From: Candidatus Moraniibacteriota bacterium | GTDB lineage: Bacteria; Patescibacteriota; Minisyncoccia; Moranbacterales; UBA1568 | NCBI GenBank assembly: GCA_963743885.1 | Contig: CAVURJ010000002.1 | Location: forward strand, 36,721 to 100,720 | Direction of reading: 5' to 3' | DNA: 64,000 bases | Part shown: in pieces, positions 1 through 64,000 of the stretch | Layout of the letters: each line of letters starts with the position of its first letter | Position numbering within the stretch: position 1 is the stretch's first letter | Notes under the pieces: generated by a model | What the model was told of the DNA's origin: nothing | Seen by the model: only the letters and a program-made list of their open reading frames with translations | Databases searched by the model: none | Made by a program: the position numbers and the translations under genes

Positions 1-1
1 G

Positions 2-1426
2 CAAGCAAGCGGGCAGAAAGTTGAAGATCTCCATAAGCATGTCGTCGATCTGATCGAAGTGCCGTGTGATACGTGCGGTGCTGCAATGAAGCGTATCCCA
101 GATGTGCTCGATACGTGGTTTGATTCCGGCTCGATGCCGTATGCCCAGGAGCACTATCCGTTCGCGAACGAGGAGCATTTTAGCAAGAGCTTCCCGGCGG
201 ACTTCATCGCGGAGGGCGTCGATCAGACGCGCGCCTGGTTCTACTATCAGCATGTTCTTGGTACGGCGATCAAGGGGAGCGTTGCCTTCAAGAATGTCAT
301 CGTGAACGGCATCGTGCTCGCTGAAGATGGCAAGAAGATGTCAAAGAAGCTCAAGAATTATCCGGATCCGATGGAGGTGGTCAATAAGCATGGCGCCGAC
401 GCGCTCCGTCTCTATCTCCTCTCGTCGCCGGTCGTCGCAGCGGAGAATCTCAACTTCTCCGAGCGCGATCTCTCGGAGGTCACACGCAACGCGTTCCGCA
501 TGCTCTGGAACTCGTATTCATTCTTCATGACGTATGCCAGCGTCGACCAATGGCAGCCAACAGTTAACAGTCAACAGCCAACGAACTTGCTGGATCGGTG
601 GATCCTTTCCGAATTGCAGATGCTCATCAAGAATCTCGATCAGTCGATGGAAGCGTACGAGATTAACAAAGCGGCGCGCCTTTTCACGCCGTTTATCGAC
701 AATCTCTCGAACTGGTACATCCGTCGTTCGCGCGAGCGTTTCTGGAAGAGCGAAGATGATGGCGATAAGGAACAAGCATACCAGACGCTCTACGACGTGC
801 TCGTGACACTCTCGAAGCTCATGGCTCCTTTCACGCCGTTCTTGTCCGAAGAGATCTACCGCAACCTGACCGGCGAAGCATCTGTACATCTCGCCGATTG
901 GCCGGTAGCTGATGAGAAGTTGATTGATAATGATACGCACGAGAGAATGATGATAACGCGAAACCTGGTGACCCAGGGGCTTCAGAAGCGTACACAAGTA
1001 GGAATAAAGGTGAGACAGCCATTGGCATCTGCGAGCATCTTGGCTGATTTGCCGGCAGAATATAGGGATATCATCAAGGATGAACTGAATGTTAAAGATG
1101 TTATCTTTAGTGTTGCCGAGAGCCTGAAGATGGAGGAGGATATAACGCTTGATATCAATCTTACCGAAGATCTCAAGCTCGAAGGTGAGATGAACGAGAT
1201 CAATCGTGCTATCCAGGATGGGCGGAAGAAAGCGGGCTTCAATGTGGAAGATCGCATCACGCTCGGCTACATCGGCAAGGAGAAGGTCTTCGAGAAGTTT
1301 GGCGACGAGATCGCGAAGAAAGTCCTCGCAACCTCCGTCACGAAGGGTGACCTCGCCGATGCCGAGTATCGCGAAACCGTCACGATCGAAGGTGAAGAGT
1401 TCTCATTCAGTCTGAAAAGAATATGA
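2..1426 (+). CDS. ileS: Isoleucyl-tRNA synthetase, C-terminal ~475 aa (5' end lies outside the window)
   Basis: Open frame from base 2 with no stop. Class I KMSKS signature 'KMSKKLKNYPDP', preceded by 'DTWFDSGSMPYA' and 'DQTRAWFYYQ' blocks typical of IleRS. Stop overlaps the next ATG (ATGA at 1423-1426). Confidence 0.88.
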   Translation, partial: QASGQKVEDLHKHVVDLIEVPCDTCGAAMKRIPDVLDTWFDSGSMPYAQEHYPFANEEHFSKSFPADFIAEGVDQTRAWFYYQHVLGTAIKGSVAFKNVIVNGIVLAEDGKKMSKKLKNYPDPMEVVNKHGADALRLYLLSSPVVAAENLNFSERDLSEVTRNAFRMLWNSYSFFMTYASVDQWQPTVNSQQPTNLLDRWILSELQMLIKNLDQSMEAYEINKAARLFTPFIDNLSNWYIRRSRERFWKSEDDGDKEQAYQTLYDVLVTLSKLMAPFTPFLSEEIYRNLTGEASVHLADWPVADEKLIDNDTHERMMITRNLVTQGLQKRTQVGIKVRQPLASASILADLPAEYRDIIKDELNVKDVIFSVAESLKMEEDITLDINLTEDLKLEGEMNEINRAIQDGRKKAGFNVEDRITLGYIGKEKVFEKFGDEIAKKVLATSVTKGDLADAEYRETVTIEGEEFSFSLKRI

Positions 1427-1962
1427 GCAACGATATCGGCAATTGGCAGGAGCTTGAACGGGAAGAGATATTCAAGAAATACGGACGAGGAATAGAGCGT
1501 GTGCGCTTTCGTCTGCCCAAGGGGAATGAGTCTGATTTCTATCTCCGCTCCGGTCATGACAGCATCGCTTGTTTGGCGCTGACGAAAGACCAGCAGGTAA
1601 TCCTCGTGAAGCAGTTTCGGCCAGGTCCGAAGAAGGTGCTTCTGGAGCTTCCTGGCGGCGGGCTGAATCCTGGCGAATCTTTGGAACAGGCGATGGAACG
1701 AGAACTTCTGGAAGAGACCGGTTATAAGGGGAAAGCGCAATTTCTGACGAGTATCATTCCTGATGCCTATTCCCAGTCGTTCAAGAACGCCTTTGTCGTG
1801 CTTGATTGTGAGAAAGTGGCTGAACCGAAGCTCGAGGATAATGGCGAGGAAGTCGAGGTCGCGCTCATGTCACTCGATGAATTCCGGACGCATATCCATA
1901 CCGGTCAGATGACGGATGTGGAAATCAGCTATCTCTGCCTTGATCACCTCGGATTGTTGTAA
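1423..1962 (+). CDS. NUDIX hydrolase
   Basis: Canonical Nudix box GX5EX7REUXEEXGU in 'GGGLNPGESLEQAMERELLEETGY'. 179 aa. Start overlaps the ileS stop, so translational coupling is likely. Confidence 0.85.
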   Translation: MSNDIGNWQELEREEIFKKYGRGIERVRFRLPKGNESDFYLRSGHDSIACLALTKDQQVILVKQFRPGPKKVLLELPGGGLNPGESLEQAMERELLEETGYKGKAQFLTSIIPDAYSQSFKNAFVVLDCEKVAEPKLEDNGEEVEVALMSLDEFRTHIHTGQMTDVEISYLCLDHLGLL

Positions 1963-1981
1963 TTGTTTTTGAAAAAAGAAA

Positions 1982-2016
1982 AGCCCGCCGGACTGGTTGT
2001 AGTCGGCGGGTTTTTG
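1982..2016. terminator. Bidirectional intrinsic terminator between NUDIX (+) and a convergent minus-strand gene
   Basis: Stem cccgccg/cggcggg followed by TTTTT on plus and preceded by an A-run (T-run on minus). Confidence 0.7.
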
Positions 2017-2026
2017 ATTTTGTGGG

Positions 2027-2884
2027 CTATCTGATTTCCGCGAGCGTTCCGTCGCAGAGGCGGCGGAGCGGCACAGGGGAATCGTCGTGGTAGATGAAGC
2101 CTTCGGCAATCGGATGGTCTTTGCAGAGCTTGCCGCAATCGAGGCAGAGAGCTTTGTCGGCATAGGCGCTTTCGATCGTTCGGAGCTGCGTCCTTGGGAA
2201 TTCCATCTTGGAATAGAAGGCCGTGCATTTCTCCCAAGAGTCGACGACCTTTCCAGTGGTTGCATCGGTCCATTCCGTATATGGACAGACGGAGTATGCG
2301 TCGGTTTCGTGTGCGGATGTGCCGGACTGGATGTATTTCGTCGCGATGATTTCCGGCCGCTGCTTGTTTGCTGTCGATAGGCGGAGCGGTGGTGATCCAT
2401 GCTTGAAGTGATGGAAGAGTCCGAATGGGTCGATGCTTGCTGGCGCTTTCCCGTGTCCGGATTCGTTTCCACATCGGGTGCAGAGAGAGTGCCACCAGAT
2501 GAGGCCGATATCTTGGCCGTTGGAGTTGTTCCATCCGCCGTATTGTCCGACGATAATCGGAGTAGTTCCTTCCATACGAGGAGTGTCACAAATTGGGCAA
2601 CGCGAAGGGACTTCAGCGAAGGTATGCGACGTTGCGTCGATGCGCTTCGTAGAGCTTGATGCGATCGCAGAGCGTTTTTGGGAGGTCTGTGCGTGCAATC
2701 TGAAGCAATGCTGATCCTTCCACGAGGAAAAAACTGTTTGCTTGTATTCCTCGAGGGTGGACTGTCCCCAACGTCCTATCGAATAAATCTTTGCTTTTCG
2801 ATGTTCGACCCGCATCATGATGCCGACGATGATATGCCTGATGACATGGGAAATCGGACGTTTGGTGAGGAAAGCGATGTTCAT
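2027..2884 (-). CDS. Hypothetical Cys-rich protein (285 aa), possible metal-binding; family not recognised
   Basis: Start set at the internal Met 'MNIAFLTK' because AAAGGAG lies 7 nt upstream. A TTGACA-17-TAAAGT promoter sits upstream on the minus strand. Multiple Cys pairs (CPIC, CTRC, CLDC). Confidence 0.6.
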   Translation of the reverse strand: MNIAFLTKRPISHVIRHIIVGIMMRVEHRKAKIYSIGRWGQSTLEEYKQTVFSSWKDQHCFRLHAQTSQKRSAIASSSTKRIDATSHTFAEVPSRCPICDTPRMEGTTPIIVGQYGGWNNSNGQDIGLIWWHSLCTRCGNESGHGKAPASIDPFGLFHHFKHGSPPLRLSTANKQRPEIIATKYIQSGTSAHETDAYSVCPYTEWTDATTGKVVDSWEKCTAFYSKMEFPRTQLRTIESAYADKALCLDCGKLCKDHPIAEGFIYHDDSPVPLRRLCDGTLAEIR

Positions 2885-2932
2885 GACGACTCCTTTCTCA
2901 GTATTCGGTTGGGAAATAACGATTTTCACGGC

Positions 2933-2961
2933 ACTTTAGCAAGTTTGACTCAGGTTGTCAA
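2933..2961 (-). promoter_or_regulatory. Sigma70-like promoter (TTGACA-17-TAAAGT) for the 2027-2884 gene
   Basis: Read on the minus strand: -35 TTGACA, 17-nt spacer, -10 TAAAGT. About 45 nt upstream of the AAAGGAG RBS. Confidence 0.5.
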
Positions 2962-3045
2962 AAGCTAGAGAAAAGCGGAAAATAGATGATGCTAGGCAAT
3001 ATTTCCGTATCCGATACATGATACATACTACGGGATACTTGATAC

Positions 3046-3774
3046 ATGCACATGGAGCTCCGCTACAACGCCGTCATCCTGAAGAAGAAAGAAGTGGGGG
3101 AGACTGACCGTCTCTACACTTTGTATACTTCGAAGCATGGCAAGGTGCAGACGGTAGCGAAAGGCGTGCGCAAGCCGGAGGCCAAGCTCGCGGGTCAGCT
3201 CGAGACGCTCATGCATGGGCTGGTCATTGTGGTGAAGGGGAAGGGCGCGGGCAAGATCGCCGGAGCAGTAGCGGAAAATGTTTTCCCGCATCTTCGGACG
3301 GACGGCGATATTTTGCGGAGGGTCCTCGATACGGTGAACGTCTTCGAGCGTCTCGTCGGATGGGATGAGTCGGATCCGGATCTCTTCCGGCTCCTCTTGG
3401 AGTACCTGCTTCTTGCTGATGGATTGGCAGAAGGGAAGAGGCGCGAAAAGATCGAGCTTCTTTCGGAAGGATTCCTCATGCAGCTCTATGCGCATCTCGG
3501 TTATCGCATCGAGACGGGGACGTGCGCGGTCTCGGGGGAGAAGCTCCGTTCCGGCGAGCAGCACTTCTTCAGTCCGAGCCAGGGTGGGGTGCTCGCGGGC
3601 GGGCATCATCATGGCGATGGCCATACGTTTCCCATCTCCGAGACAGCGATCAAATATATCCGGCTGTTTCTCAATAACCGTCTGGAAAGTCTGGAAAAGG
3701 TCCAGGCGACGGAACGTGAGCTTCGGGAGCTTCGCACGATCTCTTCGCGGTTTTTCCTTTGGATAGAGCGTTAA
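3046..3774 (+). CDS. recO: DNA repair protein RecO
   Basis: N-terminal OB-fold signature 'RLYTLYTSKHGKVQTVAKGVRK' typical of RecO. 242 aa. Confidence 0.65.
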   Translation: MHMELRYNAVILKKKEVGETDRLYTLYTSKHGKVQTVAKGVRKPEAKLAGQLETLMHGLVIVVKGKGAGKIAGAVAENVFPHLRTDGDILRRVLDTVNVFERLVGWDESDPDLFRLLLEYLLLADGLAEGKRREKIELLSEGFLMQLYAHLGYRIETGTCAVSGEKLRSGEQHFFSPSQGGVLAGGHHHGDGHTFPISETAIKYIRLFLNNRLESLEKVQATERELRELRTISSRFFLWIER

Positions 3775-3790
3775 TGTCGCTCTTTGAGCC

Positions 3791-3819
3791 TTGACAAGAT
3801 CTCTGTAGAGGTGTATAAA
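3791..3819 (+). promoter_or_regulatory. Sigma70-like promoter TTGACA-17-TATAAA
   Basis: TTGACA at 3791-3796, 17-nt spacer, TATAAA at 3814-3819. AAAGGAG RBS follows at ~3863. Confidence 0.6.
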
Positions 3820-3878
3820 TAACTTCCTAGTATCTTTACAACCAGCCAGTGAACCGTCGATGAAAGGAGTCTGAAACA

Positions 3879-4904
3879 ATGGGAAATAGGCGTCTTGGAA
3901 TCAAGAACCAAGTCGCGCTTTGGTGGGTATTCGTGATTACTGCTGTCTTCCTGCTGATGAATCTCATGCATGTGCATGAAGATCAACTGCAACCAGCTGG
4001 CGATAAGCCTATCAATCAAAGCGTCCAACCACAACCAATCCAACAAACGCCCGCAAGCACGCAATATGTTGTGCGTCGCGGCGATACCTTGACGAGCCTC
4101 GTGAAGCGTTTCTACAACGGAGATCTTTCCAAGATCGCATCCGTAGCGCAAACGAACCATATCAAGAATCCTGACCTCATTTATGTTGGTCAGACCATCG
4201 TGTTCAGTCACAACTGGACTTCTCCGGAATATGCGAAAGCAAATGCTTCTCCGGAGAAGTTCGCCGTCGTTGGTGGAGCTTCTCGGGACAAGCATATTAC
4301 TACACCTTATTCCGTGAAGCAGCATCGCTCACTGTCGGAAACCCCGACCACTCTCAAGCCTGTTCCTCAGGCAATGGCTACGATTCCGGCGTCGGAAACA
4401 GTAAAACAACCCATCGTAAAAACCTTCTATTCATCTCGACATATCGAAAAGACGGTCCTCGATATACGTGTGCGGTATGGCCATCTCATCGATGCAGCCT
4501 CGAAAATCCACGGTATCGACCCACTCATCATCACTGCCATCATTTACGTCGAATCCAAAGGCAATCCGCGTGCGGAACATCCAGAATCCCATTGTAAGGG
4601 ACTCATGCAACTCGAGGATGGGACGGCAAAGAAGTATGGAGTGACCGACTCCTTCGATCCACGGAAAAACATTTTCGGCGGCACAAAAGTGCTCGCTGAT
4701 TACCTCAACCATCATGCTGGCGGCGACCTCGATCGTGCGTTAGTCTCTTATAATGCCGGGCCTCACTCGAAACTTTTCAAGAAGCCCAGCTTTGATCCTT
4801 CGCGATTTGTGTATGTCCGTCAGGTAAGGGAAGTCTTAAGGGCTATCGACCCTGGCGTAGACGAAGAACGTGTTTTGGTAGGGGGCGGAGAACGATCCTC
4901 TTAG
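3879..4904 (+). CDS. LysM domain + SLT-domain lytic transglycosylase, membrane-anchored
   Basis: N-terminal TM helix. LysM-like 'YVVRRGDTLTSLVKRFY...IKNPDLIYVGQTIVF'. SLT catalytic region 'IIYVESKGNPRAEHPESHCKGLMQL'. Confidence 0.8.
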   Translation: MGNRRLGIKNQVALWWVFVITAVFLLMNLMHVHEDQLQPAGDKPINQSVQPQPIQQTPASTQYVVRRGDTLTSLVKRFYNGDLSKIASVAQTNHIKNPDLIYVGQTIVFSHNWTSPEYAKANASPEKFAVVGGASRDKHITTPYSVKQHRSLSETPTTLKPVPQAMATIPASETVKQPIVKTFYSSRHIEKTVLDIRVRYGHLIDAASKIHGIDPLIITAIIYVESKGNPRAEHPESHCKGLMQLEDGTAKKYGVTDSFDPRKNIFGGTKVLADYLNHHAGGDLDRALVSYNAGPHSKLFKKPSFDPSRFVYVRQVREVLRAIDPGVDEERVLVGGGERSS

Positions 4905-4965
4905 TGTGCAGATATTCTGCATCCGGTCGCGTTCTATTGTAGAATCTTCTGGAAAAATTCCAGGC

Positions 4966-5002
4966 CAAATCCTGCTTGTGCAAACAGCAGGATTTTTTTT
5001 GT
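4966..5002. terminator. Intrinsic terminator
   Basis: Hairpin atcctgct...agcaggat followed by an 8-T run. Confidence 0.7.
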
Positions 5003-5034
5003 TATCAAACGTGATGAATGAGGAAAATGTATAT

Positions 5035-5063
5035 TTGACAAAACATGTAAGAAGGTGTATAAT
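5035..5063 (+). promoter_or_regulatory. Consensus sigma70 promoter TTGACA-17-TATAAT
   Basis: TTGACA 5035-5040, 17-nt spacer, TATAAT 5058-5063. RBS AAGGAAGG immediately before ATG 5101. Confidence 0.7.
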
Positions 5064-5100
5064 ATATTTTCCTAGTAGCTTAAAAAAGGAAGGTGTATAA

Positions 5101-5748
5101 ATGGCTTTATCAAGGGACTTTGTGGCCAGAATGCTTTTTTGGTCGGTTATCGCCGTAGCGGTTCTCATGGCTTTGGGATGCTTTACCCCACGTGAAAACC
5201 GTATCCAGAAGAGCGCTTCTCCGGAGTGGTCTGCTGTAGTAGGTGGGACTTCTCGGGACAAGCAAGCAACAAGTCCCAAGAAATCCCAAGAGCGCCCAGT
5301 CGCTTCTTCCCGTCGCCCGGTAGGTATTAATCGAGGGATCGATTGGCAGGTGGTGGGAATGATTCGCTCACGGTTCGGTTATATCATCCGTGAAGCATCG
5401 GCTACTTACGGAATTCCCGCAACCGTCATCATAGCGATGATTTACGAAGAATCGAAGGGAGACCCGTATGTAATCAGTCCGAAGAATTGCAAGGGGCTGA
5501 TGCAGATCTGCGATAGGACAGCTCAACACTTCAATGTAGGCAATGTCTTCAACCCGCGGGAGAATGTCCTCGGTGGCACGAAAATCCTTTGGGATTATCT
5601 CCACAAGAAGGACGGTGATATCGACAAGGCCTTTTACGCATTTAAGGAAGGCCCGAACGATAAGGCTTTCAAAGACCCATCCTTTGATCCGGCGCAGCAT
5701 CCATATGTGCGCAAGATGAAGGAGACCATCGCGTACCTTTCCGCCTAA
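5101..5748 (+). CDS. SLT-domain lytic transglycosylase (paralog of 3879-4904, lacks LysM)
   Basis: N-terminal TM. Shares the 'AVVGGTSRDK' linker and SLT block 'IIAMIYEESKGDPYVISPKNCKGLMQI' with the upstream gene. Confidence 0.8.
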   Translation: MALSRDFVARMLFWSVIAVAVLMALGCFTPRENRIQKSASPEWSAVVGGTSRDKQATSPKKSQERPVASSRRPVGINRGIDWQVVGMIRSRFGYIIREASATYGIPATVIIAMIYEESKGDPYVISPKNCKGLMQICDRTAQHFNVGNVFNPRENVLGGTKILWDYLHKKDGDIDKAFYAFKEGPNDKAFKDPSFDPAQHPYVRKMKETIAYLSA

Positions 5749-5778
5749 ATGTTTTTCGGGTAACACCCGATATTCAGA

Positions 5779-5817
5779 ATCGCCTATCACATCCGTGTGG
5801 GAGGCGATCTTTTTTTG
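5779..5817 (+). terminator. Intrinsic terminator
   Basis: atcgcct...aggcgat stem followed by CTTTTTTTG. Confidence 0.7.
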
Positions 5818-5833
5818 CTTGAGCTCTATTTCG

Positions 5834-5862
5834 TTGTGAACAGGGGGTTTTTCTGCTAGAAT
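5834..5862 (+). promoter_or_regulatory. Promoter TTGTGA-17-TAGAAT
   Basis: -35 at 5834-5839, 17-nt spacer, -10 at 5857-5862. ~30 nt upstream of ATG 5894. Confidence 0.5.
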
Positions 5863-5893
5863 CACAGTAAATGATACAAAAATATCCTATACT

Positions 5894-7804
5894 ATGTCTC
5901 TCCAAGAACTAAACGAGAAGCTGCACAGCCGTGATGCCGATGCTGGTCTTGGCCGGGAGCAGCGGTCTGGATATGATCCGGATGTTGCACATGCCAGTGT
6001 CGATGGGTTTTCTGGCACGGAAGAGTGGACTCCGGAAAGACCTCCTTCATCATCGGATATCGTATTGTCCGCAGAAGGAATGTTTCGCCGCCGCCGGATT
6101 ATCATCGGTATCGTTTCCATCATCGCTATAACTCTCGCTATTTTGGCTGCATTTGCAATCCGTGGCATGCTGTTCGCTGAGGATCGGGTAGCGTTTTCCG
6201 TTTCCGGTCCGCAGAATGTCGCGAGCGCCGAGCTGGTCACATATACGTTTACGTATACCAACGCTAATTTGGCGGCGCTCCACGACGCGACGCTTGTTGT
6301 GTCCTATCCTGATTCGTTCCATCCGGAGTCTTCCGTACAGGTTAAAACATCTGGTAATCGTGCCGAGATAGCTCTCGGTGATATCGGGCGGAGAGGAAGT
6401 GGTCGAGCATCTATCTCGGGAAAGTTCTATGGATCACGCGGCGAATTAGCTTATCTGCGTGTGACGCTCCGGTATACGCCGAGCAATACCTCTGCCACTT
6501 TCGAGAAAGATGTCCAGTTTGGGGTGAATCTTGCGTCTTCGCCGCTTTCGCTTGAGATTACTGCTCCGCTTGAGATGGCGACCGGACAGGATGTTGAATA
6601 CGTAGTGGATTATCGGAATGATAGCGCGGCGGAGTTTTCTGGCATCAGGCTGTCGATGGAGTATCCTGCCGGATTCAAGTTCTCTAGCGCGGAACCGCGT
6701 CCGTCCGAAGGGGAGTCGGTATGGTATGTCGGGAATCTTGCTGGAAACAGTAGCAGAAAGGTAATCATACGTGGCACACTGGCTGGGACGCGAGATGAAT
6801 ATAAGAAAGTGAGAGGGTTGATTGGCTATCTGCAGGGGGATGGCCAGTTCATCGCGTATAACGTCAATGAGCGCCAGACCAAGATGGTTTCTTCGCCGCT
6901 CTCTATCTATCAAACGATCAATGGACTGTCCGAAGCGAATGTCTCTCCAGGCGAGATGCTTTGGTATGATATAGCGTATCGGAACGATTCTTCTCTCGGT
7001 CTCCGCGATGCCATCATTACTCTCGAAATAGGGGGGCAGTATGTCGATATCTCGCGCCTGCGGCTTCCGAACGGAGGAGCGTATGACGCATCACGTAGCA
7101 TGATAGTCTGGAAGGCTTCCGATGTTCCGGCGCTTTCGCGGCTCGATCCGGGGGAGGAGGGGAAGGTCTCTTTTTCTGTTCCGGTGAAGGAAGCGGCAGC
7201 CATAGGGTCAGAAAAGAACATTTCTATCCGCTCCAGGGCGACGATCGACAGTCCGGATGTCCCGACACCGATCGGATCGAACAAGGGGATTGCGAGCAGC
7301 ATGCTTTACGCGAAACTCAATGCCGTGGTGGCGATGAATCTCCAAGGTTTCTATAGTGATCCGAATCTGCCGAACAGTGGTCCGATACCGCCGGTCGTTG
7401 GTCAGAAGACGACATATTCATTCCATTTGGTACTGGAGAATTTTTCGAGCGATCTGACGAAGTCGAAGGTTTCCGTATCGCTGCCGACAGGAGTTTTGTA
7501 CGAAAGGAAGCATTTGCCGGAAAGCGAAACTATTTCTTGGAATGAGCGGACGAATGAGCTTGTCTGGGAGGTCGGAACCTTGTCTTCCGGGAAGAAGCGC
7601 GAGCTTTCATTTCAGATAAGCATCATTCCTGCAGCGAATCAGGCGGGCAAGGAGGCGATTCTTGTCAATAACGTCTCGTTCTCCGGAATCGATTCGTTTA
7701 CGGAATCGGAGGCGAGTGCATCAATTGGCATGAAGACGACTTTTCTCAGGGAGGATCCATCAATCGGGTCTTCGGGTTTCATGGTGTTGTCTTCCGGAGT
7801 ATGA
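5894..7804 (+). CDS. Membrane-anchored DUF11/CARDB-like repeat protein (636 aa)
   Basis: Single TM helix ~aa 68-90. Several ~100-aa repeats with 'VEYVVDYRNDS', 'LWYDIAYRNDS' and 'GESVWYVGNLAGNSS' patterns typical of conserved-repeat-domain (DUF11) surface proteins. Stop overlaps the tgt start (ATGA). Confidence 0.6.
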   Translation: MSLQELNEKLHSRDADAGLGREQRSGYDPDVAHASVDGFSGTEEWTPERPPSSSDIVLSAEGMFRRRRIIIGIVSIIAITLAILAAFAIRGMLFAEDRVAFSVSGPQNVASAELVTYTFTYTNANLAALHDATLVVSYPDSFHPESSVQVKTSGNRAEIALGDIGRRGSGRASISGKFYGSRGELAYLRVTLRYTPSNTSATFEKDVQFGVNLASSPLSLEITAPLEMATGQDVEYVVDYRNDSAAEFSGIRLSMEYPAGFKFSSAEPRPSEGESVWYVGNLAGNSSRKVIIRGTLAGTRDEYKKVRGLIGYLQGDGQFIAYNVNERQTKMVSSPLSIYQTINGLSEANVSPGEMLWYDIAYRNDSSLGLRDAIITLEIGGQYVDISRLRLPNGGAYDASRSMIVWKASDVPALSRLDPGEEGKVSFSVPVKEAAAIGSEKNISIRSRATIDSPDVPTPIGSNKGIASSMLYAKLNAVVAMNLQGFYSDPNLPNSGPIPPVVGQKTTYSFHLVLENFSSDLTKSKVSVSLPTGVLYERKHLPESETISWNERTNELVWEVGTLSSGKKRELSFQISIIPAANQAGKEAILVNNVSFSGIDSFTESEASASIGMKTTFLREDPSIGSSGFMVLSSGV

Positions 7805-9066
7805 TGGCAGGCTGTATACCAAGATTTCGTCTCGAGCCGGTCGTGGGTGCGTATCGTCGAGGTGTGATTGTTACGGCATCGGGAACCATAAAAACGCCTT
7901 TTTTCATGCCGGACGCGACGAGGGCTGCAGTGCGTGGCGTGACGCCGGATGAAATCAGGGCGAGTGGCATTTCGGCGCTCGTCGTGAATACGTATCACCT
8001 CATGTTACAACCTGGCGAAGCGCTGATAAAAAAGGCAGCAGGACCTGCCCGCAATGCTACGCCCGCCAGCAACGCTTTGCGTAGCAATGCGGACTGGTAT
8101 AGCGTTGCAGGCGGGGGGATTCATCAGTTCATGGGCTGGGCTGGTCCGACACTTTCGGATTCTGGCGGATACCAGGTGTATTCGCTTATCCATAGGAATC
8201 CAGAGATGGGTCGGATCACTGAGGATGGCGCTGAGTTCAAGTCGGTCCTCGACGGCTCGAAGCACCTGCTCACGCCGGAGCGAGCGATCCAGATCCAGTT
8301 TGATCTTGGGGTTGATATGATGGTGTGTCTTGATGACCCGCGTCCGAATAGCGCCGGGGAAGCCGAGGTAGCAGAAGCAGTGGAGCGGACACTCCGCTGG
8401 GCGAAGCGTTGCAAAGATGAATATACGAAGCAAGTCACAGAGCGCGGGCTGACCGAAGAGACGAGGCCGCTCCTTTTCGGTGTGGTGCAGGGTGGGATGT
8501 TTGTGGACCTGCGCGAGCATTGCGCGTCAGAGCTTGCGGCGATCGGCTTCGATGGGTACGGTTTCGGTGGACGGCATATCGATGAGGAAGGCGTTTTTCT
8601 CGAGGAGATCGTTGCGAAGACCGCGGCTGCTATCCCGAAGGATGCGCTCCGGTTCGCGCTCGGCATCGGGACGCCGTCAGATATCGTGCGCTGCCACCTT
8701 CTCGGTTGGGACATGTTTGACTGTGTGATACCGACGAGAGAAGGACGGCATGGCCGTTTGTTTGTCATGAATGACAAGCAAACGGAATTTCCAATTTCCA
8801 ATTTCCAATTTCCAAATAATGATCAAAATCTCAATGACCAAAATGAAGAGGGATCTTTCTATCGAACATTGAATATCAATAATGAACAGTACGGCGAGGA
8901 TTTTTCGCCAGTCGATCCGACGTGCGATTGTGAGCTGTGTACGAAGCATACGAGGAGCTATCTCAAGCATCTCTTCAAGGTAGCGGATCCGCTGGCTGGC
9001 CGTCTCGCCTCACTTCATAATCTCCGCTTCTACGCTCGGCTCATGGAGCGGCTGCGCGGAGAATAA
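7801..9066 (+). CDS. tgt: Queuine tRNA-ribosyltransferase (tRNA-guanine transglycosylase), with two in-frame inserted segments
   Basis: 'TPFFMPDATRAAVRGVTPDEI', 'LTDSGGYQV'-like block, Zn site 'CDCELCTKHTRSYLKHL'. Extra segments at nt 8045-8105 and 8786-8850 relative to canonical Tgt. Confidence 0.85.
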   Translation: MMAGCIPRFRLEPVVGAYRRGVIVTASGTIKTPFFMPDATRAAVRGVTPDEIRASGISALVVNTYHLMLQPGEALIKKAAGPARNATPASNALRSNADWYSVAGGGIHQFMGWAGPTLSDSGGYQVYSLIHRNPEMGRITEDGAEFKSVLDGSKHLLTPERAIQIQFDLGVDMMVCLDDPRPNSAGEAEVAEAVERTLRWAKRCKDEYTKQVTERGLTEETRPLLFGVVQGGMFVDLREHCASELAAIGFDGYGFGGRHIDEEGVFLEEIVAKTAAAIPKDALRFALGIGTPSDIVRCHLLGWDMFDCVIPTREGRHGRLFVMNDKQTEFPISNFQFPNNDQNLNDQNEEGSFYRTLNINNEQYGEDFSPVDPTCDCELCTKHTRSYLKHLFKVADPLAGRLASLHNLRFYARLMERLRGE

Positions 9067-9100
9067 CGGGTATTCACCCCAGGGAAAGCCCTTGACCCAA

Positions 9101-9125
9101 AAACGAACTGATGTTCGTTTCTTTC
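9101..9125 (+). terminator. Probable terminator for tgt
   Basis: aacgaac/gttcgtt hairpin followed by tctttcc. The T-run is weak. Confidence 0.4.
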
Positions 9126-9216
9126 CGCGGCAAGCCGCGGGGTATTATACCCGATTTTACCGGCACTGCGCTCGGAAATGAGAGCTTGCTCTCATTTCTC
9201 TCACTTCGTTTGGTAA

Positions 9217-9253
9217 TAAAAAAAGGCCGCGACAGGAGTACTGTGCGCGGCTT
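9217..9253 (-). terminator. Intrinsic terminator for the minus-strand gene 9272-9583
   Basis: On minus: gccgcg...cgcggc stem followed by TTTTTTTT (A-run 9217-9224 on plus). Confidence 0.65.
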
Positions 9254-9271
9254 TGGTCTTGCTGGCCTTGG

Positions 9272-9583
9272 TTAGTTATTGGGGATGAATTCGACCGAGA
9301 CAGGGAAGCTGTTTTCTTTGTCGTGGGAATTCGGATCGTTGAGGCAGAACCATCCGTCGGGGTCTTTCCCGGTGGAATAGCAGAGAACGATCGCTCTTTC
9401 CACGCAGCGTAGGTGGACGTGGTATTCCGATACCACTTTGATGATGTTGATTTCCGACAGGAAGCCGACTTCGACGGGAGCTCCACCAATGGTTTTGACG
9501 ACGACGATGGTGCTGCTTCTCTCACCTATTGAGATGTTCGTCAATCCGAGTTTTGCAAAAACTTCCGAGAGCAATTGTGACAC
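9272..9583 (-). CDS. Hypothetical protein, 103 aa (GTG start)
   Basis: Perfect RBS AGGAGG 7 nt before a GTG start. Terminator downstream. No recognisable family. Confidence 0.55.
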   Translation of the reverse strand: MSQLLSEVFAKLGLTNISIGERSSTIVVVKTIGGAPVEVGFLSEINIIKVVSEYHVHLRCVERAIVLCYSTGKDPDGWFCLNDPNSHDKENSFPVSVEFIPNN

Positions 9584-9705
9584 GATGTTTCCTCCTTGGT
9601 TGATGTTGATGAAACAGTTGAAATCTTGGCGAGAGCTTCTGTTCGGCAGGGGTATGTTAAAGAGTGATATTCTTTCTATCAGATCGGTATAGTATATGTC
9701 AAGAA

Positions 9706-9740
9706 AAAAGCGCCAGCCGACATGGTCGAGGGGCGCTTTT
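9706..9740. terminator. Bidirectional hairpin terminator
   Basis: aaaaaagcgcc...ggcgctttt, i.e. A-run + stem + T-run. Lies 3' of the minus-strand gene 9760-10107. Confidence 0.6.
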
Positions 9741-9759
9741 CGTTTGGCGGGCGTGGCCG

Positions 9760-10107
9760 TCAGACGATGGGTGCTTCGGATTCGGCGTCGTGGCAGCGGA
9801 GCGCGAGGATGCCGAGCGCTTCGGCGAGGTAGGCCTTGGCGACGAGATCTTCAAGCGTGCCGTTCTTGGCGGCCTCGATGATGGCTTTCAGGCTGCATAC
9901 TTCATGCTGGAGGCCATGATGAGCCGTCTCGAGGTGGCCGGCCGTGAATTCGTGCGTGACAAGGGTCGCAATGAGCCCCGTATCTTCCGGGAGCATTTTC
10001 CGGATGAAGTCGTCGAATTCCGGCGAGAAGAGGACGACATTTTTCGCGAATTCCACGAGCGCTTCGCATGCCAGCGTCTTCTCTTCAGGGGGTATGGTTC
10101 CGTTCAT
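9760..10107 (-). CDS. Hypothetical protein, 115 aa
   Basis: Start set at 'MNGTIPPEEK' because AAAGGAG lies 6 nt upstream. The ORF-track N-terminal extension lacks an RBS. Confidence 0.5.
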   Translation of the reverse strand: MNGTIPPEEKTLACEALVEFAKNVVLFSPEFDDFIRKMLPEDTGLIATLVTHEFTAGHLETAHHGLQHEVCSLKAIIEAAKNGTLEDLVAKAYLAEALGILALRCHDAESEAPIV

Positions 10108-10199
10108 GACGGTCTCCTTTCGATTGCTTGCGGTGATGGTACCAGGCGAACGCGAATGGGATGGAGATGGTGCTGAGAACGAATATGAGTTCAAGCCAG

Positions 10200-10325
10200 T
10201 TATTCCCACTCATTGTTCGCTCCAGATTTCCAGTATGCGTACGCGTAGACGAGGCCGACGATGATGGTGGAAATGATGAGAAACTGGATGTAGCTGTTCG
10301 AGGGATCGATGTGGCTCGGGTCCAT
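10200..10325 (-). CDS. Small hydrophobic membrane protein, 41 aa
   Basis: AGGAGG 8 nt upstream of ATG 'MDPSHIDPSNSYIQFLIISTIIVGLVYAYAYWKSG'. One predicted TM helix. Likely co-transcribed with the 9760-10107 gene. Confidence 0.4.
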   Translation of the reverse strand: MDPSHIDPSNSYIQFLIISTIIVGLVYAYAYWKSGANNEWE

Positions 10326-10381
10326 GATGGTAGCCTCCTTTTGGCTGGAAAGGTTGAAAAAACAGGGAAACACCTGTAGTA

Positions 10382-10433
10382 TTGAGATGTTAAAGAATTG
10401 GCTTATAATACTGAAGATACAATATTTTGTCAA
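10382..10433. promoter_or_regulatory. Divergent overlapping promoter region (glyQS on plus; small membrane protein operon on minus)
   Basis: Plus: TTGAGA(10382-10387)-16-TATAAT(10404-10409). Minus: TTGACA (revcomp of 10428-10433)-17-TATTAT. The -10 hexamers overlap. Confidence 0.45.
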
Positions 10434-10441
10434 CCTTACCT

Positions 10442-11878
10442 ATGGCCGAGAAGAAAAACGAAACATTCGAGAAACTGGTATCGCTTGCGAAGCGCCGTGG
10501 CTTCGTGTTCCCGTCGTCTGAGATCTATGGTGGTTTCGGAGCGATCTACGACTACGGCCATTATGGGACGCTCCTCAAGAACAACATCCGCGACCTGTGG
10601 TGGAAGGCTATGGTGCAGCTCCGCGATGATGTCGTGGGCCTGGATAGCGCCATCTTCATGCATCCGATGGCCTGGAAGGCTTCGGGCCATGTGGATGGCT
10701 TCAACGACCCACAGGTGGACTGCCGGCAGTGCAAGGCGCGTTTCCGGGCAGACCATCTGCTCGAAGAGTTTGGCATCGATGCTGACAAAGCGACTATTGA
10801 GTTCATCAACGCTGAGCTCGGCAAGCTGCGTGAGGCGGACAAGCTGAAATGCGCGAACTGCGGCTCGAAGGATCTGACTGATGCCAAGGTTTTCTCGCTC
10901 ATGGTGAAGTCCAATCTTGGATCACCGACCGAAGCGCTCTCTGAGGAGAATGTCGTGTATCTTCGCCCAGAGACTTGTGGTGGCATTTATCTCGAATACA
11001 AGAATACGGTGAACTCTGCTCGCGTGAAGTTGCCGTTTGGCATCGCGCAGGTCGGCAAGGCGTTTCGCAATGAGATCGTAGCGCGGCAGTTCATCTTCCG
11101 TACCCGCGAGTTCGAGCAGATGGAGATGCAGTACTTCCATCATCCTTCTATGACGAAGGAGAAGTACGAGGAATGGAAGGTGGCACGATGGGCATGGTAT
11201 GCGCTTCTCGGTATCCCGGAGAACAAGATCCGTTTTCACAAGCATGACAAGCTCGCGCACTATGCGTCCGAGGCGTATGACATCGAGTATGATTACGCGA
11301 GCCTCGGCGGCTTTAAGGAGGTAGAGGGCATCCACGCGCGTGGTGACTGGGATCTTTCGCAGCACAGCAAGTTCTCCGGCGAGGACCTCTCGTATTTCGA
11401 TGAGAAGGCGAATGAGCGTTTCATTCCGCACATCATGGAGACGTCTGTCGGTTTGGCGCGCCTTTTCCTCATGGTGCTTGATAATGCCTATACAGAGGAA
11501 GAAGTAAAAGAAGGGGATATCCGCACGGTCATGAAATTTCCGAAGGCGCTCGCGCCGGTCAAGGTCGCGGTTTTCCCGCTCCTCAAGAACAAACCTGAGC
11601 TCGTTGCGAAGGCGCGCGAGGTCTACGACGCACTCAAGCTCGAGTGGCAGTGTGAGTTCGATGATAATGGCAACGTGGGCAAGCGCTACCGCCGTCAGGA
11701 TGAGATCGGTACGCCATACTGCGTGACCATCGACTTCGATACTCTTGGTGACTCTTCGACAAGCTCAGAGCAAGAGAATCTCAAGGACACCGTCACCGTC
11801 CGCGATCGCGACACGATGGAGCAGGTCCGCATCCCGATCGCCGAGTTGAAAGAGTATCTTGCTAAGAATCTGAAATAA
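10442..11878 (+). CDS. glyQS: Glycyl-tRNA synthetase, dimeric glyQS type
   Basis: 'KRRGFVFPSSEIYGGFGAIYDYGHYG' N-terminal signature of alpha2 GlyRS with class II motifs. ATG at 10442 preferred over the TTG at 10427 used by the ORF track. Confidence 0.85.
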   Translation: MAEKKNETFEKLVSLAKRRGFVFPSSEIYGGFGAIYDYGHYGTLLKNNIRDLWWKAMVQLRDDVVGLDSAIFMHPMAWKASGHVDGFNDPQVDCRQCKARFRADHLLEEFGIDADKATIEFINAELGKLREADKLKCANCGSKDLTDAKVFSLMVKSNLGSPTEALSEENVVYLRPETCGGIYLEYKNTVNSARVKLPFGIAQVGKAFRNEIVARQFIFRTREFEQMEMQYFHHPSMTKEKYEEWKVARWAWYALLGIPENKIRFHKHDKLAHYASEAYDIEYDYASLGGFKEVEGIHARGDWDLSQHSKFSGEDLSYFDEKANERFIPHIMETSVGLARLFLMVLDNAYTEEEVKEGDIRTVMKFPKALAPVKVAVFPLLKNKPELVAKAREVYDALKLEWQCEFDDNGNVGKRYRRQDEIGTPYCVTIDFDTLGDSSTSSEQENLKDTVTVRDRDTMEQVRIPIAELKEYLAKNLK

Positions 11879-11891
11879 ATCCGCACAGCGT

Positions 11892-12749
11892 ATGCCGTTT
11901 GAGTTTAAGTTTCTGCGTCCATCTCCGGAGGAAGAGCAGGAGATAAGAAAGCAGAATGAGGAAGTAAAGGAGAATCTAAGGGCACAGAATCCTGATCGGT
12001 TCACGTTGTTCGAGAAATTCCTTTCTTTTGACAAGAAAACCCTTCGTCTGTTGCCGCCTGGTCTGGAAGCGCGATATGTGGAACTTGGGGACGATTGGTT
12101 CAGTATATCTGATGCCTGTGATCGGATGGGTGGAGAAGAGAGATATCGAGAGCTTATTACCGATATCGAAGTTGCTATCGGCAAAAGAAGGGAAATAGTC
12201 GGTTCTTTGAAGAAGAGGATGGTAGAGGTCGGGCAGGATCGTTTGCGTGCATATTTCAATATGCATCAAGCAGAAGATGATGCGTATGAAAGAGGTCTAT
12301 TTGCAATGTTAGATGTATCCAAAGATCAGAGTGCCCTTGATAAGTATTCGTTCGAGCTGGTTGATAAGATACTGCAAGAAGTGGAAGCCGTCGATGTCGC
12401 AGTTGTAGACCAGTGGATTGAGGCTAAGAAGATTGCTGACAGGCAATCAGAGACAAAGCGGCTCAAAGCCGAGAAGACAAGAATACTGCAGTGGCTTCAG
12501 AAAATGTATGGCAAGGAATGGGATGTGATAGTGAAGTTGTGCCAGAAGCTTAATCTCGTGAAGGAAACTCCGAAGAACGGAGAGATGCTCAATCAGCTGC
12601 AGCCGCAAGAGCTTCTAGCCTTGGAGAAGCGGTTCCGCGATGTCGAGGATAAGTTTCGGGGATACGACATGCATTTGTATAGCAGCTCCGAAGAAGATTT
12701 GGAAACCGTCATAGAAGAGGTGCTACAATTGGCATCCGAGCAGCTGTAG
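11892..12749 (+). CDS. Hypothetical coiled-coil protein, 285 aa
   Basis: Long ORF with codon usage consistent with neighbours. Charged/helical composition. No recognisable motif. Confidence 0.5.
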   Translation: MPFEFKFLRPSPEEEQEIRKQNEEVKENLRAQNPDRFTLFEKFLSFDKKTLRLLPPGLEARYVELGDDWFSISDACDRMGGEERYRELITDIEVAIGKRREIVGSLKKRMVEVGQDRLRAYFNMHQAEDDAYERGLFAMLDVSKDQSALDKYSFELVDKILQEVEAVDVAVVDQWIEAKKIADRQSETKRLKAEKTRILQWLQKMYGKEWDVIVKLCQKLNLVKETPKNGEMLNQLQPQELLALEKRFRDVEDKFRGYDMHLYSSSEEDLETVIEEVLQLASEQL

Positions 12750-12766
12750 TGATAATTTAAAATTAC

Positions 12767-13087
12767 ATGTCTGAAAAAGTAAAATTGGTTGTTTTTGTTC
12801 CTCTCTCACATGCGGATGCTGTCAGGCAGGCGCTTGGGGAAGCGGGTGCTGGGAAGATCGGTAATTATGATTTCTGTTCGTTCTCATCCAGAGGTACTGG
12901 ACGCTATCGTGGGAATGAACAATCGAATCCAGTCATTGGTATGGCGGGAAAACACGAGTCAGTCGAGGAAGAAAGAATAGAAACTGTCGTGCCGCGAAGT
13001 ATTTTGAAGGAAGTAATCGAGAAAATGAAAGCAGCACATCCGTACGAAGAAGTTGCATTTGATATATATCCGCTCGAAGAAATCTGA
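12767..13087 (+). CDS. Small conserved alpha/beta protein, 106 aa; resembles the PII-like/NIF3-insert fold (COG3323-like), assignment uncertain
   Basis: 'KLVVFVP..HAD.V..AL.EAGAG.IGNY..CSF...G.G.Y.G....NP' and C-terminal 'HPYEEVAFDIYPL' pattern. Confidence 0.45.
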   Translation: MSEKVKLVVFVPLSHADAVRQALGEAGAGKIGNYDFCSFSSRGTGRYRGNEQSNPVIGMAGKHESVEEERIETVVPRSILKEVIEKMKAAHPYEEVAFDIYPLEEI

Positions 13088-13127
13088 TTCTCTAGATTCA
13101 AGATTCTAAATTCCATATTCTACTAAA

Positions 13128-14396
13128 ATGAAATACCAGAAATACACCCTAAAGAGCGGGCTGCGGGTCATCCTCGCGCCGATGCAGGAGACGGAGACGG
13201 CAACGGTCATTGTGATGACCGGCGTGGGATCGCGCTATGAGACGGAGCAGGAGAACGGCCTCGCTCACTTCCTCGAGCACATGATGTTCAAGGGGACGGA
13301 GCGTCGCCCCAATACCTTCGATATCTCGCGCGAGCTCGATGCAATCGGTGCTGAGTACAACGCCTATACCGCCAAGGACCACACCGCCTACTATGCCAAA
13401 GTCGAGGCGCACCACTGGGGGACCGCGCTCGATGTCGTGTCCGATATCTTCCTTCATTCAAAACTGCCACAAGACGAGATTGATCGCGAGAAGGGGACTA
13501 TCCTCCAAGAGATCAACATGTATGAGGATATGCCGGCGCGCCGCGTAGGCGAGCATTTTGAGAAGCTCCTCTATGGTGAGCAGCCGCTCGGCCGGGAGAT
13601 CCTGGGACCGAAGGAGAATATTAAGCGGTTCAAGCGCGCGGACTTTATCAAGTATCTGAATCGCGGTTATACCGCGGAGAATGTCGTCGTGGGTGTGGCG
13701 GGCAAGATCGACAAGAAGAAGGTGATGAAGGAGATCGAGCGGCACTTCGCGGGCATCCGGACGGGAAAGCGCCCGGCTTTCAAGAAGGTGAAGCAGGTCC
13801 AGGCGAAGCCGGGGGTCTCGGTGTATGCCAAGAAGACCGATCAGACGCATCTTCTCCTCGGCGTGCGGGCGTATGATATGGATCACAAGGATCGGTTTGC
13901 GCTTGCGGTGCTCTCGAATATCTTGGGTGGCAATATGTCATCCCGTCTCTTCATCGAAGTGCGCGAGCGGCGCGGACTGGCCTATCATGTCTCGACATCC
14001 GTCGATACGTACCATGATGCCGGTTATCTGGCGACGCAGTGCGGTGTGGAACATGAGAACTTTGAGAAGGCGCTTACAGTCATCCTTGACGAATACAAGA
14101 AGATTGCGACTGAGCAAGTGAGTGCTGAAGAGCTCTCTCGCGCGAAGGAGAATATCAAGGGGCATTTCGCGCTTGGCCTCGAAGGGTCGGATGATATTGT
14201 CGGCTATCTGGTGACGCAGGAGACCTTGCGTCATGAGATCATCTTGCCGAAGGAACGCATGAAGGCGATCGACAAGGTGACAGCGGACGATGTGCTCCGC
14301 GTGGCGAAGGATATCTTTGTGAACAAAAAGCTGAACTTAGCCGTCATTGGTCCGCGTGTTAATGAAAAGAGGCTGGAAAAATTGCTTTCGTTATGA
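13128..14396 (+). CDS. M16 family zinc peptidase (insulinase-like)
   Basis: Inverted zinc motif HxxEH in 'GLAHFLEHMMFKGT'. 422 aa, typical M16 length. Confidence 0.8.
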   Translation: MKYQKYTLKSGLRVILAPMQETETATVIVMTGVGSRYETEQENGLAHFLEHMMFKGTERRPNTFDISRELDAIGAEYNAYTAKDHTAYYAKVEAHHWGTALDVVSDIFLHSKLPQDEIDREKGTILQEINMYEDMPARRVGEHFEKLLYGEQPLGREILGPKENIKRFKRADFIKYLNRGYTAENVVVGVAGKIDKKKVMKEIERHFAGIRTGKRPAFKKVKQVQAKPGVSVYAKKTDQTHLLLGVRAYDMDHKDRFALAVLSNILGGNMSSRLFIEVRERRGLAYHVSTSVDTYHDAGYLATQCGVEHENFEKALTVILDEYKKIATEQVSAEELSRAKENIKGHFALGLEGSDDIVGYLVTQETLRHEIILPKERMKAIDKVTADDVLRVAKDIFVNKKLNLAVIGPRVNEKRLEKLLSL

Positions 14397-14401
14397 AGCA
14401 C

Positions 14402-14528
14402 CAAATTCAAAATTACAAGCTCCAAATAAATCTTAAACTCAAAATTCAAATTCTTGATCCCAGTTTTGTTTTTTGGATTTGATTATTTTGAAATTATTTG
14501 GAAATTGAGATTTTGAATTTTGGATTTG
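14402..14528. repeat. Interspersed inverted-repeat element, copy A (~125 bp)
   Basis: Left arm CAAATTCAAAATTACAAGCTCCAAATAAATC. Right arm ATTATTTGGAAATTGAGATTTTGAATTTTGGATTTG is its imperfect reverse complement. Conserved internal words TTTGGATTTGA. Exactly fills the gap between the M16 stop and the AI-2E start. Confidence 0.8.
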
Positions 14529-14536
14529 AAAAAGAT

Positions 14537-15562
14537 ATGTCTATGAACGAGCAAGTGAATATCGGGACGAAGATAGCCTTGCGGCTGGCTCTTTTGGCTG
14601 TGGCGGCCTATGTGCTCTATCTCGTCCGTGATGTCGTGCTCGTCGTACTGTTTGCTATTCTGACGGCGGCGGCGCTCTCGCCAATGATTGCCAAGCTGCG
14701 GAAGTGGGGACTGTCCCGCACTGGCGCCGTGATCATCACGTATGCCGTCGTGCTTTTGGGTGGCATCGCGCTCATCTCTGTATTCCTTCCGCTCTTCTTT
14801 TCGGAAGTGAAGAATTTCCTCGCGAACTGGCCAGAGTATACCAAGCGTCTTGATGTATTCTTCTCGGGCATCCAATCATATCTCTCGGCTATTGGTATCG
14901 ATTTTCAGAAGGACCAGCTGTTCCTGGATATCGAGAAAAATATCGCGACCGGGTTTTCGGGCATTTTCACAACGACATTCAATCTGTTCCAGAGCTTCAT
15001 CCATCTGATCGGATTCTTCTTCCTCGCACTCTACCTTTCGCTCGAGGAGAAAGGTATTGAGAAGACATTCCTCATGCTGACGCCGGAAGAATATCATGCG
15101 CATGCCCTCTCCATCGCTTCGCGCATGCAGGGCAAGGTGAGCCAGTGGCTTTTTGGTCAGGCGATCCTTATGCTTATCGCTTTCGCTATGTACTATATCG
15201 GACTCCTCATCCTCGGCGTGCCGTATGCGCTCGCCATCGCCTTTTTCGGTGGTGTGATGGAGATCCTGCCGTATATTGGACCGGTGCTCGCCGCCATCCC
15301 GGCGGTGCTCGTCGGGCTGCTTGTGTCACCATCGCTCGCGATGCTTTCGCTCCTCTTCTATCTCATCGCCCACCAGGTGGAGGCACATATCGTGGCGCCG
15401 CAGGTGATGAAACATTCGGCGGGCCTGAGCCCGGTGGTGCTTATCGTCGCTATCCTGATTGGTGCGGAGCTCGCTGGCGCGCTCGGCATCATACTGGCCG
15501 TCCCGACCGCAATGATCCTCTCGGTATTTGTGGAAGACATGCTCGTCAAACGGGAGGTTTGA
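14537..15562 (+). CDS. AI-2E family transporter (PerM/YdiK-like permease)
   Basis: Eight predicted TM helices. C-terminal 'HQVEAHIVAPQVMKHSAGLSPVVLIVAILIGAELAGALGIILAVPTAMIL' is typical of the UPF0118/AI-2E family. Start taken at ATG 14537; the ORF-track TTG at 14498 lies inside the repeat. Confidence 0.75.
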   Translation: MSMNEQVNIGTKIALRLALLAVAAYVLYLVRDVVLVVLFAILTAAALSPMIAKLRKWGLSRTGAVIITYAVVLLGGIALISVFLPLFFSEVKNFLANWPEYTKRLDVFFSGIQSYLSAIGIDFQKDQLFLDIEKNIATGFSGIFTTTFNLFQSFIHLIGFFFLALYLSLEEKGIEKTFLMLTPEEYHAHALSIASRMQGKVSQWLFGQAILMLIAFAMYYIGLLILGVPYALAIAFFGGVMEILPYIGPVLAAIPAVLVGLLVSPSLAMLSLLFYLIAHQVEAHIVAPQVMKHSAGLSPVVLIVAILIGAELAGALGIILAVPTAMILSVFVEDMLVKREV

Positions 15563-15573
15563 CTACACTAAAT

Positions 15574-15697
15574 CAAAAATTCAAAATTACAAGCTCCAAA
15601 TAAATCTCAAATCATAATTTCAAAACAGAAAACCGGCGATTTTTGGATTTTGAACATTAGAATTTATTTGGAAATTGAGATTTTGAGTTTTGAATTT
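15574..15697. repeat. Interspersed inverted-repeat element, copy B
   Basis: Same arms as copy A (CAAAAATTCAAAATTACAAGCTCCAAATAAATC ... AATTTATTTGGAAATTGAGATTTTGAGTTTTGAATTT). Ends 9 nt before the rsmI ATG. Confidence 0.8.
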
Positions 15698-15706
15698 AAA
15701 ATAGTT

Positions 15707-16381
15707 ATGAAAGAATCTGGTACTCTCTATATCGTTGCTACTCCGATAGGGAATCTCGGTGACGTTACATTACGGGCGCTTGAGACGCTCAAGATCGTCG
15801 ATGCAGTGCTTTCCGAGGATACACGCGTGGCTGGAAAGCTTCTCATGCATTTCGAGATCAAGAAGACGCTTATCTCGTGCCATGAGCATACAGATGAGGG
15901 CAAGCTCGCCGATCTCGTCGCACGCATGGTCGCTGGCGGGTGCTTTGCCTTTGTGTCTGACGCTGGGACGCCGGGACTCTCCGATCCGGGCAATCGGCTG
16001 GTCGCGATGGCGACGGAAGCTGGTATCCGCGTCGTGCCGATCCCGGGTGTGTCCGCGCTCGCTGCCATGGTATCGGTCGCTGGCATCGATATGCGCGAGT
16101 TCATGTTTCTCGGATTCCCGCCGCACAAGAAGGGCCGCGAGACATTTTTTAAGAAAGTGGCCGCCGCTGATATGCCAGTCATTTATTACGAGTCTGTGCA
16201 TCGCGTCGTGAAAAATCTGGAACTTCTAGAATCAATCGCACCCGAGAAGCGCGTCATCCTCGGTCGCGAGCTGACCAAGATGTTTGAGGAGGTCCGCCGT
16301 GGTACGGTCGGTGATATCCGCGCACACTATTGCGAGCACGAGAGCACGGTGAAGGGGGAGTTTGTTATTATAATCCATTAA
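15707..16381 (+). CDS. rsmI: 16S rRNA (cytidine1402-2'-O)-methyltransferase RsmI
   Basis: 'LYIVATPIGNLGDVTLRALETL' and 'VSDAGTPGLSDPG' motifs of the tetrapyrrole-methylase-fold RsmI family. Start at 15707 (MKESGTLYIV). Confidence 0.8.
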   Translation: MKESGTLYIVATPIGNLGDVTLRALETLKIVDAVLSEDTRVAGKLLMHFEIKKTLISCHEHTDEGKLADLVARMVAGGCFAFVSDAGTPGLSDPGNRLVAMATEAGIRVVPIPGVSALAAMVSVAGIDMREFMFLGFPPHKKGRETFFKKVAAADMPVIYYESVHRVVKNLELLESIAPEKRVILGRELTKMFEEVRRGTVGDIRAHYCEHESTVKGEFVIIIH

Positions 16382-16382
16382 T

Positions 16383-16416
16383 CTGTTAACGGGTTCACGA
16401 GTTAACGGGTTATCGG
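16383..16416. repeat. GTTAACG-module repeat (member of the HpaI-site palindromic family)
   Basis: ctGTTAACGggttcacgaGTTAACGggtt, i.e. tandem units built on the 8-bp palindrome CGTTAACG. Confidence 0.6.
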
Positions 16417-16483
16417 AAAGAAAACCTGGATCCCGGCTCGAAGGCCGGGATGACAGAAAGAGAAGATGTTTTTTGGAAAAATG

Positions 16484-16517
16484 AAAAGCCCAGAGGTCGT
16501 TTGACGTGGGCTTTTGG
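16484..16517. terminator. Bidirectional intrinsic terminator
   Basis: aaaagccca...tgggctttt: symmetric stem with an A-run upstream and a T-run downstream. Serves rsmI (+) and the small minus-strand ORF. Confidence 0.65.
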
Positions 16518-16535
16518 TTCCGGTTGACGCGTTGG

Positions 16536-16703
16536 TCAGAACGGAAAGGTTGGGAGGATGGCTTCGGCAAGGTATCCGCCGGCGACCATCAGAAGGATGA
16601 CGAGGGCGAGACCGCCGAATGCTGCGAGCGGAGCCGGAATGTCCTCAAGCGAAAGGGCACGAGGACGATTGAGCGAACCCCAACTGCTGCCATGATTGTT
16701 CAT
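16536..16703 (-). CDS. Small membrane protein, 55 aa (below the ORF-track size cut-off)
   Basis: ATG at 16703 with GGGAG 6 nt upstream. Sequence 'MNNHGSSWGSLNRPRALSLEDIPAPLAAFGGLALVILLMVAGGYLAEAILPTFPF'. Terminator immediately downstream. Confidence 0.35.
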   Translation of the reverse strand: MNNHGSSWGSLNRPRALSLEDIPAPLAAFGGLALVILLMVAGGYLAEAILPTFPF

Positions 16704-16774
16704 GCTATACTCCCAGTAGGTTGAAATGTACTAATGTGTATTATACACCTAAAAATAGATAAAGTCAAGGGCGT

Positions 16775-18235
16775 ATGACTGAAAATACCGAAAACAAGCC
16801 TTTTTATATCACGACGACGCTGCCGTATGTGAACGGCAAGCCGCATGTCGGCTATGCCATGGAAATCATCCAGGCGGACGTCATTGCCCGGTTCCATCGG
16901 CTAGCCGGGGATGAGGTGGTCTTCAATATCGGGACGGATGAGCATGGGCAGAAGATCTATCAGAAGGCGGCCGAGCTCGGCCAGACGCCGCAGGAGTACT
17001 GTGACGCGATGTCGGAGCATTTCCGGGCGCTTCGTGATCTGCTCGGGGTGAGCTTCACACACTTCGTCCGGACGACGGATGAGCATCATATCGCGGCGGC
17101 CCAGGTGTTCTGGCAGCGCTGCGCGGACAATGGAGACATCTATAAGAAGCAGTACCAGGTGAAGTACTGTGTGGGTTGCGAGCTTGAGAAGACGGATTCT
17201 GATCTTGATCATGGCAAGTGTCCGGATCATCCGAACATGGAGCTTGAGTTGATCGATGAAGAGAATTATTTCTTCCGGTTCTCGAAGTACCAGCAGCCGC
17301 TCCTCGATCTCTATGCAGCGCGGCCGGATTTCGTCGTGCCGAGCAATCGGCTGGTAGAGATCAGGAACTTCGTTGAAAAAGGATTGCAGGACTTCAGTAT
17401 CTCGCGTGTGAGAGAGAAGATGCCGTGGGGGATCGCGGTGCCAGGTGATGACAGTCAGGTGATGTATGTCTGGTTCGATGCGCTTGCGAACTACATCACG
17501 ACGCTCGGCTGGCCGGAGAACGAGGCGGACTTCGCGAAATTTTGGCCGGGGACCCAGATCGCCGGCAAGGACAACCTGCGCCAGCAGTCGGCCATGTGGC
17601 AGGCGATGTTGCTTTCCGCTGGTCTTGAGCCGTCGCGGCAGATCCTGATCCATGGGCATATCCTTTCTGCTGGACAGAAGATGTCGAAGAGTCTCGGCAA
17701 CGTAATCGCGCCGGAGGAGCTGACGGAAAAATTCGGTACCGATGGGACGCGCTACCTTCTGCTCGCTTCGGGCAACCTTGAGAGCGATGCTGACATCACG
17801 ATGGAACGTCTGGCGGAGCAGTACAATGCGCATCTCGCCAACGGACTCGGCAATCTCGTGTCGCGGGTGATGAAGCTTTCGGAGAAAATCAGTGAACAGT
17901 CAGCAGCTAACAGTCAGCAAGATGCTGAGAGTACCGAAGGCGAGAAAGTGTTGCTTGATAGCGTGGCAGGATTCATCAGCGAGTATCGTTTCGCTGATGC
18001 ACTCGGCAGGATATGGGAGGTGGTGCGCGAGGCCAACCGCTTCATCGATGAAGAGAAGCCGTGGGAGCTTGTGAAGACCGATCAGGTGAGATTTGATGCG
18101 GTCATGCGGCAGCTTCTGGCCAATATTGCGCTTATCGAAGTGGCACTCCAGCCGCTCCTGCCCGGGACAGCCGAGAAGATCAACCAGGCGCTCGCAACCG
18201 GTGTGACGGAGCCGTTGTTTAAACGTATCGCATAG
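16775..18235 (+). CDS. metG: Methionyl-tRNA synthetase
   Basis: HIGH-region 'PYVNGKPHVGYAMEI', Zn knuckle 'CVGCE...CPDH', KMSKS 'KMSKSLGNVI'. Confidence 0.9.
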   Translation: MTENTENKPFYITTTLPYVNGKPHVGYAMEIIQADVIARFHRLAGDEVVFNIGTDEHGQKIYQKAAELGQTPQEYCDAMSEHFRALRDLLGVSFTHFVRTTDEHHIAAAQVFWQRCADNGDIYKKQYQVKYCVGCELEKTDSDLDHGKCPDHPNMELELIDEENYFFRFSKYQQPLLDLYAARPDFVVPSNRLVEIRNFVEKGLQDFSISRVREKMPWGIAVPGDDSQVMYVWFDALANYITTLGWPENEADFAKFWPGTQIAGKDNLRQQSAMWQAMLLSAGLEPSRQILIHGHILSAGQKMSKSLGNVIAPEELTEKFGTDGTRYLLLASGNLESDADITMERLAEQYNAHLANGLGNLVSRVMKLSEKISEQSAANSQQDAESTEGEKVLLDSVAGFISEYRFADALGRIWEVVREANRFIDEEKPWELVKTDQVRFDAVMRQLLANIALIEVALQPLLPGTAEKINQALATGVTEPLFKRIA

Positions 18236-18254
18236 CTTTTTTTGCTGTATCAAT

Positions 18255-18443
18255 ATGGGAAACGTCTCACTCGATGAAAATGCTGCTCTTGAACGGGAGA
18301 TATCCGATGCGACTGAGGAATTTGTTCGCGATATGGAGCAGATACGGAAGCGGCGTGAAGAACTTCTGGCATCCTGGATGAAGGCAGCAGATGAGAGGCG
18401 GCAGCATGAGATAACAGAGAAGATATATGGCAAAGAATCCTGA
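18255..18443 (+). CDS. Small charged helical hypothetical protein, 62 aa
   Basis: ORF overlaps the start of the next gene by 17 nt. No clear RBS. Call is tentative. Confidence 0.3.
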   Translation: MGNVSLDENAALEREISDATEEFVRDMEQIRKRREELLASWMKAADERRQHEITEKIYGKES

Positions 18444-19857
18444 ACAGGTCCCCGCGTCGCCAAGGATGGAAAAGGAGGCTCTGAGCATCAGCGTAGCCGA
18501 ACTAGGCGATGTCGCCGCCGCTCGGCGCGTGCATGAGGCGTTTCAGAAGGCATTGGTTGCGGCTGATGTAGAGAAAGATTTCTCTATAAGTAGAGGAGGT
18601 TTAGAAGAGATGAAGGCGTATGGTGAACGCGTGGGCGTTTCCCAGGAGAATATCGAGAATCTTGGTCGGGAGATGGGCATCGAAGAGGATCTGGTAGAGG
18701 TCGATCGTGAGGAAATGGTCGTCAGGAACCGTTTTAAGAATCGGCTGCGCCGGTTGGCAGCGCAAGCAGCAGCCGTCATATCGCTCATGTCTCCGAATAT
18801 GTCCCGTGCGGACGAATATATCCAAGAGCCGACTACCTATAGCCAGCCGGCTGAGCCGATTGGACAATCTCAGACTGAAAAGGCATCTGGTGCGGACAGC
18901 GCGGTCCAGGCAGAAGCGGAAAAGCCGGATACTCGGGTCGTGCAGACCGCTGAGATGTCGGATGAGGAATGGGCTCAGTATGTCGCTCGTGAGGAGCAGT
19001 ACCAAGCCAGAGTCGCGTTTGAGAAGGAATTTCGCGAGCGTCAGTTTTCGAGCGAAGATGAAGTGCTGCAAGCTTTGCATGAAGCTGCATCGGGGCATGA
19101 GAATGAATTCCTGGCTGTTTATACGGTCGGGACAGGCGGACGTATCGAGGTTGCTTTCGGAGGGTTCGGCGAAACGGACAGTGTGGCTGGTCCAGATATC
19201 GTGAAACAGGCGCATGATTTGAGATCCGAAGGGAAGAAAATCGTATTTGCGCATACGCACCCTCTTGCGGTATCGAGACGGGCTGCTGCTGCGATGTCGA
19301 CCGAAGGTGCGTTCGAGCGCATGCCGCCGAGTCTTACTGATCTCAGATCCGCTTCTTTGTTTGATTGGCTGGACAGATATGATAATGCCGATAATCGGAA
19401 TGAAATCGACAAGCTGCTCAATGCGACTGAAGTGGTGGCCGTGGATTCTGAAGGCGTTTGGAGGTTTCGTGTTGATTTTTTTCATCCCTATTTTCAGGAG
19501 CAGCGCGAGGCGGCTATAGCGAGTGCTACGATGAAGCACGCACTGACTGGAACGGCAGATGTTTCTAACCTGAAGAAGGTTGAGACGTTTTATTCGCAGG
19601 TGGTCATACCGGACAGCATAGTCATGGAAAAGATGATGCGGACCGCGACGCAAGATCTCCGTGAAGACGGTGCTGCGTTGGCGATTGCGAGTATGACCGG
19701 CTCTATCGTATCCGGTGGCGGGTATGAGTTTACGAACGAACAGATGAAGGTTGGTACTGCTGTCACGCCAGAGAAGAAGACTTCTGCGACAGAGACTTTT
19801 ATAGGGTTTTGCAAAGAAAGAGGCATTGATATCTCCTTTACGCCTTTCAGCCATTAG
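18427..19857 (+). CDS. Hypothetical protein, 476 aa, with a possible degenerate JAB/MPN-like metal motif
   Basis: 'IVFAHTHPLAVS...PPSLTDL' resembles H[ST]HP...PSxxD of JAB/RadC-like domains but with atypical spacing. The antisense 417-aa ORF is Arg/Cys-rich and was rejected. Confidence 0.55.
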   Translation: MAKNPEQVPASPRMEKEALSISVAELGDVAAARRVHEAFQKALVAADVEKDFSISRGGLEEMKAYGERVGVSQENIENLGREMGIEEDLVEVDREEMVVRNRFKNRLRRLAAQAAAVISLMSPNMSRADEYIQEPTTYSQPAEPIGQSQTEKASGADSAVQAEAEKPDTRVVQTAEMSDEEWAQYVAREEQYQARVAFEKEFRERQFSSEDEVLQALHEAASGHENEFLAVYTVGTGGRIEVAFGGFGETDSVAGPDIVKQAHDLRSEGKKIVFAHTHPLAVSRRAAAAMSTEGAFERMPPSLTDLRSASLFDWLDRYDNADNRNEIDKLLNATEVVAVDSEGVWRFRVDFFHPYFQEQREAAIASATMKHALTGTADVSNLKKVETFYSQVVIPDSIVMEKMMRTATQDLREDGAALAIASMTGSIVSGGGYEFTNEQMKVGTAVTPEKKTSATETFIGFCKERGIDISFTPFSH

Positions 19858-19925
19858 GTATCTAGTATCTTGTATTATGTATGGGGGATTTCATACATGA
19901 TACATAATACAGTATACGTAATACG

Positions 19926-21053
19926 ATGCTAGACATTCACGCCCATCTGTACTGGGAGAGCTATGACGCTGATCGCGATGAGATGATCCGGCGCGCTTTC
20001 GACGCGGGTATTGAAAAAATGATCTGCGTGGGGACGGAGCCCGAGGATAATCCGCGCGCCATAGAGGTTGCCGAGAGGTATGAGGGTGTGTATGCTTCCG
20101 TAGGGATACACCCCAGCTTTTTGGATGAGATTGAAAAAGAAGTAGATAGTATATCGAATATCGTATATCGGGACGGATCCGGCATACGACATACGGCATA
20201 CGACATACGGCCGGAGATAATGGAGCGGATCCTGGTGCAGGTAGACAACCTTAAGAGAGTAGCGCAATCTTCGGACAAAGTCATAGCGATCGGAGAGTGC
20301 GGACTGGATTATTATGTGCGCAACGAACAGTCAACAGTTAACAGTGAACAGGGAACAGAAAACAGCGAACAGGGAGTAAAAGAAACAGCGGACGCACCGC
20401 TCAAAAGCGGAACGACCGTTGTTTCTGAAAAACAGAAAGCGATACAGAAAGAGGGGTTTCTGGCGCAGATGGAGGTTGCTCGTGAGCTTGGTGTACCGCT
20501 CATCATCCATACCAGGCCCTCCGCCGGCACTATGGATGCCTACGAGGATCTGTTTCAGATCCTGACTCACAACTTACAACAGACAACGAACAACTCTCCC
20601 ACCCCTCAGTCTCGCGGACTCGACAGCTCCCCTCGGGCAGAGGAGCAGGAACCACAAGCTAACGAATCCGCTAAAAATCACTTATCACTTATCTCTCATC
20701 CCTTATCTTTTGCTATCCTGCACTGCTATCAGGGCGATACCGAAATCACGAAGAAATTTCTCGAATTGCCGAATGTCTATTTCTCATTCGCGGGGAGCAT
20801 CACCTATTCAGTGAAGAAGGCTTTGGTTGGGACGAAAGACGATCCGTCGGAAGTCGTGAAGCTTGTGCCGCTTTCGCGGTTGTTCGTTGAGACTGATGCG
20901 CCGTTTCTGGCCCCGGTGCCGCATCGCGGGGAGCGTAATGAGCCGGCCTATGCCATCGCGACTGCTGAGAAGGTCTGTGAGTTGAAGGGGTGCAGCCGAG
21001 AAGAGCTTGATCAAGCGCTCCGGACGAGCTTTGAGCATGTATTTGACAAATGA
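19926..21053 (+). CDS. tatD: TatD-family metal-dependent nuclease/hydrolase, with low-complexity insertions
   Basis: N-terminal 'MLDIHAHLYWESYD...GIEKMICVGT...YASVGIHP' and C-terminal 'FVETDAPFLAPVPHRGERNEPAYA' TatD signatures. 375 aa against ~255 typical. Insertions at nt ~20170-20215, 20320-20380 and 20570-20700. Confidence 0.8.
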   Translation: MLDIHAHLYWESYDADRDEMIRRAFDAGIEKMICVGTEPEDNPRAIEVAERYEGVYASVGIHPSFLDEIEKEVDSISNIVYRDGSGIRHTAYDIRPEIMERILVQVDNLKRVAQSSDKVIAIGECGLDYYVRNEQSTVNSEQGTENSEQGVKETADAPLKSGTTVVSEKQKAIQKEGFLAQMEVARELGVPLIIHTRPSAGTMDAYEDLFQILTHNLQQTTNNSPTPQSRGLDSSPRAEEQEPQANESAKNHLSLISHPLSFAILHCYQGDTEITKKFLELPNVYFSFAGSITYSVKKALVGTKDDPSEVVKLVPLSRLFVETDAPFLAPVPHRGERNEPAYAIATAEKVCELKGCSREELDQALRTSFEHVFDK

Positions 21054-21071
21054 CTAAAAAAGTGATATACT
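21043..21071 (+). promoter_or_regulatory. Promoter TTGACA-17-TATACT
   Basis: TTGACA 21043-21048, 17-nt spacer, TATACT 21066-21071. Overlaps the tatD stop, upstream of the 21104 gene. Confidence 0.55.
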
Positions 21072-21103
21072 AGTATTTGAATAACTCTTAGCAGCGTATT
21101 CTT

Positions 21104-21541
21104 ATGGACATGCTTGAGAAGGCGTTTGGATCTGTTGGAGTCGGACGGAGCAAGGGAAAAGCGAGTGAAGGAGCGTTTCGTGGCGTAGAGCCGGCTCAGC
21201 CGATTGCGGATGAAAAAGAGCTGAAATTAGGCGATGTTCCAGGGCGCGCGCTTGATGCTACCCGAGCGGAACAGGTCTATACCGATGCTGCTTCCAATAT
21301 GGAATCAGCCATCGAGCGTACTGCCAAGCAGGCGAAGCTTCGTGATGAGATCGCGTTTCTTGAGTCTGAATTGAAGCGGTACGCTGCCAGTTTGGAGCGT
21401 CTTGAGGCGCAACGCAAGCAAGAAAAGGATCTCATGAAAAAGCTTTCTTTGGCGAAACAGATGGATGATCTGCCGAAAGCCATAGAATTTGCAACAGCAG
21501 AAAAGGCAGCGCTTGAAAAGGAATTACAAACTCTCGAGTAG
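21104..21541 (+). CDS. Hypothetical coiled-coil protein, 145 aa
   Basis: ORF preceded by the promoter above. Heptad-rich 'LESELKRYAASLERLEAQRKQEKDLMKK'. Confidence 0.5.
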   Translation: MDMLEKAFGSVGVGRSKGKASEGAFRGVEPAQPIADEKELKLGDVPGRALDATRAEQVYTDAASNMESAIERTAKQAKLRDEIAFLESELKRYAASLERLEAQRKQEKDLMKKLSLAKQMDDLPKAIEFATAEKAALEKELQTLE

Positions 21542-21640
21542 AGGGTTCTTGACAATTCGTGTGCGTGTTGTATGCTGAGCAGTCGGAAAATCCGGCTGCT
21601 TTTGTTCTTTGAGTCCGCTGTCTTTGAAAGGGGGTGGGAT

Positions 21641-22093
21641 ATGATACCGCCGTTGTGGAGGTGTGCATTGATTCCGAATTTGCGCACATTGGGGGTTCTT
21701 CCGGAGAGGTCGGATCCTCTGATAGTGCCGCCTTGTCCGGATGGCGTTGTCGAACGGTTGTCTGACAGGAGGTGCGATACCCAGGCTCGCTGGTTGCGGG
21801 AATCCCTTGAAGATCCAGACGTGGCGTTCATGCTTTTGGCGTATCGGTACAGCCGATGTGACGGGCATGACTCGAAATACGTTGCATACGAATGCAAAGG
21901 GGTTCAGTACGGGATTGATGATCTCGGGGCATTCAAAATGATCGATGGCACCCGCCATGCTATCAGTCCCGAAGAGCTTTTCTCGGATGCGTCTGAAGCA
22001 TTCGGACTGTGGGAGAGGTTCGAGTCGCATATCGAAGGCGTTACCTACAGGTTTATCGATGAGCGTGACGGAACCGCCTTTTTCGAATCATGA
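21641..22093 (+). CDS. Hypothetical protein, ~150 aa
   Basis: Start moved to ATG 21641 ('MIPPLWRC') behind a GGGGGTGG purine tract. The plus frame is more protein-like than the two overlapping minus-strand ORFs. Confidence 0.4.
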   Translation: MIPPLWRCALIPNLRTLGVLPERSDPLIVPPCPDGVVERLSDRRCDTQARWLRESLEDPDVAFMLLAYRYSRCDGHDSKYVAYECKGVQYGIDDLGAFKMIDGTRHAISPEELFSDASEAFGLWERFESHIEGVTYRFIDERDGTAFFES

Positions 22094-22163
22094 GGCGTTC
22101 ATCGGTACGAAGGACGAACCAGATGGGACATGATCCCGTCTGGTATTTTTTTGGACCGATAAA

Positions 22164-22192
22164 TTGACGTCTTTTGGTTTCACTGATAGAAT
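22164..22192 (+). promoter_or_regulatory. atp operon promoter TTGACG-17-TAGAAT
   Basis: -35 22164-22169, 17-nt spacer, -10 22187-22192. About 135 nt upstream of atpB. Confidence 0.55.
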
Positions 22193-22327
22193 AGAAGCGC
22201 TTTTTTGTTCTGAGAAAGGCGTTTTTCTTTTAGTCCAAACTTACTAAACCCCTCCTCTGTCCTCCCCTTGGACCCGCTTCGACGGAGCGAAAGCGAGGTG
22301 AGAAGGGGAGGAGGAAAGAATGCGGAA

Positions 22328-23083
22328 ATGGAAATATCAATCGCAGCGGAAAAATTGTTCGGCATAGGGAGTTTTCCAGTGACCAACGCGTTCATGATCG
22401 GTGTGATTGTGAGCTTGGGATTGGTGTTTGTCACGCAGGTCGTTGTCCGGAAGAAGACGCTTGTGCCGCGTGGGATGCAGAATGTCTTTGAGCTTCTCTT
22501 CGAGGGCGTCCTCTCATTCATCGAGAGCGTGACCCAGGATAAGAAGCAGGCGAGAAGCTTCTTTCCGCTCATCATGACGATCTTCCTCTTCGTACTGTTT
22601 TCCAACTGGATCGGGCTTCTGCCAGGGATGGGCACGATCGGTCTCGTGCATCATACCGCAGAGGGCCATGCGACTATCATTCCGTTCCTTCGCAGCACAT
22701 CGGCCGATCTCAACTTCACCATGGCGCTCTCGCTCATGGTCGTGCTTACGACACAGTTTACCGGCATCGCCGCGCTCGGTATCGTGAAGTACGCCAAGAA
22801 GTTCCTCGTGAGCCCGTTCCATAAGCCGTACGTGCTCGGCACGTTCGTGGGACTGCTCGAGCTCGTGTCGGAGTTCGCCAAGTTTCTTTCGTTCTCTTTC
22901 CGGTTGTTCGGCAATGTGTTCGCGGGTGAGATCCTACTTACCGTCATGCTCCATCTCGTGCCGTATTTCGTACCGTTGCCGTTCCTTTTCCTTGAGATCT
23001 TCGTGGGGTTCATCCAGGCAGCGGTGTTCGCTATGCTGACTCTGGTGTTCATGAAGATGGCGACGATGCCCGCCGAACATTGA
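22328..23083 (+). CDS. atpB: F0F1 ATP synthase subunit a
   Basis: 'LFSNWIGLLPG' and 'FRLFGNVFAGEILL' with the essential Arg. Multi-TM. Start chosen at in-frame ATG 22328 after AGGAGG. Confidence 0.85.
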   Translation: MEISIAAEKLFGIGSFPVTNAFMIGVIVSLGLVFVTQVVVRKKTLVPRGMQNVFELLFEGVLSFIESVTQDKKQARSFFPLIMTIFLFVLFSNWIGLLPGMGTIGLVHHTAEGHATIIPFLRSTSADLNFTMALSLMVVLTTQFTGIAALGIVKYAKKFLVSPFHKPYVLGTFVGLLELVSEFAKFLSFSFRLFGNVFAGEILLTVMLHLVPYFVPLPFLFLEIFVGFIQAAVFAMLTLVFMKMATMPAEH

Positions 23084-23095
23084 TTCAGTTTTTCT

Positions 23096-23166
23096 GTTTA
23101 CGGGTTAACGGGCTAACGAGTTAGAAGGTCTATGAACGCGTTAACTCGCAAACTCGTTAACTGGAT
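23096..23166. repeat. GTTAACG-module palindromic repeat (atpB|atpE junction)
   Basis: cgGGTTAACGggctaacgagtt ... aacgCGTTAACtcgcaaactcGTTAACtgg. Left and right halves are reverse complements (aacgagtt/aactcgtt). Confidence 0.6.
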
Positions 23167-23242
23167 AACTGGATTTGGTGGACAGATACGGAAAATCGCT
23201 CTATAATGGTCAAATGTTAGTAAATTAATCAGTTTTAATTAA

Positions 23243-23476
<234 letters not shown>

Positions 23477-23477
23477 T

Positions 23478-23966
23478 ATGGAAGCGCTTGCGAACCTCGG
23501 TATCGATGGCAAGCTGTTCTTGGCTCAGGCAGTCAATTTCCTGATCCTCCTGTTCATTCTGCGCCGTTATGCGTACAAGCCGATGCTCGAGTTTCTCGAG
23601 AAGCGGACGGAGCGTATCGACAAGGGACTTCGGGACGCCGAGGCGGCCCAGGTGAAACTCTCCGAGATGGAAGAGAAGGAGAAGGAAGTATTGAAAGCGG
23701 CTCGCAATGAGGCCAAGACGATGGTGGCTGCCGCTGAAGAATCCGCCAAGAAGCGCGATGCAGAACGATTGGCTGAGACTGAGGCACGTGTGAAGAAGCT
23801 TCTCTTCGATGCTGAGGCGAAGATCGCTGAGGATCGGACGAAGATGCTCGATCAGGCTAAGAGTGAACTTGCAGAGACGGTCGTGCTCGCTGTCGAGAAA
23901 GTCCTTCGTGAGAAAGTAGACATGGCGAAGGAGAGGGAGATGATAGAGAAGACACTGAAGGGGTAA
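23478..23966 (+). CDS. atpF: F0F1 ATP synthase subunit b
   Basis: N-terminal TM followed by a long charged helix. Position between atpE and atpH. Confidence 0.8.
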   Translation: MEALANLGIDGKLFLAQAVNFLILLFILRRYAYKPMLEFLEKRTERIDKGLRDAEAAQVKLSEMEEKEKEVLKAARNEAKTMVAAAEESAKKRDAERLAETEARVKKLLFDAEAKIAEDRTKMLDQAKSELAETVVLAVEKVLREKVDMAKEREMIEKTLKG

Positions 23967-24107
23967 ATTCAAAATTCAAAATTCAAAATTACAAGCTCCA
24001 AATAAATCACAAATTCTAATTTCAAAACCCAGAACAATATAAGTTACATTTGGATTTTGAGTATTGGAATTTATTTGGAAATTGAGATTTTGGATTTGAG
24101 ATTTCAG
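23966..24107. repeat. Interspersed inverted-repeat element, copy C
   Basis: AAATTCAAAATTCAAAATTCAAAATTACAAGCTCCAAATAAATC ... GAATTTATTTGGAAATTGAGATTTTGGATTTGAGATTTCAG, between atpF and atpH. Confidence 0.8.
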
Positions 24108-24125
24108 TCAACTTTCTGAAGAATT

Positions 24126-24527
24126 ATGAGGCTTTCCATAAGACAATATGCGTTGGCGCTCCTCGATATCGAGCAGGGGATGAGTGCTGATGAGGCGAAG
24201 GGAGCCGGAGAGCGATTTGCTCTCTGGCTTTCGCGCCGTGGAGAAGGACGGAAGCTTGCGAAGATCGTAGCGGAAGCGGAAACGATCGCTCGGGATCGGA
24301 GCAATAAGACGGAGGTCGCGATCACGACGGCATTCGAAGCTGATCAGGAGACGAGGGGGATCCTCACGGGATATGCGGAGAAGTTGTTTCCTGGTAAGCA
24401 TATCGAAGCTGAGTTCCGATCCGATCGGGATATCATTGGTGGTATGACGATACGGAGCAGCGAGACGCTGTATGACGGATCGCTCGCCGCCTCGGTGAAA
24501 AAGCTGCGCACAAGTCTCATGAGGTGA
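24126..24527 (+). CDS. atpH: F0F1 ATP synthase subunit delta (short form)
   Basis: OSCP-like C-terminal 'IGGMTIRSSETLYDGSLAASVKKL'. 133 aa. Operon position. Confidence 0.7.
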   Translation: MRLSIRQYALALLDIEQGMSADEAKGAGERFALWLSRRGEGRKLAKIVAEAETIARDRSNKTEVAITTAFEADQETRGILTGYAEKLFPGKHIEAEFRSDRDIIGGMTIRSSETLYDGSLAASVKKLRTSLMR

Positions 24528-24650
24528 TTTAAGATTTTGGATTTAGGATTTAGGAATAGGATCGTCCAAGCCTCCATTCTTGAATCATAAATCTTAAATC
24601 GTGAATCAGATTCTAAATTCTAAATTCTAGATTCTAAATTCAATCGTATG
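24527..24650. repeat. AT-rich heptad tandem-repeat tract (ATTCTAA/ATTCTAG units)
   Basis: gattctaaattctaaattctagattctaaattc plus ggatttaggatttagga. 7-bp period. Lies in the atpH|atpA gap. Confidence 0.6.
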
Positions 24651-26147
24651 TCAAACCCGCTCATCGAAGAACTGAAGAAGCATATATCGGATTTCCATCA
24701 TGCGCCGAAGGCAGAGGCGGTCGGTACCGTGCTCGAAGTCGGTGATGGCGTCGCACGCGTCGCGGGACTTTCCGAGGTTATGGCTTCGGAAATGGTTGAG
24801 TTTGAGAATGGTGTCATGGGTGTAGCCCTCAACCTTGAAGAGGGTGAGGCAGGCGTGATGCTTCTCGGCGAGACAGGCGACCTGCATGAGGGATCGACTG
24901 CCAAGAGCACCGGGAAGATTCTTTCGGTGCCGGTCGGCGATGATATCATCGGCCGTGTGCTCAATGCTCTCGGTCAGCCGATTGACGGTAAGGGCGATAT
25001 CAAGGAAAAGGCTTTCTACCCGGTAGAGAAGATCGCCCCGGGCGTCATCACTCGTCAGGGTGTCAACCAGCCGCTCCAGACCGGTATCAAAGCGATTGAT
25101 GCGCTTATCCCGGTTGGCCGCGGCCAGCGTGAGCTCATCATCGGTGATCGCCAGACTGGCAAGACCGCTGTGGCTATCGATACGATCCTCAACCAGAAGG
25201 GCCAGGATGTCATCTGTATCTATGTCGCTATCGGCCAGAAGGAATCCAAGGTCGCTCGCATCGTCGCTGAACTGACCAAGGGCGGCGCGATGGAGTATAC
25301 GACGGTTGTGGTCGCTGGCGCTTCGGATCCGTCCGCGCTTTCGTTCATCGCTCCGTATGCCGGCTGCGCGCTCGGCGAGTATTTCATGGACCAGGGCAAG
25401 GATGTGCTCGTCATTTACGATGATCTGTCCAAGCATGCGGTCGCGTATCGTCAGATCTCGCTCATTCTCCGTCGTCCGCCGGGACGCGAAGCCTACCCGG
25501 GCGACGTGTTCTATGTACACTCCCGTCTCCTGGAGCGGAGCGCCAAGCTGAACAAGGATTTCGGCGGTGGATCGATCACGGCGCTTCCGATCATCGAGAC
25601 GCAGGCAGGTGATGTGTCGGCCTATATCCCGACCAACGTCATCTCCATCACTGACGGTCAGATCTATCTTGAATCAGACCTGTTCTACAAGGGTATCCGC
25701 CCGGCACTCAACGTCGGTCTTTCGGTTTCCCGCGTGGGTTCGGCTGCACAGATCAAGGCAATGAAGCAGGTGGCGGGTACACTCCGTCTCGATCTCGCTC
25801 AGTTCCGTGAGCTCGAAGCGTTCGCTCAGTTCGGATCGGACCTTGATGAGAAGACCCGTACGCAGATCGAGCGCGGACGACGCGCGACTGAAGTGCTCAA
25901 GCAGCCTCAGTACCAGCCGCTGTCGGTCGAGAAGGAAGTCTGTGTGCTCTACGCGCTTACTCGCGGGCATCTTGATGATGTGAAGGTTGAGGAGATCGGC
26001 CGATTCGAGCGCGAGTTCCTCTCGTATCTTGAGCATGATGGCAAGGAAGTCCTCGATGCGATCGTGAAAGAGAAAGCGTTGACTCCGGAAGTCGAGGAAA
26101 TGATGAAGAAGCATATTGAGGCGTTCAAGAAGAGCTTCGCAGTTTGA
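24648..26147 (+). CDS. atpA: F0F1 ATP synthase subunit alpha
   Basis: Walker A '[15 protein letters not shown]' with alpha-specific flanks. 499 aa. Confidence 0.9.
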
Positions 26148-26149
26148 TT

Positions 26150-26214
26150 ATTAACGGGTTAACGCGTTAACGAGTTGTATTTCTAACACGTTAACTCGCA
26201 AAACTCGTTAACTG
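26150..26214. repeat. GTTAACG-module palindromic repeat (atpA|atpG junction)
   Basis: attaacgGGTTAACGCGTTAACGAGTTg ... cacGTTAACtcgcaaaactcGTTAACtgg. Confidence 0.6.
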
Positions 26215-26229
26215 GAGAATAAGAAACTC

Positions 26230-27150
26230 ATGGCATCTGCACGAGACATCCGAAGGCGCATCAAAGGCGTGAAATCCACGGGTAAGATCACCCGAGCCAT
26301 GGAGATGATTTCGGCTGTCAAAATGCGCAAGGCAGTGCAGGCAGTACTGGCTATCCGTCCGTATGCGGAGAGTGCTATCGAGCTTTTGAAGCGGCTCAAG
26401 GTCGCTGTCGGAAGCGAGAAGCACCCGCTTCTTACGGTGCGGCCGATCAAGAAAGAGCTCTATGTGATCATCACTTCGAATCGTGGATTGTGCGGAGCGT
26501 TCAATGCACAGATTGCGAAGAAAGTGCGCCAGGCGCTCAAAGAAGATGCGGATCGCGAGAAATGTTTCATCACGATCGGTAAGAAGGGGGATGCGTCGGT
26601 CCGCCGATCAGGTGGCGATATCATCGCGTCGTTTCCGGATGTACTCGGAGCACCGAATGCTGAGACGATGCGTCCTATCGCGCGTGTCATCATGGATGAA
26701 TTCGCTTCAGGCCGCGTAGACCGTGTCGTCATGATCTATACCGACTATGTATCCGTGATGCTCCAGCAGGTGAAGGTGCGCGCGCTGCTTCCGGTCAGGC
26801 TCGAAGATACGCAGAAGGCGATGCATGAAATGCAACCAACGACTGACGACGGACGACTGATGACAGAAGAGGGGAAGGGGAAGATTCCGGCGGAGTATGC
26901 GATTGAACCGTCGCCCGCGACCGTGCTCGACCGGATGGTGCCGCGACTCATCGAGATGGAGCTCTATCATGCGATACTCGAGAGCAATGCATCCCAGGAA
27001 GCAGCCCGTATGATGGCGATGCGTAATGCGACCGATGCTGCCAAGGAGATGTCTGCTGATTTGACGCTCGCCTACAACCAGCTCCGCCAGCAGAAGATCA
27101 CGCAAGAGATCGCCGAGCTGTCGGCAGGTATGGCAGCTGTCTCGCGTTAG
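26230..27150 (+). CDS. atpG: F0F1 ATP synthase subunit gamma
   Basis: 'IRRRIKGVKSTGKITRAMEMISAVKMRKA' N-terminus and conserved C-terminal helix 'ITQEIAELSAG'. Confidence 0.85.
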   Translation: MASARDIRRRIKGVKSTGKITRAMEMISAVKMRKAVQAVLAIRPYAESAIELLKRLKVAVGSEKHPLLTVRPIKKELYVIITSNRGLCGAFNAQIAKKVRQALKEDADREKCFITIGKKGDASVRRSGGDIIASFPDVLGAPNAETMRPIARVIMDEFASGRVDRVVMIYTDYVSVMLQQVKVRALLPVRLEDTQKAMHEMQPTTDDGRLMTEEGKGKIPAEYAIEPSPATVLDRMVPRLIEMELYHAILESNASQEAARMMAMRNATDAAKEMSADLTLAYNQLRQQKITQEIAELSAGMAAVSR

Positions 27151-27220
27151 CGAGACCCTGAGCGAAGTCTGCGGAGTCGAAGGGTGATGGTGTTACAATA
27201 GGATTTCAGACTACAGTATC

Positions 27221-27745
27221 ATGAAGAAGACAGCAAAAAATCTGGTAGTGATTCCGAGTGAGCGCATCATCAAGCGTATTTTCTGGCTGCGTGATGAGAA
27301 GGTAATGCTGGATTCTGATTTGGCAGAAATGTATGAGGTAGAAACGAAAGTTTTCAATCAGGCCGTGAAACGCAATATCGATCGATTCCCGAAAGACTTT
27401 ATGTTTCAGCTTACCGTGCAAGAGTATTCAATCTTGAAGTCACAAATTGTGACCTCAAGTTGGGGAGGAAAAAGAAAACTCCCATATGCTTTTACTGAGC
27501 CGGGTGTGGCGATGCTTTCGAGCGTACTCAAGAGCAAGCGGGCAGTTGCAGTGAATATCCAGATTATCCGGACATTTGTCGAGCTGAGAAAGATGCTCGT
27601 AACACATGAGGCGCTTAGGAAGAAGATCGAAGCAATGGAGCAGAAATATGACAAGCGGTTCAGAGCGGTATTTGATGTATTGCGTCAGCTCCTGAAGGAA
27701 GAGACGGAGCCGAAGAAGAAGATAGGGTTTGCTGCGAAGAAGTGA
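27221..27745 (+). CDS. ORF6N-domain protein (KilA-N-related DNA-binding family), inserted in the atp operon
   Basis: 'EKVMLDSDLAEMYEVETKVFNQAVKRNIDRFPKDFMFQLT...SQIVTSSWGGKRKLPYAFTEPGVAMLSSVLKS' matches the ORF6N domain pattern. No good SD. Confidence 0.65.
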   Translation: MKKTAKNLVVIPSERIIKRIFWLRDEKVMLDSDLAEMYEVETKVFNQAVKRNIDRFPKDFMFQLTVQEYSILKSQIVTSSWGGKRKLPYAFTEPGVAMLSSVLKSKRAVAVNIQIIRTFVELRKMLVTHEALRKKIEAMEQKYDKRFRAVFDVLRQLLKEETEPKKKIGFAAKK

Positions 27746-27830
27746 AGCTGGAATTTTGAATCTGGAATCTTGGAGTTCAAAACCAAAATTCTAGATTCTA
27801 AATTCGAGATTCGGATTTAGGAAGTTGTTT
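27745..27830. repeat. AT-rich heptad tandem-repeat tract
   Basis: ggaattttgaatctggaatcttgg...aattctagattctaaattcgagattcggatttagg. 7-bp period, same unit family as 24527-24650. Confidence 0.55.
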
Positions 27831-27835
27831 GGAAA

Positions 27836-27878
27836 AAAGAAAAGCCCCGGCGCGGTTGCGACAGGGCAGGTGTTCGGA
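27836..27878 (-). terminator. Terminator module AAAAAAGAAAAGCCCCGGCGCGGTTG... (minus-strand orientation)
   Basis: On minus: GC-rich hairpin followed by TTTTCTTTTTT. A near-identical ~30-bp module recurs at 34205-34240. Confidence 0.5.
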
Positions 27879-27889
27879 TGATGAAGGCC

Positions 27890-28120
27890 TCAGTCGATGA
27901 CAATCACGAGATCGTTCGGCTTGATAATGCAGAAACCTCCTGTGCCACGAAGATACCCTGCATTGTAGCCGTCGTCATCGGTGGTGAGTTTCTGAAGGAG
28001 CGGGACGACCCCACCTCGCTCGAGATCTGCGATGCAGATGAACTTGGTATGGGAAGGAACCTCAGAAAAACGATGAGCCCTTCTGAAGGTAACTACGAGG
28101 TTGAAGTTAGTGAGTGGCAT
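27890..28120 (-). CDS. Hypothetical small protein, 76 aa (orphan, divergent from the operon)
   Basis: AGGAG 9 nt upstream of the ATG on minus. Shared terminator module downstream. No recognisable family. Confidence 0.45.
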   Translation of the reverse strand: MPLTNFNLVVTFRRAHRFSEVPSHTKFICIADLERGGVVPLLQKLTTDDDGYNAGYLRGTGGFCIIKPNDLVIVID

Positions 28121-28264
28121 GCTCGGCTCCTATATGCGTCTTGGGTTGGTAAGAGTGCGACTGCTCATACTGGTATAAAAACGAAAAAAAGTCAATCCCA
28201 GTTACATGCGGATATGTAACGGGACAAGTATCTCATAACGTAATTAATCAAGATTTTTCCTTAA

Positions 28265-29665
<1,401 letters not shown>

Positions 29666-29687
29666 TTACTGTTGTTTGGTTAACGAG

Positions 29688-29740
29688 TTTGGCGAGTTAA
29701 CGAGTTGAAAAACCCGTGAACCCGTTAACGCGTTAACGGA
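29688..29740. repeat. GTTAACG-module palindromic repeat (atpD|atpC junction)
   Basis: gGTTAACGAGTTtggcgaGTTAACGAGTTgaaaaacccgtgaacccGTTAACGCGTTAACGg. Confidence 0.6.
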
Positions 29741-29746
29741 TCAACA

Positions 29747-30196
29747 ATGAAATCCATGAATATAAAGTTCAAAATCGTCACTCCAGAACGTACCGTGGTA
29801 GAACAGGAAGTCTACCAAGCGACTCTTCCGGTCGAGGATGGCGAAGTGACCATCTTGCCTGAGCATGTGCCATATGTCGGCGCGCTCAAGGCTGGTGAGA
29901 TTATGCTTCGCCGTGAGATGAATGGCGAGCCGGAGAGCCTGGCGACGTCAGGTGGCTTCGTCGAATTCCATGACAATACGATGGTGATTCTCGCTGATAC
30001 AGCTGAGCGGGCCGAGGAGATTGACCTCGAGCGGGCTGAAGCAGCACGTAAGCGGGCCGAGGAACTGAAGGAAGAGCGTATCCATATGGACGATGAGGAA
30101 TATGCTCGTACAGCGGCGCTTATTGAGAAAGAGATGGCGCGCGTGAGAGTAGCCAAGAAGCATCATAGCCGGCACGGAGTCTCTCTCGGAGAATAG
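29747..30196 (+). CDS. atpC: F0F1 ATP synthase subunit epsilon
   Basis: 'FKIVTPERTVVEQEVYQATLPVEDGEVTILPEHVPYVGALKAGEI' beta-sandwich N-domain followed by a helical C-terminus. Confidence 0.85.
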   Translation: MKSMNIKFKIVTPERTVVEQEVYQATLPVEDGEVTILPEHVPYVGALKAGEIMLRREMNGEPESLATSGGFVEFHDNTMVILADTAERAEEIDLERAEAARKRAEELKEERIHMDDEEYARTAALIEKEMARVRVAKKHHSRHGVSLGE

Positions 30197-30214
30197 ATCT
30201 TGTAGCTTCAGAAA

Positions 30215-30255
30215 AGAAAAAAGCGCGTCCATGAGGCTTCAATGGGCGCGCTTTG
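30215..30255. terminator. Bidirectional intrinsic terminator (end of atp operon / convergent minus gene)
   Basis: aaaaaagcgcgtccat...atgggcgcgcttt: A-run + 7-bp GC stem + T-run. Confidence 0.7.
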
Positions 30256-30263
30256 GGTGTCCG

Positions 30264-30968
30264 CTATCTTCGTACGTGTGATTGTGTGGAGATGGCTCCT
30301 TCCGCATATATCGGGGCGCTATCTGGGTCGTCGGCGGCCTGTCTGATGCGTTCGAGGATGTTTCGGATGCGAGTCGAAGACTGTTTCCATATCCGGAAAA
30401 GCTCCTTCGTCTCGCTAGTGGAACGGAATTCCTCGAATTCTTTGATGAGGGCGGCCGCTTGTTCTGGTGAGGGGATGGTAGCGTCATTGCTGATGCTGAG
30501 ATAGCGTGCGAGATCAGTTGAGCCACTGAAGGCCTCGAGAGCTTTTTCTTGTATGGCTCCATGGAGGATACCGTAGAGAAAGAAATCCTGCGGATGGCGG
30601 TGGCCGTTCTTTTCAGCCATCTTGGCGAGGACGCATGCTAGCGCGTAGGTTTCGGTGGCATTTTTGTAAGCGGCGGCACGATGATCGTGTGGAGCTTCTT
30701 CGATGTGGGTGATTGCTTTGAGAACGCCATCGAATCCGAGGATATTGATGATGCTTTGGACTGAGTGTGGCCGCTTGAGAAGGCGGCTTCCAGAATCTTG
30801 GCAGATCTTGACAGCCTTCTCGAAGAGCAGAGCGACCGCTAACGGTTGGAGAACGAGAAGTTCTGCCAGGTCTTTGAATGACACATCCCTGGTGATGTCA
30901 TCGATCATCTTATGAAGGTTGTTGGCGAATCCTTTGGTGACATACGCTTTTTTCCCGTCTTGCAGCAT
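30264..30968 (-). CDS. Hypothetical protein, 234 aa; possibly an HDOD/HD-related signalling domain (weak)
   Basis: Strong RBS AAGGAG 6 nt before the ATG and a consensus promoter upstream. Helical protein with 'THIEEAPHDH' and 'YKNATETYALACVLAKMAE'. Family assignment is uncertain. Confidence 0.55.
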   Translation of the reverse strand: MLQDGKKAYVTKGFANNLHKMIDDITRDVSFKDLAELLVLQPLAVALLFEKAVKICQDSGSRLLKRPHSVQSIINILGFDGVLKAITHIEEAPHDHRAAAYKNATETYALACVLAKMAEKNGHRHPQDFFLYGILHGAIQEKALEAFSGSTDLARYLSISNDATIPSPEQAAALIKEFEEFRSTSETKELFRIWKQSSTRIRNILERIRQAADDPDSAPIYAEGAISTQSHVRR

Positions 30969-31018
30969 GATGATCTCCTTGTAGATGTTGCGGAAAAAAT
31001 ATTGTCAAACAACAGCGT

Positions 31019-31047
31019 ATTATACATCCATTGTATTTAAAAGTCAA
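31019..31047 (-). promoter_or_regulatory. Consensus promoter TTGACT-17-TATAAT (minus strand) for the 30264-30968 gene
   Basis: Minus-strand -10 TATAAT = plus 31019-31024. -35 TTGACT = plus 31042-31047. 17-nt spacer. Confidence 0.65.
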
Positions 31048-31238
31048 GCATAGTTTCTTGAAAAAAAGCCTCATTTCCGGTAGAGTGGGTAGGTGATACA
31101 TGATTCTACCCCTATGCCCGGTAGTAGAACTTCGACCGGGTATTGGAATCCTTATTATAAAGCATGATTTCGGAGAGTAAACATTAATGGAGGCTTTCTC
31201 AGTTTTTAAAAAGAATTGTCGAAGTTTCACTACCGGGT

Positions 31239-34145
31239 ATGGCTCAAAAAAACTACAATCCGAAGGCAATCGAGGCGAAGTGGCAGAAGTATTGGGAGAA
31301 GCATGGTACGTATCGTCAGTATAGCCGCAAGCAGGGCTTCTATGTGCTCGATATGTTCCCGTATCCGTCGGGAGCAGGACTCCATGTCGGTCATCCGCGC
31401 GGATATATTGCGACGGATGTTGTGGCGCGCTTCAAGCAGCTTGAGGGTTGCGGTGTGCTCCATCCGATGGGATGGGACGCGTTCGGGTTGCCAGCTGAAC
31501 AGTATGCTCTCAAGAACAAGGTGCATCCGTCGATCGCGACCAAGAAGAATGTCGCGACGTTCAAGAAGCAATTGGAGAAGATCGGTCTCACCTATGATTG
31601 GGAGCGCGAGATCAATACGACCGATCCGGAATATTATAAGTGGACACAGTGGATCTTCCTAGAGATGTGGAAGCGGGGCTTGGCATACGAATCGAACGAA
31701 CCGATCAATTGGTGCCCGTCATGCAAGACCGGTCTTGCCAATGAGGATTTGGAGCAGGGGAAGTGCGAGCGTTGCGGGACAGTCGTCGAGAAGCGGCCAC
31801 TCCGCCAGTGGGTGCTTGCCATGACCAAGTATGCTGACCGGTTGCTCAAGGATCTCGATAGTAAGGACCTTGATTGGAGCGAGTCGATCAAGGAACAGCA
31901 GCGTAATTGGATCGGACGGAGCGAAGGTGCTGAGGTTGCCTTTCCGATTGTCGGGACCGAAGAAGAGCTCCGCGTGTATACAACGCGCGTCGATACGATT
32001 TTCGGGTGTACGTACGTCGTGGTCGCGCCTGAGCATTCTTTGCTGAAGAATCAAGAATCAAGAATCAAGAATCAAGAGGAAGTCAGAAAGTATATAAAGA
32101 AGGCGGCGAACAAGTCTGATCTTGAGAGGACGGAACTGGCGAAAGAGAAGACCGGCGTGAAGCTCGAGGGTGTCGAGGCGATCAACCCATTCGATGGGGC
32201 GAAGGTCCCGGTGTATGTCGCGGACTATGTGCTCGGTTCCTACGGTACAGGCGCGGTGATGGCGGTCCCGGCGCATGATGAGCGCGATTTTGAGTTTGCG
32301 AAGAAATATAGTTTGCCGATCAAGCTTTCAGTGGCGCCGTTTTTTTCTGACACAGAAGGTAAAGATGCTGTACGAAAAGACAAGCCGACGGTGCGACGGC
32401 GGACCGCTTATGCGCTCGTCAAGCATTGGAGCGAGGACAAATATATTTGCCTGGATTGGGAGAAATTCGGATGGCATTCGGGGATCATCGGTGGCATCGA
32501 AGAAGGCGAGGACCCGATTGTGGCGGCTTCTCGTGAAATTATAGAAGAGACTGGCTATCAGAATCCGGTATTTGTAAAGTATATCGGGGAAGCGATGCAC
32601 AATTATTTTTATGCCGCTCACAAGGAAGTGAACCGTTATGCGGATGGTGTTGGGATGCTGTTTCAATTGAAGAACGGTAAATGGAACGAGCCAGACAAAG
32701 AAGAAACAAAAAACCATAAGGCAGTCTGGATTTCTGGCGACGAGATGACATCATTCCTTACACTGAGAAACTTCCAATATATGTGGGAAGTCTTGAAAAA
32801 GGGAGAGGAGTGCTATACAGAAGACGGGGTACTCATCGATTCTGGAGAGTTCACTGGGCTTGCGTCGGCAGAGGCAAGGAAGAAGATGACAGCATGGCTC
32901 TCGAAGGAGAAACTTGGCAAGAAGAAGGTGAACTACAAGATGCGTGATTGGACGTTTAGTCGGCAGCGCTATTGGGGCGAGCCGATCCCGCTCGTACATT
33001 GTGAGTTCTGTGGCATCGTGCCGGTGCCGGAGAAAGACCTTCCGCTTCTTCTTCCAAAGGTGAAGTCGTATGAGCCGACCGATACGGGCGAATCGCCGCT
33101 TGCGGCTATCTCGAAGTGGGTGAATACCAAGTGCCCGCAGTGCAAGGGGCCGGCCAAGCGCGAGACCAATACCATGCCGCAGTGGGCGGGTTCGAGCTGG
33201 TACTATCTTCGCTATATCGATCCGAAGAACAAGAAGGCTCTTGTCGACAAGAAGAAGGAGCAGAAGATGATGCCGGTTGATCTCTATGTCGGCGGGACGG
33301 AGCATGCGACAAGACACCTTCTCTATGCACGTTTTTGGCACAAGTTCCTCTATGATATCAAGATCGTCTCTGGCAAGGAGCCGTTCAAGAAGCTCGTGAA
33401 CCAGGGGCTTATCGTGGCATCTGATGGCCGTAAGATGAGCAAGCGCTGGGGCAACGTGGTCAATCCAGACGATATGATCGCAGAGTTCGGGGCGGACGCA
33501 TTCCGTACCTATGAGATGTTCATGGGGCCTTTTACACAGTCGATTGCCTGGAATACCGAAGGTCTTGTCGGGACGCGGCGGTTCCTTGAGAAAGTCTGGA
33601 GACTTTCTCAGAAAACAGTTAACAGTCAACAATCAACGGGGAATAAGAATATTGAGACGTTGCTTCATAAGACAATCAAGAGCGTGACAGAAGATATTGA
33701 AGGATTCAAGTTCAATACAGCGATTAGTTCGCTCATGATTCTTGTGAACGCCCTCGAAAAAGAGCCAGAAATATCACTCATCACTTATCGGACATCTCTT
33801 ATCCTCTTAAGTCCGTTCGCCCCGCATATCGCGGAAGAGCTGTGGTCGCAATTGAAGAATCACCCTTCGACAGGCTCAGGGTCATCCAAAACGGAAGAGA
33901 AATCAATATTCCTTGCTGAGTGGCCGAAGTGGGACAAGAAGAAAATCGTTGAGGAGACGGTGAATGTCGCCGTACAGGTGAATGGTAAGGTGCGCGCTGT
34001 GATCGCGGTCGCCGCTGGAAGCGATGAGGCTGCTGTGAAGGCGCAGGCGCTCGCCGATGCGAACGTACAGACACATATCGCCGGTAAGAACGTCCGTAAG
34101 GTAATCTACGTTCCTGGACGAATCTTCAATATCGTTGTGGGATAA
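31239..34145 (+). CDS. leuS: Leucyl-tRNA synthetase carrying an in-frame inserted NUDIX hydrolase domain
   Basis: 'PYPSGAGLHVGHPRGY' HIGH region, 'TTRVDTIFGCTYVVVAPEH' editing-domain T-rich region, 'KMSKRWGNVV' KMSKS. About 163 aa inserted between 'YSLPIKLSV' and 'DGVLIDSGEFTGL' contains a perfect Nudix box 'GGIEEGEDPIVAASREIIEETGY'. Confidence 0.9.
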   Translation: MAQKNYNPKAIEAKWQKYWEKHGTYRQYSRKQGFYVLDMFPYPSGAGLHVGHPRGYIATDVVARFKQLEGCGVLHPMGWDAFGLPAEQYALKNKVHPSIATKKNVATFKKQLEKIGLTYDWEREINTTDPEYYKWTQWIFLEMWKRGLAYESNEPINWCPSCKTGLANEDLEQGKCERCGTVVEKRPLRQWVLAMTKYADRLLKDLDSKDLDWSESIKEQQRNWIGRSEGAEVAFPIVGTEEELRVYTTRVDTIFGCTYVVVAPEHSLLKNQESRIKNQEEVRKYIKKAANKSDLERTELAKEKTGVKLEGVEAINPFDGAKVPVYVADYVLGSYGTGAVMAVPAHDERDFEFAKKYSLPIKLSVAPFFSDTEGKDAVRKDKPTVRRRTAYALVKHWSEDKYICLDWEKFGWHSGIIGGIEEGEDPIVAASREIIEETGYQNPVFVKYIGEAMHNYFYAAHKEVNRYADGVGMLFQLKNGKWNEPDKEETKNHKAVWISGDEMTSFLTLRNFQYMWEVLKKGEECYTEDGVLIDSGEFTGLASAEARKKMTAWLSKEKLGKKKVNYKMRDWTFSRQRYWGEPIPLVHCEFCGIVPVPEKDLPLLLPKVKSYEPTDTGESPLAAISKWVNTKCPQCKGPAKRETNTMPQWAGSSWYYLRYIDPKNKKALVDKKKEQKMMPVDLYVGGTEHATRHLLYARFWHKFLYDIKIVSGKEPFKKLVNQGLIVASDGRKMSKRWGNVVNPDDMIAEFGADAFRTYEMFMGPFTQSIAWNTEGLVGTRRFLEKVWRLSQKTVNSQQSTGNKNIETLLHKTIKSVTEDIEGFKFNTAISSLMILVNALEKEPEISLITYRTSLILLSPFAPHIAEELWSQLKNHPSTGSGSSKTEEKSIFLAEWPKWDKKKIVEETVNVAVQVNGKVRAVIAVAAGSDEAAVKAQALADANVQTHIAGKNVRKVIYVPGRIFNIVVG

Positions 34146-34204
34146 AGCAATCATCTATCAGTATAGAAAATACCAGGTATGTACTTGGTATTTTTTATGT
34201 TCTA

Positions 34205-34240
34205 AAAAAGAAATGCCCCGGCGCGGTTGTGCGTCGGGGC
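34205..34240 (-). terminator. Terminator module AAAAAAGAAATGCCCCGGCGCGGTTG...CGGGGC (minus-strand orientation)
   Basis: gccccg...cggggc hairpin with a T-run on minus. Near-identical to the module at 27836-27878. Confidence 0.55.
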
Positions 34241-34262
34241 TGGTCGTGGCTTCGAAGGCCGG

Positions 34263-34622
34263 TCACTCTTGTTTCGGGCACTCGGTCACGATGGTGTCCT
34301 CGATGAGGGAGACGGCTACTGCCGAGAATCTGGCTGTCTTGTAGCTCGGTTCTGCCATGACCTTTTGTTCTACATCACGCAGCATGTCGGCTTTGAACGG
34401 CTGGTTGCAAAGCGTAATGGTCGCATTGCCGAAACCGAAGTTGCTGTTGTTATCCTTCAGCATGTAGCTGACAAGATAGGTGTGCTTGTGCAGCTCGATT
34501 GGCTTGCTGGTCGCTGCTGGTTTTGAACTAAGGAAGAACATGAATGCCATGCCGGCTATGAGGTAGGTAATCGCGATTGCCCAAAGCGCGACATGAGTTG
34601 TTTCAACCTTTTTTGATTCCAC
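34263..34622 (-). CDS. Small membrane-anchored hypothetical protein, 119 aa (GTG start)
   Basis: AAGGAG 7 nt upstream of GTG. N-terminal TM 'VALWAIAITYLIAGMAFMFFL'. Shared terminator module downstream. The longer ORF-track version lacks an RBS. Confidence 0.5.
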   Translation of the reverse strand: MESKKVETTHVALWAIAITYLIAGMAFMFFLSSKPAATSKPIELHKHTYLVSYMLKDNNSNFGFGNATITLCNQPFKADMLRDVEQKVMAEPSYKTARFSAVAVSLIEDTIVTECPKQE

Positions 34623-34799
34623 GATGAATCTCCTTGTGAAGTGTGGGGCCGAACAGAATTGGTAAATCAACAACATTCTATGGTAGCACAAAAACATGAA
34701 AAAGTCAATGGCGGTGGATTGGAAATATTCTAAAAATGGCTTGAAATAGCGGAAATGGTATACTAGAAGTATAAAAGATTCTTTTAGGATTTCCTTGTT

Positions 34800-35444
34800 A
34801 TGAAGATTTTCCTTGATTTTGATCGGACGCTCTTTGATCTCGATGCGTTCCATAAGGAAGCGCGCGAGACCTTAGAGGGGCAAGGGCTTCCAGAAGGGGC
34901 GTACCTCGCTTCGAAGCAGCCGTTCTCGACGGCGAGCGGTATGCCTGGCGGGTCATATACGCCGGAGCGGCACGAAGCCGAGCTCAAGAGGTTGTTTCCT
35001 GGAAACGGATCGTCCCTCGCTTCTTTCGTGCGCGGGCTCAATAGGGATGGGCGGCGGTTTGTGTTCCCTGGCGCGGAGGATTTTCTCCGTGAGATAGCGG
35101 AGCACGAGTTGATCATTCTTACCTTCGGCAACGATGAGTATCAGCGGTACAAGATTGCTGGCAGCGGATTGGAAGGCTTGGTCGATCGGATCATCGTGAC
35201 GGACGAGGATAAGTGGGCGGCTATGCGTGCAGAGCTCTCTTTCGGCGAGGAGGCAATCTTCGTGGATGACCACGGTGGATATTTCTTAGAAAAGCCGGAG
35301 GATATCCCGGTTTGCGGCATACACCTGGTGCGCGCCGGCCAGGAAGATTGTGGGAACTGCCTCGCGCATACGCATGTCAGTGATCTCGCTGAGACCTTGC
35401 AGACCATACGAAAGTATCCTCTCAAACAAGCGGATATCCGATAG
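34800..35444 (+). CDS. HAD-superfamily hydrolase
   Basis: Motif I 'FLDFDRTLFD' (DxDxT), motif III/IV region 'FVDDHGG'. 214 aa. Confidence 0.65.
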   Translation: MKIFLDFDRTLFDLDAFHKEARETLEGQGLPEGAYLASKQPFSTASGMPGGSYTPERHEAELKRLFPGNGSSLASFVRGLNRDGRRFVFPGAEDFLREIAEHELIILTFGNDEYQRYKIAGSGLEGLVDRIIVTDEDKWAAMRAELSFGEEAIFVDDHGGYFLEKPEDIPVCGIHLVRAGQEDCGNCLAHTHVSDLAETLQTIRKYPLKQADIR

Positions 35445-35525
35445 GAATTTTCAGGCTGGAGCCAGGGTAGAATGAAATCCGTTTTCGCGGTAGAATGGGT
35501 TGGTAATGGCTATACGGAAAACAGC

Positions 35526-36197
35526 ATGAAAACGACTATTCCCCAGTATCTCCCGCTTGATAAGCCGCTCATTATCTTTGACCTCGAGACGACCGGACTG
35601 GCTGCTGGCGAGGATAAAATCATTGAGCTTGCGTATGAGAAGATTCTGCCGGATGGCGAGATCATTGCATACTGCCAGCGCATCAACCCAGGGCGGCCGA
35701 TTCCTCCGGAGTCGAGCCAGGTGAACGGCATCTACGACAAGGATGTTGCTCTCGCTCCGAGCTTTGCGACGCTCTGCTATGAGCTCTGGAATATGTTCGA
35801 TGGTTCCGATGTTGGCGGCTTCAATGTAACCGGATTTGATCTTCCGTTCTTGCGCGGCGAGTTCGCGACGGTCGGGAAGAACTTCGATTTTTCGCAGAAG
35901 AAGGTGCTTGATGCGAAGATCCTCTATCACAAGATGTCGGCGCGTGACATGTTCGCGCCGAGGAACCTCAGTGCGGCGTACAAGCTCTATTGTGGCAAGG
36001 AACATGTGACAGCGCATACGGGTGCTGGTGACGTGCGGGTGACGGTCGAGATCCTGGAGAAGCAGCTTGAGAAGTATCCGGAGTTCCGCAGCTGGGATTA
36101 CATCGCCGAGCTCCATGGCAACAAGAAGCTCCTCGAGTCGGCTAAGACGGAGCATGCGCCTTTGGTGGAGAAGGGAATGCTAGGCACGTTGTTTTGA
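35526..36197 (+). CDS. DnaQ-like 3'-5' exonuclease (DEDDh family)
   Basis: Exo I 'LIIFDLETTGL', Exo II 'GFNVTGFDLPFL', Exo III 'HTGAGDVRVTVEIL'. Start chosen at ATG 35526, 16 aa before Exo I. The ORF track's 35472 is an alternative. Confidence 0.75.
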   Translation: MKTTIPQYLPLDKPLIIFDLETTGLAAGEDKIIELAYEKILPDGEIIAYCQRINPGRPIPPESSQVNGIYDKDVALAPSFATLCYELWNMFDGSDVGGFNVTGFDLPFLRGEFATVGKNFDFSQKKVLDAKILYHKMSARDMFAPRNLSAAYKLYCGKEHVTAHTGAGDVRVTVEILEKQLEKYPEFRSWDYIAELHGNKKLLESAKTEHAPLVEKGMLGTLF

Positions 36198-36198
36198 A

Positions 36199-36321
36199 GT
36201 TCAAAATTCAAAATAACAAGCTCCAAATAAATTCAAAAACATAATTTTCAAAACGTGAGATCTTATTTTGATTTTGATATTATGATTTATTTGGAAATTG
36301 AGATTTTGAATTTGTAATTTG
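36199..36321. repeat. Interspersed inverted-repeat element, copy D
   Basis: GTTCAAAATTCAAAATAACAAGCTCCAAATAAATTC ... GATTTATTTGGAAATTGAGATTTTGAATTTGTAATTTG. Ends 9 nt before the uppP ATG. Confidence 0.8.
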
Positions 36322-36329
36322 TCTCTCTT

Positions 36330-37097
36330 ATGGATTTTTTCCAAGCGATCATTCTGGGCGTAGTGGAGGGTCTGACAGAATTCCTGCCAGTGTCTTCGAC
36401 AGGGCATCTGATTCTCGCATCGGAACTCTTCCGCATTCCGGAGACAGAATTCCTCAAATCGTTTGAGGTGATCATTCAGCTCGGAGCGATCCTGGCTGTT
36501 GTCGTGCTGTATTGGAGGAAGCTCTTGCTTGACCGCGCAGTCATGGAGTGTATCGCGGTAGCGATCGTACCGGCGCTCGGCGTTGGCTATCTCTTTTATG
36601 CGTCGATCCGGCGGATGCTCGGGTCTGAGACCGTCGTGCTCTGGTCGCTCTTTTTGGGTGGCATCGCCATTATTCTCATCGAGCATTTTCGGAAAGGGAG
36701 AGAGGGGAAGGTTGGAGAAGTGGCTGAGATGAGCTATAAAACGGCGTTTTTCGTCGGGTTGTTTCAGGCGCTTTCGGTGATTCCCGGCGTCTCGCGCGCC
36801 GGAGCGACGATCATGGGCGGGCTTTTGCTTGGAGTGAAGCGGACGGCGATTGTTGAATTCTCGTTCTTGCTTGCGGTGCCGACGATGGTCGCGGCGACTG
36901 GGTATGATCTCTTGAAGCATGGGGCGAGTTTTTCTCGCGATGATTTCGGTTTGCTTGCTGTTGGATTCCTCGTATCATTCATTGTTGCTATTGCAGCGAT
37001 ACGGTTTTTCTTGCGTTTCGTCGGCACGCATACGTTTGTCGCTTTCGGCATCTATCGGATTGTTGCGGCAGTTTTGTTTTTCCTATTTATTCTTTGA
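36330..37097 (+). CDS. uppP: Undecaprenyl-diphosphatase
   Basis: 'GVVEGLTEFLPVSSTGHLIL' N-terminal BacA/UppP motif and 'PGVSRAGATI' second motif. Multi-TM. Confidence 0.85.
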   Translation: MDFFQAIILGVVEGLTEFLPVSSTGHLILASELFRIPETEFLKSFEVIIQLGAILAVVVLYWRKLLLDRAVMECIAVAIVPALGVGYLFYASIRRMLGSETVVLWSLFLGGIAIILIEHFRKGREGKVGEVAEMSYKTAFFVGLFQALSVIPGVSRAGATIMGGLLLGVKRTAIVEFSFLLAVPTMVAATGYDLLKHGASFSRDDFGLLAVGFLVSFIVAIAAIRFFLRFVGTHTFVAFGIYRIVAAVLFFLFIL

Positions 37098-37102
37098 GGC
37101 TT

Positions 37103-37180
37103 GTCATCCTGAGCGAAGCGAAGGATCTCGTTTTGAGATGTTGCTTCGGGATTCCTCGTTACGCTCGGAATGACATGAAA
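37103..37180. repeat. Imperfect long inverted repeat / hairpin between uppP and folD
   Basis: TTGTCATCCTGAGCGAAGCGAAGGATC ... GATTCCTCGTTACGCTCGGAATGACATG. The arms are partially complementary. Function unknown. Confidence 0.4.
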
Positions 37181-37185
37181 CACTT

Positions 37186-38025
37186 ATGACACTACTGTAC
37201 GGAAAACCGGTGGCGGAGAAGATTATGGCGGATACGAAGACGCGTATCGGTGAATCAGGTGTTGTGCCAGGGCTCGCGGTGATCCTGGTGGGGGATGATG
37301 CACCGTCGCACCTGTATGTCGGACTCAAGGAAAAGGCAGCTGCCGAGGTCGGCGTGCGTTTTGAGAAATTCCTCTTTCCGGAGGCGACTGATGTGCGGGA
37401 AATTTTTCATTGCATAGAGGAACAGAATGCCCGGCCGGATGTGCATGGTATCATCGTGCAGCTGCCGCTGCCTGGCGGGTTTCCGACGGACGAGATCATC
37501 GCACATATCGATCCGAAGAAGGATACAGATGGTTTCCATCAGGAAACGCTCCGGAGATTCCTTTCGGGGAATTTTGATGCTTGCCCAGTGTTTCCACGGG
37601 CGATTATCAGCCTTCTGCGCGCATCCGGACAGGTATTCCATGGAGATAAAGGGTTGGTCATAGCGAATTCGAATATTTTAGGAGAGGTGATGCGACAAGC
37701 ACTTGCGATGGAAGGCCTGTCGGCCGAGTATACGCTTTCTTCGGAACCAAGAGAATCAATTGCGTCGGAAGTCGGAGAGGCGCGTGTCGTCGTGACAGCG
37801 TGTGGTATACCCGGACTCGTGATGGGCGAGATGCTTGGAGAAGATGCGATCGTTATCGATGGAGGCATCTCGAGCGAGGGTGGCAAGGTGGTCGGGGATG
37901 CTGATCAGGAAAGTGTCGGGAAAACAGCTGCGTTTGTCTCGCCGGTGCCGGGTGGCGTGGGGCCGGTGACAGTCGCGACGCTCCTGGCTCGCGTGGCAGA
38001 GGCGGCGACTATGTCGAGTTTGTAA
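37186..38025 (+). CDS. folD: Bifunctional methylenetetrahydrofolate dehydrogenase/cyclohydrolase
   Basis: 'LAVILVGDDAPSHLYVGLKEKAAAEVG' and 'PGGVGPVTVATLL' FolD signatures. Confidence 0.85.
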   Translation: MTLLYGKPVAEKIMADTKTRIGESGVVPGLAVILVGDDAPSHLYVGLKEKAAAEVGVRFEKFLFPEATDVREIFHCIEEQNARPDVHGIIVQLPLPGGFPTDEIIAHIDPKKDTDGFHQETLRRFLSGNFDACPVFPRAIISLLRASGQVFHGDKGLVIANSNILGEVMRQALAMEGLSAEYTLSSEPRESIASEVGEARVVVTACGIPGLVMGEMLGEDAIVIDGGISSEGGKVVGDADQESVGKTAAFVSPVPGGVGPVTVATLLARVAEAATMSSL

Positions 38026-38049
38026 AGTTAAAAGTTCATCAAGTTTATA

Positions 38050-38083
38050 AAGAAAAAAAACAGCGTTAGAGCGCTGTTTTTTC
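38050..38083. terminator. Bidirectional intrinsic terminator
   Basis: aaaaaaaacagcgttagagcgctgttttttc. Can serve folD (+) and tRNA-Leu (-). Confidence 0.75.
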
Positions 38084-38100
38084 TATGGTGCCGGGAGAGA

Positions 38101-38120
38101 CCTGCCTGCCGGCAGGCAGG
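38101..38120. repeat. Perfect 20-bp palindrome CCTGCCTGCCGGCAGGCAGG (3' side of tRNA-Leu)
   Basis: Self-complementary. A near-identical copy CCTGCCTACCGGCAGGCAGG sits at 38245-38264 on the other side of the tRNA. Confidence 0.7.
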
Positions 38121-38140
38121 GACTCGAATTGTTTCTTTTG

Positions 38141-38223
38141 TGGGCGAGGAGAGACTTGAACTCTCACGCTGTTGCCAGCATTGGATTTTGAGTCCAACGT
38201 GTCTACCATTCCACCACTCGCCC
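38141..38223 (-). tRNA. tRNA-Leu (anticodon CAA), class II with long variable arm; CCA not encoded
   Basis: Minus-strand read GGGCGAG..GTGG..TTGGA-CTCAAAA-TCCAA-[16-nt variable arm]-GAGAG-TTCAAGT-CTCTC-CTCGCCC-A. 7/7 acceptor stem, T-loop TTCAAGT, anticodon loop with U33 and A37. 83 nt. Confidence 0.8.
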
Positions 38224-38359
38224 TATTTTTTCCGCGTGTCTACCCCTGCCTACCGGCAGGCAGGATTCCACCCGCCTCGCATCGATAAAAGCGAAGCGAG
38301 TCGAGGCGGGCCATCCCGGCCTTTTTCTTGGCTTGAAGGCACAGGGGAAGCATAGGAAA

Positions 38360-38388
38360 TTGATAAGAGCCTGTCAATGGGCTATACT
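38360..38388 (+). promoter_or_regulatory. Promoter TTGATA-17-TATACT upstream of parA
   Basis: -35 38360-38365, 17-nt spacer, -10 38383-38388. Confidence 0.5.
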
Positions 38389-38497
38389 AGGGGAAGAATT
38401 ATGAATCAGGAATAGTGAATCAAGATAAAAACCATAGGTTTTTGTTTTTGGTGTATTTGTTCTTGATTCTTGATTCTAAATTCTTGATTCTTGGGAA
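38380..38497. repeat. AT-rich heptad repeat tract (AATCAAG / TTCTTGA units) upstream of parA
   Basis: gaatcaggaatagtgaatcaag ... ttcttgattcttgattctaaattcttgattcttggg. Confidence 0.55.
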
Positions 38498-39289
38498 ATG
38501 GCTAAGATAATCGGTTTCGTCAATCAGAAGGGGGGCGTCGGAAAGACGACTTCTACGATCAATGTCGCTACCTATCTCGCCGAGGCTGGCAAGAAGGTGC
38601 TTTTGGTTGACCTTGATCCACAGGGTAATGCTTCGTCTGGTCTTGGCATCGATGCTCGGGCACTCGAGAAGAATCTGTATCATGCGATGATTTTGGGGCT
38701 TCCACCGCAGGAGATTATCCTACGTACGGAGACTGAGAATCTGCATATCATTCCGGCAGCGCAGGATTTGGCTGGAGCGGAGATCGAGATGGTGCATATT
38801 GATAGCCGCGAGTTTCGATTGCATAGCGTGCTTCGACAGGTGCGCGCGTATTATGATTACATTCTTATCGATAGTCCGCCGTCGCTCGGCCTCCTTACTA
38901 TCAATGGCCTGGTCGCATCTGATGAAGTGATCATCCCGGTGCAGACGGAGTACTATGCGCTTGAAGGTCTGTCGCAGCTTTTGGGGACGATTGAGCTCGT
39001 GCGTGAGCACTTGCAGCCGAATCTCAAGATCGGTGGTGCACTGCTTACTCTGTATGACCGCCGCAATCGTTTGGCGCGCCAGGTAGTGAATGAAGTGCGG
39101 ACGCATTTTCCTGGGCCAGTGTTTGAGAACGTCGTTCCGCGTTCGGTCCGGCTCGCGGAAGCGCCGAGCTATGGCAAGTCGATTCTCGATTTTGATGCTT
39201 TTTCCAAAGGTGCCCGTGCGTACAAGGGTGTGGTGCGTGAGTTGATTGCTCGGGAAGAAGAGGATAAGAAGAAACTCAAAGTCCTTTGA
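38498..39289 (+). CDS. parA: ParA/Soj chromosome-partitioning ATPase
   Basis: Deviant Walker A 'NQKGGVGKTTSTINVA', 'LLVDLDPQGNAS'. Confidence 0.9.
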   Translation: MAKIIGFVNQKGGVGKTTSTINVATYLAEAGKKVLLVDLDPQGNASSGLGIDARALEKNLYHAMILGLPPQEIILRTETENLHIIPAAQDLAGAEIEMVHIDSREFRLHSVLRQVRAYYDYILIDSPPSLGLLTINGLVASDEVIIPVQTEYYALEGLSQLLGTIELVREHLQPNLKIGGALLTLYDRRNRLARQVVNEVRTHFPGPVFENVVPRSVRLAEAPSYGKSILDFDAFSKGARAYKGVVRELIAREEEDKKKLKVL

Positions 39290-39298
39290 GTTTCTTCG

Positions 39299-39721
39299 GA
39301 ATCAAGAATTGAGAATCATGAATCAAGATAAGAAGACAATCAAATCATTTACGGACCTTGAAGCATGGAAAGAAGGGCACAAGCTTGTTATTCTTGTATA
39401 TAAGGAAACAGAATCATTTCCGCAGAAAGAGATTTTTGCACTGACGAATCAGATGAGGAGATGTGTCGTTTCTATAACATCGAACATCGCAGAGGGTTTT
39501 AGTAGACAATCATACAAAGAAAAAGTGCAGTTTTATTCTATGGCCCTTGGGTCGTTGACTGAATTGCAGAATCAGTTGCTTATTGCGAGAGACGTCGGAT
39601 TTTTGAATAAGGAGAAGTTTAAGCAATTGGCTGATCAGAGCGTTGTTGCACATAAGATTTTGGGTGGATTAGTAAAAAAGTCGAAGGCATATCGCGATTC
39701 TTGATTTTCAATTCTTGATTC
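39299..39721 (+). mobile_element. Putative mini-cassette: four-helix-bundle gene bounded by 19-bp terminal inverted repeats, inserted between parA and parB
   Basis: Left GAATCAAGAATTGAGAATC (39299-39317). Right GATTTTCAATTCTTGATTC (39703-39721), whose revcomp matches the left at 18/19. The repeats abut the start and stop codons of the enclosed gene. Confidence 0.45.
39318..39704 (+). CDS. Four-helix-bundle protein (23S rRNA intervening-sequence protein family)
   Basis: 'FTDLEAWKEGHKLVILVYKET.SFPQKEIFALTNQMRRCVVSITSNIAEGFSRQSYKEKVQFYSMALGSLTELQNQLLIA' matches the PF05635-type pattern. Confidence 0.75.
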   Translation: MNQDKKTIKSFTDLEAWKEGHKLVILVYKETESFPQKEIFALTNQMRRCVVSITSNIAEGFSRQSYKEKVQFYSMALGSLTELQNQLLIARDVGFLNKEKFKQLADQSVVAHKILGGLVKKSKAYRDS

Positions 39722-39730
39722 TTGTATCTT

Positions 39731-40732
39731 ATGGCATCACAGCAATATGGGCTTGGCAGGGGATTGGCATCGCTCATTCCTCCGAAGAAAAATAACGAGG
39801 TGGTCAAGGCAGCACCGTTCCGGATAGAGCCGGTTTCGAGGCCGGCTGCAGCAGCTTTTCCTGATGAGAGTGCTGCTGCACCGGCTGCCGCTCCAACCGT
39901 TGCGGCATCTGTTGCTCCGGTTGCCTCTATGTCCGCTTCCGTTCCGGCTGCAGCGCAGTCTTCGTCGCGCGAGGTGCCGATTGGCGATATCGTGCCCAAC
40001 CCACACCAGCCGCGGCTCCATTTCGATGAGGCTAAGCTTGAGGAGCTTGCACAGTCCATCCGCGAGCACGGCATCCTCCAGCCGCTCGTCGTGAGCCCGC
40101 TTGAGGGCGGGAAATATGAGTTGATTGCTGGAGAGCGCCGTCTCCAAGCATCGAAGCGCGTCGGCCTTGTGATGGTCCCTGTCGTCGTGAAGGACGCCTC
40201 GGAACAGGAGAAGCTCGAGTTGGCGATTATTGAGAATATCCAGCGTCATAACCTCAACCCAATCGAAGAGGCAAAGGCATATCTCCGGCTGGTCGATGAG
40301 TTCGGTTTGCCGCAGGACGCGGTGGCCAAGAAGATGAGCAAGAGTCGGAGTGCGGTATCGAATACGATGCGGTTGCTCCATCTGCCGATCGAGATCCAGC
40401 GTGCTGTCGCGGAAGGGAAGATCAGTGAAGGCCATGCTAAGGCGCTTTTGGCTATCGAGAATCCTGAGAAGCAGCGGGCGATTTTTGATCTCATCATCAA
40501 GGAAGAGCTGACGGTCCGTGAGACAGAGACCAGAGTGCGGAGCATCTCAGTGAAGCCGCACGTGAGGAGCGCGGCGCCGATCAATCCGGATATCTTGTCG
40601 CGCGCGGAGCATCTGACGCAGGCGCTCGGTACCAAGGTGAAAATCGCTCCGTCCGGAAAGGGTGGTAGGGTTGTCATTGAGTATTATTCCCAGGAAGACC
40701 TGGATAATCTTTTCAAGCGTTTGGAAGAGTAG
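39731..40732 (+). CDS. parB: ParB/Spo0J partitioning protein
   Basis: 'GLGRGLASLIP' N-terminal box, ParB box 'LIAGERRLQASKRVGL', HTH region. ATG 39731 preferred over the TTG at 39722. Confidence 0.88.
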   Translation: MASQQYGLGRGLASLIPPKKNNEVVKAAPFRIEPVSRPAAAAFPDESAAAPAAAPTVAASVAPVASMSASVPAAAQSSSREVPIGDIVPNPHQPRLHFDEAKLEELAQSIREHGILQPLVVSPLEGGKYELIAGERRLQASKRVGLVMVPVVVKDASEQEKLELAIIENIQRHNLNPIEEAKAYLRLVDEFGLPQDAVAKKMSKSRSAVSNTMRLLHLPIEIQRAVAEGKISEGHAKALLAIENPEKQRAIFDLIIKEELTVRETETRVRSISVKPHVRSAAPINPDILSRAEHLTQALGTKVKIAPSGKGGRVVIEYYSQEDLDNLFKRLEE

Positions 40733-40862
40733 GTCATCTTGAAAGACATCAAAATATTATATGTGAATAACCCGGGATATTCCACCGGGTTTTTGCTTTG
40801 GGAAAGGGATTCTTTGTGGTATACTAAATAAGATTACAAGAAGAGTAACATCTTCTTTTTTT

Positions 40863-40878
40863 AGGCTTATATAAGCCT
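40863..40878. promoter_or_regulatory. Perfect 16-bp palindrome AGGCTTATATAAGCCT, 8 nt upstream of the first gene of the surface cluster
   Basis: Self-complementary. Replaces the expected SD position. Candidate operator or RBS-occluding hairpin. Confidence 0.4.
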
Positions 40879-40885
40879 CAAAAAT

Positions 40886-41593
40886 ATGGCAGAAGAAGGA
40901 ACATCACCCATGCTTTCTGGGAGTATTGCGGAAGCCTATAGTGGACCGCGTCGGTCGAATAGGTTGTTCGTCTTTTTGACGATCTTTACGGTCATACTGC
41001 TTGCTGTAGCAGGGTATTTTCTTTATGGGCGATATTTTGTTCCTGAGACGGAGGATACACCACAAACTGAGGCTAATCTTCCTGCTCCGACAACGGAGAC
41101 TGCGTCACCGAGGACGGTTTCGGAGCCCGTACCACTTCTTTCGGATGCAAATTATCAGAGCGAGAATTTCCGTGTCGGAGAGATCGCTATCGGCGGTGAA
41201 GCAGAGTTCATTTTGGCGGAGGATACGCCGGATCCTATCGCGGTAAGTGGCATCCGTGGCGAGGCCTTTACTGAGAAGAACCGGCCAGAGGTCAAGTTGG
41301 TGCTTTCTTGGAAGACGAACAAGTTGGCCCGGTCAGAAGTCGCTTATTCCAAGGGGGTTGGACAACCCGAAAAGACAGTGGTCGAGGATGATTACAGCTT
41401 CAACCATAGCGTCGTCATACCCGGTCTTGACCAGGCGTCGACGTATGTGTATTTCATCACCGCGTATGACCGTTTCGGGGGCGAAACGAAGAGTGAATCG
41501 CACGCGGTTTATACCGGTTCGAAGTCCGTCTCACTGTTCGATTTGATCGCGGGTGCGGTAGGTGATGTTTTTGGCTGGGCTGTCAAAAAATAG
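40886..41593 (+). CDS. Membrane-anchored hypothetical protein with FN3-like beta-sandwich region, 235 aa
   Basis: N-terminal TM 'LFVFLTIFTVILLAVAGYFLY'. C-terminal 'EVKLVLSWKTNK...TYVYFITAYDRFG' resembles a fibronectin-III-type fold. Confidence 0.55.
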   Translation: MAEEGTSPMLSGSIAEAYSGPRRSNRLFVFLTIFTVILLAVAGYFLYGRYFVPETEDTPQTEANLPAPTTETASPRTVSEPVPLLSDANYQSENFRVGEIAIGGEAEFILAEDTPDPIAVSGIRGEAFTEKNRPEVKLVLSWKTNKLARSEVAYSKGVGQPEKTVVEDDYSFNHSVVIPGLDQASTYVYFITAYDRFGGETKSESHAVYTGSKSVSLFDLIAGAVGDVFGWAVKK

Positions 41594-41599
41594 GGGTAT

Positions 41600-41625
41600 T
41601 TGACAAGCGAAAAATGTGCTATAAT
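41600..41625 (+). promoter_or_regulatory. Extended -10 promoter TTGACA-14-TGcTATAAT upstream of the giant gene
   Basis: TTGACA 41600-41605, short 14-nt spacer compensated by a TGn extended -10 (TATAAT 41620-41625). Confidence 0.45.
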
Positions 41626-41653
41626 TCGTAGGTGAATCTGGTGCCGAGTTTGG

Positions 41654-44600
41654 GTGAAAGACATGCTGTCATATGTAAGAAATAAAAACCGAAAATCATT
41701 TGCTAAACTCCTGTTCTCCGCGATAGCGGTGGGGGTCATCTGTCTAGGGTGGTACAACATACGACCTGTTTTTGCGCAGTTTGTCGACGCACAGTCAATC
41801 CAGAGAATTGGCTTGTCTGCGTCACTTTTCAACTCTGAGAACCGTATTATCACGAACGGGACCTATGAGGTTCGCTTCGCGATTTACTCCAAGGACCGTG
41901 CGGAAAGTGATGTGTATCCGTCCAATGCCGACGCTGGCAGCCGGCTCTGGGAGGAGACACAGACGGTTTCGGTGAAGAACGGCGTCTTCCGTGTTTTCCT
42001 CGGCTCGGCCAATCCGCTGCCGGAATCGCTCACGTTCAACGAGGGGGATTACTATGTCGGCATGCGGATCGGGACTGATTCTGAGATGGTGCCGCGCAAG
42101 CGTCTCGGATCAGTGCCGCGTGCTATCAACTCGCAGTACCTCGGAGGGAAGCAGGTTGGCACGGGTGCCGGCGATATCCTCACGCTCGGCAACAAGGGTA
42201 AGATCGATATCAAGCAGCTTCCGACCGGGACGGGTTCGAAGCAGCTTGTGCTCGGCAATGATTCCCGCCTCCAGGATTCACACCAACAGAATTCGGATAT
42301 CGGAACTGACTCGACCGTCTTCACGATTGGTGACGGCGCATCGCTCGCAGACAATTTCTTGCTTAACGTTTCTTCAGCCAGCAATACGCCGGCTATCCGT
42401 TTCAATGGATCGACGGGAGCATGGCAGTTTTCGAATGATGGGACGACGTTTGCGGATATTTCCTCCGGCTCAAGCGGAACCTACCTGCCACTTGCTGGCG
42501 GAACGATGACGGGTGCAATCGTTTTCGCTCCGGCACAATCGTTTGCGGACCTGATTAGTCTTGGCGCGGATACAGTCGGGAATTATCTAGCATCTGTTTC
42601 CGGCGGGAATGGCATCGTGGTTTCTGGTTCTGGTTCTGAAGGAGCAACGCCGACGGTATCGCTCAGTCTGCTTGGTTCGGCCGATGGTACCGGGGCTGCT
42701 TCTTCCAACTCCGGTCTTGAATTCCAGGGAGTGGGGTTGAGTGAGCTTACGCTGCTCCAAGGTTGTTCAAATGGGCAGGGGCTCTCATGGAATGATACGA
42801 CGAATGTTTGGGAATGCACGAGCTTTTCTGCTGGGTTGGCAGGAAGCGGGACGGCTGGGTATGCGACGTATTGGAGCGGAGCGAGTTCGCTCGGTTCGGA
42901 GCAGTATCTTTCCTCAGTCCGTGGTGGCACTGGTCTTGATGCATCGGCTGCCAGCAACGGGTCGTTGCTCATTGGCAATGGCTCCGGGTTTACCTTGAAT
43001 ACATTGGCAGGATCGGGGGGTGTGACAGTGACTAATGCTGTCGGGATAATTACTCTTGGTCTTGATGCATTGACATCTGGCACTACGGCGACGACCTATT
43101 CCAATTCCGGTCTTGAGACGACTGCGGACGGTATCAGATTGCTCGGTGGCTGTAACGATGAACAGGTGCTCGCGTGGAACGCTACTCTTGAACGATGGGT
43201 ATGTTCCAACAAGACTGGTGGCACCAGCGATTGGACGAGCACTGGTTCGTACACATATCTGACCGATGCTACGGACGACCTGGTCATCGGCGGCGCGACG
43301 ACGGATGCAGGATTTTTCTTTGATGTTTCTGCTGGGACACTTGCCTTCGAAGGGACGACAGCTGACACATATGAGACGGCCATCGGCGTAATCGATCCGA
43401 CGGCTGATAATACTATCAATTTCCCCAATGTCTCTGGTACCGTTATCACCACCGGCAACCTTTCGAGCATCACTGCTACCGGCACCATCGCTTCCGGCAC
43501 GTGGAATGGCACGACGATCGATGTAGCGCACGGCGGTACGGGCGCTGCCACTTTGAGTGATCTCATCACTCTCGGCACTCATACCGTCGGCAGCTACGTT
43601 TCGACCATCGCTGCCGGCAACGGCATCTCGACCACCGGCGCTTCCTCTGGCGAGACTATCGCTCACACGCTGTCTCTCAAGCTCCTCATCTTAGCCGACA
43701 GCACTGGCGGCACCTCATCCAATTCTGGTCTTGAATTCCAAGGAGTTGGATCGGATTCCTTAGCATTGCTCCAGGGTTGCTCGAACGGGCAGGTCCTTTC
43801 CTGGAATGAAACGACGAGCGTCTGGGAGTGCAATTCTGTTTCTGGCATGGGTGGTGTCACGGGCTCAGCTACTTCTGGTCAGGTTGCCTACTGGGACAGC
43901 TCCTCTTCCATTGCTGGCGAGAACCAGCTTGCTGTTTCGAGAGGTGGTACGGGTATAGGCTCGTACACGATTGGCGATCTCCTCTACGCTTCCGGTGCCA
44001 CGACACTTTCCAGACTTGCTGATGTTGCGACGGGCAATGTACTCATCTCTGGCGGCCTCGGTATCGCGCCATCGTGGGGCAAAGTCGATTTGACGAGCCA
44101 TGTCACTGGCACGCTTCCAGTCGCGAATGGCGGCACTGGAGCTACTTCGCTGAATGATCTCATCACGCTTTCGACGCACACTACCGGCAACTACGTTGCG
44201 AGTGTCTCGAACGGCTCCGGTATCACAGGTGGCAGTGCTGGATCAGAAGGTGCAGCACTTACCCTCGCGATTGATCTCCTTGATTCAGCCGATGGCACTG
44301 GTTCCACATCGTCCAACTCCGGCCTCGAATTCCAGGGTGCAGGATCGAACGAGCTCACCCTCATCCAGGGCTGCTCAAACAACCAGATGCTTCTTTGGAA
44401 CGACACGACCTCCACCTGGTATTGTGGATCGGTTTCAGGTGCCGGCGGTATCGATGGTACTGGCACTGCCGGTTACAGCGCCTATTGGACTGATGTTGAT
44501 ACGCTGGCGAACGAGCAGTATGTCTCGGTTGCGAGGGGAGGGACAGGTCTTTCTGGATCGACCGCCGCGAACGGTACGCTCCTTATCGGCACCGGTACCG

Positions 44601-47600
44601 GGTATGCGCTGGCGACGCTCACGCAGGGTGCGGGCATGACTATTACCAATGGATCTGGCACTATTTCGCTTGCGACGACGCTCGGCGCTTCCGTTGATCT
44701 AGCGACTGAAATCACTGGTACTTTGCCGATTGGCAATGGTGGTACTGGGGTGGCGCTGACTGATCCGAATGCTGATCGTATCATGTTCTGGGATGATTCG
44801 GCGGGCGTGGTTGCTTTTCTGACGCCGGCGGCGAATCTCTCGATCTCCGGGACAACGATCGATCTCGCAGCGTCTGTTCAGCTCGGTGCTGATGGCACGG
44901 ACGGCGTGTTTGCGCTCTACTCTGAGCAGGGCGTGACGGACTACATGACAACCTTCCAGCCCGGCACCCAGACGCAGAATGTCACATACACGCTGCCGAA
45001 CGATGACGGCGCTTCCGGCCAGGTGCTTGTCACCAATGGTACTGGTACGCTTTCGTGGTCGAGTGTTTCCGGTGCGGGTGGTGTGACCGGTACGGGGACA
45101 ACAAACTATGTCGCGTATTGGGATAGCCCGAGCTCAATCGCGGCGGAGCAGTATCTGTCGCTCTCGCGGGGTGGTACGGGGACATCGCTCACCGATCCGA
45201 ATGCTGATCAGATCATGTTCTGGGATGATTCAGCAGGCAATGTCGCATTCCTTGCGCCATCTTCGAACCTTTCGATTTCAGGAACGGGTGTTGATCTCGC
45301 ATCCGCGGTCACGATTGGAAGTTCTTTGCAACTCGGCCAGAATGGCACCGATGGCACATTGACACTCTTCTCCGAGCAGGGCGCGACTGATTATACGACG
45401 GTGTTTCAGCCCGGCACCCAGACGCAGAATGTCACATACACGCTGCCGAACGATGACGGCGCTTCCGGCCAGGTGCTTGTCACCAATGGTACTGGTACGC
45501 TTTCGTGGTCGAGTGTTTCCGGTGCGGGTGGTGTGACCGGTACGGGGACAACAAACTATGTCGCGTACTGGGATAGCCCGAGCTCAATCGCGGCGGAGCA
45601 GTATCTGTCGCCTACGCGTGGTGGTACCGGCGTGGGCACATTCACGCCGAATGGCGTTCTCTACGGCAACGGCACCGGAGCTGTCCAGGTGACGGCAGCA
45701 GGTACTTCGGCGCAGCTTCTTCTTGCGAACGGTTCCGGTGTCCCGACGTTTGTCTCGATGTCGAGCGATGCCACCATTACGAATGCTGGCGTTCTTACGA
45801 TTGCGGCTGATGCGGTTGCTCTCGGCGGAGATACCACTGGCAACTACGTCGCCTCTGTCTCTACTTCCGCGACGACCGGGCTGACGGGCGGATCGGCTGG
45901 CAGCGAAAGTGCCGCGCTTTCGCTCGCATTCGATTATACGAGCACACTCGTCGGCAATCCGAGTCTCGCTGCAGGTAGTGCCGTCTTTGGTACGACCGGT
46001 CTCATCTTCGAGGGTACGACAGCAGATGCTTTTGAGGGCCTCCTGACATTGATCGATCCGACTACTGACAATACTTGGACGCTACCGAATGTTTCGGGAA
46101 CAGTCATTACGACTGGTAATCTCTCCTCTATTACCGCTACTGGCACGATCGCTTCTGGTACGTGGAACGGTACAGTCATCGGTGCCCAGTACGGCGGCAC
46201 CGGCGCAGCGACGCTCACGCCGAATGGCGTTCTCTACGGCAACGGCACCGGAGCTGTCCAGGTGACGGCAGCAGGTACTTCGGCGCAGCTTCTTCTTGCG
46301 AACGGTTCCGGTGTCCCGACGTTTGTCTCGATGTCGAGCGATGCCACCATTACGAATGCTGGCGTTCTTACGATTGCGGCTGATGCGGTTGCTCTCGGCG
46401 GAGATACCACTGGCAACTACGTCGCCTCTGTCTCGAATGGCTCCGGCATCACGGGCGGCAGCGTCGGATCGGAAGGCGCAGCGCTGACTCTCGCAATCGA
46501 CCTCCTCGACTCGGCCGATGGCGCCGGTTCTACTAGCTCTAACTCCGGACTCGAGTTCCAGGGGGCTGGTTCCAACGAGCTCGGGCTTCTCCAAGGTTGT
46601 GCGAACAATGAGGTTCTTTCTTGGAACGACACGACTTCCGTCTGGCAGTGTGCTTCCGTTTCTGGTGTCGGTGGCGTCACAGGATCTGGTGTCTCCGGCC
46701 AGGTGGCCTACTGGGATGGCACCTCGTCCATCGCCGGAGAGAACCAGCTCAGCGTTTCACGAGGCGGCACAGGTCTCGGCACCTACGTCATCGGCGATAT
46801 CCTCTACGCTTCCGGCGCAGCCGCTCTTTCGCGATTGGCGGATGTCGCGACGGGCAATGTGCTCATCTCTGGCGGTGTCGGCATTGCTCCATCCTGGGGC
46901 AAAGTCGACCTGATGAGTCATGTCACAGGCACTCTCTCAGTTGCAAATGGCGGCACGGGCGCCACGACGCTTGCTGACCTCATCACCCTCAGCACCCACA
47001 CCACCGGCAACTACGTCGCCTCTGTCTCAAACGGCTCCGGTATCACGGGCGGCAGCGCCGGATCGGAAGGGGCGGCGCTCACGCTCGCGCTCGGTGCCCT
47101 GACGGCGGACTGGAACCAGACCGGAGCCTTCGACATCGCGCTCGGCAACGCCTCGTCTGAGCTCAAGATCATGGAATCGACCGGAGCCACCTACTACGGC
47201 ATCTTCGACGTGGGGGATCTGAGCGCTGATCGGACGCTGACGGTGCCGAATGTTTCTGGTGTTATCGCGACCGTCGATGGTGCTCAGACCTTTACCTCTG
47301 CGACGTGGAACGGTACAGTCATCGGTGCCCAGTACGGCGGCACCGGCGCAGCGACGCTCACGCCGAATGGCGTTCTCTACGGCAACGGCACCGGAGCTGT
47401 CCAGGTGACGGCAGCAGGTACTTCGGCGCAGCTTCTTCTTGCGAACGGTTCCGGTGTCCCGACGTTTGTCTCGATGTCGAGCGATGCCACCATTACGAAT
47501 GCTGGCGTTCTTACGATTGCGGCTGATGCGGTTGCTCTCGGCGGAGATACCACTGGCAACTACGTCGCCTCTGTCTCGAATGGCTCCGGCATCACGGGCG

Positions 47601-50600
47601 GCAGCGTCGGATCGGAAGGCGCAGCGCTGACTCTCGCAATCGACCTCCTCGACTCGGCCGATGGCGCCGGTTCTACTAGCTCTAACTCCGGACTCGAGTT
47701 CCAGGGGGCATCGAGTAATGAACTGACACTTCTTCAAGGTTGTTCTGATAACAATGTGTTGGCGTGGCAAGATGCATCCAATTCTTGGATCTGCACGAGC
47801 GTCGGTGGCGTGGGTGCTGGTGATATCACTGCCGTAGGCGACGCGACTACCGGTGATGCATTCACAGCTGCTGGCACCTCTGGTACATCGCTCTATTTCT
47901 ATGATGCTGATGGCCGCGGCCAGTTGACGATTGCCAATCTGACAGCTGCGCGGACGTACACGCTCCCGAATGTCTCGGGTACTATCATCACGACCGGCGA
48001 TACCGGATCTGTCACGAGTACGATGCTTGCTGACTCAACCATCGCCGAAGCCGACCTCAGCGTCACCAACGCTGCGACTGCTGGCTACATCCTCTCCTAC
48101 GATGCAGGAGGTGGCTTCACCTGGATCGCCAACACTGGCGGCACCGGATCAAGCAAGTGGACCGACTCCGGCACCATCACGTACCTGACCAGTACGACCG
48201 ATGACGTCGCCTTGGGTGGTTCAACCAGCACGGCTTCCCGCTTCTTCTTCGATGTCACTACGGGGAACCAGATCATCTTCGAAGGTACCGGTGCTGATGA
48301 TGCCAACGAATCGACATTGGTCATCGCCAATCCAACAGCAGACAACACACTCACCATCCCGAACATCACTGGTACCTTCGTCACCACTGGCGATACTGCT
48401 TCCGTCACAGGTACGATGATCACCAACGATACGGTTGTCCTTACGACTGATACCGCTGGTAACTACGTCGCCTCTGTTTCAAACGGCTCCGGTATCACCG
48501 GTGGCAACGGGGGATCGGAAGGGGCGGCGCTCACGCTCGCGCTCGGTGCCCTGACGGCGGACTGGAACCAGACCGGAGCCTTCGACATCGCGCTCAACAA
48601 CGCCTCATCTGAGCTTAAGATCATGGAATCGACCGGCGCTACCTACTACGGCATCTTCGATGTTGGCGATCTCTCATCCGACCAGACCTACTCTTTCACG
48701 ACGGGCGGCACCGTCTGGACTTCAGGCAATGACGGTACCGGTTCGACCCTCGATGCCGATACCCTCGATGGGCATAGCGCTACCTACTTCCAGACCGTTC
48801 TCGCCAACCCGGTGACCGGTACGGGCACTAATGGTTACAATGCCTACTGGAACGGCACCGGCATGCTTGGAAGCGAGCAGTATGTCGCCACCTCGAGGGG
48901 AGGCACCGGTGTTAATGGCTCCGCTGCCGCGAACGGCGCCCTCCTGATCGGCAACAGCACCGGTTACAGTCTCGCGACCCTGACTCAAGGGTCTGGCGTA
49001 ACCATCACCAACGGATCGGGCACCATCACCATCGCGAGCACGCTCGGTACGTCTGTCGACCTCGCGAGCGAAGTGACGGGCACCCTCCCGGTTGCGAACG
49101 GCGGCACCGGCGCCACGACGCTCGCTGACCTCATCACGCTTTCGACGCACACCACCGGCAACTACGTCGCAAGTATCACCAACGGTTCCGGCATCACAGG
49201 TGGCAACGGGGGATCGGAAGGAGCCGCGCTCACTCTCGCTCTCTCGGCGCTTACGGCTGACTGGAACCAGACCGGTGCCTTCGATATCGCGCTCAACAAC
49301 GCCTCATCTGAGCTTAAGATCATGGAATCGACCGGCGCTACCTACTACGGCATCTTCGATGTCGGGGATCTCGCTTCTGACCAGACCTACTCTTTCACGA
49401 CGGGCGGCACCGTCTGGACTTCAGGCAATGACGGCTCAGGCTCGACCTTGGATGCGGATACCTTGGATGGTATCTCATCTGCTTCCTTCGTCCAGACGAG
49501 CGGACTGCTCTTCACTGCGGCCGGCACTTCGGGCAGTAGCCAATCCATCAACCAGGGCGATACACTCACCATCGCGGCTGGCACCGGCATCACAACGACG
49601 GGTGGAGTGACGGATACCATCACCATCGCGAGCACGCTCGGTACGGATATCTCTTCTTCTGAGATTGTTGATGGCACGATCGCGGAAGCTGATCTCAATG
49701 CGACAAATAGTCCGACAGCGGGATATGCACTTATCTATGACGTCGGTGGCGGTTTCACATGGGCGGATACGGGAGGTATGGGCAATTCCAAATGGACCGA
49801 TGCCGGGACGTTCACGTATCTCTCTGGGACTGCAGACAATATCGTAGTCGGTGCATCTACGGAGTCTGGAGCCGCTTTTGAGGTCGATACGGTGAACACT
49901 ACAATCAAGTTGAAAGAGGGCGGTACAACCCCGACGTATTTCGGCATCTTCGATGTTGGCGATCTCTCATCCGACCAGACCTACTCTTTCACGACGGGCG
50001 GCACCGTCTGGACTTCAGGCAATGACGGCTCAGGCTCGACCTTGGATGCGGATACCTTGGATGGTATCTCATCTGCTTCCTTCGTCCAGACGAGCGGACT
50101 GCTCTTCACTGCGGCCGGCACTTCGGGCAGTAGCCAATCCATCAACCAGGGCGATACACTCACCATCGCGGCCGGTACTGGCATTACGACGACGGGTGGA
50201 GCGACGGATACCATTACCATCGCCTCGACTTTGGGTACGTCTGTCGATCTCGCGAGCGAAGTGACAGGTACGCTTCCGGTTGCAAATGGCGGCACGGGCG
50301 CCACGACGCTTGCTGACCTCATCACCCTCAGCACCCACACCACCGGCAACTACGTCGCAAGTGTTTCGAATGGCTCCGGTATCACGGGTGGTAGCGCTGG
50401 ATCGGAAGGGGCGGCGCTCACGCTCGCGCTCGGTGCCCTGACGGCGGACTGGAACCAGACCGGAGCCTTCGACATCGCGCTCAACAACGCCTCATCTGAA
50501 CTCAAGATTCTTGGCTCAGCCGGCACCTACTACGGCATCTTTGATGTGGGAGCGCTTGGATCTGACCAGACCTACTCTTTCACGACGGGCGGCACCGTCT

Positions 50601-53600
50601 GGACTTCAGGCAATGACGGCTCAGGCTCGACCTTGGATGCGGATACACTTGATGGCCACGATACTGCCTACTTCCAGACCGCACTTACCAACCCGGTGAC
50701 CGGTACCGGTACCTCTGGCCAGGTGGCCTACTGGGACGGCACTTCGTCCATCGCCGGGGAGAACCAGCTTTCAGCGAGTAGGGGTGGTACCGGTATCAAC
50801 GGAGCCACCGCTGCCAATGGCACCCTCCTCATCGGCAACGGGACAGGCTACACGCTTGCCACTCTTACTGACGGCGCCGGTATCACGGTGACGGAAGGGG
50901 CGGGCACCATTACCATCGCCTCGACTTTGGGTACGTCTGTCGATCTCGCGAGCGAAGTGACAGGTACGCTTCCGGTTGCAAATGGCGGCACGGGCGCCAC
51001 GACGCTTGCTGACCTCATCACCCTCAGCACCCACACCACCGGCAACTACGTCGCAAGTGTTTCGAATGGCTCCGGTATCACGGGTGGTAGCGCTGGATCG
51101 GAAGGGGCGGCGCTCACGCTCGCGCTCGGTGCCCTGACGGCGGACTGGAACCAGACCGGAGCCTTCGACATCGCGCTCAACAACGCCTCATCTGAACTCA
51201 AGATTCTTGGCTCAGCCGGCACCTACTACGGCATCTTTGATGTGGGAGCGCTTGGATCTGACCAGACCTACTCTTTCACGACGGGCGGCACCGTCTGGAC
51301 TTCAGGCAATGACGGCTCAGGCTCGACCTTGGATGCGGATACCTTGGATGGTATCTCATCTGCTTCCTTCGTCCAGACGAGCGGACTGCTCTTCACTGCG
51401 GCCGGCACTTCGGGCAGTAGCCAATCCATCAACCAGGGCGATACACTCACCATCGCGGCCGGTACTGGCATTACGACGACGGGTGGAGCGACGGATACGG
51501 TGACCATCGCAGCCACCCTCGGTACCGACATCGCTTCCTCCGAGATCGTCGACTCAACCATCGCCGAAGCCGACCTCAGCGTCACCAACGCTGCGACTGC
51601 TGGCTACATCCTCTCCTACGATGCAGGAGGTGGCTTCACCTGGATCGCCAACACTGGCGGCACCGGATCAAGCAAGTGGACCGACTCCGGCACCATCACG
51701 TACCTGACCAGTACGACCGATGACGTCGCCTTGGGTGGTTCAACCAGCACGGCTTCCCGCTTCTTCTTCGATGTCACTACGGGGAACCAGATCATCTTCG
51801 AAGGTACCGGTGCTGATGATGCCAACGAATCGACATTGGTCATCGCCAATCCAACAGCAGACAACACACTCACCATCCCGAACATCACTGGTACCTTCGT
51901 CACCACTGGCGATACTGCTTCCGTCACAGGTACGATGATCACCAACGATACGGTTGTCCTTACGACTGATACCGCTGGTAACTACGTCGCCTCTGTTTCA
52001 AACGGCTCCGGTATCACCGGTGGCAACGGGGGATCGGAAGGGGCGGCGCTCACGCTCGCGCTCGGTGCCCTGACGGCGGACTGGAACCAGACCGGAGCCT
52101 TCGACATCGCGCTCAACAATACCTCGTCTGAACTCAAGATTCTTGGCTCAGCCGGCACCTACTACGGCATCTTTGATGTGGGAGCGCTTGGATCTGACCA
52201 GACCTACTCTTTCACGACGGGCGGCACCGTCTGGACTTCAGGTAATGATGGCTCCGGATCGACCCTTGATGCCGACCTCTTGGACGGTCTCTCATCCGCC
52301 TCCTTCGTCCAGACGAGCGGACTGCTCTTCACCGCGGCCGGTACTTCGGGTAGTAGCCAATCCATCAACCAGGGCGATACGCTCACCATCGCGGCCGGTA
52401 CTGGCGTTACGACGACGGGCGGAGCGACGGATACCATTACCATCGCCTCGACTTTGGGCACGTCTGTCGATCTCGCGAGCGAAGTGACGGGTACGCTCCC
52501 GGTTGCAAATGGCGGCACGGGCGCCACGACGCTTGCTGACCTCATCACCCTCAGCACCCACACCACCGGCAACTACGTCGCCTCTGTCTCAAACGGCTCC
52601 GGTATCACGGGTGGTAGCGCTGGATCGGAAGGGGCGGCGCTCACTCTCGCTCTCTCGGCGCTTACGGCTGACTGGAACCAGACCGGTGCCTTCGATATCG
52701 CGCTCAACAACGCCTCATCCGAACTGAAGATTCTCGAGAGTCTCGGCGATACCTACTACGGCATCTTCGATGTTGGCGATCTCTCGGCTGATCGGACACT
52801 GACGGTACCGAATGTTTCTGGTGTTATCGCGACTCTCGATGGAAGCCAGACCTTCACGTCCGCGACGTGGAACGGCACCGCCATCGGTGCCCAGTACGGC
52901 GGCACCGGCCTCAATACGAGCGCTTCGACCGGCGTCCCGACCATTTCCTCTGGCACCTGGAGCGTCGATACCAATTATCTCTCTCTCGCTCACGGCGGTA
53001 CCAATGCTTCTCTCACCGCCAGTAACGGAGGCATCGTTTATTCTACGGCTTCAGCCCTTTCCGTCCTGGCGGCTAATGCCAACTCCGGCCTTGCTCTCGT
53101 CTCAGGCGGTGCCGGTGCTCCGACCTGGTTCGCTCCGACTGTAGGGTCTGTCATCTTCGCTGGTGCGAACGGGGCATTGTCCTCGAGCAATACGCAGTTC
53201 TTCTGGGACAATACGAACAATTACCTCGGTATCGGTGATGCTACCCCGACGAACCAGTTCGATCTCCTCTCATCGTCAGCTGCGCATAATGGCATCATCA
53301 TTACCAATACCAATGCGGGTAACTACAATCCGATCATGCAGTTCGAGTTGACGGAAAATACACCGCTCTTCACGCTCGGCATCGATGATTCCGATTCTGA
53401 CAAGTTCAAGATTACGACCGGATCGGATATTTCCGGGACCAGCCAGTTCACTATAGATTCGTCCGGGACGACCTCGATCGCCAATCTCAATCTTGGCGCG
53501 ACCACGTTCGACGCGGATGCCGGCATCGTATCGTGGATTGACATGCCAGTGACGTCGTCGGCGACGGCTGGAACGGTGGAAAGTTACACTGCCCAACTTG

Positions 53601-56600
53601 ACGGTAACGCCCTCCTCACTGTTTATGGCGAATCCGATGGCGCCGGTTCTATTCAGAACTCCGGTGTCTCTATCGGTAACTCGACTCTCCAGTCCGGAGC
53701 CAAGTTTGCTGTGACCCAGGCTTTGACCACGACGACCGCCGGTACGATGTACGGTGTCTACAATTCCACGACGGATACCGGCATCGTCACCACGGGTACC
53801 GATACGACCTATGGCGTCTACAATACCGTCACGCGGACCGGTGCGACGGGCGGTACGATCAGCAATTATGGAGAGTACATCAGCCTGACCGGCGACACGG
53901 GTGGCACCAGTATCAACACTGGCCTCTATGTCACCGTCACCGGAGCGGATACCAATTATGCAGCCAACTTCATGGGTGGCAATGTTGGTATCGGCGACAG
54001 TACACCTGCTGCGCTTCTTACCGTCGGCAGTGGGGATCTCTTCCAGGTGAACAGCTCCGGTCAGGTCGCAGCCGGCACCTGGCAGGGTACAGTCATCGGT
54101 GCCCAGTACGGCGGCACCGGCGCAGCGACGCTCACGCCGAATGGCGTTCTCTACGGCAACGGCACCGGAGCTGTCCAGGTGACGGCAGCAGGTACTTCGG
54201 CGCAGCTTCTTCTTGCGAACGGTTCCGGTGTCCCGACGTTTGTCTCGATGTCGAGCGATGCCACCATTACGAATGCTGGCGTCCTTACGATTGCGGCTGA
54301 TGCGGTTGCTCTCGGCGGAGATACCACTGGCAACTACGTCGCCTCTGTCTCGAATGGCTCCGGTATCACCGGTGGTAGCGCTGGATCAGAAGGAGCAGCC
54401 CTCACCCTCGCCCTCGGTGCTCTCACGGCTGACTGGAACCAGACCGGAGCCTTCGACATCGCGCTCGGCAACGCCTCGTCTGAGCTCAAGATCATGGAAT
54501 CGACCGGAGCCACCTACTACGGCATCTTCGACGTGGGGGATCTGAGCGCTGATCGGACACTGACGGTGCCGAATGTTTCTGGTGTTATCGCGACCGTCGA
54601 TGGTGCTCAGACCTTTACCTCTGCGACGTGGAACGGTACAGTCATCGGTGCCCAGTACGGCGGCACCGGCCTCAATACGAGCGCTTCGACCGGCGTCCCG
54701 ACCATCTCCTCTGGCACCTGGAGCGTCTCCTCATCTCTTGGTGTCACTTTGGGAGGCACCGGCACGACGACCCAGTTCACTCCTGGCTCCATTGTTTTTG
54801 CTGGAGCAAGCGGCGTTTACAGTCAAGATAACGCCAACTTCTTCTGGGATGATACGAACAACCGGCTGGGTATTGGGACGGTGAGTCCTAGTGCGTCGCT
54901 TGATATCTATGGTACGTCCAATGCGCTCCGGCTCTCGTATGACAGCAGTAATTACGCGACATTGTCGACAGCTAGTACTGGAGATTTGTCAATCACGAGT
55001 TCGAATACGAGTGAGGCGGCAGTCGTGATCGGGACGGGCAGCGCCCAAGATGTTTCTGTTCAATTCGATGGAGCTTCTTACGATTATTTTTCTGGTCTTG
55101 ATCATACCACTGGCATGTACATGGTCGGTCCCGGATTTACAGTGCAGGGTGGGAACGCGGCGCTTACGATCGCTTCAACTGGGAATGTCGGCATTGGTAC
55201 AGGTGCTACAGCGCCAACTGCCCGCTTGGATGTATCGCTTGGTTCTACTTCAACAACAGGCGCTACGGAATATAGTGTTCGCAATACTCTCTCTGATACC
55301 GGCATCGTCACCACGGGTACCGATACGACCTATGGCGTCTACAATACCGTCACGCGGACCGGTGCGACGGGCGGTACGATCAGCAATTATGGAGAGTACA
55401 TCAGCCTGACCGGCGACACGGGTGGCACCAGTATCAACACTGGCCTCTATGTCACCGTCACCGGAGCGGATACCAATTATGCAGCCAACTTCATGGGTGG
55501 CAATGTTGGTATCGGCGACAGTACGCCTGCTGCGCTTCTTACCGTCGGCAGTGGGGATCTCTTCCAGGTGAACAGCTCCGGTCAGGTCGCAGCCGGCACC
55601 TGGCAGGGTACAGTCATCGGTGCCCAGTACGGCGGTACTGGTCTTAATACTTCCGCTTCGACTGGCGTTCCGACCATCTCTTCCGGCACGTGGTCTGTCA
55701 ATTCTGCGCTTGGCGTGACGACTGGCGGTACGGGCACGACGACCCAGTTTACTTTAGGTTCCATCGTTTTTGCTGGAGGATCCGGAGTCTATAATCAGGA
55801 TAATGCCAATTTCTTCTGGGATGATACGAACAATCGTCTCGGTATTGGCACGACTACTCCGAATGCTGGCCTCGATATCCTGAAGACAACCGCTCAGCTC
55901 CGTCTCTCATATGATGCATCGAACTACACGGCCTTTACGGTGGCGAGTGATGGGTCCATCATGATCGATCCGAGTGGCAGTGGCAACAACGTCCTCACAA
56001 TTGGTGATGGGGGAGCGACGGATCAGAATGTTCTTTTCGATGGCAATACGAATGACTACTATGTCGGTCAGGATGATACGGATGATAGTCTGAAGGTTGG
56101 TCTCGGGTCGGCAGTTGGCACCAATACCTATCTGACGGTTGCATCCGGTGGTAATGTGACAGTCAATACGGGGCAGCTTAACGCGTCGGCAGACGGTGTC
56201 GTGACCAAGGTAAATGCTGGAAATTGCAGCGATTCGACGTTTGCGACTGATACGGACGGCACGTTGTGCGTCGATTCGACAAGCGGTTCTGAGCGCCTCT
56301 ATTTCCGCGAGGGTGGTGCTTGGAACTATATCGCCAAGACAGGCGGTTTCCAGATTCCGAATTATGAGACAGCGCCACAGGATGATCTGACAGCCCAAGC
56401 CGAGGGCTCTCTGGAACAGAATACTGAGGATGTATCGCATTACCCTGAGTATTTGACTGATCGCATGCAGCCAGGCGAACTGCTTATCCCGTATGTCGAT
56501 GAATACCTTTCGGATGGCGCGGTCCATGGTTTGTATGCTCGTTTTACGGATGTGAAGGACGCGATGTTCGCTGATGAGAGGGCGGAGATTGCTGAGCTCA

Positions 56601-57292
56601 AGAGTTCGGCAGATTCATTCCTTGAATTGTACGGCCGCGTCGATGACATAGAGCGGGGATTGAGTGCGCTTATCGATCCGGAAGATGGGGAAATCGCGCT
56701 TGTGAAGAATAGTGTTGCTGATGCGCAGCGGAGCATCGTGGGATTGGATGGCCGGATGACGGTTCTGGAAAGCCAGGTCGCGGCGCTGTATGAGTTTTAC
56801 ACGAGCACCGAGCTCGGCAGTATTGTTACGAAGGATGTGACCGGTAGCGTCGATCTTTTGGATGGTAGCCTGACAGCGCAGCTTGTGCAGGCTGGTCTTG
56901 TCAAGGCGGATCTGATTGAGGGTGTCATTTCTGGCGGCATAGCTATTGAGAATGCTGATGAGACATCGCAGACCATTGGCACGGCGGTTATTTGCCCGAT
57001 TGTCACGGACACGGATAGCGATGGCAAGGATGACTGTTCAGGTATTGATATAGCTGATGCTGATGCGGTAGCGGATCAGGATGGTACGTATGTGGAGGTC
57101 AAGACCAAGGCGATGATTCCGATGGTCAACGGCTCTCGTGTCTTCACAACCTTCAAGGACAACCCGAATGCGTTCAGTTGGATCGAGAAGATCAAGGATG
57201 AAGACGGAGAATATGTCGGTTTCAAGATCCGTCTCGATAAGGCAGTGACCGCCAAGGTGAAGGTTGATTGGCTCTTGGTTGAACAGAAATAA
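41654..57292 (+). CDS. Giant secreted/cell-surface Thr/Gly/Ser-rich repeat protein (5212 aa), probable fibrous adhesin
   Basis: Single uninterrupted frame. N-terminal signal/anchor 'FAKLLFSAIAVGVICLGWYNIRPVFA'. Recurring modules 'LPVANGGTGATTLADLITLSTHTTGNYVASVSNGSGITGGSAGSEGAALTLAL' and 'TGATYYGIFDVGDLSSDQTYSFTTGGTVWTSGNDG'. Distinct C-terminal ~330-aa non-repetitive domain. Start may be GTG 41654 or ATG 41663. Confidence 0.85.
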   Translation: MKDMLSYVRNKNRKSFAKLLFSAIAVGVICLGWYNIRPVFAQFVDAQSIQRIGLSASLFNSENRIITNGTYEVRFAIYSKDRAESDVYPSNADAGSRLWEETQTVSVKNGVFRVFLGSANPLPESLTFNEGDYYVGMRIGTDSEMVPRKRLGSVPRAINSQYLGGKQVGTGAGDILTLGNKGKIDIKQLPTGTGSKQLVLGNDSRLQDSHQQNSDIGTDSTVFTIGDGASLADNFLLNVSSASNTPAIRFNGSTGAWQFSNDGTTFADISSGSSGTYLPLAGGTMTGAIVFAPAQSFADLISLGADTVGNYLASVSGGNGIVVSGSGSEGATPTVSLSLLGSADGTGAASSNSGLEFQGVGLSELTLLQGCSNGQGLSWNDTTNVWECTSFSAGLAGSGTAGYATYWSGASSLGSEQYLSSVRGGTGLDASAASNGSLLIGNGSGFTLNTLAGSGGVTVTNAVGIITLGLDALTSGTTATTYSNSGLETTADGIRLLGGCNDEQVLAWNATLERWVCSNKTGGTSDWTSTGSYTYLTDATDDLVIGGATTDAGFFFDVSAGTLAFEGTTADTYETAIGVIDPTADNTINFPNVSGTVITTGNLSSITATGTIASGTWNGTTIDVAHGGTGAATLSDLITLGTHTVGSYVSTIAAGNGISTTGASSGETIAHTLSLKLLILADSTGGTSSNSGLEFQGVGSDSLALLQGCSNGQVLSWNETTSVWECNSVSGMGGVTGSATSGQVAYWDSSSSIAGENQLAVSRGGTGIGSYTIGDLLYASGATTLSRLADVATGNVLISGGLGIAPSWGKVDLTSHVTGTLPVANGGTGATSLNDLITLSTHTTGNYVASVSNGSGITGGSAGSEGAALTLAIDLLDSADGTGSTSSNSGLEFQGAGSNELTLIQGCSNNQMLLWNDTTSTWYCGSVSGAGGIDGTGTAGYSAYWTDVDTLANEQYVSVARGGTGLSGSTAANGTLLIGTGTGYALATLTQGAGMTITNGSGTISLATTLGASVDLATEITGTLPIGNGGTGVALTDPNADRIMFWDDSAGVVAFLTPAANLSISGTTIDLAASVQLGADGTDGVFALYSEQGVTDYMTTFQPGTQTQNVTYTLPNDDGASGQVLVTNGTGTLSWSSVSGAGGVTGTGTTNYVAYWDSPSSIAAEQYLSLSRGGTGTSLTDPNADQIMFWDDSAGNVAFLAPSSNLSISGTGVDLASAVTIGSSLQLGQNGTDGTLTLFSEQGATDYTTVFQPGTQTQNVTYTLPNDDGASGQVLVTNGTGTLSWSSVSGAGGVTGTGTTNYVAYWDSPSSIAAEQYLSPTRGGTGVGTFTPNGVLYGNGTGAVQVTAAGTSAQLLLANGSGVPTFVSMSSDATITNAGVLTIAADAVALGGDTTGNYVASVSTSATTGLTGGSAGSESAALSLAFDYTSTLVGNPSLAAGSAVFGTTGLIFEGTTADAFEGLLTLIDPTTDNTWTLPNVSGTVITTGNLSSITATGTIASGTWNGTVIGAQYGGTGAATLTPNGVLYGNGTGAVQVTAAGTSAQLLLANGSGVPTFVSMSSDATITNAGVLTIAADAVALGGDTTGNYVASVSNGSGITGGSVGSEGAALTLAIDLLDSADGAGSTSSNSGLEFQGAGSNELGLLQGCANNEVLSWNDTTSVWQCASVSGVGGVTGSGVSGQVAYWDGTSSIAGENQLSVSRGGTGLGTYVIGDILYASGAAALSRLADVATGNVLISGGVGIAPSWGKVDLMSHVTGTLSVANGGTGATTLADLITLSTHTTGNYVASVSNGSGITGGSAGSEGAALTLALGALTADWNQTGAFDIALGNASSELKIMESTGATYYGIFDVGDLSADRTLTVPNVSGVIATVDGAQTFTSATWNGTVIGAQYGGTGAATLTPNGVLYGNGTGAVQVTAAGTSAQLLLANGSGVPTFVSMSSDATITNAGVLTIAADAVALGGDTTGNYVASVSNGSGITGGSVGSEGAALTLAIDLLDSADGAGSTSSNSGLEFQGASSNELTLLQGCSDNNVLAWQDASNSWICTSVGGVGAGDITAVGDATTGDAFTAAGTSGTSLYFYDADGRGQLTIANLTAARTYTLPNVSGTIITTGDTGSVTSTMLADSTIAEADLSVTNAATAGYILSYDAGGGFTWIANTGGTGSSKWTDSGTITYLTSTTDDVALGGSTSTASRFFFDVTTGNQIIFEGTGADDANESTLVIANPTADNTLTIPNITGTFVTTGDTASVTGTMITNDTVVLTTDTAGNYVASVSNGSGITGGNGGSEGAALTLALGALTADWNQTGAFDIALNNASSELKIMESTGATYYGIFDVGDLSSDQTYSFTTGGTVWTSGNDGTGSTLDADTLDGHSATYFQTVLANPVTGTGTNGYNAYWNGTGMLGSEQYVATSRGGTGVNGSAAANGALLIGNSTGYSLATLTQGSGVTITNGSGTITIASTLGTSVDLASEVTGTLPVANGGTGATTLADLITLSTHTTGNYVASITNGSGITGGNGGSEGAALTLALSALTADWNQTGAFDIALNNASSELKIMESTGATYYGIFDVGDLASDQTYSFTTGGTVWTSGNDGSGSTLDADTLDGISSASFVQTSGLLFTAAGTSGSSQSINQGDTLTIAAGTGITTTGGVTDTITIASTLGTDISSSEIVDGTIAEADLNATNSPTAGYALIYDVGGGFTWADTGGMGNSKWTDAGTFTYLSGTADNIVVGASTESGAAFEVDTVNTTIKLKEGGTTPTYFGIFDVGDLSSDQTYSFTTGGTVWTSGNDGSGSTLDADTLDGISSASFVQTSGLLFTAAGTSGSSQSINQGDTLTIAAGTGITTTGGATDTITIASTLGTSVDLASEVTGTLPVANGGTGATTLADLITLSTHTTGNYVASVSNGSGITGGSAGSEGAALTLALGALTADWNQTGAFDIALNNASSELKILGSAGTYYGIFDVGALGSDQTYSFTTGGTVWTSGNDGSGSTLDADTLDGHDTAYFQTALTNPVTGTGTSGQVAYWDGTSSIAGENQLSASRGGTGINGATAANGTLLIGNGTGYTLATLTDGAGITVTEGAGTITIASTLGTSVDLASEVTGTLPVANGGTGATTLADLITLSTHTTGNYVASVSNGSGITGGSAGSEGAALTLALGALTADWNQTGAFDIALNNASSELKILGSAGTYYGIFDVGALGSDQTYSFTTGGTVWTSGNDGSGSTLDADTLDGISSASFVQTSGLLFTAAGTSGSSQSINQGDTLTIAAGTGITTTGGATDTVTIAATLGTDIASSEIVDSTIAEADLSVTNAATAGYILSYDAGGGFTWIANTGGTGSSKWTDSGTITYLTSTTDDVALGGSTSTASRFFFDVTTGNQIIFEGTGADDANESTLVIANPTADNTLTIPNITGTFVTTGDTASVTGTMITNDTVVLTTDTAGNYVASVSNGSGITGGNGGSEGAALTLALGALTADWNQTGAFDIALNNTSSELKILGSAGTYYGIFDVGALGSDQTYSFTTGGTVWTSGNDGSGSTLDADLLDGLSSASFVQTSGLLFTAAGTSGSSQSINQGDTLTIAAGTGVTTTGGATDTITIASTLGTSVDLASEVTGTLPVANGGTGATTLADLITLSTHTTGNYVASVSNGSGITGGSAGSEGAALTLALSALTADWNQTGAFDIALNNASSELKILESLGDTYYGIFDVGDLSADRTLTVPNVSGVIATLDGSQTFTSATWNGTAIGAQYGGTGLNTSASTGVPTISSGTWSVDTNYLSLAHGGTNASLTASNGGIVYSTASALSVLAANANSGLALVSGGAGAPTWFAPTVGSVIFAGANGALSSSNTQFFWDNTNNYLGIGDATPTNQFDLLSSSAAHNGIIITNTNAGNYNPIMQFELTENTPLFTLGIDDSDSDKFKITTGSDISGTSQFTIDSSGTTSIANLNLGATTFDADAGIVSWIDMPVTSSATAGTVESYTAQLDGNALLTVYGESDGAGSIQNSGVSIGNSTLQSGAKFAVTQALTTTTAGTMYGVYNSTTDTGIVTTGTDTTYGVYNTVTRTGATGGTISNYGEYISLTGDTGGTSINTGLYVTVTGADTNYAANFMGGNVGIGDSTPAALLTVGSGDLFQVNSSGQVAAGTWQGTVIGAQYGGTGAATLTPNGVLYGNGTGAVQVTAAGTSAQLLLANGSGVPTFVSMSSDATITNAGVLTIAADAVALGGDTTGNYVASVSNGSGITGGSAGSEGAALTLALGALTADWNQTGAFDIALGNASSELKIMESTGATYYGIFDVGDLSADRTLTVPNVSGVIATVDGAQTFTSATWNGTVIGAQYGGTGLNTSASTGVPTISSGTWSVSSSLGVTLGGTGTTTQFTPGSIVFAGASGVYSQDNANFFWDDTNNRLGIGTVSPSASLDIYGTSNALRLSYDSSNYATLSTASTGDLSITSSNTSEAAVVIGTGSAQDVSVQFDGASYDYFSGLDHTTGMYMVGPGFTVQGGNAALTIASTGNVGIGTGATAPTARLDVSLGSTSTTGATEYSVRNTLSDTGIVTTGTDTTYGVYNTVTRTGATGGTISNYGEYISLTGDTGGTSINTGLYVTVTGADTNYAANFMGGNVGIGDSTPAALLTVGSGDLFQVNSSGQVAAGTWQGTVIGAQYGGTGLNTSASTGVPTISSGTWSVNSALGVTTGGTGTTTQFTLGSIVFAGGSGVYNQDNANFFWDDTNNRLGIGTTTPNAGLDILKTTAQLRLSYDASNYTAFTVASDGSIMIDPSGSGNNVLTIGDGGATDQNVLFDGNTNDYYVGQDDTDDSLKVGLGSAVGTNTYLTVASGGNVTVNTGQLNASADGVVTKVNAGNCSDSTFATDTDGTLCVDSTSGSERLYFREGGAWNYIAKTGGFQIPNYETAPQDDLTAQAEGSLEQNTEDVSHYPEYLTDRMQPGELLIPYVDEYLSDGAVHGLYARFTDVKDAMFADERAEIAELKSSADSFLELYGRVDDIERGLSALIDPEDGEIALVKNSVADAQRSIVGLDGRMTVLESQVAALYEFYTSTELGSIVTKDVTGSVDLLDGSLTAQLVQAGLVKADLIEGVISGGIAIENADETSQTIGTAVICPIVTDTDSDGKDDCSGIDIADADAVADQDGTYVEVKTKAMIPMVNGSRVFTTFKDNPNAFSWIEKIKDEDGEYVGFKIRLDKAVTAKVKVDWLLVEQK
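45647..54351 (+). repeat. Nested near-identical segmental duplications inside the giant gene
   Basis: ~215-bp block identical at 45647-45862, 46220-46434, 47363-47577 and 54137-54351 (copies 2 and 3 are 1143 bp apart). ~600-bp block identical at ~48020-48600 and ~51536-52120. Further copies at 49930-50250, 50540-50660 and 51210-51500. Confidence 0.85.
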
Positions 57293-57323
57293 GGTAAAGA
57301 GTTAAGAAGGAAAAGAAGACAGG

Positions 57324-60300
57324 ATGACAAAGGGATATATGAAACCTGAAAGGCGATTAGGAACAATTCTGTGGAGGGCGGCACCTGTTCTGGTTGTTTT
57401 TGCGATTATCGGAGCGGCCGGTTTCGGTTTGGTAAGGCTATGGCAGCATGAGATGGCAGTGATTATTCCTGATGAACTGGCATCTGGGACGGCTCGCACG
57501 GTCACGCTGGTAGCTGGAAAGGATTATCACGTATCGGGTCAATCAGTTGTCGAGAACGTACCGGACAACGAGATGCTTGCTGCTTTTCCGATGCTTCAGG
57601 ACGGATTTTCCGATCTTTCATTTTCGATGGATGCTGATGCGAATATCGCAAAATCAGCTATTGAAAAGACGGTTTCCCTGTCTGAGAGTGCTGGTCGGGT
57701 GGCGAGTGAATATTCACTTGATGGAATGCGTATTACGACAGAGTATCGTGAGAATGATTCTATTTCAAAACAGTCTGAAAATCAGAAGATGCTTGGCGGA
57801 GGAGAGGGGAGTATATCTATCAAGCAGACGATAACGTTGAAGAACGATCAGGACCAGGAAAAGAAGGTGGCTTTTTCCGTACGGACTAAGATAGCGGCAG
57901 ATAAGGTCGTATGGGATGGCCGCGAATACCGGCTTACCGGTCAGCATGAGACATTTCGTGCTTACGAGAAGACGGCTTCCGTGCCGGAATTCGCCAAGGA
58001 TATGGGACAGAAGGATCTCAAGGGTATCGATGCGTTCAAGGACTATACGCACACCTATACGGTCGGTTCCTCGCTCTCGTTCGCCGACAAGGATGGGAAT
58101 ATGGCCGATTATGATTGGAGTGATGCGCTCGCCTTTCATCCGGAGGTGGTCGCTTATCGCGAGGGTGATGCGTCGTATATCGAGCTCCGGCTTTCGGGGG
58201 TCACGGTTCCGGCGTATGGCGAGACGGTCATCGATCCGGACTATGACCTGGCATCGGGAGCCGGCTACACGGCACGCTACGATGGGGCGTACATAAACAA
58301 TAGCATCAGTTCGATTGCCGTCAGCGATGTGAATGGCGACGGTTTCTCTGATCTCGTCATCAGTTCGCCGTATGCGAGTAATAATAGTCGCACTGGCTCT
58401 GGCTCTGTCTATATCGTATTCCGCAAAGCCGATTCTCCCAGTGGAGTACAGAGTCTTGATGTCGCTGCACACTACAACATCCGCTATGATGGGGCAGCGG
58501 CAGGCGATACTTTCGGGTCAGCAGTGGTCGTCGGCGATGTGAATGGCGATAGCCATTCTGATCTTATCGTCGGTGCATCGACCGCGAGTAATAATAGCCG
58601 CTCCTATTCCGGTTCCGTCTACGTCTTCTTCTCTACCCTGATTGACGATGTCGGCGCCACGACGGGTAACAATCTCGACCTCGCTACCGGGACCAACTAC
58701 AACATCCGCTATGATGGGGCAGCGGCAGGCGATACTTTCGGGTCAGCAGTGGTCGTCGGCGATGTGAATGGCGATAGCCATCCTGATCTTATCGCTGGTG
58801 TGCCGTATGCGAGCAATAATAGTCGCTCCGCTTCCGGTTCCGCCTACGTCTTCTTCTCTACTCTGATCGATGATGTCGGCGCCACGACGGGTAACAATCT
58901 CGACCTCGCTACCGGGACCAACTACAACATCCGCTATGACGGCGCGGAGGCAGGTGACTTTATGGGGCAGTCTGTCACAACAGGCGACGTGAATGGCGAT
59001 AGTTATCCCGACCTCGTGTTGGGCACACCGGACGCTGGCAACAATGCCCGTTCTGGGTCTGGCTCCGTCTACGTCTTCTTCTCTACTCTGATCGATGATG
59101 TCGGCGCCACGACGGGTAACAATCTCGACCTCGCTACCGGGACCAACTACAACATCCGCTATGACGGCGCGGAGGCAGGTGACTTTATGGGGCAGTCTGT
59201 CACAACAGGCGACGTGAATGGCGATAGCCATTCTGATCTTATCGTCGGTGCATCGACCGCGAGTAATAATAGTCGCTCCGCTTCCGGTTCCGCCTACGTC
59301 TTCTTCTCTACTCTGATCGATGATGTCGGCGCCACGACGGGTAACAATCTCGACCTCGCTACCGGGACCAATTACAACATCCGCTATGATGGTGCGGTCG
59401 CAGGTGACTATATAGGACAGACTGCCACAACAGGCGACGTGAATGGCGATAGCCATCCTGATCTTATCGTCGGTGCATCGACCGCGAGCAATAATAGTCG
59501 CTCCGCTTCCGGTTCCGCCTACGTCTTCTTCTCTACTCTGATCGATGATGTCGGCGCCACGACGGGTAACAATCTCGACCTCGCTACCGGGACCAATTAC
59601 AACATCCGCTATGATGGTGCGGTCGCAGGTGACTATATAGGACAGACTGCCACAACAGGCGACGTGAATGGCGATAGCCATCCTGATCTTATCGTCGGTG
59701 CATCGACCGCGAGTAATAATAGTCGCTCCGCTTCCGGTTCCGCCTACGTCTTCTTCTCTACTCTGATCGATGATGTCGGCGCCACGACGGGTAACAATCT
59801 CGACCTCGCTACCGGGACCAATTACAACATCCGCTATGATGGTGCGGTCGCAGGTGACTATATGGGGCAGTCTGTCACAACAGGCGACGTGAACAGCGAC
59901 GGTTATTCGGATATGATCGCTCAGACACAAGCGTCTTCGGGGGATGATCTTGTGTACATCTTATTCTCTACTTTGATTGACGACGTGGGCGCCACCACCG
60001 GCAACAATTTTGATTTGGCTACGAGCACTAATTACAGTGCGCGCTTTGATGGTGCGCCGTCGCTGGGCACATATGTCGATGGCCGATTAGCTATCGGCGA
60101 CGTGAACGGTGACGGTATAGATGATCTCGTGATTGGAGGAGTGAGTATCTATGTTATTTTCGGCGGACAGCATCCTACGGGAAACCGTTTGCTTACGGTG
60201 GCCGGGAATTATAATATCCGTTATAACAGCGTTAGCACTCATATTGCCATCGGCGACGTGAACGGCGACGGTTTCTCTGATCTTGTTATCGGTTCATCAT

Positions 60301-61802
60301 CCGCGAGCAATAATAGTCGCTCCTATTCCGGTTCTGTCTACGTCTTCTTCTCTACTCTGATCGATGATGTCGGCGCCACAACCGGTAACAACAAAGACCT
60401 CGCTACTGGTACCAACTACAACATCCGCTATGATGGTGCGGTCGCAGAGGATACTCTCGGGTCAGCAGTAGTCATCGGCGACGTGAATGGCGATAGTCAT
60501 CCTGATCTTATCGTCGGTGCGCCGTATGCGAGCAATAATAGTCGCTTTCATTCCGGCTCCGTCTACGTCTTCTTCTCTACTCTGATCGATGATGTCGGCG
60601 CTACGACCGGTAATGACAAGGATCTGGCTACCGGGACCAACTACAACATCCGCTATGACGGGGTAGTTACGAGCGGATATTATGGCGAAGCGCTGTTCAC
60701 TGGCGACGTGAACGGCGACGGTTATGCTGATCTTGTACTCGGTAATGGGAACACGAGTTACAATAGCCGCGCCTATTCCGGTTCCGCCTACGTCTTCTTC
60801 TCTACCCTGATTGACGATGTGGGCGCCACCACTGGTAACAATCTCGACCTCGCTACTGGTACCAACTACAACATCCGCTATGATGGTGCGACTGCCAGTG
60901 CTCGGTTAGTTGGCGCCGAGGGAGCTATTGTTATTGGTGATGTAAATGGCGACAGCCACCCCGACCTTATCGTCGGTGCGCCGTATACGAGTTATAATAG
61001 TCGCTCCGCTTCCGGTTCCGCCTACGTCTTCTTCTCTACCCTGATTGACGATGTGGGCGCCACGACCGGTAACAATCTCGACCTCGCGATAGGGACCAAC
61101 TACAACATCCGCTATGATGGCGCGGCCGCCGAGGACAGGCTGACATACGGGGAAAATAGCAAAGTATTGACGGCTGGCGATGTGAATGGCGACGGTTATC
61201 CTGATCTTGTGTTCGGATCGTCATATATTGATAACAATAGCCGTTCTTACTCTGGCTCTGTCTATGTCCTCTTCTCTACCCTGATTGACGATGTGGGCGC
61301 CACGACCGGTAACAACAAAGACCTGGCTACCGGGACCAACTACAACATCCGCTATGATGGCGCGGCCGCCGGTGATTGGCTGGCTGGCTATTCGGGAGTG
61401 ATTATCGGGGATGCTGATGGCGACGGCCACCCCGACCTCGTCTTCGGTACGTCGCTGGCCGACAATAATTCTCGGACGAATTCTGGCGCGCTCTATATGC
61501 TTTCTTCTACTCTGATTGATGATGTCGGCGCTACGACCGGTAATGACAAGGATCTGGCCACCGGTACCAACTACAGCATCCGCTACGATGGGGCTCTTGC
61601 TAATGACGGACTTGCCTCTGTTCCGGAAACCATTGCCATCGGCAATCTGGGCGGCAAAGCGAATCTCGCGTTTTGTGTAGGGACAGGACCATATAATAGC
61701 GGCTCCGTCTATATTATCGAAAAAGGTGGCCCATCAGCTCATCAGCCGTTCGGTATCCAGGGCCAGGCCAAGTTTAATGGCGCCATCAAGCTTGGGCACT
61801 AG
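57324..61802 (+). CDS. Membrane-anchored FG-GAP (integrin-alpha-like beta-propeller) repeat protein, 1492 aa
   Basis: N-terminal TM 'VLVVFAIIGAAGFGLV'. At least 14 tandem ~73-aa repeats of 'GDVNGDG(F/Y/H)xDL(V/I)xG...NNSRS.SGS.YVFFSTLIDDVGATTGNNLDLATGTNYNIRYDG', matching the FG-GAP consensus (Ca-binding DxNxDGxxD loop). Confidence 0.8.
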   Translation: MTKGYMKPERRLGTILWRAAPVLVVFAIIGAAGFGLVRLWQHEMAVIIPDELASGTARTVTLVAGKDYHVSGQSVVENVPDNEMLAAFPMLQDGFSDLSFSMDADANIAKSAIEKTVSLSESAGRVASEYSLDGMRITTEYRENDSISKQSENQKMLGGGEGSISIKQTITLKNDQDQEKKVAFSVRTKIAADKVVWDGREYRLTGQHETFRAYEKTASVPEFAKDMGQKDLKGIDAFKDYTHTYTVGSSLSFADKDGNMADYDWSDALAFHPEVVAYREGDASYIELRLSGVTVPAYGETVIDPDYDLASGAGYTARYDGAYINNSISSIAVSDVNGDGFSDLVISSPYASNNSRTGSGSVYIVFRKADSPSGVQSLDVAAHYNIRYDGAAAGDTFGSAVVVGDVNGDSHSDLIVGASTASNNSRSYSGSVYVFFSTLIDDVGATTGNNLDLATGTNYNIRYDGAAAGDTFGSAVVVGDVNGDSHPDLIAGVPYASNNSRSASGSAYVFFSTLIDDVGATTGNNLDLATGTNYNIRYDGAEAGDFMGQSVTTGDVNGDSYPDLVLGTPDAGNNARSGSGSVYVFFSTLIDDVGATTGNNLDLATGTNYNIRYDGAEAGDFMGQSVTTGDVNGDSHSDLIVGASTASNNSRSASGSAYVFFSTLIDDVGATTGNNLDLATGTNYNIRYDGAVAGDYIGQTATTGDVNGDSHPDLIVGASTASNNSRSASGSAYVFFSTLIDDVGATTGNNLDLATGTNYNIRYDGAVAGDYIGQTATTGDVNGDSHPDLIVGASTASNNSRSASGSAYVFFSTLIDDVGATTGNNLDLATGTNYNIRYDGAVAGDYMGQSVTTGDVNSDGYSDMIAQTQASSGDDLVYILFSTLIDDVGATTGNNFDLATSTNYSARFDGAPSLGTYVDGRLAIGDVNGDGIDDLVIGGVSIYVIFGGQHPTGNRLLTVAGNYNIRYNSVSTHIAIGDVNGDGFSDLVIGSSSASNNSRSYSGSVYVFFSTLIDDVGATTGNNKDLATGTNYNIRYDGAVAEDTLGSAVVIGDVNGDSHPDLIVGAPYASNNSRFHSGSVYVFFSTLIDDVGATTGNDKDLATGTNYNIRYDGVVTSGYYGEALFTGDVNGDGYADLVLGNGNTSYNSRAYSGSAYVFFSTLIDDVGATTGNNLDLATGTNYNIRYDGATASARLVGAEGAIVIGDVNGDSHPDLIVGAPYTSYNSRSASGSAYVFFSTLIDDVGATTGNNLDLAIGTNYNIRYDGAAAEDRLTYGENSKVLTAGDVNGDGYPDLVFGSSYIDNNSRSYSGSVYVLFSTLIDDVGATTGNNKDLATGTNYNIRYDGAAAGDWLAGYSGVIIGDADGDGHPDLVFGTSLADNNSRTNSGALYMLSSTLIDDVGATTGNDKDLATGTNYSIRYDGALANDGLASVPETIAIGNLGGKANLAFCVGTGPYNSGSVYIIEKGGPSAHQPFGIQGQAKFNGAIKLGH

Positions 61803-61890
61803 TAAACCCACAAACAGCGGTCCGACTGCTGTAAAGAAGTGATAAAGCCCAAATTTCAGAGCCCAAAAAGCCAAATAGACCACAGAACCT

Positions 61891-62250
61891 ATGACTCAAA
61901 GCCCAAATAAATACCGACTACTAGAAACCCGAACGACGGAATTCGCAAAGCGTATAATCCGTCTGTGCAAGGCTCTTCCGAAAAATATGATAAATTATCG
62001 GTTGATAGATCAGATTGTCCGATCGGCTGGTTCGGTTGGAGCAAATTATCGGGAAGCCAATGAAACGGTGGGGAGAAAAGATTTCGTGTATCGTATCCGT
62101 ATAGCAAGGAAAGAATGCAAAGAGACAGAACATTGGTTGGATCTTATCCGAGAGGCGAATGCGGAGTTTGATGCGAGAATGGATGAATTATTTCGAGAAT
62201 GCCTCGAGATAAGGAAAATCCTTTCCGCCATCATTAAAAAATCGAAGTAG
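61891..62250 (+). CDS. Four-helix-bundle protein (IVS-protein family), second copy
   Basis: 'IIRLCKALPKN...RLIDQIVRSAGSVGANYREANETVGRKDFVYRIRIARKECKETEHWLDLI' matches the same family pattern as 39318-39704. Confidence 0.7.
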   Translation: MTQSPNKYRLLETRTTEFAKRIIRLCKALPKNMINYRLIDQIVRSAGSVGANYREANETVGRKDFVYRIRIARKECKETEHWLDLIREANAEFDARMDELFRECLEIRKILSAIIKKSK

Positions 62251-62402
62251 AAAGAGGTTGTTTCCCGTTTGAATTTTCGTGTTTTGTGCCCTATTTGGTT
62301 TTCTGTGTTCTGATTCTTGTGCTCTGTCTGGCTTTTTGTGCATTGGTTCCTGTGTTCTCTTAAGTCATTAGAAAATTAGATATTCGGTATTCATATACAT
62401 AT

Positions 62403-64000
62403 ATGTCTGACTACGGTTTCACCAAACACAGAGCCTTCCAATGGATGTTCATCATCATAATTCTCATGGGGGGCGTTTTCGCGTACTATCATTTCCGTTC
62501 TTATGCAGCGGTGACGCTCAATAAAATATCTGGCGGGACGGTCAAGCTGGATACGTCGCAGAACAGCCAATTGACGAACGGCCTAGTGGGCGAGTGGTCG
62601 TTCAATGGCGCGGACATGTCCGGTACCACGGCCTATGACCGGAGCGGCCAGGGGAACAACGGCACGCTCACCAACGGCCCGACGCCGGCTATTGGTCAGG
62701 TTGGCCAGGCGCTCTCGTTTGATGGAACAGATGATTATGTGAATGTTGGGAAAAGTGTTGGCGCGAGTACGATGACTGTGACTGCCTGGGTGAAGCCGGA
62801 TTTCTCATCGCAGTATAATTCCGGGCGTCACTGCATCATTGCCGCAGCTGCAGCCACGAATTATTTTAGTGTGTGCTACGCCGGGGACTATAGTAGCATA
62901 CAAGGATGGATCACGCGCTTTCGCGGTGGCGGCGTGACTGACAATGAATCGTATGGGATCCGAAAAACGACGAATAATGGTTTTCAAGGAAATTGGATAT
63001 TTGTCGCTGTTACGCTCGATAAGGATGTCGGTGCGAAGATATATGAGGATGGCGTGCTTCAAGGTTTCAGTCCGGGCACGACGGGTATCATGGGGAGCAA
63101 TACCGCTGTCGTTATCGGCAATAACGGCAGCGGAGCGGGTTTTTGGAAAGGCGCTATGGATGAGGTGCGCGTGTATAATCGTGTACTGCCAGCAAGCGAG
63201 GTCTGGGATCTTTATCAATTGGGAGTGGCGGATAAGGCTAGCTCGGCATCGAGTCAGGGCGATCCGCTCGAAAAAGGCCTTGCGGGTTATTGGAATCTTG
63301 ATGATGGGAGCGGGACGACTGCTACGGATGCTTCGGTGAATGCGAACAATGGCACGCTTACCAATGGCCCGACATGGAGTACGGGACAGATCGGCGGCGG
63401 TGCTGTCTTTGATGGGACGGATGATTATGTATCGATAAGCAATCCTCCGGTGGTAGGATGGCCGCTGACAATGAGCGTATGGTTCAAGACGACGGACGCG
63501 ACCGCGAGTTACCGATCTATGGCGGCTTTGCTTGGTGTTAATTCGTTTGCGATTTTACAGTTCGATCTCTCCAGTTGTGGCGGCCCCGGGAAGGTAAAGT
63601 ATATTATCCGGGATAATGGCGGTAGCGTTTTAGCGCAGAAATGCTCGTCAACCGATTTGAACGATGGTATGTGGCATCATGCAGTAGGCGTGAGCTCATC
63701 AGCGAGCGATCATAGGCTGTATATAGATGGGGCATTGCAAGGAAGCGACGCTACTGCTTTAGGGGCAACGACGTTTACTTCTATGAGGATAGGAACCAAG
63801 GTATCGGGTGATCAGCACTTCCCCGGGTCTCTTGATGATGTCCGCGTCTATAGTCGCGCCCTCTCCGATGGCGATGTCGCCAAGCTCTACAGGACGACAG
63901 CGCCGGATGATCCAGATACGGGACTTAAGGGCTATTGGAGTTTCAATGGTACTGATGTCTCCGGTACGACGGCCTACGACAGAAGTGGGAGCGGGAGTAA
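62403..64000 (+). CDS. Membrane-anchored LamG/concanavalin-A-like (Laminin_G_3-type) repeat protein, 5' part (runs off the window)
   Basis: Hand translation from ATG 62403 shows no stop through base 64000, so it is absent from the closed-ORF track. N-terminal TM 'WMFIIIILMGGVFAYY'. Repeated 'L.G.W.F.G......D.SG.GNNGTLTNGPT...G.GQ.G.AL.FDGTDDYV' and 'MDEVRVYNRVLPASEVWDLY' / 'LDDVRVYSRALSDGDVAKLY' LamG_3 signatures. At least 3 domains. Confidence 0.7.
   Translation, partial: MSDYGFTKHRAFQWMFIIIILMGGVFAYYHFRSYAAVTLNKISGGTVKLDTSQNSQLTNGLVGEWSFNGADMSGTTAYDRSGQGNNGTLTNGPTPAIGQVGQALSFDGTDDYVNVGKSVGASTMTVTAWVKPDFSSQYNSGRHCIIAAAAATNYFSVCYAGDYSSIQGWITRFRGGGVTDNESYGIRKTTNNGFQGNWIFVAVTLDKDVGAKIYEDGVLQGFSPGTTGIMGSNTAVVIGNNGSGAGFWKGAMDEVRVYNRVLPASEVWDLYQLGVADKASSASSQGDPLEKGLAGYWNLDDGSGTTATDASVNANNGTLTNGPTWSTGQIGGGAVFDGTDDYVSISNPPVVGWPLTMSVWFKTTDATASYRSMAALLGVNSFAILQFDLSSCGGPGKVKYIIRDNGGSVLAQKCSSTDLNDGMWHHAVGVSSSASDHRLYIDGALQGSDATALGATTFTSMRIGTKVSGDQHFPGSLDDVRVYSRALSDGDVAKLYRTTAPDDPDTGLKGYWSFNGTDVSGTTAYDRSGSGS

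What the first reader, a model, noticed from the sequence alone, without database searches (positions are those of the whole stretch)
557..33639. In-frame (N)NAACAG heptad microsatellites inside four housekeeping genes (ileS, metG, tatD, leuS), all encoding a TVNSQQ-like peptide
ileS 557-584 (ccaacag ttaacag tcaacag ccaacga), metG 17893-17920 (tgaacag tcagcag ctaacag tcagcaa), tatD 20324-20372 (7 consecutive NNAACAG units) and leuS 33612-33639 (aaaacag ttaacag tcaacaa tcaacgg) carry the same 7-bp-period repeat. It is centred on an HpaI-like GTTAACAG core and translates to QPTVNSQQPT / SEQSAANSQQ / NEQSTVNSEQGTENSEQG / QKTVNSQQST. These segments sit in regions that are insertions relative to canonical enzymes. 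In-frame spread of a short repeat into essential genes recalls Rickettsia palindromic elements, but the 7-bp periodicity, which is not a multiple of 3, is unusual. It implies selection for whole-insert lengths that preserve frame.
Basis: seen in the sequence. Interest (0 to 1): 0.75.

Follow-up and report, generated by a model that had tools for sequence, protein, structure and literature searches.

The report
In-frame 7-base repeats in essential genes
The four tracts are real, but they are the coding members of a genome-wide population of 7-base tandem repeats (like the cyanobacterial STRR repeats) in a small clade of CPR bacteria, sitting in tolerant protein loops and changing their repeat unit without changing loop length, rather than being insertions of a mobile element.

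Summary
Observation confirmed. All four (N)NAACAG tracts are where stated, in ileS, metG (degenerate), tatD and leuS, and far exceed chance.

The tracts are one unit family among about 25 period-7 arrays in the window. Other units include AAGAATC, AATTTCC, ATCACTY and GACGACT. About half fill intergenic spacers as array/loop/reverse-complement hairpins.

Four syntenic Moranbacteria-like relatives share the period-7 excess, at 5-18 times a 761-kb background. More distant relatives do not.

The ileS and leuS tracts are not insertions, because loop length is conserved across 15 relatives each. The tatD and metG tracts vary in length.

At the same loops of leuS, tatD, atpG and tgt, relatives with 73-90% identical LeuRS carry different heptad units, often at identical length. 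Changes are concerted across units (AACAG to AACGA in all four).

TYAACAG equals the unit recalled as cyanobacterial STRR3 and dominates a genome-wide scan. No palindrome, fixed length or structure supports an RPE-like element.

Best explanation: misalignment-driven heptanucleotide repeats filtered by selection (tolerant loops, no in-frame stops). New here are the CPR host, the in-frame location in essential genes, and length-neutral unit turnover.

The parts
554..584 (+). ileS AACAG-family heptad tract (CAGCCAA CAGTTAA CAGTCAA CAGCCAA CGA), encodes QPTVNSQQPT in the loop just before the Anticodon_1 domain
   Evidence: same loop length as 14/15 relatives; the relatives' DNA (L126, L127) is not periodic
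17888..17920 (+). metG degenerate AACAG/AGCAG tract, encodes SEQSAANSQQ after the last helix of the catalytic domain
   Evidence: shared with L001 (which has 7 aa more); absent from L003 (7 aa shorter)
20324..20375 (+). tatD site-2 tract, 7 consecutive NNAACAG units, encodes NEQSTVNSEQGTENSEQG
   Evidence: lies in the pLDDT<50 loop 134-162; L001 has 4 units of the same family here, L003 has AAYGAGC units
33607..33639 (+). leuS linker tract (AAAACAG TTAACAG TCAACAA TCAACGG), encodes QKTVNSQQST
   Evidence: not an insertion; L124, L209, L125 and L208 carry other heptad units at the same site
32042..32081 (+). leuS editing-domain site, perfect (AAGAATC)4.6, encodes KNQESRIKNQE
   Evidence: L124 (AATTTCC)4, L125 AACAG family, L209 (AATATCA)3.5 at the same site
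33767..33803 (+). leuS third site, ATCACTY-family array (ATCACTC ATCACTT ATCGGAC ATCTCTT)
   Evidence: L124 and L208 have AGCTGAA, L125 has AGCTACY, with identical length
20141..20212 (+). tatD site-1 arrays (ATATCGA)3 and (CATACGR)4
   Evidence: L001 has AATCACC and L003 has AATTTCC arrays at the same site
20673..20703 (+). tatD site-3 ATCACTT-family array
   Evidence: the same family in L001 and L003
26835..26867 (+). atpG array (ACGACTG ACGACGG ACGACTG ATGACAG)
   Evidence: L125 has the same family, L124 has (AAGAAAC)4, and L003 has no array and is 7 aa shorter; the G variant avoids an in-frame TGA
8783..8819 (+). tgt array (AATTTCC)4.3, encodes FPISNFQFP
   Evidence: L003 has (GGATACA)4 in the same loop, L126 has none
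19853..19926 (.). intergenic heptad hairpin (GTATCTN arm / ATACNNN arm) ending at the tatD start codon
   Evidence: z -6.4
24520..24644 (.). intergenic heptad arrays (GATTTAG / TAAATC hairpin, then (ATTCTAA)4) filling the atpH-atpA spacer
   Evidence: z -3.6
38390..38496 (.). intergenic hairpin of GAATCNN / TTCTTGA arrays (the same unit family as the leuS AAGAATC array), ending 2 nt before an ORF start
   Evidence: z -5.5
23096..23174 (.). intergenic period-8 GTTAACGR hairpin (atpB-atpE spacer); the counterpart of L125's period-7 TTAACAG hairpin

Best explanation
The four tracts are coding-region members of a lineage-wide population of heptanucleotide tandem arrays. These are simple-sequence repeats of the same kind as cyanobacterial STRRs, and the unit TYAACAG is identical to the one I recall as STRR3 (CAACAGT). 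The source is a Moranbacteria-like CPR/Patescibacteria genome. The arrays are made and continually remodelled by a mutational process that works in a 7-nt register. I infer this to be strand misalignment during replication or repair. In non-coding DNA the arrays expand freely and pair up into hairpins that fill the spacers between genes. Inside genes only a filtered subset survives. Survivors lie in sequence-tolerant surface or disordered loops, use units (or unit variants) that give no in-frame stop, and have net lengths that keep the frame. Because a 7-nt unit cycles through all three frames every 21 nt, each unit family yields one characteristic 7-residue peptide (TVNSQQS for TCAACAG). In length-constrained loops of essential enzymes the arrays do not behave as insertions. 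The unit is replaced or homogenised in place, with concerted changes across all units at constant length. This points to templated correction between misaligned neighbouring units (transient misalignment or short-patch conversion) and not to stepwise gain and loss of units. Shown: the existence, statistics, distribution, orthologous positions, unit switching, stop avoidance and lack of structure. Inferred: the molecular mechanism and the absence of a specific function.
For: Period 7 alone is in excess: 14 strict arrays against 0.4 in shuffles in the window, and 9-17 arrays with essentially no other period in syntenic relatives L003, L124 and L125/L001. Density is 0.22-0.76 per kb against 0.043 per kb in 761 kb of diverse LeuRS loci, and 0 in the more distant L126 and L127. 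The window catalogue has 25 arrays, 14 of them in or at the edge of the ~13% of DNA that is intergenic. Intergenic pairs fold as long hairpins, z -2.3 to -6.7, while coding AACAG tracts are unstructured. In relatives the AACAG family also forms intergenic hairpins (L001/L125 9000-9082 = 2275-2371; L003 14956-15075). Orthologous loops carry different units: leuS linker, editing site and third site in five relatives; tatD sites 1-3; atpG; tgt. Array columns of leuS are 43-54% identical between relatives, against 76-81% elsewhere. Loop length is conserved for the IleRS and LeuRS tracts. The AACAG to AACGA change affects all four units in L125. Stop filter: all perfect coding arrays use units that are stop-free in every frame, and units containing TGA or TAA are interrupted exactly at the in-frame position. 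The TatD tracts lie in pLDDT<50 loops. The same unit dominates filamentous cyanobacteria in the genome scan, about 100 of 120 loci, and there 11-14% of arrays lie in long ORFs. In-frame KTVNSQQS and QQSTVNSQ also occur in Bacteroidota. Literature: heptanucleotide repeats are the most abundant long-SSR class in many bacteria, with a polymerase-slippage hypothesis, and inverted pairs are known in Xanthomonas and Nostoc (PMC4679880, PMC4692102).
Against: Simple slippage changes length by 7 nt, which is a frameshift in an essential gene. It therefore does not by itself explain unit turnover at constant length, and the proposed length-neutral templated correction is inferred, not observed. Differences within arrays cluster in 2-3 adjacent unit positions, with a conserved core and variable spacer (174 observed against 155 +/- 4.8, 0 of 4000 simulations). 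That is not what random decay of identical units gives. Coding selection explains part of it, but intergenic and cyanobacterial arrays show it too. All three class Ia synthetases in the window carry the same family, and the IleRS and LeuRS tracts lie in homologous loops, a coincidence the neutral model does not predict. L208 and L209 have perfect arrays in leuS loops but almost none elsewhere, so those loops are hot spots for reasons not yet understood. No strain-level polymorphism could be examined.
Confidence: 0.7

Rival explanations
1. Dispersed arrays exchange sequence. Coding arrays are overwritten by short-patch ectopic gene conversion or template switching from other arrays of the genome's own repertoire (a 'cassette' model), rather than being homogenised from within.
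For: A limited set of unit families recurs at unrelated sites: AACAGNN, AATTTCC, AAGAATC, ATCACTY and GACGANN. At the leuS editing site each genome uses a family that also occurs in its own intergenic arrays: the window has AAGAATC with 38453 and 39298, L124 has AATTTCC with 1949, and L125 has AACAG with 2275. Same-length replacement occurs in IleRS and LeuRS. ileS and leuS share 26 of 31 nt.
Against: L208 and L209 have perfect leuS arrays but no other arrays in about 14 kb that could act as donors. The AACAG to AACGA and AACAG to AACAA series looks like gradual unit drift in place. The ileS/leuS identity is largely explained by family, phase and stop avoidance. The sample is small (three genomes).
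Confidence: 0.15
2. The tracts are functional. Either they are an RNA or DNA cis-element (an array of AACAG cores with 2-nt spacers read by an oligomeric binding protein), or the TVNSQQ loop is a peptide motif shared by class Ia aminoacyl-tRNA synthetases, for example for co-regulation or a common partner.
For: All three class Ia aaRS genes in the window carry the family. The IleRS and LeuRS tracts sit in homologous loops by profile-profile alignment. The AACAG core is invariant in 7 tatD units while NN varies. Core-plus-spacer repeats are the format of known RNA-binding arrays (TRAP, HutP: my own knowledge). TAACTGA heptamer repeats were proposed as binding sites for a post-transcriptional regulator (PMC4679880).
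Against: Close relatives have other units and other peptides at the same loops: LeuRS TTNDKRLTT in L125, KIENRKSKIE in L208. In L125 the AACAG array sits in a different LeuRS loop. IleRS relatives at 72-77% identity have no tract. Many unrelated cores coexist in one genome, which no single sequence-specific reader explains. tatD, atpG and tgt are not functionally linked to aaRS genes.
Confidence: 0.08
3. RPE-like mobile element. A short selfish repeat inserts in frame into essential genes and spreads.
For: The same short sequence occurs in several unrelated essential genes. tatD and metG vary in length at the tract. Genuine in-frame palindromic inserts do exist in this lineage, in tgt 8048-8118 and in L001 tatD.
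Against: The tracts have no fixed length, no inverted repeat and no secondary structure. They are not insertions in ileS or leuS. They occupy orthologous positions in relatives with different units. They belong to a continuum of period-7 arrays with arbitrary units. The palindromic inserts are different sequences.
Confidence: 0.03
4. Chance similarity, ancestral conserved sequence, or assembly artefact.
For: The LeuRS peptide is shared with or similar to that of close relatives: P0122 is identical, P0123 has KTVNKKQGT.
Against: Shuffle statistics. Independent assemblies from different samples show arrays at the same sites with intact reading frames: L001/L002, L124, L125, L208, L209. Array sites are the least conserved parts of leuS.
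Confidence: 0.02

Closest known systems
Cyanobacterial STRR sequences (short tandemly repeated repetitive heptanucleotides; STRR3 = CAACAGT, described in Calothrix/Anabaena; the unit names are from my own knowledge, the Calothrix heptanucleotides are mentioned in PMC4692102)
   Same: Identical unit (TCAACAG is a rotation of CAACAGT). Tandem head-to-tail 7-nt arrays, many unit families per genome, genome-wide excess of period 7, inverted pairs of arrays forming hairpins, a mainly intergenic location, and within-array variation clustered in a few unit positions.
   Different: The host is a CPR/Patescibacteria lineage with a small genome. In this window the family occurs only inside essential genes. 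Arrays are short (3-7 units) and interrupted. Orthologous protein loops show unit switching at constant length, which I did not find described for STRRs.
Long heptanucleotide SSRs of bacteria in general (Mrazek et al. 2007, as summarised in PMC4679880 and PMC4692102); GGGAATC repeats of Xanthomonas
   Same: Period 7 is the over-represented long-SSR class. Arrays are enriched in intergenic DNA, form inverted pairs, vary in length and sequence between close relatives at conserved positions, and have a proposed polymerase-slippage origin.
   Different: That work noted that coding SSRs are mostly of unit lengths that are multiples of three. Here unit 7 is tolerated in frame in housekeeping enzymes.
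TAACTGA direct repeats of marine Beggiatoaceae, Cyanobacteria and Bacteroidetes (PMC4679880)
   Same: Heptamer direct repeats, 2-6 copies. The reverse complement of TAACTGA (TCAGTTA) is one base from the unit here (CAGTTAA/CAGTCAA). They lie just upstream of start codons, as the intergenic arrays here do, have a similarly patchy taxonomic distribution, and are rarely found inside ORFs at protein peripheries.
   Different: That is a single specific heptamer with stops in all forward frames. Here there are many unit families, and the coding ones are stop-free.
Rickettsia palindromic elements (RPE)
   Same: Repeated DNA tolerated in frame in essential genes, at surface-exposed positions.
   Different: RPEs are discrete palindromic elements of roughly 100-150 bp that are true insertions (my own knowledge). 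The heptad tracts are none of these. Separate palindromic in-frame inserts in tgt and in L001 tatD are the better RPE analogues.
Borg amino-acid tandem repeats (PMC9879509)
   Same: Rapidly evolving, A-rich tandem repeats that arise independently at homologous proteins and create disordered regions. About half are in ORFs.
   Different: All Borg coding repeats have unit lengths divisible by three and are perfect. Here the unit is 7 nt, arrays are short and interrupted, and length is often conserved.

Membership tests
Heptanucleotide SSR / STRR-type arrays | Head-to-tail tandem copies of a 7-nt unit | tested here: met
   TRF and own scan; 3.5-7 units per tract
Heptanucleotide SSR / STRR-type arrays | Genome-wide excess of period 7 over other periods, with several unit families | tested here: met
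   14 against 0.4 in the window; only period 7 in L003, L124 and L125; 5-18x the background
Heptanucleotide SSR / STRR-type arrays | Unit identical to a described STRR (STRR3 CAACAGT) | tested here: met
   TCAACAG is a rotation of CAACAGT. The scan with AACAGTYAACAGTYAACA returned about 100 of 120 loci from filamentous cyanobacteria. The STRR3 name itself is from my own knowledge.
Heptanucleotide SSR / STRR-type arrays | Predominantly intergenic location | tested here: inconclusive
   Met for arrays overall: about 9x denser in intergenic DNA. Not met for the AACAG family in this window (4 of 4 in CDS), although relatives have it in spacers.
Heptanucleotide SSR / STRR-type arrays | Copy-number polymorphism between strains | not testable with these tools
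   No second strain was found and the source contig was not retrievable. Between species, lengths differ at tatD, metG, atpG and tgt.
RPE-like in-frame mobile element | Discrete element of constant length and sequence | tested here: not met
   Tracts are 24-52 nt with a variable number of units and no conserved ends
RPE-like in-frame mobile element | Palindromic / stem-loop forming | tested here: not met
   No inverted repeat; fold z +0.9 to +1.6
RPE-like in-frame mobile element | Insertion relative to orthologues lacking it | tested here: not met
   ileS and leuS loops have conserved length. Only tatD and metG show extra length.
Phase-variation contingency SSR | Unit-number change switches a dispensable (surface or virulence) gene on and off by frameshift | tested here: not met
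   The hosts are essential housekeeping enzymes. Arrays are interrupted and in frame in every relative.
Borg-type aaTR | Coding repeat unit divisible by three | tested here: not met
   The unit is 7 nt. The 21-nt super-period is seen only in tatD. PMC9879509.
Borg-type aaTR | The repeat creates a disordered region | tested here: met
   TatD residues 134-162 and 224-255 have pLDDT<50. Not tested for the aaRS loops.

The most novel reading that the evidence does not exclude
This CPR clade has a mutational (or enzymatic) process that imposes 7-nt periodicity in place. It rewrites tolerant loops of essential proteins to a tandem heptad and then lets the unit drift concertedly across all copies, without changing length. 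This would be length-neutral concerted evolution of in-frame microsatellites, possibly reflecting a distinctive property of the lineage's replicase or repair system. Alternatively, the conserved-core/variable-spacer arrays are read by a period-7 nucleic-acid-binding factor, which would explain why homologous loops of IleRS and LeuRS (and the corresponding domain junction of MetRS) carry the same tract.
Probability: 0.2. Interest if true: 0.75.

Novelty: new variant of a known kind. Interest (0 to 1): 0.5.

Why it matters
Heptanucleotide repeats have been known for 35 years in cyanobacteria, and as the dominant long-SSR class in many bacteria, yet their origin and function are still unexplained. 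This CPR clade offers compact genomes with conserved gene order. Here the same protein loops can be followed through five or more relatives while the repeat unit changes. That makes the turnover mechanism directly testable by comparative and population genomics: slippage, length-neutral templated correction, or exchange between arrays. It also shows that a non-triplet repeat can persist inside essential enzymes. This is relevant to how low-complexity loops and lineage-specific segments arise in CPR proteins. It matters for annotation too, because such tracts could be mistaken for mobile-element insertions or for functional motifs.

Tried and rejected
1. I tried to retrieve the source contig (500 kb) to census the whole genome. 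The exact-protein look-ups for TatD and LeuRS found nothing on record, and the cluster look-up gave no accession or name.
2. I searched for strain polymorphism with a 22-nt flank of the tatD tract in JGI metagenomes. There were no matches.
It gives taxonomic distribution but no count for this genome or its clade.
4. The metagenome LeuRS scan returned mostly distant relatives (45-70% identity). I used it as a background set rather than for dense sampling of the clade.
5. Per-array tests for clustered variation were underpowered; only the pooled test is informative.
6. I checked whether length differences come in steps of 7 aa (three units). This holds for metG (7, 14) and for atpG window versus L003 (7), but not for tatD (5, 8, 20, 23, 28), the leuS editing site (+5, +6) or tgt. 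I rejected it as a rule.
7. Paralogue gene conversion between ileS and leuS is rejected: the families are 23% identical in protein and have no DNA homology around the tract.
8. One coordinate in the stop-codon table (window leuS s3) was wrong. The correct site is 33773-33789, and that row is disregarded.

Full report
**1. What is there**

The four quoted strings are present at the stated coordinates. They lie in frame in ORFs that Pfam identifies as IleRS (C-terminal 474 aa; the gene runs off the window start), MetRS, a TatD-family hydrolase and LeuRS.

AACAGNNAACAG occurs 9 times against 0.08 expected. The three-unit pattern with up to 3 mismatches gives 16 overlapping hits against 0.95 expected. 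All are on the + strand and all lie inside these four tracts. The metG tract is degenerate (TGAACAG TCAGCAG CTAACAG TCAGCAA).

The organism is a CPR/Patescibacteria bacterium near Moranbacteria, judged from its closest homologues. Its own proteins come from one 500-kb contig that I could not retrieve.

**2. The tracts are part of something much larger**

Tandem Repeats Finder lists about 30 period-7 arrays with many different units. In a strict scan (at least 3 units, at least 85% match), period 7 gives 14 arrays against 0.4 in shuffles. Periods 9-15 give none, and period 8 gives three. At a looser threshold there are 25 arrays.

Ten of the 25 lie in coding sequence:
- ileS
- tgt
- five in tatD
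- atpG
- two in leuS

A third leuS site (33773-33789) was found later. The other arrays lie in or at the edge of the roughly 13% of the window that is intergenic, about nine times the coding density.

Intergenic arrays come as array, loop, then reverse-complement array. They fold into long hairpins with z-scores from -2.3 to -6.7. They typically run from the stop codon of one gene to within a few bases of the next start codon.

The coding AACAG tracts have no partner arm and are less structured than shuffled sequence (z +0.9 to +1.6).

All 16 GTTAAC sites in the window lie in arrays. Three are in the AACAG tracts and 13 are in intergenic period-8 GTTAACGR arrays, most of them paired into hairpins.

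**3. Relatives**

I recovered syntenic loci from independent assemblies:
- L001/L125 (one JGI contig)
- L124 (JGI)
- L003 (GCA_018061645.1)
- L208 (GCA_002307715.1)
- L209 (Logan)
- L126 and L127

L003, L124 and L125 share the period-7 excess: 9, 17 and 15 strict arrays, with essentially no other period. Density in the clade is 0.22-0.76 per kb. It is 0.043 per kb in 761 kb of diverse LeuRS loci, and 0.42 per kb in array-ascertained, mostly cyanobacterial loci.

L126 (41% GC) and L127 have no arrays. L208 and L209 have arrays only inside leuS.

In L125 and L003 the AACAG family occurs in non-coding hairpins in the atp operon. At the corresponding spacer the window has the period-8 GTTAACGR hairpin.

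**4. Are the tracts insertions?**

- **LeuRS: no.** Against T. thermophilus LeuRS, the linker containing QKTVNSQQST is 11 residues shorter, not longer. The loop has the same length in all 15 CPR relatives aligned.
- **IleRS: no.** 14 of 15 relatives have a loop of identical length (WEPKxxAKPSxNLLDRW). The window differs from L126 and L127 only by substitutions.
- **MetRS: length varies.** The window is 7 aa longer than L003 and 7 aa shorter than L001, which shares the tract.
- **TatD: yes in part.** The site is 23-28 aa longer than in the nearest relatives. Those relatives also carry shorter heptad arrays at exactly this site: L001 has CAGTCAA CAGATAG CAGTCAA CAGACAA, and L003 has AAYGAGC units.

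An AlphaFold model of TatD (mean pLDDT 73) places sites 2 and 3 in segments with pLDDT below 50, between core elements of the barrel.

**5. Unit switching at orthologous sites**

This is the most informative result.

The LeuRS linker site has the same length in four of the five relatives (one residue more in L125):
- window: AAAACAG TTAACAG TCAACAA TCAACGG
- L124: AAAACAG TCAACAG TCAACAG TCAACGG
- L209: AAAACAA TCAACAA AAAACAA TCAACAG
- L125: CGAACGA CTAACGA CAAACGA CTGACGA
- L208: a perfect (AAAATCG)4

The LeuRS editing-domain site:
- window: perfect (AAGAATC)4.6, with no length change relative to most relatives; its peptide KNQESRIKNQE is close to KNLESRISNLG of P0151
- L124: (AATTTCC)4
- L125: an AACAG-family array
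- L209: (AATATCA)3.5

At a third leuS site the units are ATCACTY (window), AGCTGAA (L124, L208) and AGCTACY (L125), at identical length.

The same pattern holds elsewhere:
- tatD site 1: ATATCGA and CATACGR in the window, AATCACC in L001, AATTTCC in L003
- tatD site 3: the ATCACTT family in all three
- atpG: the GACGACT family in the window and L125, (AAGAAAC)4 in L124; L003 has no array and is 7 aa shorter
- tgt: (AATTTCC)4 in the window, (GGATACA)4 in L003, none in L126

In a codon alignment of leuS, columns that are in an array in any of the three sequences are 43-54% identical. The rest of the gene is 76-81% identical.

The change from AACAG to AACGA in all four units of L125 is concerted. 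It cannot be independent point mutation.

**6. Selection filter**

Every perfect coding array uses a unit with no stop trinucleotide in any rotation: AATTTCC, AAGAATC, GAAACAA, ACAGGAT.

Units that do contain one are interrupted exactly where the stop would be in frame. Examples are ACGACTG in atpG, AGCTGAA in L124 leuS, CTAACGA in L125 leuS, and TT or TG before AACAG.

This also explains much of the 18-nt identity between ileS and leuS. Given the family TYAACAG, the same phase has a one-in-three chance. In the frame that reads N2-A-A, only TC is allowed.

**7. The residual oddities**

A profile-profile alignment of the IleRS and LeuRS families (probability 99.85%) places QPTVNSQ of IleRS on QKTVNSQ of LeuRS. 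By Pfam coordinates the MetRS tract lies at the same domain junction. So all three class Ia synthetases in the window carry the family, and the IleRS and LeuRS tracts are in homologous loops. This is suggestive, but it is a post hoc observation.

Relatives weaken it. In L125 the AACAG array lies in the LeuRS editing-domain loop, while its linker has AACGA units. L208 has AAAATCG there.

Pooled over 57 arrays, the differences between units cluster in adjacent positions more than random placement would give: 174 observed against 155 +/- 4.8, with 0 of 4000 simulations as high. The same holds for the mostly cyanobacterial arrays. Arrays therefore look like a conserved core plus a variable spacer. 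Simple decay of identical copies does not explain this.

**8. Comparison with what is known**

About 100 were from filamentous cyanobacteria (Microcoleus, Tychonema, Calothrix, Nostoc and others). A few were from Bacteroidota, Chloroflexota and others, and one was from another CPR lineage.

CAACAGT is, to my knowledge, the STRR3 heptanucleotide of Calothrix and Anabaena. The three Calothrix heptanucleotides are mentioned in PMC4692102.

In those loci only 11-14% of arrays lie in long open frames, against about 75% of random positions. In-frame cases with the same peptide do exist, such as Saprospiraceae KTVNSQQS and Niabella QQSTVNSQ.

The literature records several related points:
- Heptanucleotide repeats are the most abundant long-SSR class in many bacteria.
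- A polymerase-slippage origin tied to a 7-nt footprint has been proposed.
- Coding SSRs are usually multiples of three.
- Inverted heptamer pairs occur in Xanthomonas and Nostoc.
- TAACTGA heptamer repeats sit just upstream of start codons in Beggiatoaceae, Cyanobacteria and Bacteroidetes.

In Borgs, all coding tandem repeats have units divisible by three.

Searches combining heptamer-repeat terms with Patescibacteria, Candidate Phyla Radiation or Moranbacteria surfaced no paper on heptad repeats in CPR bacteria. I also met no account of length-neutral unit turnover of in-frame heptads in the papers I read.

**9. Verdict**

The interpretation as an RPE-like spread of insertions is not supported.

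The tracts are in-frame members of an STRR-like heptanucleotide repeat population that characterises a small CPR clade. The best-supported mechanism is misalignment in a 7-nt register, followed by selection for tolerant loops, for the absence of stops and for frame. The step that homogenises or replaces units at constant length is inferred.

Three aspects appear new:
- the host lineage
- the persistence of a non-triplet repeat inside essential enzymes
- the concerted, length-neutral unit switching at orthologous loops

I rate this a new variant of a known kind, of moderate interest.

Noticed in passing
window 8048-8118 (tgt): A 25-aa in-frame insert (GPARNATPASNALRSNADWYSVAG) absent from the TGT of L003 and L126. 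Its DNA folds as an imperfect hairpin (z -2.5). This is a better analogue of an RPE-like palindromic in-frame element than the heptads are. L001 MetRS has a similar 13-aa N-terminal insert (PARSSYANSVAGG).
   Followed up: partly
window 16428-16456; L001 6346-6375: The palindrome GGATCCCGG-N-CCGGGATGACAG is intergenic in the window (z -4.75). In L001 it is in frame inside tatD, encoding GSRVRPGMT (z -3.4). The related peptide SGSRVKPGMT occurs in TatD of P0006 and P0042.
   Followed up: partly
window 16383-16412, 23096-23174, 26148-26215, 29679-29737: Period-8 GTTAACGR tandem arrays; three of the four regions (in the atp operon spacers) pair into hairpins. The orthologous atpB-atpE hairpin of L125 is built from period-7 TTAACAG units, so the period itself seems to have shifted concertedly in both arms.
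   Followed up: partly
window 32470-32755 (LeuRS aa ~412-505): A NUDIX domain is inserted in LeuRS. It is widespread among CPR LeuRS homologues (950-990 aa) but absent from the closest relatives L124, L125 and L208 (825-865 aa).
   Followed up: no
window 33855-33890 (LeuRS C-terminal domain): A 12-aa insert NHPSTGSGSSKTEE is shared only by the window, L124 and L125 LeuRS. It is not heptad-periodic.
   Followed up: no
window 20590-20670 (tatD site 3): An insert of about 30 aa (NNSPTPQSRGLDSSPRAEEQEPQANESAKN) is shared with L001 only. It has no significant fold (z -1.55) and its origin is unknown.
   Followed up: partly
window 41654-57292 and 57324-61802: A 5212-aa giant ORF with internal repeats and higher GC (0.56-0.60), followed by a 1492-aa FG-GAP repeat protein with 225-bp tandem repeats. 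Neither contains heptad arrays, unlike the rest of the window.
   Followed up: no
window 19926, 24648, 36330, 38498, 13128 (start codons): Intergenic heptad hairpins end 1-12 nt before the downstream start codon and often begin at the upstream stop codon. This leaves little room for a Shine-Dalgarno sequence and suggests a role in translation initiation or operon mRNA processing.
   Followed up: no
L125 13507-13875 and 16528-16983: Two small genes with 23S_rRNA_IVP / bAvd-like domains (accessory proteins of diversity-generating retroelements) lie near heptad arrays in the relative. No link to the repeats was established.
   Followed up: no

Follow-up and report, generated by a model that had tools for sequence, protein, structure and literature searches.

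Heptameric arrays in the window

The analysed window, a stretch of 64,000 nucleotides from an uncultured bacterium of ultra-small size, carries ileS, recO, tgt, tatD, several atp genes, leuS and uppP, a parA/parB region and giant surface-protein ORFs, and is assigned by its LeuS to Moranbacteria-like Patescibacteria (CPR). The initial annotation described pervasive 7-bp-period repeats, and Tandem Repeats Finder (TRF) returned a period-7 array at each site it had listed. In a period scan that defined an array as at least four copies at 80% self-identity or more, positions 1-41600 held 14 period-7 arrays, compared with 0.0 in dinucleotide shuffles (n = 30) and 0-1 at periods 6 and 8-21 under the same criterion. 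The repeats had been said to recur throughout, but 41654-64000, where the giant surface-protein ORFs lie, held no arrays. Within ORFs, lags 7 and 14 alone exceeded codon-shuffled controls. Arrays were concentrated between genes (15 of the 25 window arrays in 13.5% of the DNA, p = 8e-8), and 10 sat within variable loops of housekeeping genes.

Most arrays had a unique unit and occurred once. At least 10 unit families lay side by side within 42 kb, and across the window and related loci more than 10 unrelated 7-nt units shared one period. The units were 43% A and 12% G and shared a weak AAAATTC-like consensus (4.7 of 14 bits; IC 4.73 versus 4.15 +/- 0.09).

The period spectrum, taken over the window and related loci, showed that the repeats extend beyond the window: 64 related CPR-like loci (979 kb) contained 95 period-7 arrays against 0.6 expected, 38 of them within leuS, with 7, 8 and 2 arrays at the neighbouring periods 6, 8 and 9. 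Only 2 period-7 arrays were found in 16 Verrucomicrobia/Brevinematales control loci (255 kb). Period 7 was dominant, as annotated, but not exclusive. A period-8 GTTAACGN / NCGTTAAC family with a palindromic GTTAAC core coexists with it and occupies three atp spacers, so the 7-nt register is preferred rather than absolute.

Leader and intercistronic hairpins

The intergenic features, together with the further sites of the period-8 family, were as follows.

3007-3048 (+): GATACAT array, five copies, ending at the recO start codon (3046); TRF 3013-3048, 5.1 copies
13088-13127 (+): ATTCTAR/ATTCAAG units making up all of the spacer between the PII-like and M16 peptidase genes; TRF 13091-13122
14397-14536 (+): 125-bp element, copy 1, filling the M16 to AI-2E spacer
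15563-15706 (+): 125-bp element, copy 2
~16384-16420, 26151-26213 and 29679-29737: further sites of the period-8 family
19858-19925 (+): hairpin of inverted (GTATCTN)x3.6 and (NATACAT)x4.6, adjoining the tatD ATG on its 5' side; z = -4.3; TRF 19893-19924
23096-23174 (+): period-8 hairpin of GTTAACGN and NCGTTAAC arrays, atpB to atpE
23967-24125 (+): 125-bp element, copy 3, atpF to atpH spacer
24528-24647 (+): atpH to atpA spacer, GGATTTA array paired with AAATCTT/ATTCTAA arrays; z = -2.9; TRF ATTCTAA x4.6 at 24610-24641
27746-27817 (+): GAATCTG and ATTCTAG array hairpin, 3' of an inserted ORF6N gene; z = -3.7; TRF 27788-27817
36198-36329 (+): 125-bp element, copy 4, RNaseT to uppP spacer; z = -3.5
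38394-38494 (+): parA leader hairpin, GAATCAG/GAATAGT/GAATCAA against (TTCTTGA)x4.9; z = -5.3; TRF TTCTTGA x4.9 at 38460-38493
39290-39327 (+): GAATCAA-type heptads between parA and the IVP gene, extending into the start of the latter
39696-39732 (+): ATTCTTG-type heptads between the IVP gene and parB, extending into the start of parB; TRF 39696-39724

The majority of intergenic arrays formed inverted pairs and hence leader or intercistronic hairpins, a feature overlooked in the initial annotation. Paired arrays folded with z = -2.9 to -5.3 relative to dinucleotide shuffles. A single array did not fold (z = +0.24 at 13088-13127), and the recO-upstream GATACAT array gave no significant fold. 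Arrays stopped 4-20 nt 5' of start codons, and the atpH-atpA hairpin ended 4 nt before the ATG. The parA leader hairpin, which likewise stops 4 nt before its ATG, begins ~6 nt after a promoter-like TTGATA-17-TATACT (38360-38388). Following this conserved promoter-like site, a hairpin was found in four genomes, with differing heptamers, and was absent in a fifth. Orthologous spacers in syntenic relatives measured 2-17 nt or held array hairpins of 40-165 nt built from different units. Shine-Dalgarno (SD) sites were weak genome-wide and therefore do not single out the array leaders, whose SD strength did not differ from that of other leaders (p = 0.28).

The arms of the 125-bp element are themselves built of heptamers. 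In copy 1 the left arm reads AAATTCA, AAATTAC, AAGCTCC, AAATAAA and the right arm TTATTTG, GAAATTG, AGATTTT, GAATTTT. TRF reported an AAATTCA array at 23965-23990 and TTGAATT-type right arms at 14505-14527, 15675-15697 and 24082-24104.

Arrays inside housekeeping genes

The sites within ORFs were as follows.

554-583 (+): AACAGYY x4.3 in the 3' part of ileS, with the STRR3-like unit CAACAGT present
8783-8819 (+): perfect AATTTCC array in tgt, 4.3-5.3 copies; TRF 8786-8815, 4.3 copies, 100% matches
20141-20212 (+): tatD insertion 1, an ATATCGN array then a CATACGR array, partly complementary; TRF CATACGA x3.9 at 20183-20209
20324-20375 (+): tatD insertion 2, GAACAGN x7
20565-20707 (+): tatD insertion 3, ACAACNN array and ATCACTT array
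26835-26867 (+): ACGACKG x4.7 in a variable loop of atpG
32042-32081 (+): leuS site 2, AAGAATC x4.6, in the canonical 14-codon segment after APEH; TRF 32046-32077, 100% matches
33609-33638 (+): leuS site 3 (residues ~790-800), AACAGTN x3.4

The annotated in-frame readings were both recovered: the tgt array encodes E-F-P-I-S-N-F-Q-F-P-N in frame with the start at 7801, within an insertion of ~30 residues (324-356 relative to PDB 5n6f), and the leuS array encodes ...SLLKNQESRIKNQEE.... Across related loci the leuS arrays clustered at five or six sites that recurred among genomes, mainly at residues ~230-242, 267-297, 665-677, 800-816 and 855-891. Units at one position could differ, as at site 3, where a related locus (L027) carries GAATATC x4 at the same position as the AACAGTN array of the window. 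At site 1, AATTTCC arrays arose in three lineages on conserved K-F-P-I codons AAATTTCCAATT.

Some coding arrays substitute for sequence at unchanged length, which had also been overlooked. The LeuS segment after APEH was constant at 14 codons (42 nt) in 29 CPR genomes, with a mean lag-7 identity of 0.534, whereas other lags gave 0.24-0.35. In 16 control genomes the lag-7 identity of the homologous segment was 0.255. Its units, in register, followed a common T-Y-N-N-R-A-A pattern with positions 2-5 homogenised per genome. Another in-ORF array had equal length in three ~90% identical genomes with the units AAAATCT, AAATTAC and AAATTTC, which is concerted change. For 7-nt units to become alike inside an essential ORF, either the intermediates would be frameshifted and lethal or a process of the conversion type would be required; we infer the second, and this counts against the generator proposed below.

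Known heptamer repeats and the origin of the period

The window arrays belong to the heptanucleotide long simple-sequence repeats (LSSRs), the class of the cyanobacterial STRRs (short tandemly repeated repetitive sequences) and of a 2007 survey. STRR units CCCCAGT, TTGGTCA and CAACAGT were reportedly described by Mazel et al. in 1990, and the NAACAGT family of the window (554, 20324, 33609) matches the last, the STRR3 unit. STRR1 and STRR2 units were not present as arrays in the window. STRRs likewise comprise several heptamer families per genome, although the window host is non-cyanobacterial and its arrays are shorter (3-7 copies) and often inverted pairs; the STRR heptamers of Calothrix PCC 7601, a heterocystous cyanobacterium, are mentioned in PMC4692102. 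As summarised in two later papers, Mrazek, Guo and Shah (2007) found that heptanucleotide repeats dominate LSSRs in many bacteria and proposed that 7 nt is the length of DNA contacting the polymerase, which sets slippage (PMC4679880, PMC4692102). The window resembles LSSRs, in these summaries, in its tandem 7-nt units beyond chance length, in the excess of period 7 over neighbouring periods and in its many unrelated, mainly intergenic units. It differs in that CPR/Patescibacteria lie outside the lineages the summaries report, that many arrays lie in essential ORFs, and that some arrays of the lineage change in concert at a constant length.

In marine Beggiatoaceae, as in some Cyanobacteria and Bacteroidetes, direct repeats of TAACTGA also form arrays of 2-6 copies a few nucleotides before start codons, some within ORFs, in leaders without Shine-Dalgarno sites and ahead of genes with no functional pattern (PMC4679880). 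Theirs is one dominant unit with related heptamers rare (PMC4679880), whereas the window has more than 10 units, mostly hairpin-paired. Xanthomonas and Nostoc carry GGGAATC and GGGGATT repeats, intergenic heptamer arrays, some in nearby inverted pairs, that differ in length and sequence among related species at one site; they are G-rich and quadruplex-forming (PMC4692102), unlike the A/T-rich window units. None of TAACTGA, GGGAATC and GGGGATT was found in the window.

Several origins can be weighed against these observations. Arrays might be parts of a family of small non-autonomous palindromes of the MITE, REP or RPE kind, which enter gene junctions and, keeping the frame, genes themselves; the 7-nt periodicity would then belong to the element arms. 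Like REP/BIME, MITEs (Correia/NEMIS) and Rickettsia palindromic elements, the 125-bp element is a multi-copy imperfect palindrome between co-directional genes. Rickettsia palindromic elements insert in frame into protein genes, a likeness to the in-frame hairpin insertions in an RlmN-like gene, tatD and tgt. The element has four copies in the window, at least 50 metagenome contigs (31-50% GC) carry the same core and arms, its orientation relative to flanking genes is 18 versus 15, as expected of a DNA element, and its arms pair in 80% of cells versus 52-56% when offset by one column. Some relatives have empty orthologous spacers, whereas in others these contain different elements; in L027 the RNaseT-uppP spacer is filled by the unit family of the window's tatD-upstream hairpin. 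Full array replacement between ~90% identical genomes is more readily explained by mobility than by slippage in place, as is the wide distribution of one element. However, the four window copies lack the GTAG/CGTC tag, sharp ends and target-site duplications of REP/MITE-type repeats, their heptameric arms fading into further heptamers, and the window yielded no transposase. Moreover, most arrays are single-copy with unique units, and the length-neutral LeuS segment and the constant-length concerted change cannot be insertions. The mobile-element family that the initial annotation had offered thus holds for the 125-bp element only and leaves the length-neutral ORF arrays unexplained; as a general account it is possible, though improbable.

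A common reader, the other annotated proposal, would be a protein binding successive sites at a 7-nt pitch, with arrays selected as binding sites that regulate translation or transcription. Models are omega-like ribbon-helix-helix (RHH) or MetJ-like proteins on DNA (MetJ binds 8-bp met boxes) and cold-shock or S1-type OB folds on RNA, which bind 6-7 nt each. The position of arrays 4-20 nt ahead of start codons, the operator-like GTTAAC core of the period-8 family and an SD-poor genome like the Beggiatoaceae TAACTGA-repeat leaders (PMC4679880) all favour it, and the biased unit composition and weak consensus could reflect a reader or selection instead of mutation. Omega, the RHH ParB of pSM19035, binds contiguous heptads, and its requirement for at least four, direct and inverted, 5' of a parA-type gene is matched upstream of parA and around parB (PMC9499535). 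Yet pSM19035 relies on a single consensus heptad with its own reader gene (PMC9499535), whereas the window has many units and an HTH-type ParB. A Pfam scan of 40 products, which left aside two small ORFs and the giant ORF, detected no gene of the RHH, cold-shock or S1 type. At least 10 families in 42 kb of a typically small genome, a parA leader heptamer that differs in each relative, arrays inside essential ORFs (leuS, tgt, tatD, ileS, atpG) at sites unrelated to regulation, and like SD strength in array and non-array leaders further argue against a single sequence-specific reader, which we consider unlikely. Phase variation, in which copy-number change of a unit not divisible by three toggles genes, would suit arrays in ORFs and close 5' of start codons. 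It is disfavoured and highly improbable: the ORFs are intact housekeeping genes, each present once, heptamer arrays are missing from the large surface-protein genes (41654-61802), and the LeuS site-2 array is exactly six units in 29 genomes. Selection on the protein for 7-residue (heptad) peptide repeats or low-complexity composition, suggested by a 7-nt unit read three times and by hydrophilic, loop-like peptides, is refuted by the shuffles (dinucleotide and codon, about 0) and by control genomes whose LeuS segment lacks the lag-7 signal; most arrays are also non-coding, and repeats are identical at every codon position with period 7, not 21. We give it next to no credence.

The common generating mechanism that had been put forward is favoured by one period across more than 10 unrelated units, in spacers and essential ORFs and throughout the lineage. 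Our best reading, at a probability of roughly 0.55, combines a mutational generator working in a 7-nt register with later filtering by selection. DNA in this lineage would be recopied onto itself at a 7-nt offset, probably by slipped or transiently misaligned strand copying in replication or repair. Retention of the misaligned loop would add or remove one unit; realignment with fixation of the mismatches alone would make adjacent units converge at unchanged length; and a strand switch would place an inverted second array beside the first. Filtering in leaders, spacers and loops shows as a pattern. Arrays persist in 5' leaders and operon stop-to-start spacers, mostly as ~25-55 bp hairpins a few nucleotides before the start codon, where a putative 5'-terminal or intercistronic stem-loop may stabilise mRNA or mark a processing site. 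They also persist in housekeeping proteins, at surface loops under weak constraint, where only frame-preserving states, of fixed length or as frame-keeping whole insertions, are kept. The 125-bp element may be one hairpin family that became a dispersed palindromic element in many CPR genomes.

A literature search found no paper linking heptanucleotide repeats with CPR/Patescibacteria. Heptanucleotide over-representation and polymerase slippage were published in 2007, and the core idea is therefore known. What appear to be new are the CPR/Patescibacteria lineage, the fixed-length arrays changing in concert within essential genes, and the palindromic 125-bp element, which is widespread and composed of heptamers.

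Period-7 arrays in the window and its lineage

Pfam annotation of the window gave a compact, nearly unidirectional gene map comprising the 3' part of ileS, recO, tgt, metG, tatD, the atp operon, leuS, uppP, folD, parA, parB and two giant surface-protein genes, in an order common to the window and six related loci (L027, L031, L034, L037, L049 and L021). The best LeuS relatives were Patescibacteria (CPR), mostly Candidatus Moraniibacteriota metagenome-assembled genomes, at no more than 74% identity. Between atpG and atpD the atp operon is split by two inserted genes (27221-28219), one ORF6N/Rha-like and the other a 113-aa ORF; in relatives this junction holds other insertions or none.

Requiring at least four copies and at least 80% self-identity, we found 14 period-7 arrays in window 1-41600 compared to 0.0 in dinucleotide-preserving shuffles (n = 30), and under identical criteria periods 6 and 8-21 gave 0 or 1 array each. 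Tandem Repeats Finder returned period-7 arrays at every position named in the initial annotation, whose in-frame readings KNQESRIKNQE in leuS and FPISNFQFPN in tgt (read from the sequence in frame with the start at 7801) were also correct, and it identified further arrays.

Further period-7 arrays in the window
554-582
20151-20170
20325-20372
20677-20707
24526-24555
26839-26857
33614-33637

A looser threshold yielded 25 arrays, all within window 1-41653 and none in the giant ORFs past 41653. Within ORFs, 7 and 14 were the only lags above codon-shuffled controls. The region 41654-61802, which lacks heptamer arrays, has a higher GC content (0.55-0.60) and a flat GC skew. It encodes an internally repetitive 5212-aa ORF and, after it, a 1492-aa FG-GAP protein whose tandem repeats of 225 nt span 58471-59893 and 60248-61369.

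The comparison was extended to loci retrieved around LeuS homologues, in two groups.

Tandem arrays in loci around LeuS homologues
64 CPR-like loci, 979 kb: period 7 observed/shuffle, 95/0.6; period 6, 7; period 8, 8; period 9, 2
16 Verrucomicrobia/Brevinematales loci, 255 kb: period 7 observed/shuffle, 2/0.0; period 6, 4; period 8, 1; period 9, 0

With 95 arrays against 0.6 expected in the CPR-like loci and 2 in the controls, the preference for 7 characterises the lineage and is not a peculiarity of the window. We judge the initially annotated preference for 7 nt across unrelated units to be both real and strong.

On the LeuS-sense strand the units were 43% A, 30% T, 14.5% C and 12% G (background: A 30, T 28, C 19, G 23.5), and when optimally rotated they shared a weak AAAATTC-like consensus (4.73 bits compared to 4.15 +/- 0.09 when shuffled). 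These are heptanucleotide LSSRs in that 7-nt units run head to tail beyond chance and period 7 exceeds its neighbours across unrelated units, with only a weak shared consensus. The units of cyanobacterial STRRs are reportedly CCCCAGT, TTGGTCA and CAACAGT, in heterocystous hosts, unlike the patescibacterial host here; CAACAGT-like arrays, at 3 sites, were the only published heptamers present, and arrays of CCCCAGT, TTGGTCA, TAACTGA, GGGAATC and GGGGATT were absent from the window.

Arrays and palindromic elements between genes

Of the 25 arrays, 15 lay in the non-coding 13.5% of the DNA (binomial p = 8e-8). Spacers were of two kinds, either ordinary-looking with promoter- or terminator-like sites, or array-filled from stop to start between co-directional genes, with the arrays stopping 4-20 nt before the next start. 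Most intergenic arrays were accompanied by an inverted complement, and these pairs folded as hairpins (200 dinucleotide shuffles; z between -2.9 and -5.3); the one unpaired array did not fold (z = +0.24). Orthologous spacers measured 2-17 nt in some genomes and held a 40-165-nt array hairpin in others, where the unit differed from genome to genome. Comparisons between species included array gain, replacement and length-neutral change. Short Logan contigs from run ERR12035942 that matched window proteins exactly had the same spacer lengths as the window, and the spacers of the related loci L031 and L034 were 92% identical, leaving few differences to score for compensatory change.

Shine-Dalgarno complementarity was weak or absent 5' of most window genes, with or without arrays. 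A role for the arrays as Shine-Dalgarno substitutes was rejected, as leaders with arrays showed no difference from those without (p = 0.28) and the complementarity is weak in most genes. The units do not form a three-frame stop barrier either, since stop-containing units occurred in 10 of 16 intergenic arrays compared to 9.9 expected. In the TAACTGA network of Beggiatoaceae, TAACTGA repeats lie 5' of start codons and related heptamers are rare (PMC4679880). The arrays described here likewise end a few nucleotides before starts lacking a Shine-Dalgarno sequence, but this sequence is weak genome-wide in our case, TAACTGA is absent from either strand and more than ten other units are used. Inverted pairs have a precedent among some GGGAATC arrays of Xanthomonas (PMC4692102).

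Upstream of parA, a promoter-like TTGATA-17-TATACT was kept in five genomes, and in four of them two complementary heptamer arrays forming a hairpin came next (units GAATCAA, NACGCTN, GGAATNN and GAACAGG; z = -2.2 to -7.1); nothing followed it in the fifth, L049. Hairpin presence and arm complementarity recur in this leader, and the sequence does not. Two genes encode 23S_rRNA_IVP/bAvd-like four-helix-bundle proteins (39318-39704 and 61891-62250); one sits between parA and parB with heptad arrays on its flanks and is absent from that position in L027, L031, L037 and L049.

The initial annotation had also offered a DNA-binding protein contacting sites at a fixed 7-bp pitch as the common denominator. 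The omega protein of pSM19035 is a true reader of this kind (PMC9499535). As in its heptad operator/parS, at least four contiguous 7-bp repeats, direct and inverted, precede parA (38394-38494). The omega system differs in having a single consensus heptad, whereas units here differ among sites and relatives, and in its cognate RHH gene, where Pfam gave an HTH ParB and no RHH among the window products scanned. No convincing match to a canonical parS was found. Window 20676-20700 (AATCACT TATCACT TATCTCT) matches the omega heptad WATCACW, but the heptad is found in tandem only here, within tatD, and the match is probably fortuitous.

The same hairpin architecture was built from an 8-nt unit with a palindromic GTTAAC core, in which GTTAACGN arrays stand opposite NCGTTAAC arrays, in three atp-operon spacers and one after a methylase gene.

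Hairpins of the 8-nt-unit family
16384-16420
23096-23174
26151-26213
29679-29737

Among the orthologous spacers compared, the atpA-atpG octamer hairpin alone was shared, between the window and L027 (L027 4557-4634). The 7-nt period is therefore preferred rather than absolute.

A palindromic element of about 125 bp with heptamer arms occurs four times in the window, all copies having invariant cores in common.

Copies of the 125-bp palindromic element
14397-14536, + strand
15563-15706, + strand
23967-24125, + strand
36198-36329, + strand

The left arm (AAGCACC AAATTCA AAATTAC AAGCTCC AAATAAA) and the right arm (TTATTTG GGATTTG TAATTTT GAATTTG GTGCTT) are both heptamer-phased, with CAAA conserved every 7 columns in the former and TTTG in the latter. 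In public metagenomes the left-arm 17-mer ACAAGCTCCAAATAAAT was found in at least 120 contigs and was followed by a matching right arm in at least 50, whose GC ranged from 31% to 50%. The arms paired in 80% of cells compared to 52-56% after a one-column slide.

A strand-specific RNA motif was suggested by the sense orientation of all four window copies and by G-U pairs favouring the + strand. The idea was rejected: on metagenome contigs the element takes either orientation relative to flanking ORFs (18 versus 15 among the matches listed), RNAalifold returned no consensus structure for it, and arm covariation is weak, the observed values being reached by 18-42 of 500 shuffles. Rfam, at the gathering threshold and at E <= 1, recovered only tRNA-Leu, and the element matched no family. 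The mobile-element family put forward in the initial annotation held up in part, and for this element only, as it has the terminal inverted repeats and multiple dispersed copies of a MITE. It has no defined ends, however: no target-site duplication is common to the flanks of the four copies, whose arms merge gradually into more heptamers. No transposase or autonomous relative was found among the Pfam-annotated window genes. REP/BIME elements are 20-40-bp G+C-rich palindromes with a GTAG or CGTC tag (PMC3733652), whereas the elements here are A/T-rich, 70-140 nt long and tagless. Our reading of the 125-bp element is that it is palindromic DNA, dispersed and with neither ends nor target duplications that can be recognised.

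In some metagenome copies (L081, L185, L143 and L197), other small palindromes rich in G+C (e.g. CCGCCAGCTGGCGG) lie within the loop or the arms, an arrangement suggesting insertion of small elements into each other. Of other G+C-rich palindrome families, one member fills the uppP-folD spacer (37098-37185; GTCATCCTGAGCGAAGCGAAGGATC ... GGAATGAC), with similar sequences in L008 and L037, and a pair (38090-38121 with 38244-38275) flanks tRNA-Leu.

Recurrent arrays inside leuS and other genes

Within the CPR loci, 38 of the 95 arrays were inside leuS, a density of 1.86 per 10 kb compared to 0.74 outside. They formed clusters at five or six sites, chiefly near residues 230-242, 267-297, 665-677, 800-816 and 855-891, and units at the same site varied between genomes. 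At site 1, AATTTCC arrays occurred in three lineages within a canonical 17-residue segment, on conserved K-F-P-I codons AAATTTCCAATT that already hold a 7-nt proto-repeat. At site 2 the segment following APEH had a constant length of 14 residues across 29 CPR genomes and yet was 7-nt periodic, with a mean lag-7 identity of 0.534 compared to 0.24-0.35 at other lags; the value was 0.255 where the homologous segment was taken from 16 control genomes. Units in register were nearly all T-Y-N-N-R-A-A, with positions 2-5 homogenised per genome.

Units at leuS site 2
Window: TCAAGAA x4
L032, L033: TCTCGAA x3
L039: TCTCAAA x3
L075: TAGCCAN x4

The 'conserved' peptides KSQISNY and KNLESRI are mere translations of such arrays. 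Separately, leuS has an insertion of about 155 residues (368-522; window 32340-32805), absent from the closest relative L027, with a Nudix-box-like motif GGIEEGEDPIVAASREIIEETGY.

Other coding arrays occupied insertions or loops. The tatD product is 375 aa long compared to 272-297 aa in relatives, and alignment with PDB 2gzx placed arrays in each of its three insertions. The tgt array is within an insertion of about 30 aa, and a second tgt insertion (residues 80-105) is an in-frame G+C-rich palindrome at 8043-8098; the atpG array lies in a variable loop. In an RlmN-like gene of three loci that are ~90% identical (L043, L007 and L002), an array of equal length occurs with units AAAATCT, AAATTAC and AAATTTC, so that the local peptide is wholly different among the three between identical flanks. 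This radical-SAM gene has an in-frame hairpin insertion of ~32 aa in L043 (21150-21420) and L007 (15710-15980), laid out as left array, spacer and right array; L002 (20740-21010) has the left array only.

The leuS and RlmN-like arrays therefore evolve in concert while keeping their length. To do this in an essential gene, simple unit-by-unit slippage would have to pass through frameshifted intermediates. Phase-variable contingency loci, with repeats in or before surface or host-interaction genes that toggle the reading frame, are disfavoured: the arrays lie in leuS, ileS, tgt, tatD and atpG and not in the giant surface-protein ORFs, and the unit count at leuS site 2 was fixed at six in 29 genomes.

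Origin and meaning of the arrays

Best supported is an explanation in which a mutational generator favours a 7-nt register and selection then filters its products. The period is preferred across unrelated units and throughout a lineage; arrays occupy spacers and permissive protein loops, are born recurrently on a proto-repeat, turn over between relatives and change in concert at constant length. The common generating mechanism of the initial annotation is the favoured reading. The generator would be transient misalignment in replication or repair, changing length where the loop is fixed and converting sequence where mismatches alone are corrected. Strand switching could supply the inverted partner array, and hairpins in leaders and between cistrons may be kept for mRNA stabilisation or processing.

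This central interpretation restates a published hypothesis. Two papers that review the 2007 survey by Mrazek and colleagues describe heptanucleotides as the most abundant LSSRs in most repeat-rich prokaryote genomes and attribute to it the proposal that the cause is a 7-nt polymerase contact length (PMC4679880, PMC4692102). The literature searched contained no paper linking heptamer repeats or small palindromic elements to Patescibacteria. What appears to be new is the lineage, the density of arrays at recurrent sites in essential ORFs, arrays that change in concert at a fixed length, and a palindromic element composed of heptamers and widespread in metagenomes.

More tentatively, and with roughly one chance in four, we propose that this group of Patescibacteria may perform templated copy-correction at a fixed 7-nt offset, continually overwriting weakly constrained DNA length-neutrally. 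Loops of essential enzymes would then be rewritten in concert per lineage, as may have happened in the six-unit post-APEH segment of LeuS (14 codons, 29 genomes) and the RlmN-like array of L002, L007 and L043, and the complementary arms of leader hairpins would arise in the same way. If true, copy-correction would differ from ordinary slippage, which alters length.

Why heptanucleotides dominate bacterial tandem repeats has been a standing question since cyanobacterial STRRs were described, and polymerase contact length is the sole answer proposed to our knowledge. Small, array-dense genomes with fixed-length arrays in single-copy essential genes are a favourable test system, as a length change of one or two units there would be lethal, separating slippage from length-neutral conversion. 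For the organisms themselves, the arrays give conserved enzymes lineage-specific peptide segments, and hairpin-filled operon junctions are likely to affect mRNA fate. Copy-correction, if it operates, would be a built-in, length-neutral source of local protein and RNA diversity.

Follow-up and report, generated by a model that had tools for sequence, protein, structure and literature searches.

Four short spacers in a 64,000-nucleotide stretch of DNA, hereafter the window, hold similar inverted repeats, raising the question of whether the repeat is a mobile element, a structured intercistronic RNA, or a promoter or protein-binding array, the options raised in an earlier note on this sequence. 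The window belongs to a genome of Candidatus Moranbacteria (CPR). We find that the copies are probably MITE-like, non-autonomous, ORF-less derivatives of an IVS-type cassette carrying a PF05635 gene, and members of a Moranbacteria palindromic family.

Hairpin copies in operon spacers

A scan of the window with an nhmmer profile recovered four copies with E-values of 1e-30 to 1e-33 (Table 1), and detected no further strong copy in the window beyond these. The left core ACAAGCTCCAAATAAAT and the right core TTATTTGGAAATTGAGATTTTG each occur exactly four times in the window, at the positions listed, against chance expectations of 0.09 and 0.00, respectively, in shuffles with three mismatches tolerated. 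The two arms, about 60 nt long with about 20% G+C, are imperfect reverse complements with a mismatched core in the middle, as previously noticed. The outer arms contain AATTCAA runs, every one of which has an inverted array as its partner, whereas no repeats make up the core; c3 has three or more AATTCAA units, with extra heptamers at its left end. On folding, each copy gave an imperfect hairpin of 41-50 bp, with energies of -29 to -37 kcal/mol and z-scores of -3.1 to -5.6.

Table 1 Positions of the hairpin copies and related features in the window.
Feature	Position	Strand	Left core or arm	Right core or arm	PF05635 gene	Upstream gene, stop	Downstream gene, ATG	Description
c1	14397..14527	+	14415-14431	14494-14515		M16 peptidase, 14396	AI-2E transporter, 14537	ORF-less hairpin element
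c2	15570..15697	+	15589-15605	15664-15685		AI-2E transporter, 15562	rsmI, 15707	ORF-less hairpin element
c3	23972..24104	+	23991-24007	24071-24092		atpF, 23966	atpH, 24126	ORF-less hairpin element
c4	36197..36320	+	36216-36232	36287-36308		RNase T-like exonuclease, 36197	uppP/BacA, 36330	ORF-less hairpin element
tgt half-element	8786..8856	+						in frame; (AATTTCC)x4, then reverse-complement pieces of the right arm
PF05635 cassette, other arm family	39299..39721	+	39299-39330	39690-39721	39318-39704	parA	parB	between parA and parB
Second PF05635 cassette	61841..62328	+	61841-61888	62281-62328	61891-62250			A/C-rich left arm, G/T-rich right arm

All four copies lie strictly between the native stop codon of one protein-coding gene and the ATG of the next, and the termini of the flanking proteins are collinear with their orthologues. 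Between the end of the profile match and the downstream ATG there are 9, 9, 21 and 9 nt for c1, c2, c3 and c4, confirming that every copy fills its intra-operon gap, although any insertion into a spacer of 3-60 nt would look so. No consistent direct repeat indicative of a target-site duplication was found at the copy ends, the sole candidate being CTGAAG on either side of c3, and comparison with the sites of relatives revealed no defined insertion footprint at the copies. At least four other hairpin families, which had been overlooked, are present in the same window.

The related sequence formerly reported in frame within tgt is real but weak, with a profile match of E about 1e-5. This half-element encodes ...EFPISNFQFPNNDQNLNDQNEE..., forms no hairpin across its length, and occupies a variable insertion site of ~19 aa in tgt (four genomes). 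In L004, LeuRS has a 16-aa insert encoded by the right arm read in reverse complement, and the LeuRS of the window is without it. The coding insertions were half-copies only, never full hairpins.

PF05635 cassettes and copies in relatives

An intact 120-aa gene of the PF05635 family ('23S rRNA IVS protein') was found between the studied arms in at least four lineages. In the gap between the POR alpha and beta genes, such an arm-flanked gene is present in L049/L050, L053-L055, L057/L059 and L058, and in L003 the ORF version is frameshifted. The earlier note had overlooked this link to PF05635/IVS cassettes. PF05635 was the only ORF ever found between the studied arms, and none of the loci inspected showed a transposase gene. 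The window copies can be aligned over their whole length with cassettes from which the ORF has been deleted, and they keep approximately 25 nt of the start of the ORF, indicating that they are internal-deletion derivatives of the cassette, or share an ancestor of that kind with it. Both forms occur on one 19-kb contig, L059, which has the ORF-carrying copy and six ORF-less copies.

The cassette gene is under strong purifying selection, with pN of 0.06-0.10 versus pS of 0.63-0.80, and dN/dS of about 0.05 in the two pairs with computable dS, pS being saturated in the remaining four. Even between lineages with saturated synonymous sites the arms are conserved, and in L053-L055 they have a perfect complement in place of the mismatched core. 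PF05635 proteins are four-helix bundles of the 'IVS protein'/Avd-like family, the context of Avd being diversity-generating retroelements.

PF05635 genes also lie between arms of other families. The arms of the parA|parB cassette of the window are inverted GAATCAAGAAT-type heptamers with 88% complementarity; the gene is kept at this site in L042-L047 and L048, with arms of each genome's own family, whereas in L024 the site is occupied by an ORF-less member of the studied family. The arms of the second cassette are 73% complementary. At the POR and parA|parB sites, the PF05635 genes are vertically inherited, with no visible mobility.

A search for further copies, suggested earlier, revealed the studied arms in about 20 other Moranbacteria-like contigs, and the exact right arm in 22 metagenome contigs as well as 3 GTDB genomes. 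Most right-arm matches belonged to complete hairpins whose left arm begins or lies 60-95 nt upstream, and copies occupy non-orthologous sites across many genomes. Comparison of orthologous loci was also informative: the atpF|atpH gap measures 159 nt in the window, where it holds c3, versus 3 nt and no copy in L028, L030 and L031, showing that c3 is an insertion relative to these three relatives. The other sites are differently occupied. The M16|AI-2E gap (c1 site) of the closest relative, L029, contains a PF05635 gene with other arms; the AI-2E|rsmI gap (c2 site) has a hairpin in all three relatives, of a family that is different or weakly related in each; and the gap after the exonuclease orthologue of L048 (c4 site) has a GTATC-family hairpin instead. 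A hairpin is likewise present in the atpA|atpG gap of all four genomes sequenced across it (window, L010, L030 and L031), with differing sequences, and several gaps have a hairpin in every genome examined, the family being different in each. This use of a different family per genome at one gap is explained equally well by repeated invasion, by gene conversion, or by selection that requires some hairpin at the gap.

The dispersed copies, the atpF|atpH polymorphism, the coding half-copies and the ORF-carrying parent together argue for the MITE-like mobile repeat among the three options. We propose that the full form comprises two inverted arms of diverged heptamers around the 120-aa PF05635 four-helix-bundle gene, and that short spacers separating co-transcribed genes are where the family spreads or is copied to. 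Each copy would fill its gap because only insertions exactly between stop and start would survive. It would then be co-transcribed in the operon mRNA as the 41-50-bp imperfect hairpin, which RNase III may cut, separating the cistrons, by analogy with the 23S rRNA IVS. The base of the hairpin would bring the upstream stop and downstream ATG together, so that coupling of both genes could survive the insertion.

Alternative roles of the hairpin

The copies could instead be a selected intercistronic RNA module, their likeness arising via duplication or gene conversion and not selfish spread, with candidate roles in RNase III punctuation, in stabilising the 3' end of the upstream cistron, or in stop/start proximity for coupled translation; we consider this possible, yet clearly less probable than the MITE-like origin. 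The long hairpins are consistent with it, as is the orientation of the copies, which run with transcription 19:6 (p about 0.015, the copies being non-independent) and in 10 of 10 cases among the ORF-less copies of the window and L059. Such a bias, which hints at an RNA-level constraint, would not be expected of a palindromic element acting purely as DNA. In a tally made by eye, 13 of 16 forward copies have GAGATTTTG at 20-24 nt from the ATG. The presence of a hairpin at AI-2E|rsmI and atpA|atpG in 4/4 genomes each despite differing sequences, the conservation of arms where synonymous sites are saturated, and the restriction of coding insertions to half-copies point the same way. Against this, six copies are reverse-oriented, no compensatory pair changes were found among the copies, and the transcribed strand folds no better than the opposite strand, being favoured in just 9 of 18 cases. 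No Rfam family matched the copies: only tRNA-Leu reached the gathering threshold in the window, and the top match of c1 and c2, a plant miRNA hairpin, scored 22-23 bits where 90 are required. Terminator tests on the copies were negative. The operon of three relatives works with the 3-nt atpF|atpH gap and no copy, and descent from an ORF-carrying cassette is what classically marks an element as non-autonomous.

An internal promoter, or a DNA-level protein-binding or cruciform array (e.g. for a nucleoid protein or regulator), is very improbable. The TTGAGA in the conserved right arm is usable as a -35 box, giving a 10/12 match in c2 (TTGAGA-16-TAAAAT), and TTGAGA at 24096 in c3, just 3' of the conserved core, gives a 9/12 match. 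However, these sigma-70 matches are marginal and c1 and c4 have none, the -10 part of the candidates would fall in the non-conserved flank, and genuine promoters of the window have the canonical form TTGACA-17-TATAAT. The scan of the window gave 17 sites versus 13 +/- 3.9 in shuffles, with no enrichment overall. Arm sequence, including the mismatched core, is conserved across genomes as a protein-binding site would be, but this core gives way to the perfect complement in L053-L055.

The least likely role is a translation-initiation enhancer replacing a missing Shine-Dalgarno (SD) site of the downstream gene. In each of the four window copies the U/G-rich right arm does stop 9-21 nt short of the ATG, but this adjacency is a trivial outcome of insertion into very short spacers, reverse-oriented copies set the opposite arm beside the start codon, and the orthologous atpH, AI-2E and uppP-position genes of relatives are without the studied element. 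Strong AGGAG sites had been thought usual elsewhere in the window; in fact, SD-like sites (pairing with the anti-SD at -5 kcal/mol or stronger) precede only 7 of 35 window genes, rarer than in random 17-mers (27%). Most genes of this genome start without an SD, and SD sites are hardly used, so the main argument for a translational role fails. Most SD-less window genes have no copy upstream, leaving nothing special for the copies to compensate, and we infer that the element is no substitute ribosome-binding site for the downstream gene.

Known repeat families and the role of PF05635

The closest parallels to the MITE-like, cassette-derived family come from rRNA. In the Coxiella burnetii IVS, an S23p (PF05635) ORF, described as decaying, lies in the loop of a stem of 28-bp terminal repeats that is cut by RNase III, and tandem heptamers vary in number (PMC4990558). 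In CPR bacteria, too, rRNA insertions with PF05635 ORFs are reported (10.1101/2024.02.27.582315). The 23S rRNA IVSs of Coxiella burnetii and Leptospira (PMC4990558) resemble the studied family in their terminal inverted repeats forming a long stem, a full form with a PF05635 ORF in the loop, stem-region tandem heptamers of variable number, ORF-less and decaying-ORF versions, and a distribution suggesting horizontal or selfish spread. Unlike them, the studied element has many copies per genome, located in protein-gene spacers (atp, suf, POR and parAB operons) and as coding half-copies instead of in rRNA helices; Rfam detected no rRNA in the window, where protein-coding genes flank each of the four copies. 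Strong purifying selection acts on the full-form ORF, unlike that of Coxiella.

Correia/nemis (Neisseria), ERIC (enterobacteria) and RUP are bacterial MITEs that are co-transcribed in operons. Like them, the studied copies are short (about 100-150 bp), non-coding, multi-copy and dispersed in operon spacers, have imperfect terminal inverted repeats, would be transcribed as hairpins, show presence/absence polymorphism, and are related by internal deletion to a longer ORF-carrying form. They differ in that their arms are arrays of diverged heptamers with no sequence similarity to Correia/nemis, ERIC or RUP, the ORF-carrying form has PF05635 and not a known transposase, and a target-site duplication was not found at their ends.

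Rickettsia palindromic elements (RPE) are ~100-150-bp palindromes of a reduced genome, found between genes and in frame within genes, where they add a peptide segment. The studied family shares this size, palindromic form and double placement; its sequence is unrelated, its coding insertions are half-copies without a hairpin, and it has an ORF-carrying parent, whereas we know of none for RPE. The cyanobacterial STRR are tandem heptamer repeats. TAACTGA heptamer repeats lie upstream of start codons in Beggiatoaceae, Cyanobacteria and Bacteroidetes (PMC4679880). Both share with the studied family a 7-nt periodicity, a position few nucleotides from start codons without canonical RBS, indels in 7-nt steps, occasional in-frame runs in genes and a patchy, transfer-like distribution. 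They consist of one heptamer repeated directly, with hardly any inverted counterpart, unlike the two inverted diverged-heptamer arrays, hairpin, conserved non-repetitive core and PF05635 link of the studied family. REP/BIME and REPIN are G+C-rich palindromes of 20-40 bp with GTAG or CGTC tags, and the associated RAYT is a Y1/HUH transposase. As in the studied family, REP/REPIN-RAYT repeats are palindromic, intergenic and species-specific, the same gaps hold different sequences in related species, and a single-copy protein gene flanked by the repeat is the proposed mobiliser; the ~60-nt arms with ~20% G+C, lacking a GTAG/CGTC tag and a Y1/HUH transposase, set the studied family apart.

To our knowledge, a mobility function has never been demonstrated for PF05635. 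Going beyond the origin of the copies, we raise the speculative and rather unlikely idea that PF05635 proteins act in trans on hairpin elements with heptamer arms, as a component of this widespread class. Full cassettes may then be the autonomous form, and the ~125-bp operon hairpins, ORF-less rRNA IVSs and in-frame half-copies may be non-autonomous products. The protein may bind the arms, as DNA or as RNA hairpin, driving copying or genome-wide homogenisation, and homogenisation would make each genome use its own arm families. A 1993 proposal, as cited in PMC4990558, saw in the IVS ORF the gene for a mobility component; such a trans-acting role, if true, would provide the answer to it.

The four copies and the repeat landscape of the window

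Direct reading and a profile derived from 18 members of the family located the four copies of the inverted-repeat element (c1-c4) where the earlier note had put them, with profile E-values of 1e-30 to 1e-33. The same profile detected no further strong copy in the 64 kb. The invariant words of the two imperfectly complementary arms, left core ACAAGCTCCAAATAAAT and right core TTATTTGGAAATTGAGATTTTG, are found exactly four times each in the window, and shuffled sequence yielded ~0 core matches even at three mismatches. Alignment of c1-c4 revealed invariant arms and variable centres. Each copy folds into an imperfect hairpin of 41-50 bp (-29 to -37 kcal/mol, z -3.1 to -5.6), with its opposite strand folding about equally well. 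The termini of the flanking proteins are collinear with those of their orthologues, placing c1-c4 strictly between native stop and start codons; a stop codon supplied by the element was ruled out, as the upstream protein C-termini agree with orthologues. The window has a G+C content of ~52%, and nearly all of its genes share one strand. Proteins closely homologous to its AI-2E transporter carry the label Candidatus Moranbacteria/Moraniibacteriota.

Positions of the hairpin copies, PF05635 genes and neighbouring features in the window
Feature	Position	Context	Remarks
c1	14397-14527	M16 peptidase/AI-2E transporter gap	profile match
c2	15570-15697	AI-2E transporter/rsmI gap	profile match
c3	23972-24104	atpF/atpH gap	profile match
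c4	36197-36320	RNase T-like exonuclease/uppP gap	profile match
PF05635 gene	39318-39704	between parA and parB	inside inverted heptamer-type arms
PF05635 gene	61891-62250		inside inverted arms
GTTAACG-type hairpins	16380-16415, 23095-23175, 26143-26215, 29679-29752
GATTCTA-type hairpins	13085-13125, 24526-24647, 27744-27825
GAATCAA-type hairpin	38394-38492
GTATC-type hairpins	19858-19924, about 3000-3050
tRNA-Leu(CAA)	38140-38223		minus strand
Inverted CCTGCCTGCCGGCAGGCAGG palindrome copies	38090-38121, 38244-38275	either side of tRNA-Leu(CAA)
G+C-rich repeat, GTCATCCTGAGCGAAGCGAAGGATC ... GCTCGGAATGACAT	37097-37185, 27150-27220
ORF6N-domain gene	27221-27745	between atpG and atpD	Pfam 1e-34
ORF	27878-28219	between atpG and atpD	113 aa, no Pfam match
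LeuRS gene	31239-34145
(AAGAATC)x4	32046-32077	within LeuRS	coding KNQESRIKNQE
Inserted segment	about 32390-32800	within LeuRS	~120 aa
Giant ORF	41654-57292		5212 aa
Giant ORF	57324-61802		1492 aa

Reading of all intergenic gaps revealed at least five hairpin families including the studied one, in which units of 7-8 nt form inverted arrays. Within the atp operon almost no gap is free of such hairpins, other gaps are filled as well, and the same gaps in relatives hold each relative's own families. The CCTGCCTGCCGGCAGGCAGG palindrome that brackets tRNA-Leu(CAA) also lies within the AI-2E/rsmI hairpin of the relative L028/L029. The G+C-rich repeat is of another style; it forms the hairpin of the uppP/folD gap, and a close relative of it fills the atpG/atpD gap of the relative L031 (19890-19990). 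In the window, repeat hairpins enclose the ORF6N-domain gene and the 113-aa ORF of that interval. The syntenic locus L004 shares the ORF6N gene; in L031 the interval holds nothing but a 108-nt G+C-rich hairpin. Both giant ORFs contain long internal repeats, with about 13 tandem 225-nt units carrying a GDVNGDG-like motif in the shorter and an internal G+C that climbs to about 0.60 in the longer.

The earlier note had regarded the lack of a Shine-Dalgarno (SD) site before the four downstream genes as distinctive, which did not hold. An anti-SD duplex of -5 kcal/mol or better within -20 to -4 was found at 7 of 35 curated window starts, below the 27% at which random window 17-mers reach that threshold. 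SD-less starts are thus the rule in the window, and the genes downstream of the copies are not special. Window starts strongly favour T at -1 (~60%, counted from the printed upstream sequences), and canonical TTGACA-17-TATAAT promoters occur, for example near 5040, 21043, 23179 and 41600.

PF05635 cassettes as the ORF-carrying form

The window was compared with DNA loci and contigs from other genomes and metagenomes (L001-L059). In L003, the arms of the studied family lie 405 nt apart between two 2-oxoacid:ferredoxin oxidoreductase (POR) subunit genes and enclose a frameshifted ORF of PF05635, the four-helix-bundle family named '23S rRNA IVS protein' after rRNA intervening sequences (IVSs). 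Using the repaired L003 protein as query, we recovered intact 120-aa versions with 83-97% identity. Intact PF05635 genes occupy the same POR alpha/beta gap in no fewer than four additional lineages (L049/L050, L053-L055, L057/L059 and L058). All POR-gap cassettes are flanked by the arms of the studied family, with ...ACAAGCTCCAAATAAATyCAA immediately before the ATG of the ORF and a right arm that fills the space between the ORF stop codon and the following gene's ATG. PF05635 itself is very large: of the candidates scored in a search with one member, >6000 were relatives at E<=1e-20.

With the ORF interior removed, the cassettes align end to end with c1-c4, and the alignment takes in the first ~25 nt of the ORF (CAAATGGAAAAAGTTCAAAAAAC vs CAAATCATAATTTCAAAAC). 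The studied family is therefore homologous to the ends and the ORF start of the PF05635 cassette. The right arm of L053-L055 (1864-1925) reads GGAGCTTGT (also given as ATTTATTTGGAGCTTGTAATTTT), the perfect complement of the left core, so that the GGAAATTGAG mismatch, invariant among the window copies, is a lineage variant rather than a requirement of the cassette. ORF-carrying and ORF-less forms occur together on one contig: the 19-kb contig L059, which carries the L057 cassette, contains six additional ORF-less copies with exact arms, five in suf operon gaps and one after a U32 peptidase gene. It also bears GTTAACG-type and GAATTAAGAAT-type hairpins resembling those of the window. Of the five arm families that are ORF-less in the window, four (the studied family, GAATCAA, GATTCTA and GTATC) flank PF05635 somewhere.

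The cassette ORF is under strong purifying selection, with pN of 0.06-0.10 and pS of 0.63-0.80; dN/dS was about 0.05, computable in two pairs only, as pS of the other four pairs was too saturated for correction. Between genomes with saturated synonymous sites the non-coding arms are almost unchanged, showing that they are constrained or continually renewed and not drifting.

Site polymorphism and distribution of the family

Three relatives are syntenic with the window, with AI-2E transporter identities of 91% (L028/L029), 76% (L030) and 75% (L031/L048). Comparison of orthologous loci, proposed in the earlier note, demonstrated site polymorphism of the copies. The atpF/atpH gap measures 159 nt with c3 in the window and 3 nt in each of the three relatives, identifying c3 as an insertion into a site that is empty in all of them. 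At the position of c1, L029 carries a PF05635 gene with GAATCTAGAATC arms, and L030 and L031 have gaps of 58-78 nt. The AI-2E/rsmI gap that holds c2 contains a hairpin of a different or weakly related family in each relative (nhmmer E about 1e-8 against the studied family for L028 and L030), and the site of c4 after the exonuclease gene holds a GTATC-family hairpin in L048. No consistent target-site duplication emerged when filled and empty sites were compared.

Between parA and parB, where the PF05635 gene of the window has GAATCAAGAAT arms, PF05635 is conserved in L042-L047 and L048; the arms belong to the window's family in L042 and to GTATC in L048. In L024 the same position holds an ORF-less copy of the studied family in reverse orientation. 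Specificity between the PF05635 protein and its arms was not supported for the parA/parB subfamily, in which arms vary between genomes at 79-87% protein identity.

The exact right arm was found in 3 GTDB species representatives and 22 JGI metagenome contigs, the latter with G+C contents of 29-53%. In the majority of these matches the hairpin is complete, its left core lying 60-95 nt upstream. Three ORF-less copies share 9.3 kb of L026; four metagenome hits (L009, L012, L013 and L022) were set aside as seeming chance or coding matches. The GTDB carriers are one Moranbacteria MAG and two MAGs titled 'uncultured Bdellovibrionales', one of them syntenic with the window; L001/L002 and L004/L005 are the representatives so titled, CAZIBB01 and CAYOIM01, respectively. 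L004 is syntenic with the window over the ORF6N gene, atpD, atpC and LeuRS at 67-79% nucleotide identity, and the 'Bdellovibrionales' label of CAYOIM01 is probably wrong. Viral contigs gave no match to the right arm and 10 to the left 17-mer, all chance matches in coding DNA and none an element; these searches gave no sign of a phage vector. Rfam contained no matching family at gathering or E-value thresholds, and no description of such elements in Patescibacteria (CPR) was found in the literature searched. These copies constitute a dispersed palindromic family.

Related sequence also occurs inside coding genes, every such insertion being a half-copy without a hairpin. Relative to the window LeuRS, that of L004 has 16 extra aa in frame, QNLNFQINPKFENSKS, which correspond to the right arm read as its reverse complement. 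At another position of the protein, the (AAGAATC)x4 of the window faces (CGAATAT)x4 of equal length in L004. The word-related stretch described earlier in the window tgt lies at a variable ~19-aa insertion site, and L006 has an apparent half-copy inside mnmA. The ~120-aa LeuRS segment of the window is missing from the L004 orthologue and bears, on reading, an apparent Nudix-box motif, GGIEEGEDPIVAASREIIEETGY.

Orientation, possible roles and significance

Contexts were read by hand, with forward denoting a left arm by the upstream stop and a right arm by the downstream ATG. There were 19 forward copies (four in the window, six in L059, three in L026, and one each in L058, L001, L010, L019, L025 and L027) and six reverse (L002, L005, L016, L014, L020 and L024), giving a binomial p of 0.015, or 0.007 with L005 and L016, one locus in two relatives, counted once, for copies that are not independent. 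The L018 copy, between convergent genes, and the L008 copy stand outside this tally. A tally from the printed sequences covered 16 forward copies; in 13 of them, 20-24 nt separate GAGATTTTG from the ATG.

There is scope for a role at the RNA level, given the biased orientation and the way certain gaps keep 'some hairpin'. A comparison of the two strands gave no signal, the transcribed one being the better folder in 9 of 18 copies. RNAalifold found 0 compensatory pairs among the 18 copies, a result uninformative for the core, where changes are undetectable in copies chosen by their exact right arm. As to promoters and terminators, the sigma-70 scan gave marginal matches at c2 and c3 only, its 17 matches in the window are no overall enrichment over the 13 +/- 3.9 expected, and no terminator-like site coincides with any copy.

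We infer that the copies, as ORF-less relatives of the PF05635 cassette, spread, or get copied, into operon spacers, where they would be co-transcribed as long hairpins. Among known kinds, the S23p-type rRNA IVS comes closest, and the Coxiella IVS is built alike: its 28-bp stem is cleaved by RNase III, its loop contains an S23p ORF, and its tandem heptamers are variable (PMC4990558); by this likeness, the hairpins may also be cut by RNase III. By location, however, the studied copies are not rRNA IVSs. Their periodicity is like that of heptamer repeats upstream of RBS-less starts (PMC4679880). In behaviour they are like co-transcribed MITEs such as Correia and ERIC, and like Rickettsia palindromic elements, but neither a transposase nor a consistent target duplication, as a classical MITE would have, was found.

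For CPR annotation, much of the 'intergenic' DNA of these small genomes is repeat material, as are some odd low-complexity loops of essential proteins (LeuRS, tgt, MnmA). Assemblies probably break at this material, since many relatives are on very short contigs, and the operons of these organisms may be punctuated by long hairpins. To our knowledge, IVS elements and the very large PF05635 family have gone for decades without an established origin or function. Here, an IVS-type cassette that is not part of an rRNA evolves under purifying selection, and the same genome carries a swarm of its ORF-less derivatives. This autonomous/non-autonomous pattern is the defining one for mobile-element families, and the main interest of the system is that it makes the old idea of the IVS ORF as a mobility factor directly testable.
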